DNA of 64,000 bases. Source: Saccostrea echinata. Its lineage: Eukaryota. The stretch's first letter is position 1, and each line of letters opens with the position of its first letter. A program made the position numbers and the translations under genes. The stretch is from contig NW_026889764.1 in NCBI RefSeq assembly GCF_033153115.1, positions 13,950,001 through 14,014,000 on the forward strand, in the 5' to 3' direction. The notes under the pieces were generated by a model that saw only the letters and a program-made list of their open reading frames with translations, searched no databases and was not told the DNA's origin. This document shows positions 1 through 64,000 of this stretch, one piece after another.

Positions 1-2744
1 GCTTATAGATTATACATGCATTGTCTATTGCTTTAACTTTAATATATGGATTCCATGTACGAAATCTAACTCCTTACTGCCAAATGTCCACTGTCACTAC
101 TTTTAGTTATATTCTCCGTCACTACTTTCGTCCGAATATAAATTAATTATACTCTTTATTCTGTACTTATAAGTAAGATTGAAAGAATAACAAACTCATA
201 TATATATGGAATGCTGCTCGTCAGAACGTTTATAACAACACATTTTTATTCAAATTCAACATCCGAATGCAATACTTTATTGTTTATCGTAAAATAACAT
301 ATATACATATACATTTATGTGTGCATCTAATTTACTGGTTTCCATTCCTATTCCTACGTTCTATACGAGCGGTAGAGTGACTTTTCAAGCACGCACCTGC
401 TATTTATATGAACATGTCACGTGACAAAATATTTTACCCTAGGCAATATGTTACTTTTTCTGTAGTTTTTCTAGTGCATAGATATAAACATCTTTATCCA
501 GGGCCTTAGTAAAAATTATAGTATGTGACAATATTCCCCTTCCCTACAGATGTAGAAAAATGAGATATTTATTTTTACCCCCTTTTCTGTCTTTACATAT
601 GTGTGCATCTTCCGCCCTTTCTGCCAAAATACCTTTTGTCTTATGTTGCTCATCAGGAAAGTTAGGAGGTTAGTGTTTTGATATCAAGAGGATATACTTT
701 TCCCCCTCTTTCTCCATGTAAACAGTGCTGGACTCCAGTTAACGTTCTTTTGTGGCTTTTGTAGGTAAATTCAAGCCTGTGTATTAAAGATAACGCAATA
801 ATATTTATAAGAGTGGAAGTGAGCAATTAGCAGTGAGAAGTTGAGGTTAGCAGTTAGCTGTCGTATATGGAATTCATTAGAATACAGCTGTCAATTTAAT
901 CTTAGTATCAAATGAAACCGACAGCTAGTTGACTGAATTATTTTTTACGGTTGGGGAGAGTCTTATGAACGGATTTGCCCGCTGGAACAATATTACTGTA
1001 GATTCATTCAATTTTCAACAGTTTCTTGAAAATGAGCGTTACATAAATAGTTGCCTAAAGCTTTGGCTAACAATTTGATTTGAAAATGAATTGAAATCTT
1101 CGAGGAGGATTCCAATATACGAGTTAATGAGCAAATGTTGTCTTATGCAGCTAAAAGTAGATTTAAATATTCTGTAAGTAAATACAAAGCTGAATTAAGC
1201 AAGTCGTACTTGTGTCAACGTTTCATGGTGCAAGGGTAGAGTAACATTTAATCTAGCGACCGCGTGTTATTTATTTAGAGGCCACCAAATATTTTAACTG
1301 CTTCCCATACTTGATATGTTTTAACCCTTTTAACAGACTTAGACTTCCGTAATATAGTGCATGTATCTGCTCACTTATGAAAATACAAGAAAAAATAATC
1401 AAATTAATTAAAAGAAAAACACGTCACAGTTTATACAACTTTTTTTCTATATAAAGAATACATTTCTCAATAGGAAGTACTTTCTCTATTAAGAACGCTT
1501 TATTCAGATTTGTTTTTACATTTTTTTTATTTTTACATTGCATCCCATCCTATGTTACATTTTCGATCTTAACATATTGCTCCCCCGTGCTATAAATATG
1601 AGATGACATGAAAATAATTTTGGATCTAGAGTAATCGAAATGGTATTCTGATTGATTATGTATTTAATAACTTTATGATTAATTAATAACGAATATGGAT
1701 ATTATAAAACATGGAAAGACAAGAATTACGGGCCATATCTCTCAACTAAATTACCTTAAATTTCTTTTCGTGAAAAATAAATAGAAATATACATGAAATC
1801 CAATATATAGAAATGAGAAAATCTAATCCTGGCCCTCTCCTAGCACTTGGGAACATCACTTTAAAATATTAGACAAACAACCCTAATTTTACAGTACATA
1901 TAGATGCTTGCATTTTAGTTCCACTATCCGTAGATCTGTTTTTTATTAAAAGATGTTTTTTCTCTATGAAAAAAGTGAAGATAAAGAAAAGTAATCAATC
2001 TCACACCCCATGAACAATACGAATCGTGGAACCCCCCCCCCCCCCCACAATAAAAAAAAAAAAATGGAAACACCAGAGATGGGAGCAATTGCCGAGGAGA
2101 TGTAGGCATCTTTCTTTCCGTAGTCACACTCACAAAGAGAGATATGTATTGATCAGGTATATGGTGTAGTCCGTAATCAGCATAAGTATATAATACAATG
2201 AACTAACAAATGCTATAAAACATGTTAATATTCCATTCAACGATAAGCTATGTTTTATAAACAAAGCAACTATAATGACCATAGAATCTACGAAATGCTG
2301 AGATTTATCAAGGCTGTTTAAAGCCCTGTAACATCAATGTTAATTTCAATAGCCTACCTCAATTTAATAGTTAGTCATACTCAAAACACGCTCTTGCATC
2401 CAAATCAGTTGGGATTTAACCACTATACGCTGGTGATTAATATTTTGATAGAATTTTGTTATCTTCACATTTCACTATATACCCCATAACATGCATTATT
2501 TTGGTACGATAGCCAAACATGTATAAAAAGTTCTTGGTTTTTATAAAACTCAAAATTTTGTAAGAGAGAACTTTTTTCTAACGTTTACCAAAAATTATAA
2601 CTGACTGGAACTTTATGTTTAAAGAAAATATATGTGTATAACCGAAACTGATTGTAATTATAATTTATTGCATGTGTAAATATATACGTACATTTGCAAA
2701 TATGTTCCCTTACATAACACTGAGCAATGTTTATCTATCACTGT

Positions 2745-3500
2745 ATAGATACAGGTTGGTCACGTGACCACAAATTCATTGTTATGTCAAAAACGGTCTA
2801 CGAAATTACACAGTGACGTCATGTAGTCGACGCATTCTATGCATTCGATTTAAACAGTTGAGGTTTGAAAAATTAAATTATTTCATATGCTGCTAGGTTC
2901 AGGACTCCTATATTTACATCAGCCTATGCAGGGTTCGGAAAAATAATTATGACGTCGCATTTTATACAAATGAATGTGGATGAATAGATATAAATGTTCT
3001 TTTTTCATAAACACTAAAATGCTTTCATTTTCCATAAATAATATAAATATAAATTGATTTACAACTTATTTTGCCAAAATAACATTAACCACACATAGAA
3101 TGAAAGCTAACGATCTCTATGTTCCGACTGAGATGACGTCATTGACTAATTTGACACGTAGTTTCTCTTTAGTGAAGGCGTGGGCTAAGTTATAATAGTA
3201 GTTTGTAAATATTAATATTTATGTGAAACAGGTGTGATCTGACCAAAATGGTAAAACACGTAGATAGCATCCCTTCTATTTGGAAAAGTGCTGGGAGCTG
3301 GTTGTGCGTTTTGGGTTTCTTCTGTAATCTTATATTGTGCCAATACTTACTGCGTCCTAGCTGCATGATATACGCAAATATCTATCGGGATATAAATACG
3401 GGTTGCTACGTGATGACATCTTCCATAAAGCCCTCCTTATTCATATCCTGATGAACGTAAAAAAATGATACATTATTTCTAAAATTATATAAAATGAATA
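2745..3500. mobile_element. Degenerate non-autonomous element related to the palindromic element at 53170-53580
   Basis: 3382-3480 shares TCTATCGGGATATAAATACGGGTTG...TTCCA.AAAGCCC and the ..ATACATTATT end with the 53.2-kb element. Confidence 0.4.
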
Positions 3501-5708
3501 AATGTAAACAATCGAGTTCCTATCAATCAGTCTTTTTGTTCTTTCTTGAAGAAAATTATTTTTTTTTAATACATTTTCCAATACAATTCTGTTGCACTTT
3601 TCATCTTATTTATAAAAATTCTTAATAAAGAAATGCATACAGTAGATATTCATTTTTTTTTTAAAATTATTATTATACTTAATGGTGAGTATAAAAATAT
3701 AGTTTTCTTATTTAAGAAAGGCATAGAGTGTCCTTATATTGATTATCAGTTACGATGATTGACTTCCAAAATGTAGTTTCTTCCAGGGCTGGTTACTCTT
3801 ATTTACATGTATGTCCATTGTATTCATTCTAATGTCAGTTTATATTTCAATACAATCTTTGAGCAAAATTAATGAACAAATAATTTGCCTTGATTTAAAA
3901 GGATAGACAATCACAAATCGAATAAGAAAAGAATTGACCTTACCTTGCTGCAGAGAATTCTAGACTAGTTGCACTATTGATTTTACATTAGTACTAACAT
4001 ATTTGACAGATCAAGTTTAACAAGGCGGGACTTTTAACACGCTTTCCTTTCTGTCTAATTTCAGATTTAAAAAAAATGAAAATGTAAGAATATCATAGAG
4101 TTATACAATTCCATTTTTTTACACCATGAATCAGAGTTAAATAACATATTCCCAAATCCTTTTAAGATATCTCCAGAGCTATAGAGCTCATTGTCCAAAA
4201 TGTTGTTAAGGTAATCAATAGTCTTTATTAAAATGCCAGTGAATTTATGATCAATTTGATGAAAGTACTTTAATAATTGACCCTCTTATGTTGTGCCAAA
4301 CTCTAGCTAGGTAAAAATCTGTTTCAAGTTAGTTCTTGAAGGTTGCATGAAATGCAATCACATATCATCTACTGCCCATCGGCATTTAAGTTTTCTTGGA
4401 AGATTAACAAACTATGAAATATATAAATGTTTAGAAAGGTGTAAGCAATATACATGTATGTGTGGAATTTCGTGGGTTATAAAATAGTGACTTTAGTCAC
4501 TATTGATGAGAAATTGAATGTATTCATTTTGGGAAGCAGATAAATACGGCTTTCTCATTGAAAAAAAAAATGTAGGTCTTTTATTACTTTCTTAAAAACT
4601 TCATAATGATAATCCCATAAGCAGCAAAAATTATTTTGTATTGTCTTGTGAAATATACATTGTACAAAGCTTTATATAGGAATGTTCAATAGATAGTAAG
4701 CGCAAACCTTATGTGGTGTTTTTACACATTTTACAGACCTGTTGACAAACTTTGAATTACCCTTCAATGGTGGCTATCTTTCGTCTATTGACTAGTTTAT
4801 ACTTTTTTCGAAACACAGATATCTTAAGAAATTGTGATGAAATCGTGATTGGTTTCCTTCGTAAGCGGTAGATTTAGCGCTGTTAGACAACTACCGTTCT
4901 AGCTTTCTCCTTATCTATATGTATTGGAATTGTGATATTTTTTGGTCGATGATTTTTCTTTTTAAATTGCGATTGATATTTTGAAGTTGCAAGCTCTTCA
5001 GGTAAATATTAGTGTCTGTGGTTTCGTATAGTTTTGTCTTTTTTATAAATATGATAGACTTTGAAAGAAAAAAAAAGTTTGTTAAAACTTCCGAAATTTG
5101 TGTTATACTTTTAGACAGATATTTTCGCTTCCTGACATTTTTTTTTTAATTTTTCTAAATATTCAATATATTGATTTGCATGGTAATATAACGGCGTGTG
5201 GTTTTAATGAGAGGTTTGCATGAAAACAAATGTGAATTGATACCATCTTGATGATCAATCTGTACATGACCGAGCTGTGTTGTCAGCATTGTGTGACAAG
5301 CTTGTCAACGTCTTTAGAAAAGGTAAAATTAATTCATATTATTCTTACAAAGTTTCCTTTTCAAACGTTTATACATAAATATATTAAAAATAAAATTAAA
5401 TGAATTAAAATGAATTGCATAATTTAAAACAAAAATCATTAAAATTTGAACTAAAATTTCTGTAAAAAAGAATTATTAGCATTTGAATCAAGCAGCTTTA
5501 AATAACTTCCTTCTTTTGTCTGAAGTTGATTATATTCATTTGTCCTCATTTTAATACAGATAGCAATGTATACATGTGAATTACGTAAATCTGTGAATTA
5601 AAATATGTATCATATTATAACCGATGCACTAACTTAGAATTATAGAATATATCATTGTCCCAAACAATTGCTAACATTCTTTTGAAGACCAATCTTTTAA
5701 ATTAAAGG

Positions 5709-8700
5709 ATGCTGGCTGTTAGATCAGTGATTGTCACGTGCATTATATGCATAATTGTAACTAATGTTGAAAGTGCATGCCGGAACCGCTGTGACAAATA
5801 CCGGACTGGTAAAGGAACAAAGCCTTGTTCCTATAAGCAAACAATGCAAGGAACCTCCTACCGTTCTTGTGGCTTTTTATGGCGAAGTCGGTGTCCGAAA
5901 GGAACGTAGGTGTAGCTTCAATGTGTAACTTATTATGGCCTTCGACATAAAATTGCACAATTTAAATATATAATCAGTCATTTTTAATGTAAAATTTAAT
6001 ATACTTTTTCAGCTATCTTTACTACACTACGAAGTATAAATGCTGTGACATAACCTGTTCAGGTTAGATGAGAAATAAAAGGGCGTGCGCAATATTCGCG
6101 TAATGTACATGTATTGCATGTTGAATTATATCCAATACATGTATTTACAAATTTTGTCATCATTAAGTATTTTATATTTTCACAAAATTCTAAAATTATA
6201 TTCTTCCTGAAGTATATAAGGTCAAAGTTAAGCATTTAATTAATTTTTTTTTATTACTGTAAGAAATAAGCAAGAATAAAGCATTCAGAATATAAAAAAA
6301 AATCTACTTTAAACCCGGACTAATTTTAAGTGCACATGTATTATGCAAATAAAGGACAATATGAAGAATATGATAGGATTTATCAAAGTGTTTTTTTTTT
6401 CTTTGAATTATAAAATTATATGATGTATATATTAAATGCTTCAATATTGTACAGTAAACGGGCGATGGGAACAATGGAGCAGTTGGTCGATGTCAACCTT
6501 CTGCACAAAAACCTGTGGAAGAGGTACGCAAACCTTCAAAAGGTCACGGCAATGTAATAATCCTACACCAAAATATGGAGGAAGAACTTGTTATGGATCA
6601 AGAAATGAATATAAGCATAATAGCTGTTTCATCAAGAAATGCCCAGGTTTGACAACGATATCATTATTGTTAATACGTCATTCCAAGTGTTCTCTGTTCT
6701 CCTTGAAAATACAAGGGCAACAAATTTTAAAAGAGAATTATACAAAAGAAATATCGCATGATTTATTATTGTACATAGGTCCCAAAACAGAGCAATTTAC
6801 ATGTAGTTTCACACTTTTAACATTCAATAAAATTTCATTTAAGTCGATGGTGTTTGGAAGAACTGGAGCACTTGGGCGTCTCAAGGATGGTGCTCAGTTA
6901 CCTGTGGGAAAGGTGTCTTAAAACAAAGTCGGTCACGTTCCTGCAATGGTCCAAAGTATGGAGGAAGAGATTGTATTGGAAAGAAAACAGAAATAAGAGT
7001 ACGTGATTGCAGTAAAGACTTTTGTCCAGGTAATTTTTTAGTTATGCTTTTAAAAACAACTATGTGTATAGGTTGTAGTTAAAACGAACAATAAGATAAA
7101 GAATTTTTATTGAAGTGAATGGTGCTTGGTCCTCTTGGGGTGAATGGGAGAAAATTGGAAAATGCTCTGTCACATGTGGAAATGGACAACAGAAGTATAT
7201 GCGAACACATAAATGTAATAATCCAACTCCACGAAACGGAGGAAAGGATTGTGATCAAACAAAAGCAAAGGAAATAAAACACAAGAAATGCGTTTTGAAA
7301 GACTGTCCCTTTGAAGGTAACTAAATTATAATATGATATGTGTGAGCCTTTTTCGAAAACGGGTTTTGCACGATTTTTTTTGTTTCTAGATCATCCCGTG
7401 TGCATGGAAAAAACCTGTAGTAGATACGGGGAATGTGGCTGTGCATTTGGGTTCTATGGGAATGGATTCAACTGCAAAGGTTTGGAATCTATTTCGAGAC
7501 AAATACTTTACTTTTTTGCTTATTTTAGTCACAAAATATCAAGTAATCTATCAAATGCAATATATCTTTAATAAAGGGAGTCAAGGTAAAAGATTTTTGG
7601 TGCTTTTCATGGAGACCATAGATGTGAAAGACACCCAAAATGATAGTAACAGATCAACAGAAATTCTCATTGCTTCTCAAGCAGCTAGCAAACTATCTTT
7701 GGATTCGTCAAACAATTATCTTTTAAAATCTTTAAACAATCGTATCAACAGCATCAATAAAGGGGCAACTACATTATCAATACCAGCTCGGATGCGAAGT
7801 ATAGATTTTAAGACAGAAAACAAAGCAATGATACTGGAGTCATCAGAACCAGTCTCTGTCTTTACACTCAACCATGATGGATACTCGTCAGACAGTACTC
7901 TTATTCTTCCAACAGACAGACTAGGGACAAAGTACGTTGTTGGGTCAACAGAACCTTATTCCTCGCGAGATTCGTCCCATAAGAGCCAGGTGGCTATCGC
8001 TGCACTTCACAACGACACAACCGTAAAAGTCACCTTGAAACTGAAATCTAAAGGCACATTTTTGTATCAGAATTTGAAATACAGGAATGGTGATAAGATA
8101 AATTTTAAGTTAAACAGGCTCGAAAATTTCCAGTTCTCTCATACATCAGATCTCACCGGAACTTTTGTTGAATCAAACAAACCCATTGCCGTTTTCTCTG
8201 GGAATCGCTGTAATAAATTACAGAGGTTTGGGTATTGCAGTCACTTAATTGAACAACTTCCTCCAGTGGATAATTTAGATAACCAGTTCATTGTACCCCC
8301 AAGCCTAGAAAGTAGTGGGACTAGAGTACGCATTGTTGCGGCTAAGAAGACAAAAGTAATATTTCATTTCGACGATTCAAAGAGGGAAAAAGTGTTGAAG
8401 CCAGGTACATCCAAGGACGTTGAGATTTATGGCCACCACTCCATTTATATTCAAGCTGATGGACCAATAATGGTTTTAAGCTTTGCTGTGCGGTTGGGTC
8501 GACGTGGGGAAGGTGACCCATACATGTCTGTTGTTCCCGGCTTCAACCAGTATCTCAGTGGTTATTACATTCTCGTTCCTAATGGATATACGAAAAATTA
8601 TCTATCCATCATGGTAAAAGCAGCATCAAAGGCCAAACTACGGATTGATGACAAGGCCTTGTTTGATGATAATATTTCCTCGGAAATCAGAGTTCAAGCT

Positions 8701-8853
8701 GAACGAGAGAAATATCTGGTATTAATTGTAAGGGTGGACGCTGGTGGGCATAAAGTTGAGACCCTTGATAAGTCAAGGTTTGGTCTAATGATTCATGGTC
8801 AAAAGGATGGAGACAGCTATGGCTATGCTGCCAACATTATAAAAGTTTCATAG
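5709..8853 (+). CDS. Gene A: secreted protein, signal peptide + EMI-like domain + 3x TSP1 + EGF-like + C-terminal IgGFc-binding-protein domain (730 aa spliced)
   Basis: Seven exons with GT-AG sites: 5709-5905, 6013-6062, 6455-6646, 6844-7029, 7116-7316, 7390-7479, 7577-8853. Total 2193 nt, in frame with no internal stop. Hydrophobic leader MLAVRSVIVTCIICIIVTNVES. TSP1 motifs WxxWxxW..CS/TxTCGxG..RxRxC..PKYGG. AATAAA near 8922. Confidence 0.9.
7577..8853 (+). CDS. Gene A terminal exon: IgGFc-binding protein N-terminal-type domain (FCGBP-like)
   Basis: Motifs GKRFLVLFME, SSDSTLILPTDRLGTKY, DLTGTFVESNKPIAVFSGNRC, SHLIEQLPP, GDPYM, FGLMIHG..SYGY. The ORF-track start at 7435 lies upstream of the exon-7 acceptor and is not the real start. 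Confidence 0.88.
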
Positions 8854-9469
8854 TGAACCATCGTTTCAAATTCCTTCTTTGGTATTTTTTCAAAGATGGT
8901 AACGATGTTGAATCACTGAAAAATAAAACAAATGCATGAAGAAAAAAATTCTTTCTTGTCTTTAAAAAGGTATAAAATGTACGGAAAATTTCATGGATAT
9001 ATAATGTATTTGTTTTTCTGTGCAATAATAACACAAATTAAGGTATAAGCATCTCAATTAATGTTTTTTTCCAAAAAGAAAAAAATCGAGAGTACGGAAA
9101 AAATCGATAAAAATATGTATATTAAATAACTCGCAACAAATGGTGCAAATTTCGTGTTAGATACCAATAATGCTTTCCTTGCGTGACAAAATATGAAACT
9201 AGAGAAGAACGATAAGATCAAACGCCTGCATGCTATTGGTCTGCTTCTTCATTCCTTTGGCAGCGGTTTGTGGTGATATTATCAAAGTTAAGTATTGTAG
9301 TTGATTTTTTTTCACTTAAAATTCTCTTTGTCGAATCAAGATTTCTGATGCAAACAAATCTTTACATTAAAATACATGTTTAAAATTATTATAAACCGAA
9401 ATTTGTTTAACAAAATATTCTCAAATATATAAAACTGTTCTAACCATACAACTTATTTGGTTTAAAGGG

Positions 9470-12305
9470 ATGACAAAGTCCATATTATTGGGTTTAGTCT
9501 TCTTCGCTTGTATTGGACAGCGCATTTTCGTAAATGCTTATTGCCGAAATCACTGCGATAGCCTTTATACAGGCCGTGGAACATATCAATGTCTCAAGAA
9601 ATATACAACAACTGGCTACTTTACACGTGGCTGTGGATGGTTATGGCGCAAACGATGTGTTACCGGAAGGTAATCATATGAAACTGAAAATTCATATACA
9701 TAAAGCATTAAGCAATTCAGTACATGTATTCATTTGATGCATTGAGGTATCTATTTTATATAGACAATTAATATGTTGAACATTTACTTGAACAGCTTCA
9801 AGAAGTATAATTCGAAAAATGCCTGTTGTTCAAAAACTTGCCCAGGTATTTCACTACACAATTAAAAATCTGACTTTAGACTCTAACATATCTATGTTTA
9901 ACAAATACATTGAGAAAAATATGACCAAATTCAAATATATCAAATTTTAAATATATCTTTTTTTTGATTTGAACTATATCATGTTATGATGCAGCAAGAA
10001 AATGTGCTTGTAGTAAATGGAAAATGGGGAAGCTGGAGTAGCTGGTCGCAAATTTCCGGTTGTTCTGTTACTTGTGGCCATGGAACGGAGAGGTTTAGAC
10101 GATTACGAAGCTGCAGTAATCCAAGCCCCAAATATGGTGGACAATCTTGCTATGGCTACAATTACGATAATGACTATAAGAGATGCTTTAGAAAATATTG
10201 TGAAGGTATTTGATATATTGATCTTTATTTCTCTTTGATACATGATATGAATTAAACCTTGCTTCAATTCGCGGAGTAATGAATTGGTTTTTGTGTCGCG
10301 AGTTCGAATCCGACTGCTGGACATGGAGACCGAGATTGCATAAACTTGTGGCAGTTAATCCTGGCACACAAAGGATCCCATGCAACTCTATGGCTATAAT
10401 TGCTGAATGCAGTTCATAACTTGTATTCTTGCACAAGCAATTGGAAGCGTACCAACACGAGTGAAACATTAAGGCACGTAAAACAACCACACATTAAAAC
10501 AACCGACGAAACTTCTAAAAAAAAGCCATCTGCAAGCATGATATCTAAGTTTGCTCCTAAAGTTAAGATATTGCACACCCGTCCTAAGATGAAAAAAAAA
10601 AACGTCCTTTACTCTCTACAACCGTCACCTTCCTAGTTCCTAAGTACTTAAAATTGCACAATCGTAATGTGCCATTAGAATGTTATCTAAAACAATTAAT
10701 GAGTTGAACTAATTAAGGATTGGAATTGTTGATGACAACATTAGTGAATTTGTTAAAATTTATCTTTATGTAGTTCTCCATTTCGTCCAGATGTATTTGA
10801 AAAAAAAATGGAGAAATTGAAATTTCTTTTTCTGATCAATATACGCTGAAATTTAAAGCTTCAGTGGTCATTTCTTAGTCGAGGTCTGCATGAAATTGAA
10901 GGAGACCCTATCGTATCAAAGAAAAGTTGAGTTGCTTATAAGCAAAGTTGTATAAGTTCCCTTTACACTATCCATTAGACTATTTACTATAGTAAAAGTA
11001 ATTTACGTCCGTTTGTCAGTTTGTTAATTATATAAAATTAATTTATCTGTTAGCTATGCAAGTCCTATCACAATGAAATATTCATACAATCCAATCTTTT
11101 AACCTTTTTCCAAGAATTTTTTAAGAATTATCTCCCAAATCTCTCCTAGTTATATCATCCTAAAAACTGTCTTAGGACCATCCTAAGTTTTATCCTATGA
11201 CACAATAAGTCATATCTTAAGACTTTTAAATGACACTTTCGAAAGCATACCTACTGTTCTCGAGACAATGAACTGAAAATATACTTAAGTTATAACTTCA
11301 AATAATAAAATAATTTTGAAAAGAGATTAAAGTTTTTGTCATGAGCTTGCATTTGAATATTGCTCCAATTTTTTTTCAAATAAAGTGGTGTTGATTGAAA
11401 ATAATGAAAAAGAAAACCTAGAAATGATGCGCCCCCAGCTCCTACACCCATCCTGAAAATAAGTGAAATAAAACAAAATGCATGAGAAGGAGACAATTGA
11501 ATAATGTTGACTGAAAATAAGTTTGCAATGTCATCTAATCATCAATTATCTTTGAAGTGAATTTAGACTCTACCAAAAATATGGTATTCGAATTTTAATA
11601 TCTCTATATATCATTGTTATATAAGTTAGATTTTATTATGTTGCAAAGTTCATGGCGGATGGTCAGCATGGGATTCTTGGAAGCCTCAGGGCTCATGTTC
11701 TGTGACTTGTGGATCAGGAATTCGAAAATTTACAAGATCTCGGTCATGCACCAATCCAGCTCCAAAATACGGAGGAAGAAGTTGTAGCGGACAAAAAACA
11801 GATTCTACGACAAGATCGTGTTTTTCTGGCAAACAGTGTCCAGGTAGCTTCAATTTTCCTTCATTTAGACCGTTAACGAGGATCACAAGTCTAATAGTTT
11901 ATATCTAATACCCTGCAAATTATTATGCGTGCATACACATATGTATGAAAAGAGGCTAAGGCTGATATGTAGTTATTCGTTCAAATGGGATAAGTATTAC
12001 ATTCAAATGTATTAGAATATGAGTACATCCGAGTTTTTAAACATTTTTTTTTCATTTACATTAAAGTTAATGGTAGATGGGGGAAATGGACCGCGCTAAT
12101 GCCGAAGTCACCTTGCTCTGTAACATGTGGGACTGGGGTACAGATATTCTACAAGAAAAGAGATTGCAATTCTCCTAAGCCGAGATATGGGGGCAATAAC
12201 TGCCGAGGAAAAGCACAACAAAAGTTAAGGAGGAAATGCTCTACAAATATTGCTTGTCCAGAAAAGGGTAAATCATTAACTAAGATATTGTTATTTACAC
12301 TTGTA

Positions 12306-12344
<39 letters not shown>

Positions 12345-13896
12345 TAGGATTTACTGAAAGTTAAAAGAATTCGATAACTCAATATGAAAGTACAATTTAC
12401 GTTCCAGATTCTATCACATGCAGAGAAAGACAATGTAGCGAGTTTGGTACGTGTAAATGTTCTTTTGGCTTTTATGGAGACGGATTTACGTGTACAGGTA
12501 CATAAAATACACATTTTTCGTTTAATAGTATCAATATCTTATCAGTCCTATTGTATAACATTAAGAAAAAAAGTAGGAGAAAATTGCTTTTATGGTATTA
12601 TAATATTTTACAGGAAGCTTAGGAAAGAAGTTTTTGGTATTGTTTATGGAAAACGCAGTTGATTACTTTAGCTACAAAGACCATTATTCCAGACTTTACA
12701 TCGCCTCTAGAAGAAATTGCACAGCTACGTTAAGAGCATCTTCCACGTTACCTACTAACATGAAAGCAAAGGTTTCTAGATCTCTTCAAGTGAGAGAAGG
12801 ACAAACTAAATTTGATGTTCCAATTAAAATGCGAACGCTAGATTTCAAACAAGAGAAGAAAGGGATAATTGTTGAGACATCTGAGGTGGTTTCCCTAATT
12901 GCTATGAGTTACGATGGTTATTCCTCAGATACGACACTCATTCTCCCAGTAGAAAGACTTGGTCGTCGATATTTGATAGGTTCCTCAGCCCCATATAACC
13001 CAGATTCCTCTGACTATAACAGTCAAGTTGCCTTTGTTGCTGCAGAGAATAATACAACAGTTTCTGTAACCTTCAACATAGACGATGGACACGTTCTTAA
13101 ATTCAAAAACAAAAAGTATAAGACTGGTCATAAAATGACGTTTAACCTGAATCAATTTGAGGACTTCCAGATATCTCACAATCGCGACCTAACCGGAACG
13201 ATAATTGAATCATCGAAACCCATTGCAGTATTTGCAGGAAACAGATGTAATAAACTGAAGAGACACGGTTACTGCAGTCATCTCGTGGAACAGCTTCCTC
13301 CTACTACTGATTTTGACACAACATTTATAGTTCCCCCAAGCCTTCGAAGGAGTGGAGGCATGATTCGAATCATTGCGTTGTCCAGCACAAAAATTAAGTA
13401 CGAAATCGACGGCGTGAAGGCAAATAAATCATTGCAAAAATCTCGCCATATTGATATCGAAGTGAAAGATAAAAGCATCACAGTCATCAAGTCGGATAAG
13501 CCCGTTTTGGTTCTTACTTTTGCCGTTCGAATCAGTCGTCGAGGCGGTGGCGATCCATACATGACAATGGTACCCGGGATGTCGCAGTATATTCATCAAT
13601 ACTATGTGCCGATTCCTAAAGGTTTCGATGCCAATTATATGACAATCATGATTTCCTCTAAGGCCAAGAAGTATCTGCGTCTCAACAAAAAACCGCTGTC
13701 GCCTGATTCCTTTGTGTCAGAGAAATCTGTGAAAGTTAATGGAGTTGATTATCTTACCATCGTCTTGAAAGTTTCAGGTGGTGCCCATGAGGTTGAAGCA
13801 ACAGATGGAACAAGATTCGGTTTATTGATCCATGGACAAGGAAGAGAAGATGGATATGGCTACGCAGGAAACGTTGTCCGCCCGGGCATTGTGTGA
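9470..13896 (+). CDS. Gene B: tandem paralog of gene A with the same architecture (736 aa spliced)
   Basis: Exons 9470-9669, 9796-9845, 10014-10205, 11649-11843, 12067-12267, 12408-12497, 12614-13896. Total 2211 nt in frame. Intron phases match gene A, and exons 2, 3, 5 and 6 have identical lengths (50/192/201/90 nt). Confidence 0.9.
10265..10500 (+). mobile_element. Old degenerate tRNA-derived SINE in gene B intron 3
   Basis: B-box GAGTTCGAATCC, CTGGCAC..AAAGGATCCC core and GAGTGAAA..CGTAAAACAA tail resemble the SINE at 59188. Confidence 0.5.
12614..13896 (+). CDS. Gene B terminal exon: IgGFc-binding protein N-terminal-type domain
   Basis: Motifs [77 protein letters not shown]. Colinear with gene A exon 7. 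Confidence 0.88.
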
Positions 13897-40212: not shown

Positions 40213-42316
40213 ATATCCATGTTACAAGTATAGACTACAACACAAGTAAATGCGTTCCAATCTGTTACTAATTCATACTGGATGCGAAATCAATATCATT
40301 GATACATGTACCTCACTGCATGATAGAAAGTCATAATTGTGGTTACATTAGTACGTCCAATGGAGAGGAAAAAGTAGTTAATAAGGATATAAACCATACA
40401 GAGCGTAAGTAAATAATTTTTGATTTTTTATTAAATTATTTAAATCCCATCCGAGATTTAATAATGTAGATGTACTTATTTAATCACTACATTATATTAC
40501 ATATAATGAAACGTTTATAAGATTATTTGTATCCGTACATATGGTTATCTAATTCTTTGGATTAACAATGCAACAATTGTTAACTCTATGTTGCACAGGT
40601 TGTGTGTCGTTTTTCAATGAACTACATTGTACAGAACAGAGATAAGAACCTCCCTCATCCACTAACACGTACCGGATTTTTGTAAATATGAAGGTAAACC
40701 TATGCCTTACTAATTGATACCTATTACAAGAACTGCATGTAACTCTGCCGTACACTAAAATAGCCAAAGGACGGTCGGGGATTTCCAGTTGCATACTGTT
40801 GATCGGCAAATAATCGCGATGGTTTTAATTTCACTATGTTCGCCATTCATAATAAGAGGACTAAGTAGACGTATCTAACTTGCCTAGTGGCGATGGATCG
40901 CCATCGAAAGTAGTTGTAGGCTGGCACTATGCGCTTTACTCTGTGATTAGCGCTTAAAAAAGAAAAGCATTTTCCTTCCTATTTTTATTTGATTTATTGA
41001 GCAGTGATATTTTTACAGGAACTGATAGAGAAGTTTTCATAATGTGAAGTTATGATCTTCCATCACTGCATAATTCTGGTGTATTTTACTTAGTATAATT
41101 TAAACAAAATAGCGGGTTATATAACTGCATTCAAGGATTACTTCCTATTTCACTGAAAGGTAACAAAATGCTTCTACATAATTTCAAAATCACAATGTCT
41201 TGTTTTCGCACGATTGACTTACCTACCACAATTTGATATATTTTATCCATTGCCCTTTGACCCAATCCGGCCTTTGAGATTTTACCTTGAAACATGATCT
41301 GTGCAAATACTTCGATGATGATAAGAAATCTTCATTAGAAATACTCAGATTCCAATCTTTTCATTCATTGTTCAAGTGTATTTCTTTGGTGGCATTTTAT
41401 TAAATTATACAATTCTGTATAACAGACTCCACACTAATTTTTCCTTTCATACTTAATGTCTCTGACATGCATGCTCATGGTTTGCATTGTTTAGTATATA
41501 TATTTGGCTAAATTCAATAGGGAAAAGACGTTTCTGTAGCCATGCATTTACGACATGAAGTTTTGCCGTAGCACATAAATGTCTGCTTACATGGAAACTT
41601 CAAGAACAGAAATTTGATCATCTAGACAAACTATCGTATATTGATTAATAAAACAAACGAACAAAAAAATGAACAATACACAAATCCTTTAATGAAAAGT
41701 ATGTCCAATAACTGGGGAGTGGTCTAATTACCTACACATTAAACAGGTTCTGCCTTTTTCTGTAGATTTGGTACATCCGCGAGAAAACATTAAATCTAGT
41801 GGTTTTGAACATTTTTTTTCCAAAAAGATTCTTATTAAACAAATTTAATATAAAAAGAATTCGTACATGTAGATGGAATAAGTATATATAAATTTTGAAA
41901 TTTGACACTATCTATTCTCTTACTTGAAAGTAGGCTCAATGCAAATAGACAGACGTATTTGACCTCGTTTTTTTTTTTTCTTTTTGTTCACAATGATGTC
42001 AAGTAAAAGTACAATTTACCTTATATCATGTGTATAAAAATTCCAGAATTTATACACATTTCCATTTGAAATACAGTTTTAATGCATTTATGACATACAT
42101 GTGAAATGTGGCCCTCAGATTTGCTGGTTAATTTATTCAGCATAGATGAGATTTAAAAAAGTATGTTTTCAGACAGAATGTTAATGAAAACTGAATCATT
42201 ATTAAGAATTTCTTGCTTTTTATAACTTATTTTTTAATATTAAATTTGTCAGATTTTGTCAGATGCTTAGATATATTCACTTTTGGTTTAAATTAACCTG
42301 TCCTTTTCTTTTGTTT

Positions 42317-42467
42317 NNNNNNNNNNNNNNNNNNNNNNNNNNNNNNNNNNNNNNNNNNNNNNNNNNNNNNNNNNNNNNNNNNNNNNNNNNNNNNNNNNNN
42401 NNNNNNNNNNNNNNNNNNNNNNNNNNNNNNNNNNNNNNNNNNNNNNNNNNNNNNNNNNNNNNNNNNN
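42317..42467. other. Assembly gap
   Basis: Run of N. Confidence 1.
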
Positions 42468-44215
42468 CTATAATATATGTATAATATATGGTATCTTTAA
42501 AAACTCCTATAGGTCCGTCAACCAAGTTATAATCCGACTCTGTTATACAGTACTACGTCCTGAGTATTCACGAAATTCTGTAATGTCAGCTAAGGGAGAT
42601 CGAACCTTGTTGAAAAACTTTGAATTTGCATGGATTTTAGTAGCACTCCTTGGGTATTTATATATACATGTAGGTATATTATATTTTAGGATATTTTCGT
42701 CTTATGGCTTTATTTGCTGCTTATAAAAATTCAGGTGCCTGTATATTCCTAGATATTTTTTTTTAATAAAATGAGCATAAAAGTGATTTAAATTTACCGA
42801 AATAAACTAATGTCTTACCTTCTGAATATTCCCAGTACAGGTTTTCAAGGTACTATTGATTTCCCATTAGTAATAAAATATGTGAGCGTAAGATCAAGTT
42901 CAACATGTTTAAGCATGCCATACAAATAGCACGTTTTCAGTATGCCATTACTGCGACATATAGACAAGTGAATTATCTTCAATAAAAGGTCTTATTATAA
43001 GGCAATTATAACTCATATACGTTACTTCCAAGAATATTGATTATGCATTCGTCGACATCGTACAGTAAAATACATAATAAAGAATAAAATTAACATAAGA
43101 ATATGCATGCAATTTTAAGGCCCTGCACCTGGTATGACTATCCCAACATAATGACGTTTTTAAAGGTTTGTTTTATACAGTCATTAGCAGTGCTCGAGAG
43201 TTTCTTCTTGCTTTGAAGTTTATTTTATAAACACGGAGAGAAATGTGAGCAAAATGTTAAAAGATAATTTCCGTTCAATGAAGTATCCATAGTTATGCAA
43301 AATTGCGTAAAAGTATGAGATTGAAGGGAGGTCCGAATCCTGTTGCGCACAAACGCAGTAGGAAAGACCACATTTGTCGCACAGACTCGTTCATGTATGT
43401 ACCATGTACCATATGGTGATAATTACAAACAAATTTTATATCTAAGCTAGTCTGATGTCCAGAACGATACGAAGTAAAATGTTTTCAGATTTTTTTTTTC
43501 ATTTGTAAAGGAAGTACTTTGATTAACAGCCTACGTAATTAGAGATGGATGCAAATATCATCAGTTATGATTATACATGTAACTGATAATCAGGAATGAC
43601 AGGATTTCTATTAAAACATGTTACGTTCTAAAAAAAATGAAAAAATGAAAAAGAGAAGTTATGGCCATGTATAAACACTTCCGAGACTTTTGTATGTCTC
43701 TGTTTTGTTTTTTGAGTTCATTTCCACGTAATGTTAACAAATCATTTTGTCAAATGCAGCATAGTGTATTTGAATTTCGTCACTTATTAGTACATTTTTC
43801 ATATAAAAAATATGTGAGCTTTGACGAAATAATATTTAGAGAAATTTCTACATGTAACTACTTATAATTTTTATCATTCTGTCTCTGAGAATTAAAAAAA
43901 AAAGGAAAAAGGGAAACGAATTCTGCCAAAGTCTGACTGAAGAATTGGAAAAAGAATATTTCCAGGTCATAAAGAAAAAAGGTTTTTATTGACTCATAGT
44001 TCATCTATAATGCATCTTTTCTTAAGGTTACCTCTTTTTGTTAGGTTTTGAATACTCTTACAACTTAAAACCGTCCACATAAAAAATACTTAACTGTATC
44101 AAATTCATGCATCATTAGTATTTTACGTGTATCAGGCAAATACAGGTATCTGTCTAGTTAGCACGCTAATCCATTGAACGCATGCGTTCCTTCGTCGCTC
44201 AATTTCTCTTTAGCG

Positions 44216-44689
44216 ATGAACATCAAAGCGTCCTTTCTAATTTTCGCTTTTGTTGATTTTTTGCCCAGTGCACTAGCGTATGTTATTGCTTAATTTATCT
44301 TACAAATCAAACATTTAATAGCCATTAAGATATTTTTTAAAGTTTTTTTTTTCTTTTTGTTTTTGTTTTTGTTTTTTTTTTTTTTGTCTTTTCCAGTTAT
44401 TGCAATATTTGGAACGGGCGAAGAACGTATAAGTGCTATTATTATACGTATTCAAAATCTAAACATACCAAGTCATGTGGCTGGTTTAATTGGGGTAGAT
44501 GTGCATATTATCGGTAAGATCAGTACTATACTATTCTATTTGTAAATGATACAGGGAATTTTCCATAATAAAGTATAGTTATGATATCTATATGGTGTGA
44601 TTCAAAAGTGATTATATTATTTTTTTAACTTCATGTACTCAGGAAATCTTCCAAAGGATCATATAAATGGTGCTACGGGACATGTAAAG
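44216..44689 (+). CDS. Gene C leader and EMI-like exons
   Basis: [21 protein letters not shown]|[39 protein letters not shown]|[15 protein letters not shown]. Strong polypyrimidine acceptor at 44395-44396. Not in the ORF track in this frame. Confidence 0.8.
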
Positions 44690-47600
44690 GTACTATGTTT
44701 TCTATCTCACATATTTCGCTTTGAAACTGGATGCAAGAGATTAAAAACAAATCAAATACTTTAAAAAATAAATTCATTTATGCAAAGATTATCATGCACA
44801 GGAAAAACCTAACACATTACGTGCATTAATATCAATTAAAAAAATAGAATTAATTTGAGTCACCCCTAGCTCTTTATAACTACACAATGCTACATGCACA
44901 ATGTCATGTAATTTTTTTAACATTGTAAATAATTTTATGCATAAAATCTCTCTCTTTCAGAGACAGATAACTGAGGTTATTCTTTTATAGCTTTAACAAT
45001 ATTTGGTTTTTAAAAAATCGTATTATTTTTTTGTTTTTGAAGATCATATATGTGGGAGTTTTATTTCACTACTTTACAAATTCAACAATGTTATCTTTTA
45101 AACAGTGGACGGTAATTGGAGTGGCTGGGGTAGCTGGTCCCACTACTCAGGATGCAAAAGATCGTGTGGCTATGGGACAAGGACTTTAATTAGCAGGAGG
45201 TATTGTAAAAGCCCTCCTCCGCAAAATGGAGGTAGATATTGTAGTGGATCTTCTTACAATTGGAAAACCATTTCCTGCATCAGAAAGTATTGCAAAGGTA
45301 AAACCTAAGCGCAGAAATAGAAGACAGTAATTTGCTCAGATGAGCCAAATTTTCAGATACTTTTTATTTTTTTTTCTAATACTTTGTTTTGAATTTTAAT
45401 TGTGTATTTATTATATTTATCCTTAACCAGTCGCTATACCTAATATGTTTGCTCTTGCTTCGTTATCGGGATTTCTGGATTCGATTCTCTTTTGGCGGTG
45501 CCGCGTCAAACATAAGAATTTTAACACAAGTAGTCTTTCAACAAACGCCTGGCTTTATGTAAAATTCACGGGTCTTTCGGAAGAGACATTAAAAACCGAG
45601 ATAACCTGTCATTGTAAACAAACCCTCACTGCTTTGGCACTAAGCACAATACATTTATCAGAGTTTCTGGCACTTTATCTAAAGCAACTGACGTTTTTAC
45701 ATGAGTGGAAAATTTTCGAATGGGATTTGACGGTTTACAGTAAATATTTATCATTACAATATAATATTTATCATTACTACCATTATATTATTATTACCAT
45801 GTCCTCATAATTATGAACAGTATTACATTTACGACATTTTATTTTCATTTTTTTTTTTCAATTTTGACGATTAAAATGTCGAAACAAAATTTTCAACCCG
45901 ATACATTTATTTTTGTTTGAAATAGAAAGCACCTTCTGAGTTCAACGTTTGTTCAAGAATTTTTTCTTTTATATAATTAAGCAATCAGCAGAATGCTGGT
46001 AATCCAGCACAGGATATTATTTGATCCCATTTTAAACCTCTCAAAATGCCACAAGGTGATTAAATATTGTTCTGTTATCCTGAATGTTAACAACGTTCCA
46101 CACTGTATATTTTCATAAACTAGAACTCTATTTTAAATTATCGTAAACAAACATTTCTTTGTAAAAGAAAATCTAATTTTCTAAATGCAACCCCAGATAT
46201 TTAGCTATTCCTAACAGAAAAAAGTGAATGCAATATAACAAGGTATCAATATTGATATGATAATAAGTATAGTTCGACAGAGAAAGTAATCTTTACTTCA
46301 ATGAACCGTAATTTCGCGCTTTAGAATAAACCAACGTTTTTTATATAATTTCTTTATAACAACAGACCTTCAATGTTACAGTAAAGATATGAAGTACTAT
46401 ATTTTATATGCTATACGTCGCCTGCGTGGCGCAGTGGTTAGAGCGTCTGCTCTAGAGTCGCGAAGTAAGGAGTTAATCCTTACGTCGCAGGTTCGAATCC
46501 CACTGTGGGACGCGGAGACCGGTCCTTTGTATGAGACCGTATAAACCGAGGCCCCGTGTCGCAGTAGGTGCTGGCACGATAAAGATCCCTCACTCCTAAA
46601 TGGCCATTAGTGCCGAGCATAGGACAAAATTTGCAGCTCTCCACCGGCAAGCCTTCGGCTCAAGTGAGCTAACAAAAATAGCTCTATATCCAAGTATGCT
46701 TTCTTTGCGTCATATCATGCATGTGCAAGTTAGCATCTCTTAAATCTGAGCAAATCAGGTATGAGAATGTTTTCCTTTTACCAATAGTAAACGGTAATTG
46801 GGGTGGTTGGAACAGTTGGTCCCGATACTCAGGATGTAATAGATCATGTGGATATGGTACAATGACTTACAGTCGCAAGAGATATTGTAATAACCCCTAC
46901 CCGCGATATGGAGGAAAGAGTTGTGGAGGATCTTCCCGGACCTATAAGTCAGTTCAATGTTTCAAGAAGTATTGTCCAGGTACTTATTTCACAATGGATT
47001 AAACAATTAATGCTGAGATAAAATGTGTTTCAAACATTTAGTCTTATTTGTCAAAATGATGTGCAAAAATTGCAATTGAAAACACGGGTTACATTTCCGG
47101 GTTAAGCATATACATTACTTTATTGCAACATTCAAACATTTTTATTGCCTGGCAAAACTAACACAAGTTCAATACATATAAATGTATTTGCCTTTCGATG
47201 AATTGCATTTTTTCATCTATAAACATTTCGCTGATGTCTTACTTAAGTATTCATTACGTATTGAAAGTTTTACTAGTATGTTCAACAGTCCACGGTGGTT
47301 ATACTAGCTGGGGATCTTGGAAGTCCTGCAGTAGATACTGCGGAGGTGGAACTAAATATCGATACCGATCGTGTACAAATCCAAGACCTAGGTATGGTGG
47401 TAGGAAATGTAGAGGGTCCACATATCAGTATACATCATGCAATACCCATAAATGCCCGGGTTAGTATTATTTTATTAACTTTAGAATCACTTTTTTATAT
47501 TTTATATTAAATATTCTCCTAAGCTAAAGTTTTTCTTCTGTCGTTATCGGTCGCAAATTTTAATGATTTTCCTATAATTTTATCACGATATCTGACATCT

Positions 47601-50600
47601 AAGATTTCACTGATATTTTGCAGATAGAGCAAACATTGGCATATACGGTTACTTAATCATCATAAAATCATTTCTTGAAGACTGGTATATACAAACTATT
47701 ACACAACTAAAATATAAATATTTCAATTTTTACGACATTTTTCATGTTCTCAATAGTTAACGGCAAGTGGGGTAGCTGGTACAGTTGGTCCTAATATACC
47801 GGGTGTAGTAGATCATGTGGGTATGGAACAAAGACTTTGATTCGCAAGAGATATTGTAATAAGCCTTACCCGAGATATGGAGGAAAGAGTTGTGGAGGAT
47901 CATCTCGGACTTACAAGTCAGTTCGATGTTTCAAAAAATATTGCCAAGGTATTTGTTTCACTTTGGTTTGAAGAGTAACACGTGATATAAAAACGTATTT
48001 CAAAAGTATAGGCATATTTACCATTGTAATGCTGTATATTATCAGACATTAGAATTTTGATTGAAGCACCGGTTTCATTTGTAAGTTGAACGTAAATGTA
48101 GCCATTACCTCATTTCAAACATGCTAACATGTTGAATGCCTGGCAAAGGTTTCACAGGTTCAAATTTCAGGAATATACATAAAACTTTCCACCATTAATA
48201 TATCTTTTCTCTTAGTATTTAACTTAAATGCTTCGTAAGTATTGCTTGAATATTGTATATGTTTACTTGTCAAATAGTCCACGGTGGTTATACTAGCTGG
48301 GGATCTTGGAAGTCCTGCAGTAGATACTGTGGAGGTGGAACTAAATATCGATCGTGTACAAATCCAAGACCAAAGTATGGTGGTAGGAAATGTAGAGGGT
48401 CCACATATCAGTACACTTCATGCAACACTCATAAATATACGGGTTAGTGTTATTTTTTTAATTTTAGAAGTACTTTGTGGATGATTTACAAAAATGGCTG
48501 AAATATTGCCGACTAGGCATTAAACAATAAACAATGGATTTTTGATACTATTATTCTTTTAACGTAGAACCTACGTCGTATGACGTCATATCAAGTAAAT
48601 CAGTTTAGACCGTCTTTTTGATGCTAGATCCATTATGACGTCATAATTAATCTAATGTTACTTTTCTCCTTATTTTCTCCAAGACTGTCTCATGAAATGA
48701 AGTTACACAAGTTACAAAACTATGATAATGTGAATGGCATGCAACTATTTTGAAGGAAATCAAAAATCCTAAGAAATCTAAAGAGTACAATATCTTGATA
48801 AAAATGTCTCTGAGATAAAGATCTGTTAAAAATTGTGTGTAATTTTTTTAATGTCTATCATGAAATGACGTGCATTCTCTTTCATAATTATTTGTTATTT
48901 ATTCATAATGGTTGGTGTATAATAATAATGTTTCCCTAAAATATCTTTTTAAATAAAAAAAAAATACATTTTTTGATAAATATTTACATTGTAAATTTGA
49001 ACGTAACCCCTAACCAGTCATTTAATAATTAAATCCTGTGTTAGTGCTGAAAGGTCAACAAAAGAAGTAAATAGAGTGTCTCTCATTCGTTTGTGGGGAA
49101 AGGTATATATTTGAATCACTTTTTGTAATTATTTGGGTATGTTCTTCATCATATTAAAGATTGAAAACATTCTGACAAAGCCTTTTGAAAAATATTTACA
49201 AATTTAGTTGGTAAATTGACTCAAAAAATAGTGAGCACATTTGCCTATATTCGTTGAAATGTGGACTTAATCTTTCATGTCAATTGATTTAAAAAGAATT
49301 TATTCTTGAATAATATTGCTTAATACGGTTCAGTTGATAAAGTCTATAAACGACGATGTTTGAAGAAGTATTGTTGTGATTTTCTATATTCTCATTATGA
49401 CCAGTACCCCTAAAAATGGCTGAAAATATCTAGTCGCAGCGTAAAATTATCATTCCAGGTTGCACAGGCAGTACTACATTTAATAACAAGGAAACATGCC
49501 ATATATTTTTATCTGATTGACAAGCGAGTGCTAATTTATCATTTTGAAAAGTTTGAAAATCTTGTGACAAAGACTTTTCCGACATAGGTTCTACCTTAAG
49601 GTTTAGTTTTCTTCCTTCCGTCTTCATCAGTTGCAAATTTTAATGGTTTTCCAATAATTTNNNNNNNNNNNNNNNNNNNNNNNNNNNNNNNNNNNNNNNN
49701 NNNNNNNNNNNNNNNNNNNNNNNNNNNNNNNNNNNNNNNNNNNNNNNNNNNNNNNNNNNNNNNNNNNNNNNNNNNNNNNNNNNNNNNNNNNNNNNNNNNN
49801 NNNNNNNNNNNNNNNNNNNNNNNNNNNNNNNNNTTACTTTAAGACACGTAATATACAAACTAATACACACCATAAATACAGATATTTCATTTAAGTTTTT
49901 CTTCTGTCGTTATCGGTCGCAAATTTTAATGATTTTCCTATAATTTTATCAAGAGTCAGTTCGATGTTTCAAAAAATATTGCCCAGGTATTTGTTTTACT
50001 TTGGTTTGAAGAGTTTCATTTGTGATAAAAGTTTGTTCCAAACATAACGACCTTTTCGTCATAGTAATTTTGCATATTGTCAGATGGCAGAATTGCAAAT
50101 AAGGCACTGATAACATTTGTACATTGATAAGAAATATCGCTTTATTTAAAATTCAAACATATTGAATTTCCGACAGGGGTAATTCAGGTTTATAATGCAT
50201 GAACATATTTAGCATTGACGAATCTCGCCTCCTCTGTATATCAACCATCAAAGTGCTCAATTATGCATAAATCCTGAAAGGTAAATTTATGTTCAACAGT
50301 TCATGGTGGTTTTTCAAATTGGGGATCTTGGAATTCTTGCAAAAAAACCTGTGGCGGTGGAACTAAATTCCGATACCGATATTGTACAAATCCGAGACCA
50401 AAATATGGTGGAAAGGAATGCAAAGGCTCGTCATATCAGTACACATCATGCAATAACCAGAAATGCCCAGGTAATGTTTTAGTTGAATTTATCATAAAAG
50501 TATCTCGTTATCTTAACAGAATCATTTTACTTTGTCAATTTTTCAATACTTTAGTTATGAAGCATCCATATTATCATGGGTAAAGAATTAAATGTACGTT

Positions 50601-51183
50601 TCTTTGTTGTATAAATAAACTATTTATAGACCATTTATGTGAGAAACCACATGATATTTTTTTATTTAAAAATCTCACGAATGCTAAACACAGTTCACGG
50701 CGGTTATACAAGCTGGGGAGCATGGTATTCCTGCAATAAGCCTTGTGGAGGTGGAACTAAAGTCAGATATCGATCTTGTACGAATCCTAAACCTCGGTAT
50801 GGTGGAAGGAAATGTAAAGGGTTGTCATATCAGAACAAGTCCTGCAATAACAAGAAATGTCCTGGTAACTGTTTAAATTACAGACCTCGTCTGATTTGTT
50901 AATTCACAAAAAATGTGCATATATATCTGTGATGAATATTGAAATATATTTATTTGTTTATCATTTTTGTTTTGTTTTGGAATAAGAGTAGAAAAAACAT
51001 ATAGTTTGTTTTAAGAACAAGAAAACGTAAAGGTAACACAAATTGAAAAAAAAATATCATATGAACGATTTTTATAAAAAGAATCGATACATTAGTAACA
51101 AGTTTTGTTGTATATTTTTTGAATAATTAAAAATGAATATATTTTTTATTTCTTTGGTCATTACTTGCAAGTAAGCAAAACAC

Positions 51184-51231
<48 letters not shown>

Positions 51232-51896
51232 TTTCTTTACTATCTCCAGACGTAACAGAATTATGAATAACGAATGAATAATGATCACCTTTTCTAAATA
51301 CAAGTCTATTTTTCATTACAGAACGACTACGTTATTCATGTATTATATTTTGATTTTCTTTTTTATTGGATGAATAGCTTGTATTACATGAACACATTTT
51401 TGAAAGCTTTTGTGATAAGATACATGCACATTCAAGGGAATAAGTATTAAGTTCATTATTGTATTTGTGTTTCATAAGTCAAGGGTGGCTATACTAGCTG
51501 GGGAGCATGGAGCTCCTGCAATAAATCCTGTGGAGATGGAACTAAAACCCGATATCGATATTGTACAAAAACCTAAACCTAGGTATGGTGGCAGAAAATG
51601 TAAAGGGTTGTCATACCAATACACATCATGCAATAACCAGAAATGCCCAGGTGCGTGTTTGTACTTGCATTGGCGATAAGATATGTGCTTTTTTACGAAC
51701 ACAATTACAAATCATTCATATTTTTGTTTTCTGTTATGTATATACTGCATTTTGTTTTCAAATATTGTTGGGTTTGTTAAGTTATCAACTAAAATGAATG
51801 GTTCTGTACCTAGTGTGTTTTGTACCACTTGAACAAAGAAATTTTGTCAGGTATTTAGACAAACGGTCTTTTCACTGGTGTCTGTTGTAAATTGCA

Positions 51897-51948
<52 letters not shown>

Positions 51949-54900
51949 ATATATATATTTATATATATATATTATATATATATCGTATCCGGTTTTTAAT
52001 TAAATCAAATATTCATAAAAATACCAACAGTTCATGGTGCTTACACTTCTTGGGGAAGTTGATCTGTCTGTACTAAATCATGTGGTGCAGGAATTAAACG
52101 GCGGTACCGTTACTGTACAAATCCAAGACCCAGATATGGAGGAAAGAAGTGTGTAGGAGCATCAAATCAATACAAACCCTGCAATACGAACAATTGCCCA
52201 GGTCAGTGATTTAATGATCCGTCAAAACAATACTAAATGTATAATTATAAAAGATCGATTTCATGACAAATCGATAAAAAATTACAAACTATATGATCAA
52301 TCTTTGTAATGCTTTTGTTTGCAAATTATAAATTCACAAATACACGAATTGTGTACTACAATGTAGTTATAATCATTTCATGATATATTTCATAATCTCG
52401 GATGAAACACTTATCCCCCTTTAAACAGTAGTAAACCAAGGCAAAGTTCTACATGTATTGCAAAAATAAAAAAAAGAAATGCACTTTAAGCATTGGAAAC
52501 ATTTGTAAGACTGCTTTTGACAATGCTATACATGTATATTGAATATATTTTAACTTTCAGTTCATGGTAGATGGGGAAGTTGGGGGCAATGGAGGAAAAG
52601 TGGACAATGTAGTAAACAATGTGGAACTGGAAAACAGTCTTATTACAGGAAACGGGCTTGTATTCCACCGAAATATGGAGGCAAACAATGTTCTGGGAAA
52701 AAAGTCGAATATAAAACGAAATTTTGTCTGATCAAATATTGTCCAGGTAGATCGTCAATTTTTAAAAGTCATATAATATTTTGCTAGAAAAAGATTCATC
52801 ATAATATGGATTATGATAAAATTCTAAACTTAAATTGAAACTTTCATGTGTTTGTGATAGGAATATCAACGAGTACCCGGTTAACCGGGTACTCGATTGA
52901 ACGTCCGAGTATCGAATACTAAAAATGGTATTCGGTTACTAATCATCATAAACATGCGTAACGGATTGTTCTCCTTTTGATGAAATTTAGATCCTAAACA
53001 AGAACCTTTTTGGTGAAATAGATCCTAAACAAGAACCTTTGGATGAAATAGATCCTAAACAAGAACTGTAAACCATTTGTAATTTTTGATGTATTTATTG
53101 TGTTTTTTATGTTTGATAAATAAATTTAGAACTAAAAATCATTTCCATTGGAATCAATGTTTATTTAAGAAATAAGGTATCATTTTTAAACATCTATCGG
53201 GATATAAATACGGGTTGGTCACGATATCAAATTCCACAAAGCCCGAAGGGCTTTATGGTAAATATGATCTCGTACCAACCCGTATTTATATCGCAATAGA
53301 TGTTAAAAAAATTATACATTATTACTTATATTTACATTTATGACTTATTTATATTTTATATTTTCCCAATTATAATCTTTAACGCGTAAAATGTTTTATT
53401 TTTCAAACTCAACGGCACGTATTTGATCCACTGATTGCGCGTCGACCCATTATGACGTCACTGAGAAATTACGTCGAACGTTTATGACGCGAGGAACCCG
53501 TGTTTATACGGATATAGATACGCATTGCTTTTAATAGTGTTATATAAAGAAAACATTTGCAAATGTAAATATATACATTTATAAACGTGATAAAACAGCT
53601 ATGGGATTTAACAGAGCTTAACGGCTCTCATGAAAATTAATGCATTTGTATTTATATTTTTTTACCGAATACCCGGGTACTCGATCGGTAAAACGTCCGA
53701 GTAACTGATTATTAAAAATTGACTGATTTGACACCACTAGTTTGTGATCATATCCATATTGGAACCTTTCGATATAAATCAGTAATTTTAATTTTAGAAA
53801 ATACAAGTTTTCCAAATTCAATGCTGTATATCTTAATCTCAGTTTTTCCTCTTTGAAAACGTCGTTCATATTTAGAAATAGAAGCAAAACAAATATTTCT
53901 GGAAGCATTATCCAATAAAAGCAAATACGTTATTAACACATCAATCAATATAGCATCCGGATTTACTGCTCTTCTGAAAGCTATACAACACTTTAAGCTT
54001 TTTTTCAATTTCATTCTTTTGCTTCCAGTAAATGGGAATTGGACTAGTTTTGGAGCATTTACCAAGTGGACTCCCTGTATTGTTACTTGCGGGGGTGGTA
54101 TAACTTCAAGACAACAATACCGTTCATGTACTAACCCTGCTCCTGCCTATGGGGGAAAATCTTGCTCCGGGGATAGTATAAGAATTGAAAAAAAGGATTG
54201 CAATAGGAAACCATGTCCAAGTAAGCATTTCATAATGTTTTCACTCATTTTCATCCTAAAACCAATATTTTGACATACATTTTCTTTTCACTATTGACCA
54301 TTTATGCAAAGGACTAAAGGTACTTATGAAGTAAAAACCTTGTAAGTGTTTGATTGTTGAATTAACAGAAATAAAGCTGTTGAATTAAAAATGATTTATC
54401 CATGTAAATGAATAAATGAATTTAACAGTGTGGATTTGAAATTCTACTACTTATTACATTGAATATGATTGATTTAACTGTACATGTATATTCCTATAAA
54501 AAAAATTTCTGCAAGTTCGAATTGTCAAAGTTTCTACTTCGATCTATTTTTACATGTTAGCAATAATATTGTATGATTTTAGTTGATGGCGTTTTGTTGA
54601 CATGGGGTAGCTGGAATATGGTTGGAAGTTGTAGCAAAACGTGTGGAAATGGTTCACAAATTTATCAAAGGCAGCGTACCTGTATTCCACCAAAATATGG
54701 AGGGAAATCATGTACTAGTAAAACTGCACAAACGAAAACTACAGCATGCTTTCTAGGACATTGTCCAGGTTAATATTATTGAAGAATTTTACCTTAAACA
54801 ATGCAAGATAATTGTAAGGTGCATCTTCTATAAGCAGCATTTGATTAAAACTTTCTGATTTTAATTCCTACCCAGTTGATGGTAATTGGACAGAATTTGG

Positions 54901-57900
54901 ACAATTTACGGATTGGTCTTCATGTGACGTCACATGTGGCGGAGGTACAATCTCCAGATGGCAGATCAGAAACTGCACAAACCCTGCGCCAACCTATGGA
55001 GGAAGATATTGTAATGGGTCAGGAATAAGCATTGAATCAAAATCGTGCAACTCCTACCCTTGTTCAGATAAATACATGTAATTACTTAAAGAAACTAAAG
55101 TAATACATGTACATGGATTATTTAATACATAATCATCATTGAGATTTCTGAAGGATTTTTCCTAATCGTCTGTCTATCCCATAGCTTGTCGAGCTGTGCG
55201 GAGAGTGCTTGGTGTTTTGCTTACTTAAAATTAAAATTGAATTAAATGAAAAGGTCAAAGACTTTCGGTCATTTCAAGATTCAAACAAGGTACCAAACGA
55301 GCCCATTTCTCAAAGAACATGTTAATCTTTTTTTTTTTTTCTTTTTGAGTTGATTTGGAAAATCGAGGAAGGGGAAGGATGTTTATGATTTAACTAGAAT
55401 AAGATGTGGAAAGGAAATATACCACTCTAAAAGGATTTTTTTTAAATTTATTTCATATGTACTGTCTATATTGACAGGATTTAGTTTACACTCAAGTTTG
55501 GTGAGACAGCTTACAGAAAAGTGAGGAAGGTCAAAACTGAAAAAGACATGCAGTCGAGCTTTACGAAGTATTAAATAAATGAAGTCGATCATTTTTTGTG
55601 GATAAAAAATTACTTTATTTCTTCGAGTTTTGTGTTATTTAACTTCTCACCAAGTTCATCTTTTCTAGAAAAAATACTAGCTGGAAAAAATATTCAATTA
55701 AGGAGGAGGATCTTATATTAATTTTTGTTTGAAAAAAAATTTGTAATATGTCTATCACGTGAAAATAAGGATAATAGAAGTTGTGTTTATGGTTTGTATT
55801 TGTTCTTAATCTGCTTGACTCTCTCAACCTCTGTTGAACATATGAAAAACATTTAACCTTTACATCTTCTATAAAAGAGACAAATACAACAAGAATATCA
55901 GACGGAAAAAAGTCCCAAGTATTAACTACAACATCGTCAGTAATGAAACCAATGGTAACCACGTCGGAGACTAAAACGAAATCAACTATATCTCCTGTTA
56001 CTACATATGGTAATGATTCTCTCAAAGCGAAAACTAAACAATCTGAGCTTTGCAAAACAAATACCCCTACGCCTTTTTATGGTATTTATGAAGTAACAAC
56101 ATTAAAGAAGGAAAGTTCTTCAAAGTTTGAAATTCAGACACAAATTGATGAAGAAAATAAACAAACAAATGGGTCTTCCCAGATGGAGGACACAAATAAT
56201 GGATTCATATTGACAACAAAACAATCTGCTTCTGATGTAATGGCAGAAAAGACAACAACTCTCCCCGAACACGCTCCAGTTGTCAGCTCTCCTAGCGCAC
56301 AACATCAGACAACAAGGGGTCATGAATATGATTATAAAAACACAGGCGATACAAAAGGAAATATATCGATAGCATTTAACAATAATACTGTAACTAACAA
56401 CACGTCAACAGTTACAACCACAAGATATATTGGAAAGAAACCTGAAGAGACCACTCTGAATTTTTCAGGTTCACAGTTCCCACGAACAACCACAATTTTG
56501 CCTGACAAATCAACTATAGTTACGACAACTGAATTCAAAGGAGACGAAAATTCAGGTAAAAAAACAAATGAGCAATACTTAGGCAATTTAACTGATGAAG
56601 TAACAACTTCCGTTGTTTTGGAAAAGATAACAATTTCAGCAACGCAAACAAGTGAAAACAAAATAAAGCCAACAGTGATAGCTATAACGACTCAATCTGA
56701 CAATATGAAAGAAAACGACGAATCTGGAAAAATTAACATAAAGACCTCAACCACAACCAATTCTCCAGAGAGTAAGTCAGGACTTATCACAACAATGTCC
56801 TCGGATACTTTTGCTACCACTACCGTAACAAATGACGAAGCAACGAGAGATTCAAGTATGATAACGAATAACCAGGAAAAGACAAACAACAACACCCAAA
56901 AAATTACAGGAGAAACAAAGATGACAACATTCTACAATACCTCAATTTACAACAATCATAGTAAGTCAAATGAGAATTTTCCAATTTAAAGGCTCAGTAA
57001 AAATTTTGTGAGAATTAATTTTCAGATAAAGAATATTTCCACGGGAATGTATTAGGGAAAAAATCATCTTTACGAGAGCATCAGAGTCCGGATTAATATG
57101 TAACATATTCAGGCGGCGCTGATTTATATAATTCAAATTAAACCTCCTAGTAAAGGGCGACTACCTATTATTCGATATAAATGGGATAAATGTTTCCAAA
57201 TCGTCTTCAAAATAAAACGGTTGGGCTGCATGTGCTGGAGTTCCAGTGTAATATAAGTTTATATTTGTTCAAATAATTGTCTTTAGGGCTAGGGTTGGCT
57301 AGAATAGTGAATTAATGCATAACTTGGAATTTAAAAACTTTTATTCAAATGAACATGGTTTCTTTTGCTAAATATACTTTCATTCTACATTTCTAATTAA
57401 CCATACTTAAATCATGCATAAATCACTTTTACATCAAATGAAATATGGAGATAACGAACAGTATTCAAACTCAAAGTCCATTAAAACAATATGAATCAGG
57501 AGCAGAGCAATCACGGACCTTTAAAAACATCAGAGGTGGGATCAGGTGCCATGGAGGAGTGAACATCCCCTGCCAACCGATCACATCCGCCTTGTGCTCC
57601 TTGTCATGATTGGTAAAACGGGAAAATCCGTCGACAATTCAGTGTTTAAATAATGGCCCACGAATAAGTATGAAAAACGTCAGTCAGCATATGACTTAAT
57701 GATAGATTGCATTAGCTGACAAGGTCAGTGTATCGCCCATAGAACTAACGAAATGATGACTTTTGACACATCAAAATGAAGTTCTGATATATTAAAATTA
57801 AGTTTTAGTAATTAAAAAAAAAATGATTTATCGTTATAAGATATAAATACCAATACCGTGCATTGTATGTCTATTTAGCATGCAAGAATGTTCCTGTGAA

Positions 57901-58369
57901 TCAAAATGAAATATCCGTCACAAGTAAGGAATACTCTGGGCGAAATTATTCCACCATTTTCTACAGTGAGGGGATTGTTTTGACGCCTTTTAATGGAACA
58001 ACCGTTCTCAATGTCATCTTTAATTTGCCTTTGAATCTAACAACTCTTGAAGCCATGCTAATGAATCATGAAAATGTGGATGTAAAACTGTATGATAAAG
58101 CTGGAAAAGCCATTAAAGAAAAGGTAAAATTTAGAACAATAATTATAGCAGTTTAAACATTTCACTCACAAATGACGTATGTTCGTTACATCATAACATC
58201 ATTTTCAAGAGTGTTTTATCTTATGTATAATATGCATGTATGCTTTCAGGTCACAGAACATAATTATTATACAGCAGTCATCACAAAAATTCAAATTTCA
58301 ATATTTGCGCATGACCCGGAAGAAGAAATCACTGTAGCAGAACTACGTGCGGTGGCCTGTGTGGACTAG
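44216..58369 (+). CDS. Gene C: secreted multi-TSP1 protein, signal peptide + EMI-like + TSP1 exon array + Thr/Ser-rich stalk + C-terminal domain; several TSP1 exons are disabled
   Basis: Leader and EMI-like exons 44216-44277, 44397-44513, 44643-44689. TSP1 exons 45106-45297, 46788-46979, 47289-47459, [47757-47948], 48278-48442, [49951-49986 fragment], 50300-50470, 50694-50864, [51479-51650], [52031-52201], 52561-52746, 54029-54220, 54583-54768, [54876-55067]. Stalk 55878-56960. C-terminal exons 57879-58123 and 58250-58369. Skipping the bracketed exons gives an open 3300-nt CDS (1099 aa). Confidence 0.75.
45440..45730 (+). mobile_element. Old SINE-like remnant in a gene C intron
   Basis: Core GGTCTTTCGGAAGAGACATTAAAAACCGAG resembles the SINE central domain seen at 59300. 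Confidence 0.4.
46417..46676 (+). mobile_element. 3'-truncated tRNA-derived SINE fused to a HINE-like terminus
   Basis: GGCGCAGTGGTTAGAGC (A box) and GGTTCGAATCCC (B box). After CCACCGGCAAG the sequence switches to GCCTTCGGCTCAAGTGAGCTAA. Confidence 0.8.
47757..47948 (+). pseudogene. TSP1 pseudo-exon with in-frame TAA
   Basis: Copy of exon 46788-46979; TAA at 47792-47794 where the paralogous exon has CGA. Splice sites are intact. Confidence 0.85.
49661..49833. other. Assembly gap inside the TSP1 exon array
   Basis: Run of N. Confidence 1.
49951..49986 (+). pseudogene. 3' remnant of a deleted TSP1 exon
   Basis: Intron sequence nearly identical to about 47527-47584 is joined directly to ..[10 protein letters not shown] plus a GT donor. 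The acceptor and most of the exon are missing. Confidence 0.8.
51479..51650 (+). pseudogene. TSP1 exon with +1 frameshift
   Basis: 172 nt versus 171 nt in sister exons. An extra A in the run at 51567-51571 creates TAA at 51574. Could be a homopolymer sequencing error. Confidence 0.7.
51898..51984. repeat. (AT)n/(ATAG) microsatellite
   Basis: Seen directly. Confidence 0.95.
52031..52201 (+). pseudogene. TSP1 exon with TGG>TGA nonsense change
   Basis: [18 protein letters not shown]..; TGA at 52060-52062 replaces the conserved Trp. Confidence 0.85.
52858..53739. mobile_element. hAT-like MITE with 8-bp TSD, containing a nested palindromic element
   Basis: GTTTGTGA at 52850-52857 and 53740-53747; TAG...CTA termini; CCGGGTACTCGAT subterminal motifs; 3x ~30-bp repeat at 52980-53067. 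Confidence 0.8.
54876..55067 (+). pseudogene. TSP1 exon with lost splice donor
   Basis: Intact 192-nt TSP1 frame ([24 protein letters not shown]...CNSYPCS), but the donor reads AG|ATAAAT instead of GT. Read-through meets TAA within five codons. Confidence 0.7.
55878..56960 (+). CDS. Gene C Thr/Ser-rich mucin-like stalk exon
   Basis: 1083-nt phase 1-1 exon, low complexity in T/S/E/K/N, with many NxS/T sequons. Donor GTAAGT at 56961. Confidence 0.82.
57445..57765 (-). mobile_element. Penelope-like element 3' end
   Basis: Homologous to 26170-26520 and 63600-63790. Confidence 0.7.
57879..58369 (+). CDS. Gene C C-terminal domain exons (57879-58123, 58250-58369)
   Basis: TCKNVPV...KAIKEK|VTEHNYY...ELRAVACVD*. 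Phases are compatible with the stalk exon. Beta-strand-like pattern with one Cys at each end. Confidence 0.7.
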
Positions 58370-58939
58370 GTCATCTTTTAAGATTTTTCTTAGGTAAGAA
58401 GTCAATGTACTTTATTTTAAACAGTACTTATAGTGATAAATTCTTGCATGCAGTTAGTGATGAGCAGTGAGCGGGGGGGGGGGGGGGGGGGGGGGGGGTG
58501 GACAGTCAATCGTCAGTTAAAACTCCGACGGAACATAGTAGCATGCCGCGGGAGCTCAGTATAAACACCTCGGTCGCCCTTAGGACGTCGTGACATCTTC
58601 AATTTTTGAAGATTTCATTAAAATTCCTGATATTCCAAGGCGATTCCATAAATTTATAAACGCCGTCCCACTCTGTTAGAGCGCAGCACTAGTGTGACTT
58701 GGGTTTAGCACATCTTATTTCATATAGACATATATTTTCTGAAATCCTTTTTTGTGCAACGAATTAAAAATTAAAAAACAGTTTTGATATATTACGAGTC
58801 TCCAGTTGAATTTTTATCTTTAACTCCAATTATATATATACACAATTCAAAATTTATTAAATTGTTAAAAAATGATTACTTATATATCAAAGAAAAGTCG
58901 AGGAAGAATTCTTAAACGACGAATGATATATAATTGAAA

Positions 58940-59140
58940 GGTCACTGAAAGATGATGAAATGGGCACGGAAGGGTAACTGTAAGATAACTGAAATGTGTC
59001 TGCTGAATGGTGACTGAAATGTGTCTGAATTGTCGCTGAAAGTAACTGAAAGATCACTGAACTGTTTCTTCCATTCAGTGACTGAATGACAACTGAGAAT
59101 TTACTAAAAGCCGCTTTTCAGATTTAGCTGAAAGGTCTAA
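58940..59140. repeat. Cluster of short ACTGAA-containing repeats (probable transposon subterminal region)
   Basis: CTGAA motifs recur at roughly 11-20 bp spacing. Confidence 0.55.
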
Positions 59141-59187
59141 TTTCTTCCTGTTATATTTGACCAATGGTAGATTTCAAAATCGCGCGA

Positions 59188-59493
59188 AATCGCGTAGTCG
59201 CCCGCCCGGCGCAGTGGTTAGAGCGTTCGCTATAGAGTCGCGGAGTAAGGATTTGATCTTTACGTCACGGGTTCGAATCCAACTGTGGGGCGTGGAGACC
59301 GGTCCTTCGGATGAGACCGTATAAACCGAGGTCCCGTGTCGCAGTAGGTGCTGGCTCGAAAAAGATCCCTCACTATTTAATGGCCCTAAGTGCCGAGTAA
59401 AGGTCAAAATTTGTAGCTCTCCACCGGCAAGTGATGGCGTCACCATATGAGTGAAAAATTCTTGAGAGGGACGTTAAACAATAAACAAACAAA
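59188..59493 (+). mobile_element. Full-length tRNA-derived SINE with 13-bp TSD and (AAAC)n tail
   Basis: CAAAATCGCGCGA at 59175-59187 and 59494-59506; A/B boxes; central CTTCGGATGAGACCGTATAAACCGAGG..AAAGATCCC domain. Confidence 0.9.
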
Positions 59494-62400
59494 CAAAATC
59501 GCGCGATATAGTATGAAAAAGACCCCTTTGTTCAATAATTCATTCGACAAAAACGATTCCACTTAATCAAATCTTATTAAATTTCTTTGAATAGCTTAAA
59601 TCATTTTGAAGGCTTTTGTATTTTTATTTTTAGGTTGCAAGTCCTTTCCTTGTCCAACATAGATCGAATTCTTTCTGCATCACTTGAACAAACACGATAT
59701 TATCAATGTATAGAGGGGAACATTCCGTGAAAATTTATAATTATATCATGCAATTAACGAGAACAACGCTATACCAATGTACATATCTATTGGTTCTAAA
59801 TTTTTTGTTTGGAAAATAAAAACTTTTGTTATAGATTACAATATGTTTTTGTCAAATTCGTTCCATACAGTCCTTTACAAATTTAAAGTAAAGGTATGAG
59901 TTTAGTTAACTGTATAAAATGTAAAGAAATCAGGTATTTCCATGCAATGAAATTGTTTTTGGCGATGACAATTATGTTCTAATATTTTATAATCAAGCAT
60001 TCCAACATAGTGTAAGGACTTTAGTTTTATTTATATGTATAAATGGTGCTAGATTAGATCATTTCAATCTTTAAACACCACAGTTCTGAACTTAACATCA
60101 AATGATTGTTTGAAATTTACAACACCCAATATATCAGCGTGCTTTATCACAGCTTTAAAAAAAAATATGCATTTTGAAGTTTACATTTTTATTTCTTTTG
60201 CTCAAATCATCGTATTGGATTGCAGCGAGTTTTCTTGGAAGTTAGCTTAAGATTTTGTATTCGTATTAATGTAATTTTGTAAATGTTTTTCCGAGAAGAA
60301 AGGAAAATAGAATTTAAAAAAAAAAATACAATCTTAAGTGCTCTGAAGTTCAGTTCTATGAAAGCGGTCAACTTTCAAACATAAAACTGTTTGTAAATCG
60401 TTTAAGAAAGTATTACCTCTAGGGCATGGGCCCTTAGAGGTGAATAATATTTATCTGTTTTCCCCAATTAATTACTATACAATGTCTTTAAAAACATACG
60501 AAACAAAAGGTGTTCATAGACACAAAATAAAAAAAAAAAAAATCAATTTTCTCTATATAAAATAATTCTCTGTTAAAGAATTTTTTTTATAATTATTTAA
60601 TGGTCGTGGTTCCTTTTTCTAAATTTTAAACTTTCTCACTCTCGCATGCGTTATACAAAGTTGTAAAAATAGATCAGCAAATCTGTGAAGGTTAAATAAA
60701 TTTATTTTAGTGCCGTGTGTTATGTTAGACATCGATCGAAAGAAAAAGCAGTATCTAATCTTGTCTCGAATAGTCACGACAATTTGTATTTACATTGATA
60801 TGTTATACGATTTGTATGATATCAAATACAGACAAATCGCTGGTAACTAAAATATTTTATTTCTCATTAAAATCAATACATTTCAGCTTTCTGCTTTGAT
60901 TCACTATCTCAGAGAAATTTTAATATTGCAAAATGTAGAAAAGAACGATCATCTCTTTTATAATATCTGTGCCTATTATAATTAATATTCAACTTTCATG
61001 AAGATTAACTTAACCTGAAAACCGATCTCTGAAAATTTGACTCTGTAACAAGAGCAAAGCATCTCGTTTCTTTAAAAGTGAACGTATATGGTGCATAATA
61101 TAATACATACACGTACCTCGTCGAACCTGACTATCGTATGTTATAATAAATAAGGTCAAGGGATTTTTGCGGGAAACTCCCGTTTCTAAGTAATTTACTT
61201 CACCTTCTTTTTTTATCACTGTTTATTTATCTAATTGAAAACCTCCTGCATATTTAAAATTTCAAACTTTTAGATAATTACAGATTTAAAGAGGAGTGAG
61301 TCATGGAATAACCCCCTCCCCCAACTCCAACCCTAAACCCCCAAAATGATTACAATCAAATATTATTATACTTTCCGAGAAAACAATGCGATTCCATAAC
61401 ATGGAAGAAAGGCATTTAAAAATCAAGTCAAATATGAAATTATTATCCGATGATATATTCAGTAGGTTATTACAAAAATTACGAAAAGTAATACAATGGA
61501 GCACTGTATTTAAAAAAAAAGTGCAGTAGACAACATGTGTTTACATATAAAATTCATAAAACAAATCTCTCTTACTTATTGTAAAGCATATTAATGTTGA
61601 TAGGATAGATTGGAATTTGTTTTTGTGTCTGTAAAACTCCAAAAAATGTAGAAAGATTTATTGGTATTTGCTTGCATTAGAAGCTATACATTATTGTTAA
61701 CCTGGTTAAAGTCAAAATATAAAACACAAAATATCACTGTATATCGACTTACAGCTTGCAAGGTACGAAATTAAAGGTAACAGTTTAGAGAAACATTGGT
61801 ATGAGTCATTCACGGTTTCGATTTGGCCTTTTAGTCTTAGAAATCGTTACTGATGGTATTTTTGGTCTTTGAAATAGGGTATAGAAATGCGATGGCTTGT
61901 TTCTAGTAGAGGAGAGAAACTAAAAGCTAAGATTCGAAAGCATAGGTAGAATATACATTTTTTTTCAGCATCATGCACTTTTTTCTGATCTGTACGTTTT
62001 TTTAAAAAAATGTATTTATATGGTACCTTTACCAAGAAACACGTTGCAGTAGAAATGTTTGAAAGAAATGTCTTTTTGATTTGTTTTTTTAATGCTTCTT
62101 CTCCCGTTAACATTCGCATAATGCAGTGTACCAGACTCTCGTTCATTACTAGATATACACCATATATAAATGTCAGGTACAAAAAATATTTAACAAATTC
62201 ATAATATCCATTCAATTAAATAAGGTAGAAAATTAAAATATAGGGATTTAAACCAGGCATTTCAAAATGTCCACTATGTTGCTGTGAATGCAACTTCACT
62301 TTACTTCAGCTTTATTCAGCTGCAGGGTTCTTTAAGCTTGTTCTCCTCCAAGCCTTGTCCTACGCTTATCCTTTGCTTAGATTACATTTTCTGATTGTTT

Positions 62401-63599
62401 TTCTTAAGGTGCCATATTTCTCAAGAACAGGTTTGTCATGCACAATACATAAACTAAATATCACTGAAAAATCCCATAATTGCAAACTCTGGTTATAATC
62501 ATTGGTTCGTGACATGGAAAAAACACATTCGACACAAATGAAGCTTTTACAATTCTTATTATATTTTGGACAGCAGAAATTAAAATAACCTGAAATATTG
62601 TGTACCTTCTGATTTCATTTTTTACGGATTTTGTTTATTTTTATAGTGAAGACTTGTGTCCCAAAAGATTTATATATCATGGTTTAATACTATTTTTTAT
62701 AGAATTGATGCATATTATCAATTAAGGTATTTTCTAAATTATTTATTTATCTACTTCCTCCTGGCTTCCTTCTTCATGCCACGAGGATTGATCTAAAAGT
62801 AATGTCAAAAGTATTATAAAATCGCCGTATGATAAAAACTTCATTACGTTACTTTTCGGAACTGGCTTTCAGTTCACCCGCAATTCTATTAAATCCCTCC
62901 AATGCATTTCAATTTCCATACTTTTAAATAATCTTAACTGCATCTTGTTTAAAGCGACTCGTTTCGATTTGTTATATCAAACTTATACTTTAATTTACAT
63001 AGGAGGTATTGACGTAGTAAATATGGATATTTTAATCAAAGAAGGATCCAGTCTAATATATCACCATGTTTAAAGCTGAAGTCTACACTTGCATTTCTCA
63101 CAAATATACATCAACAATTGCTTTCGAACTTTTAAATTACAAAAAACCCCTACATTTCCTAGATATCGAAAAAAAATAGAAACATACTTTTCCTAGTGTT
63201 CATGTTTTTCTTTACCCTAGGGCAGTAGTCCTGCTGGTGACGTAAATATAGTCCATAATGAGGACCTTTAGTCACTTACTTTAAAAAGGCCAAAATTTAC
63301 GGAACCCTGATCTTTCAACTAGTGTCATAATTTTTATAAATATATGAATTATATGGAAGATTAGTTCAGAAGATGGGTCAAACATGAAAAAGAAGACCTT
63401 AACACTTTTTCAGAATGAATTTAAAGTATCAGATGGATGTTGAAATCTCGCAATATGAAAACCATCTATCCTTCAAAAGTAAAAAAAAAAAACAATTAGA
63501 TAGATTACACAATCAATATGTACTGGTTCCAGCTGTCAAAGCAGGTAATACATTGTCATTGTAAAGCTCATCATTTTAATTGTATTCTAGAGGAATGAA

Positions 63600-64000
63600 A
63601 TAAGGAGATAATAAACAGTATTCAAGCTAAAAGTCCATTAAAACAATGCAAATCAGGAGCAGAGCAAACATACCTCCAAAAACATCGGAGGTGGGATCAG
63701 GTGCATGGAGGAGTGAGCATCCCCTGCCGACCGGTCACACCCACTGTGTTCTCCTTGTCATGATCGGTAAATAAGGAAATCAGATTTAATTCAGCAAATG
63801 GAAATCCAAACTCATAGTTCCCTTTCTAAGGAGGAAATTCTTCAAAATCAAATATCAGTTTTAAATATTTTTAATATTCCCAGCAATCAAATTGAATTTG
63901 AATTACATTATCTGTACTGGATTCCTAAATTACATAAAAATCCTTACTGACAGATAGATAGCGGGTTCAGTAAATGTTCTTCCAAGCTTCTTTTCTTACT
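63600..64000. mobile_element. Penelope-like element: minus-strand 3' end abutting a plus-strand ORF fragment
   Basis: 63600-63790 is the shared 3' end. 63810-64000 (+) encodes SLSKEEILQN..YLYWIPKLHKNPY. Confidence 0.7.

What the first reader, a model, noticed from the sequence alone, without database searches (positions are those of the whole stretch)
5709..58369. Four-gene family cluster: one EMI-like + TSP1 'head' joined to three different C-termini
Seen: genes A, B, C and D all begin with a signal peptide and a ~55-60-aa Cys/Tyr/Trp/Lys-rich domain (..SCGW/FxWxxRC..Y..CxxxC). That domain is always split by a phase-2 intron and followed by phase-1 TSP1 exons. Each gene also has an AG acceptor 0-2 nt before the ATG. 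The tails are EGF + IgGFc-binding domain (A, B), mucin stalk + small beta domain (C), or nothing (D). Known: EMI domains are N-terminal Cys-rich interaction modules (emilins, MEGF10/Draper), and symmetric phase-1 exons are the classic shuffling units. Inference: a lineage-specific modular kit of secreted proteins that may co-assemble into a mucus, adhesive or immune matrix.
Basis: partly seen in the sequence, partly recalled or inferred. Interest (0 to 1): 0.8.

Follow-up and report, generated by a model that had tools for sequence, protein, structure and literature searches.

The report
Oyster TSP1 genes sharing new head
Four neighbouring oyster genes for secreted thrombospondin-repeat proteins really do share a small, undescribed cysteine-rich N-terminal domain joined to different tails, but that domain shows no detectable EMI match and its function is unknown.

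Summary
The window is Saccostrea echinata (contig C15). The core observation holds. Genes A (5709-8853, +), B (9470-13896, +), C (44216-58369, +) and D (36444-35626, minus strand) each encode a signal peptide and a basic, aromatic-rich 54-60-aa head with 6 or 8 Cys. The head is split by a phase-2 intron at the same place and is followed by a phase-1 exon.

Spliced transcript contigs confirm every junction of A and the first junctions of B. They also confirm a 5'UTR intron ending 1 nt before A's ATG. NCBI's models of A and B miss or misframe the head; the C. virginica ortholog has it.

A and B tails are EGF-like plus IgGFc_binding (PF17517). C is a TSP1 array (three exons disabled, one assembly gap) followed by a Thr/Ser-rich exon and a two-exon C-terminal domain; that junction is unverified. 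D ends in a unique Cys-rich exon that is not detectably TSP1.

"EMI-like" is not supported. Pfam's EMI model finds nothing in the heads but detects single exons of true EMI domains in this genome. AlphaFold models of the head are unreliable.

A profile search of 1.84 billion proteins found only five head fragments. The genome holds at least three more head-plus-TSP1 genes. Function and co-assembly remain untested.

The parts
5289..5322 (+). Gene A: 3' end of the 5'UTR exon (its start is not mapped). Donor AAAG|GTAAAA.
   Evidence: The loose end of contigs in X1 and X3 matches 5289-5318 exactly.
5708..5905 (+). Gene A exon with the ATG (5709), the signal peptide and head part 1. It has 5 Cys and ends in phase 2.
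   Evidence: Sequence. Joint 5905>6013 in X1.
6013..6062 (+). Gene A head part 2 (YLYYTTKYKCCDITCS), phase 2 to phase 1.
   Evidence: Joints 5905>6013 and 6062>6455.
6455..7316 (+). Gene A: three TSP1 exons (6455-6646, 6844-7029, 7116-7316), all phase 1-1.
   Evidence: Joints. Pfam TSP_1 hits. They agree with P0001.
7390..7479 (+). Gene A EGF-like exon (5 Cys), phase 1-1.
   Evidence: Joints. Boundaries. No significant Pfam hit.
7577..8853 (+). Gene A last exon: IgGFc_binding domain and stop codon.
   Evidence: PF17517 at E 2.7e-57. Contigs cover it.
9468..9669 (+). Gene B exon with the ATG (9470), the signal peptide and head part 1. Ends in phase 2.
   Evidence: Sequence. Joint 9669>9796 in X1, X2 and X3.
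9796..9845 (+). Gene B head part 2 ([16 protein letters not shown]).
   Evidence: Joints 9669>9796 and 9845>10014 in three runs.
10014..12267 (+). Gene B: three TSP1 exons (10014-10205, 11649-11843, 12067-12267).
   Evidence: The first is confirmed by a joint, and a loose end reads into the second. The others follow P0010 and the splice sites.
12408..12497 (+). Gene B EGF-like exon (5 Cys).
   Evidence: Pfam EGF_3 at E 0.018, below the cut-off.
12614..13896 (+). Gene B last exon: IgGFc_binding domain and stop codon.
   Evidence: PF17517 at E 5.2e-57.
35626..36444 (-). Gene D, four exons: 36444-36377 (signal peptide, ends in phase 2), 36261-36136 (head part 1), 36041-36001 (head part 2), 35837-35626 (69-aa basic tail with 8 Cys, then stop). 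In total 148 aa, 14 Cys, open reading frame.
   Evidence: Head significance. The tail is not TSP1 by HMM and is single-copy in the genome. No RNA evidence.
44216..44277 (+). Gene C signal-peptide exon. Donor GC|GTATGT, phase 2. An AG lies 2 nt before the ATG.
   Evidence: Sequence. Predicted only.
44397..44689 (+). Gene C head: exons 44397-44514 and 44643-44689 (6 Cys).
   Evidence: Sequence. Leave-one-out profile E 1.7e-5.
45106..55061 (+). Gene C TSP1 array of 13 phase-1 exons. Intact: 45106, 46788, 47289, 50300, 50694, 52561, 54029, 54583, 54876. Exon 48278 has a 6-nt deletion and has lost its last Cys. Disabled: 47757 (stop), 51479 (1-nt insertion), 52031 (stop). Gap 49661-49833 lies in an intron.
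55878..56960 (+). Thr/Ser-rich 'stalk' exon: 1083 nt, phase 1-1, 21% T, 11% S, 10 N-glycosylation sequons, little Pro.
   Evidence: Open frame. Boundaries read from the sequence. Composition. Its link to the TSP1 array is inferred only.
57879..58369 (+). Gene C C-terminal domain of about 120 aa in two exons (57879-58123, 58250-58369). It runs from Cys to Cys and ends at stop TAG 58367-58369.
   Evidence: No Pfam family. Three paralogs on the same contig.

Best explanation
This is part of an apparently narrowly distributed family of secreted thrombospondin-repeat (TSR) proteins, documented here in two oyster genera. The family is defined by a previously undescribed N-terminal domain of 54-60 residues. 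The domain has 8 Cys in A and B and 6 Cys in C and D. It is strongly basic (19-26% Lys+Arg, almost no Asp/Glu) and rich in Tyr and Trp. Its core motif is C-G-[WF]-x-W-x3-C.

The family most likely grew by local duplication of a unit made of head plus TSR. Tails were then gained or lost through symmetric phase-1 exons: EGF-like plus IgGFc_binding in A and B, a Thr/Ser-rich stalk plus a small C-terminal domain in C, and a short Cys-rich tail in D.

Shown here: the family, its exon structure, transcription and splicing of A and B, and the domain assignments of the tails.

Inferred: the head is a compact domain stapled by disulfides. The way cysteines are lost together predicts two pairs, C4-C5 and C1 with one Cys of the CC doublet. 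I propose that the head acts as a common binding or targeting module for an anionic extracellular partner such as sulfated glycans, mucus or matrix polymers. The TSRs would form an extended adhesive stalk, and the different tails would add different functions in one extracellular material.

The confidence given (0.75) is for the family, its structure and its origin. The proposed binding function on its own rates about 0.3.
For: - Homology of the four heads. Conserved position and phase of the intron.
- Splicing of A and B in transcript contigs from two studies.
- The C. virginica ortholog P0004 has signal peptide, head, three TSP1, EGF-like and IgGFc_binding.
- The tree of the IgGFc tails gives separate A and B clades, each holding further database sequences (only C. 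virginica P0004 is named), at 100% support. The duplication therefore appears old and retained.
- At least 7 head loci exist in the genome. Every one with more than a minimal tail is followed by TSP1 exons.
- One paralog about 180 kb away repeats gene C's design: a head-like exon, a TSP1 array and the same C-terminal domain.
- All modules are phase 1-1.
- Tail modules occur with other partners. EGF plus PF17517 occurs without TSRs or with a fibrinogen domain. The C-terminal domain occurs with other upstream exons.
- Composition.
- Co-loss of cysteines: C1 and one Cys of the CC doublet are absent together in C and D, and C4 and C5 are absent together in the L020 copy.
Against: - There is no functional, localisation or tissue evidence.
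- The fold of the head is unknown. Both AlphaFold runs gave pLDDT of about 42-58 for the head, with contradictory secondary structure.
- C and D are predictions without RNA support.
- The last TSP1 exon of C has no donor compatible with the stalk exon. Its phase-1 donor would create TAG at the junction.
- No database protein of 204-649 aa contains the stalk exon.
- Three TSP1 exons of C are disabled. These could be assembly errors or real decay.
- 'Duplication as a unit' and 'shuffling of the head alone' cannot be separated with sequences this short.
- The organisms of the five extra head fragments are unknown.
Confidence: 0.75

Rival explanations
1. The head is a shortened, divergent EMI domain. 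It would then work as an N-terminal protein-protein interaction or multimerisation module, as in emilins, multimerins and MEGF10/Draper.
For: - It sits directly after the signal peptide.
- It has a CC doublet near its C-terminal end, preceded by a Tyr-rich stretch.
- A true EMI domain of this genome (L025, 28.6 bits) is also split by a phase-2 intron just before its Tyr-rich, CC-bearing half.
- A paralog of gene C's C-terminal domain is preceded by an exon reading ..YRTIETCCPGYYGPRC, also entered in phase 2.
Against: - Pfam EMI finds nothing at E<=10 in any head exon or in the complete C. virginica head.
- It finds nothing in this cluster in the six-frame genome scan.
- The same model does detect single exons of real EMI domains, at E 4e-4 to 5e-3.
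- The heads have 8 or 6 Cys with CC-x3-C or C-x(1-3)-C. They lack the CC-x-G-[WYF] motif seen in this genome's own EMI exons (CCPGW, CCHGW, CCEGF).
- The second head exon is half as long as the EMI second exon.
- The profile search of 1.84 billion proteins returned no protein beyond head fragments and one spurious repeat protein, and none shows EMI-type sequence.
Confidence: 0.2
2. Only A and B are working genes of this kind. C is really two genes or a decaying gene: head plus TSRs ending at TAA 55078-55080, and a separate stalk plus C-terminal-domain unit. D is an unexpressed relic. The 'four-gene kit' would then overstate what is there.
For: - There is no RNA or database protein for C or D.
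- Three of 13 TSP1 exons in C carry stops or a frameshift, and one has lost a Cys.
- The last TSP1 exon runs into a stop and has no donor that fits the stalk exon.
- D's tail has no relatives in the genome.
Against: - D keeps an open 148-codon frame over four exons, with canonical splice sites and matching phases.
- The stalk exon is a 361-codon open frame in 32% GC DNA, has no signal peptide of its own, and is phase 1-1.
- TSP1 exon 54583-54768 joins it in frame.
- A paralog combines a head-like exon, a TSP1 array and the same C-terminal domain on one strand.
- Disabled phase 1-1 exons can be skipped without breaking the frame.
Confidence: 0.2
3. The head is not an independent domain but a derived piece of TSR: a compressed Trp/Arg ladder plus a CSxTCG-like motif. 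The proteins would then be plain TSR arrays.
For: - The motifs GWLWRKRC and CCSKTC / WCYGTC recall the W-x-x-W, R-x-R and CSVTCG elements of TSRs.
- MAFFT placed the second head exons onto the CSxTCG column of TSP1.
- B's second head exon is a top sub-threshold hit of the local TSP1 profile, at E 0.64.
Against: - No TSP1 Pfam model hits the head at E<=10.
- The order of the motifs is reversed relative to a TSR.
- E 0.64 is noise.
- The exon structure (a phase-2 split) differs from the single phase 1-1 TSR exons.
Confidence: 0.07

Closest known systems
Crassostrea virginica LOC111107180 (P0004, 729 aa, 'uncharacterized protein')
   Same: It is the ortholog of gene A: 63% identity in the tail, and it falls in the same clade. 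It has the full architecture of signal peptide, 8-Cys head, three TSP1, EGF-like and IgGFc_binding.
   Different: It is from a different genus and is uncharacterised.
EMI domain (Pfam PF07546; emilins, multimerins, MEGF10/Draper)
   Same: Both are N-terminal Cys-rich modules placed after a signal peptide. Both have a CC doublet after a Tyr-rich stretch. Both are split by a phase-2 intron, as in this genome's own EMI gene.
   Different: There is no HMM match, although positive controls match. The head is 54-60 aa against about 69-75 aa. It has 8 or 6 Cys with different spacing and no CC-x-G-[WYF] motif. Its fold is unknown.
Oyster 'IgGFc-binding protein-like' proteins (EGF + PF17517, e.g. C. 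virginica P0014; M. gigas P0022, P0023)
   Same: They have the same EGF-like plus IgGFc_binding tail, and they are the sister clade of A and B. Proteins of this name are discussed as mucus or larval-adhesive components in C. gigas (PMC6337334).
   Different: They lack the head and the TSRs. One carries a fibrinogen C domain instead. Most of the C. gigas proteins in that paper are annotated as zonadhesin-like; their domain content and relation to A and B were not checked here.
Pinctada fucata byssal TSP-1 protein (PMC4597212)
   Same: It is a secreted bivalve protein that combines a low-complexity Ser-rich region with a long TSP1 array, as in the proposed gene C. It has a structural or extensible role in an extracellular material.
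   Different: It has 24 TSRs plus a VWA domain, and neither this head nor this C-terminal domain. This is a functional analogy only; no homology was tested.

Membership tests
EMI domain (PF07546) | Match to the Pfam EMI profile | tested here: not met
   There is no hit at E<=10 for the head exons of A-D or for the complete C. virginica head. The six-frame genome scan gives no hit in this cluster. Positive controls: single exons of real EMI domains in this genome score E 4e-4 to 5e-3.
EMI domain (PF07546) | C-terminal CC-x-G-[WYF] signature and about 7 Cys over about 70 aa. Seen in this genome's EMI exons, and known generally. | tested here: not met
   The heads end in CC-x3-C (A, B, C. virginica), C-x3-C (C) or C-x-C (D). 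They have 8 or 6 Cys in 54-60 aa.
EMI domain (PF07546) | EMI fold | tested here: inconclusive
   AlphaFold2 on the head alone gave pLDDT 48.6 and a helical model. On head plus TSP1, the head part gave pLDDT 42-58 and a beta model. No fold search was run on models this poor.
Thrombospondin type-1 repeat (PF00090) | Match to TSP_1 profiles; WxxW ladder and CSxTCG motif | tested here: met
   The sampled exons of A and C and the C. virginica ortholog match Pfam TSP_1. All A, B and C exons score 1e-28 to 5e-8 with a local profile. D's last exon is not met: no hit in Pfam or in the local profile.
IgGFc_binding domain (PF17517) | Full-length match above the gathering score | tested here: met
   A scores 194.7 bits and B scores 193.8 bits, each over profile positions 1-297 of 297.
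EGF-like domain | Six-Cys EGF pattern or a Pfam EGF match | tested here: inconclusive
   B matches EGF_3 at E 0.018, below the cut-off, and A has no hit. Both have the C-x-C-x2-G-[FY]-x-G-x2-C end but only 5 Cys in the exon.
Mucin-type PTS stalk | Pro/Thr/Ser-rich low-complexity region | tested here: inconclusive
   The exon has 21% Thr and 11% Ser, Pro is not among its eight most frequent residues, and it has 10 N-glycosylation sequons. No Pfam family matches.

The most novel reading that the evidence does not exclude
The head is a new disulfide-rich fold, or a miniaturised offshoot of EMI, apparently confined to a narrow lineage (documented here in two oyster genera). It would serve as a shared address label: it docks TSR proteins with different tails (IgGFc-binding-type adhesion domain, glycosylated stalk, short cationic peptide) onto one extracellular polymer. 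The cluster would then encode the parts of one secreted material such as mucus, larval cement or an immune coat.
Probability: 0.25. Interest if true: 0.6.

Novelty: new variant of a known kind. Interest (0 to 1): 0.42.

Why it matters
Modular TSR proteins and lineage-specific gene expansions are well known in oysters, so the general picture is not surprising. What is new is a small Cys-rich domain with no Pfam family, no solved relative by sequence and almost no database footprint. It consistently caps TSR arrays, and current NCBI models of this genome cut it off or misframe it. It offers a clean natural example of phase-1 exon shuffling around a fixed N-terminal module. It also yields testable predictions for disulfide pairing. 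If the proteins turn up in mucus, cement or shell-matrix proteomes, the head becomes a candidate targeting or assembly module for bivalve extracellular materials.

Tried and rejected
- My regular-expression and tblastn scans first found only three heads. D was missed because of a 3-residue insertion and its minus strand. It was found after an earlier scan note.
- A word search with the C. virginica head found only that protein itself.
- A PDB sequence search with the head profile gave only one chance hit at E 8.8. The IgGFc tail also has no PDB relative.
- Both AlphaFold jobs gave unusable head models, so I ran no fold searches.
There is therefore no synteny check in C. virginica.
- A search with the stalk exon found no protein.
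- The listing of cluster members gave no organism names for the five head fragments.
- P0039, the top hit of the big search, is a spurious repeat protein that matches only profile positions 2-21.
- Paper searches for the locus names and for PF17517 gave nothing useful.
- The exon in L017 reading CCPGYYGPRC looks EMI-like from memory, but it has no Pfam hit, so I keep it only as a lead.
Exons were searched one at a time, and the database protein P0004 supplied the only contiguous head.

Full report
**Source and scope.** The window is Saccostrea echinata, contig C15:13950001-14014000, with 32% GC and two N gaps. These are spliced eukaryotic genes, so I read the exons from the sequence and searched them one at a time. 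The one contiguous head sequence I used is the database protein P0004 from Crassostrea virginica.

**The observation.** Motif scans found about 19 TSP1-type exons on the plus strand, and heads at 5709, 9470 and 44397. An earlier scan note on a minus-strand Cys-rich gene led me to the fourth head, gene D at 36444-35626. All four genes have the same layout:
- A hydrophobic signal peptide. It shares an exon with the head in A and B. In C and D it sits on its own exon, which ends in phase 2.
- Head part 1, which ends in phase 2 two to three codons after the Cys that closes the C-G-[WF]-x-W-x3-C loop.
- A head part 2 exon of 41-50 nt, carrying CC-x3-C (A, B), C-x3-C (C) or C-x-C (D), which ends in phase 1.
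- A phase-1 exon that starts with a Trp ladder.

An AG lies 0-2 nt before each ATG.

**RNA evidence.** My single read-laying run went to 5650-11640. Contigs of three runs, from two studies and two organism labels, are spliced with GT..AG joints at the positions I had predicted for A; the EGF and last-exon joints agree with the NCBI model instead. Those positions are 5905>6013, 6062>6455, 6646>6844, 7029>7116, 7316>7390 and 7479>7577. For B the joints are 9669>9796 and 9845>10014, after which the contigs read into the second TSP1 exon. A loose end upstream of A's ATG maps to 5289-5318. Read together with the genome sequence, A's 5'UTR exon ends at 5322, and the intron 5323-5707 ends 1 nt before the ATG. 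The heads of A and B are therefore transcribed and in frame.

NCBI's models are wrong at the 5' end. LOC133187646 (P0001) starts inside the intron before the first TSP1 exon. LOC133187647 (P0010) reads B's first exon in the wrong frame and skips the second head exon. The C. virginica ortholog LOC111107180 (P0004) has the predicted architecture.

**Is the head similarity real?** Leave-one-out profiles were scored against all 2072 open segments of the window.
- A profile of C plus the two unlinked copies finds A at 2.2e-7 and B at 1.9e-6.
- C scores 1.7e-5 when it is left out.
- D scores 0.0079 when left out and ranks directly behind the three other heads. None of 5000 shuffles of D reaches its score.

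**Assembly gaps.** Gap 42317-42467 lies between the 5' ends of D and C. It touches no predicted exon but could hide C's 5'UTR exon. Gap 49661-49833 lies in an intron of C's TSP1 array, 1.2 kb and 0.47 kb from the nearest exons. A 49-nt repeat flanks it on both sides. Every exon of the array is phase 1-1, so the frame does not depend on the gap, but the number of repeats does.

**The tails.**
- *A and B.* After three TSP1 exons come a 90-nt EGF-like exon (5 Cys; Pfam weak or silent) and a large last exon. That exon matches IgGFc_binding PF17517 end to end, at E about 1e-57.
- *C.* It has 13 TSP1 exons of two tandemly duplicated subtypes. Nine are intact. One has a 6-nt deletion and has lost its last Cys. 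Three are disabled: stops in 47757 and 52031, and a 1-nt insertion in 51479. After the array come a 1083-nt phase 1-1 exon (21% Thr, 11% Ser) and a two-exon C-terminal domain of about 120 aa with no Pfam family.
- *The link in C is inferred.* Exon 54583-54768 joins the stalk exon in frame. The last TSP1 exon (54876-) would create TAG with its only phase-1 donor, or else runs into TAA at 55078. No database protein of 204-649 aa contains the stalk.
- *D.* It ends in a 69-aa basic exon with 8 Cys. The exon starts WGSWATWSSWS but is not TSP1 by Pfam or by a local profile, and it is unique in the genome.

**The wider family.** A head profile finds at least three more loci in the 923-Mb genome:
- C12:11996294, followed by at least 5 TSP1 exons.
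- C29:18742965, followed by at least 7 TSP1 exons.
- A divergent copy at C15, about 14.192 Mb, in which the two Cys of the CGW..C loop are both replaced.

That last gene continues into a TSP1 array and ends with the same two-exon C-terminal domain as gene C. This is the best support for gene C's proposed architecture. The C-terminal domain has four copies within about 170 kb. One follows TSP1 exons. Another follows an exon reading ..YRTIETCCPGYYGPRC.

The IgGFc tails of A and B fall into two separate clades at 100% support, and each clade also holds further database sequences, of which only C. virginica P0004 is named. The two clades together are sister to oyster 'IgGFc-binding protein-like' proteins that lack TSRs. 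The A/B duplication therefore appears old and retained.

**What is the head?** None of the following gave a match or a usable model:
- Pfam gives nothing at E<=10 for any head exon or for the complete C. virginica head.
- A profile search of 1.84 billion representative proteins returned one spurious repeat protein and five short fragments. Each fragment is a signal peptide plus head part 1 that runs on into non-coding-looking sequence, consistent with intron read-through. Their organisms are unknown.
- A PDB sequence search gave nothing.
- Two AlphaFold2 runs gave head pLDDT of 42-58 with contradictory secondary structure, while the attached TSP1 was confident. I therefore ran no fold search.

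For the EMI question I used the genome as its own control. The Pfam EMI model finds four sites in the genome, none on C15. It also recognises single exons of those true EMI domains at E 4e-4 to 5e-3. Failure on the heads is thus not simply due to the domain being split. One parallel remains. The true EMI domain in L025 is also split by a phase-2 intron before its Tyr-rich, CC-bearing half. I put the chance that the head is a real but very divergent EMI derivative at about 0.2.

**Mechanism.**
- *Shown.* The family, its exon architecture, expression of A and B, and the tail domains.
- *Inferred.* The head is a compact, basic, aromatic-rich module with 3-4 disulfides. The co-loss of cysteines predicts a C4-C5 pair and a pair of C1 with one Cys of the CC doublet.
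- *Proposed, at about 0.3 probability.* The head is a shared binding or targeting module for an anionic extracellular polymer, the TSRs act as a stalk, and the tails carry distinct functions. The literature gives only an analogy: IgGFc-binding-type and TSR proteins are discussed as mucus, larval-adhesive and byssus components in bivalves (PMC6337334, PMC4597212).
- *Co-expression.* My only evidence is that A and B both occur in the same three runs.

**Verdict.** 'EMI-like' is not supported, and co-assembly is untested. This is a new variant of a known kind: modular TSR proteins carrying an undescribed N-terminal domain. It is of moderate interest.

Noticed in passing
window 5709-6455 and 9470-10014: NCBI gene models LOC133187646 and LOC133187647 have wrong 5' ends. 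The first starts in the intron before the first TSP1 exon. The second reads B's exon 1 out of frame and skips the 50-nt second head exon. Spliced contigs contradict both models.
   Followed up: yes
G000:C15:14030862-14031056 (L017 6862-7056) with 14031692-14032836: An exon reading ..GYRRVTRYRTIETCCPGYYGPRC, entered in phase 2, lies about 600 bp upstream of a paralog of gene C's C-terminal domain. It looks like the second half of an EMI domain, but Pfam gives no hit.
   Followed up: partly
G000:C15:14174928, 14103046 and 14031692; window 57879-58369: Gene C's C-terminal domain is a small local family of four copies within about 170 kb. No Pfam family matches it. Upstream partners differ: a TSP1 array in two copies and the CCPGY exon in one.
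   Followed up: partly
G000:C15:~14192209-14192544 (L020 9544-9209, minus strand): This is a divergent head copy (SYCDKNTGIKTYKC..SRGYWTPSRHGYG) in which both Cys of the CGW..C loop are replaced together. That suggests the two form a disulfide.
   Followed up: partly
window 47757-47948, 51479-51660, 52031-52201, 48278-48442: Three TSP1 exons of gene C carry a stop or a 1-nt insertion, and one has a 6-nt deletion and has lost its last Cys. All keep their AG and GT splice sites. Real decay and assembly error cannot be told apart without reads.
   Followed up: partly
window 15303-16251: A perfect tandem repeat of 3.0 copies of 315 bp (100% identity) lies in the intergenic DNA after gene B.
   Followed up: no
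window 20485-21028: Open frames here look like fragments of a reverse transcriptase (..FPVQQNIRQGGVLSTFLY..), probably a retroelement remnant between genes B and D. This was not checked against Pfam.
   Followed up: no
alignment A4: MAFFT placed the second head exons (CCDITC, CCSKTC, WCYGTC) on the CSxTCG column of the TSP1 repeats. This is a short motif resemblance without statistical support (E 0.64).
   Followed up: partly
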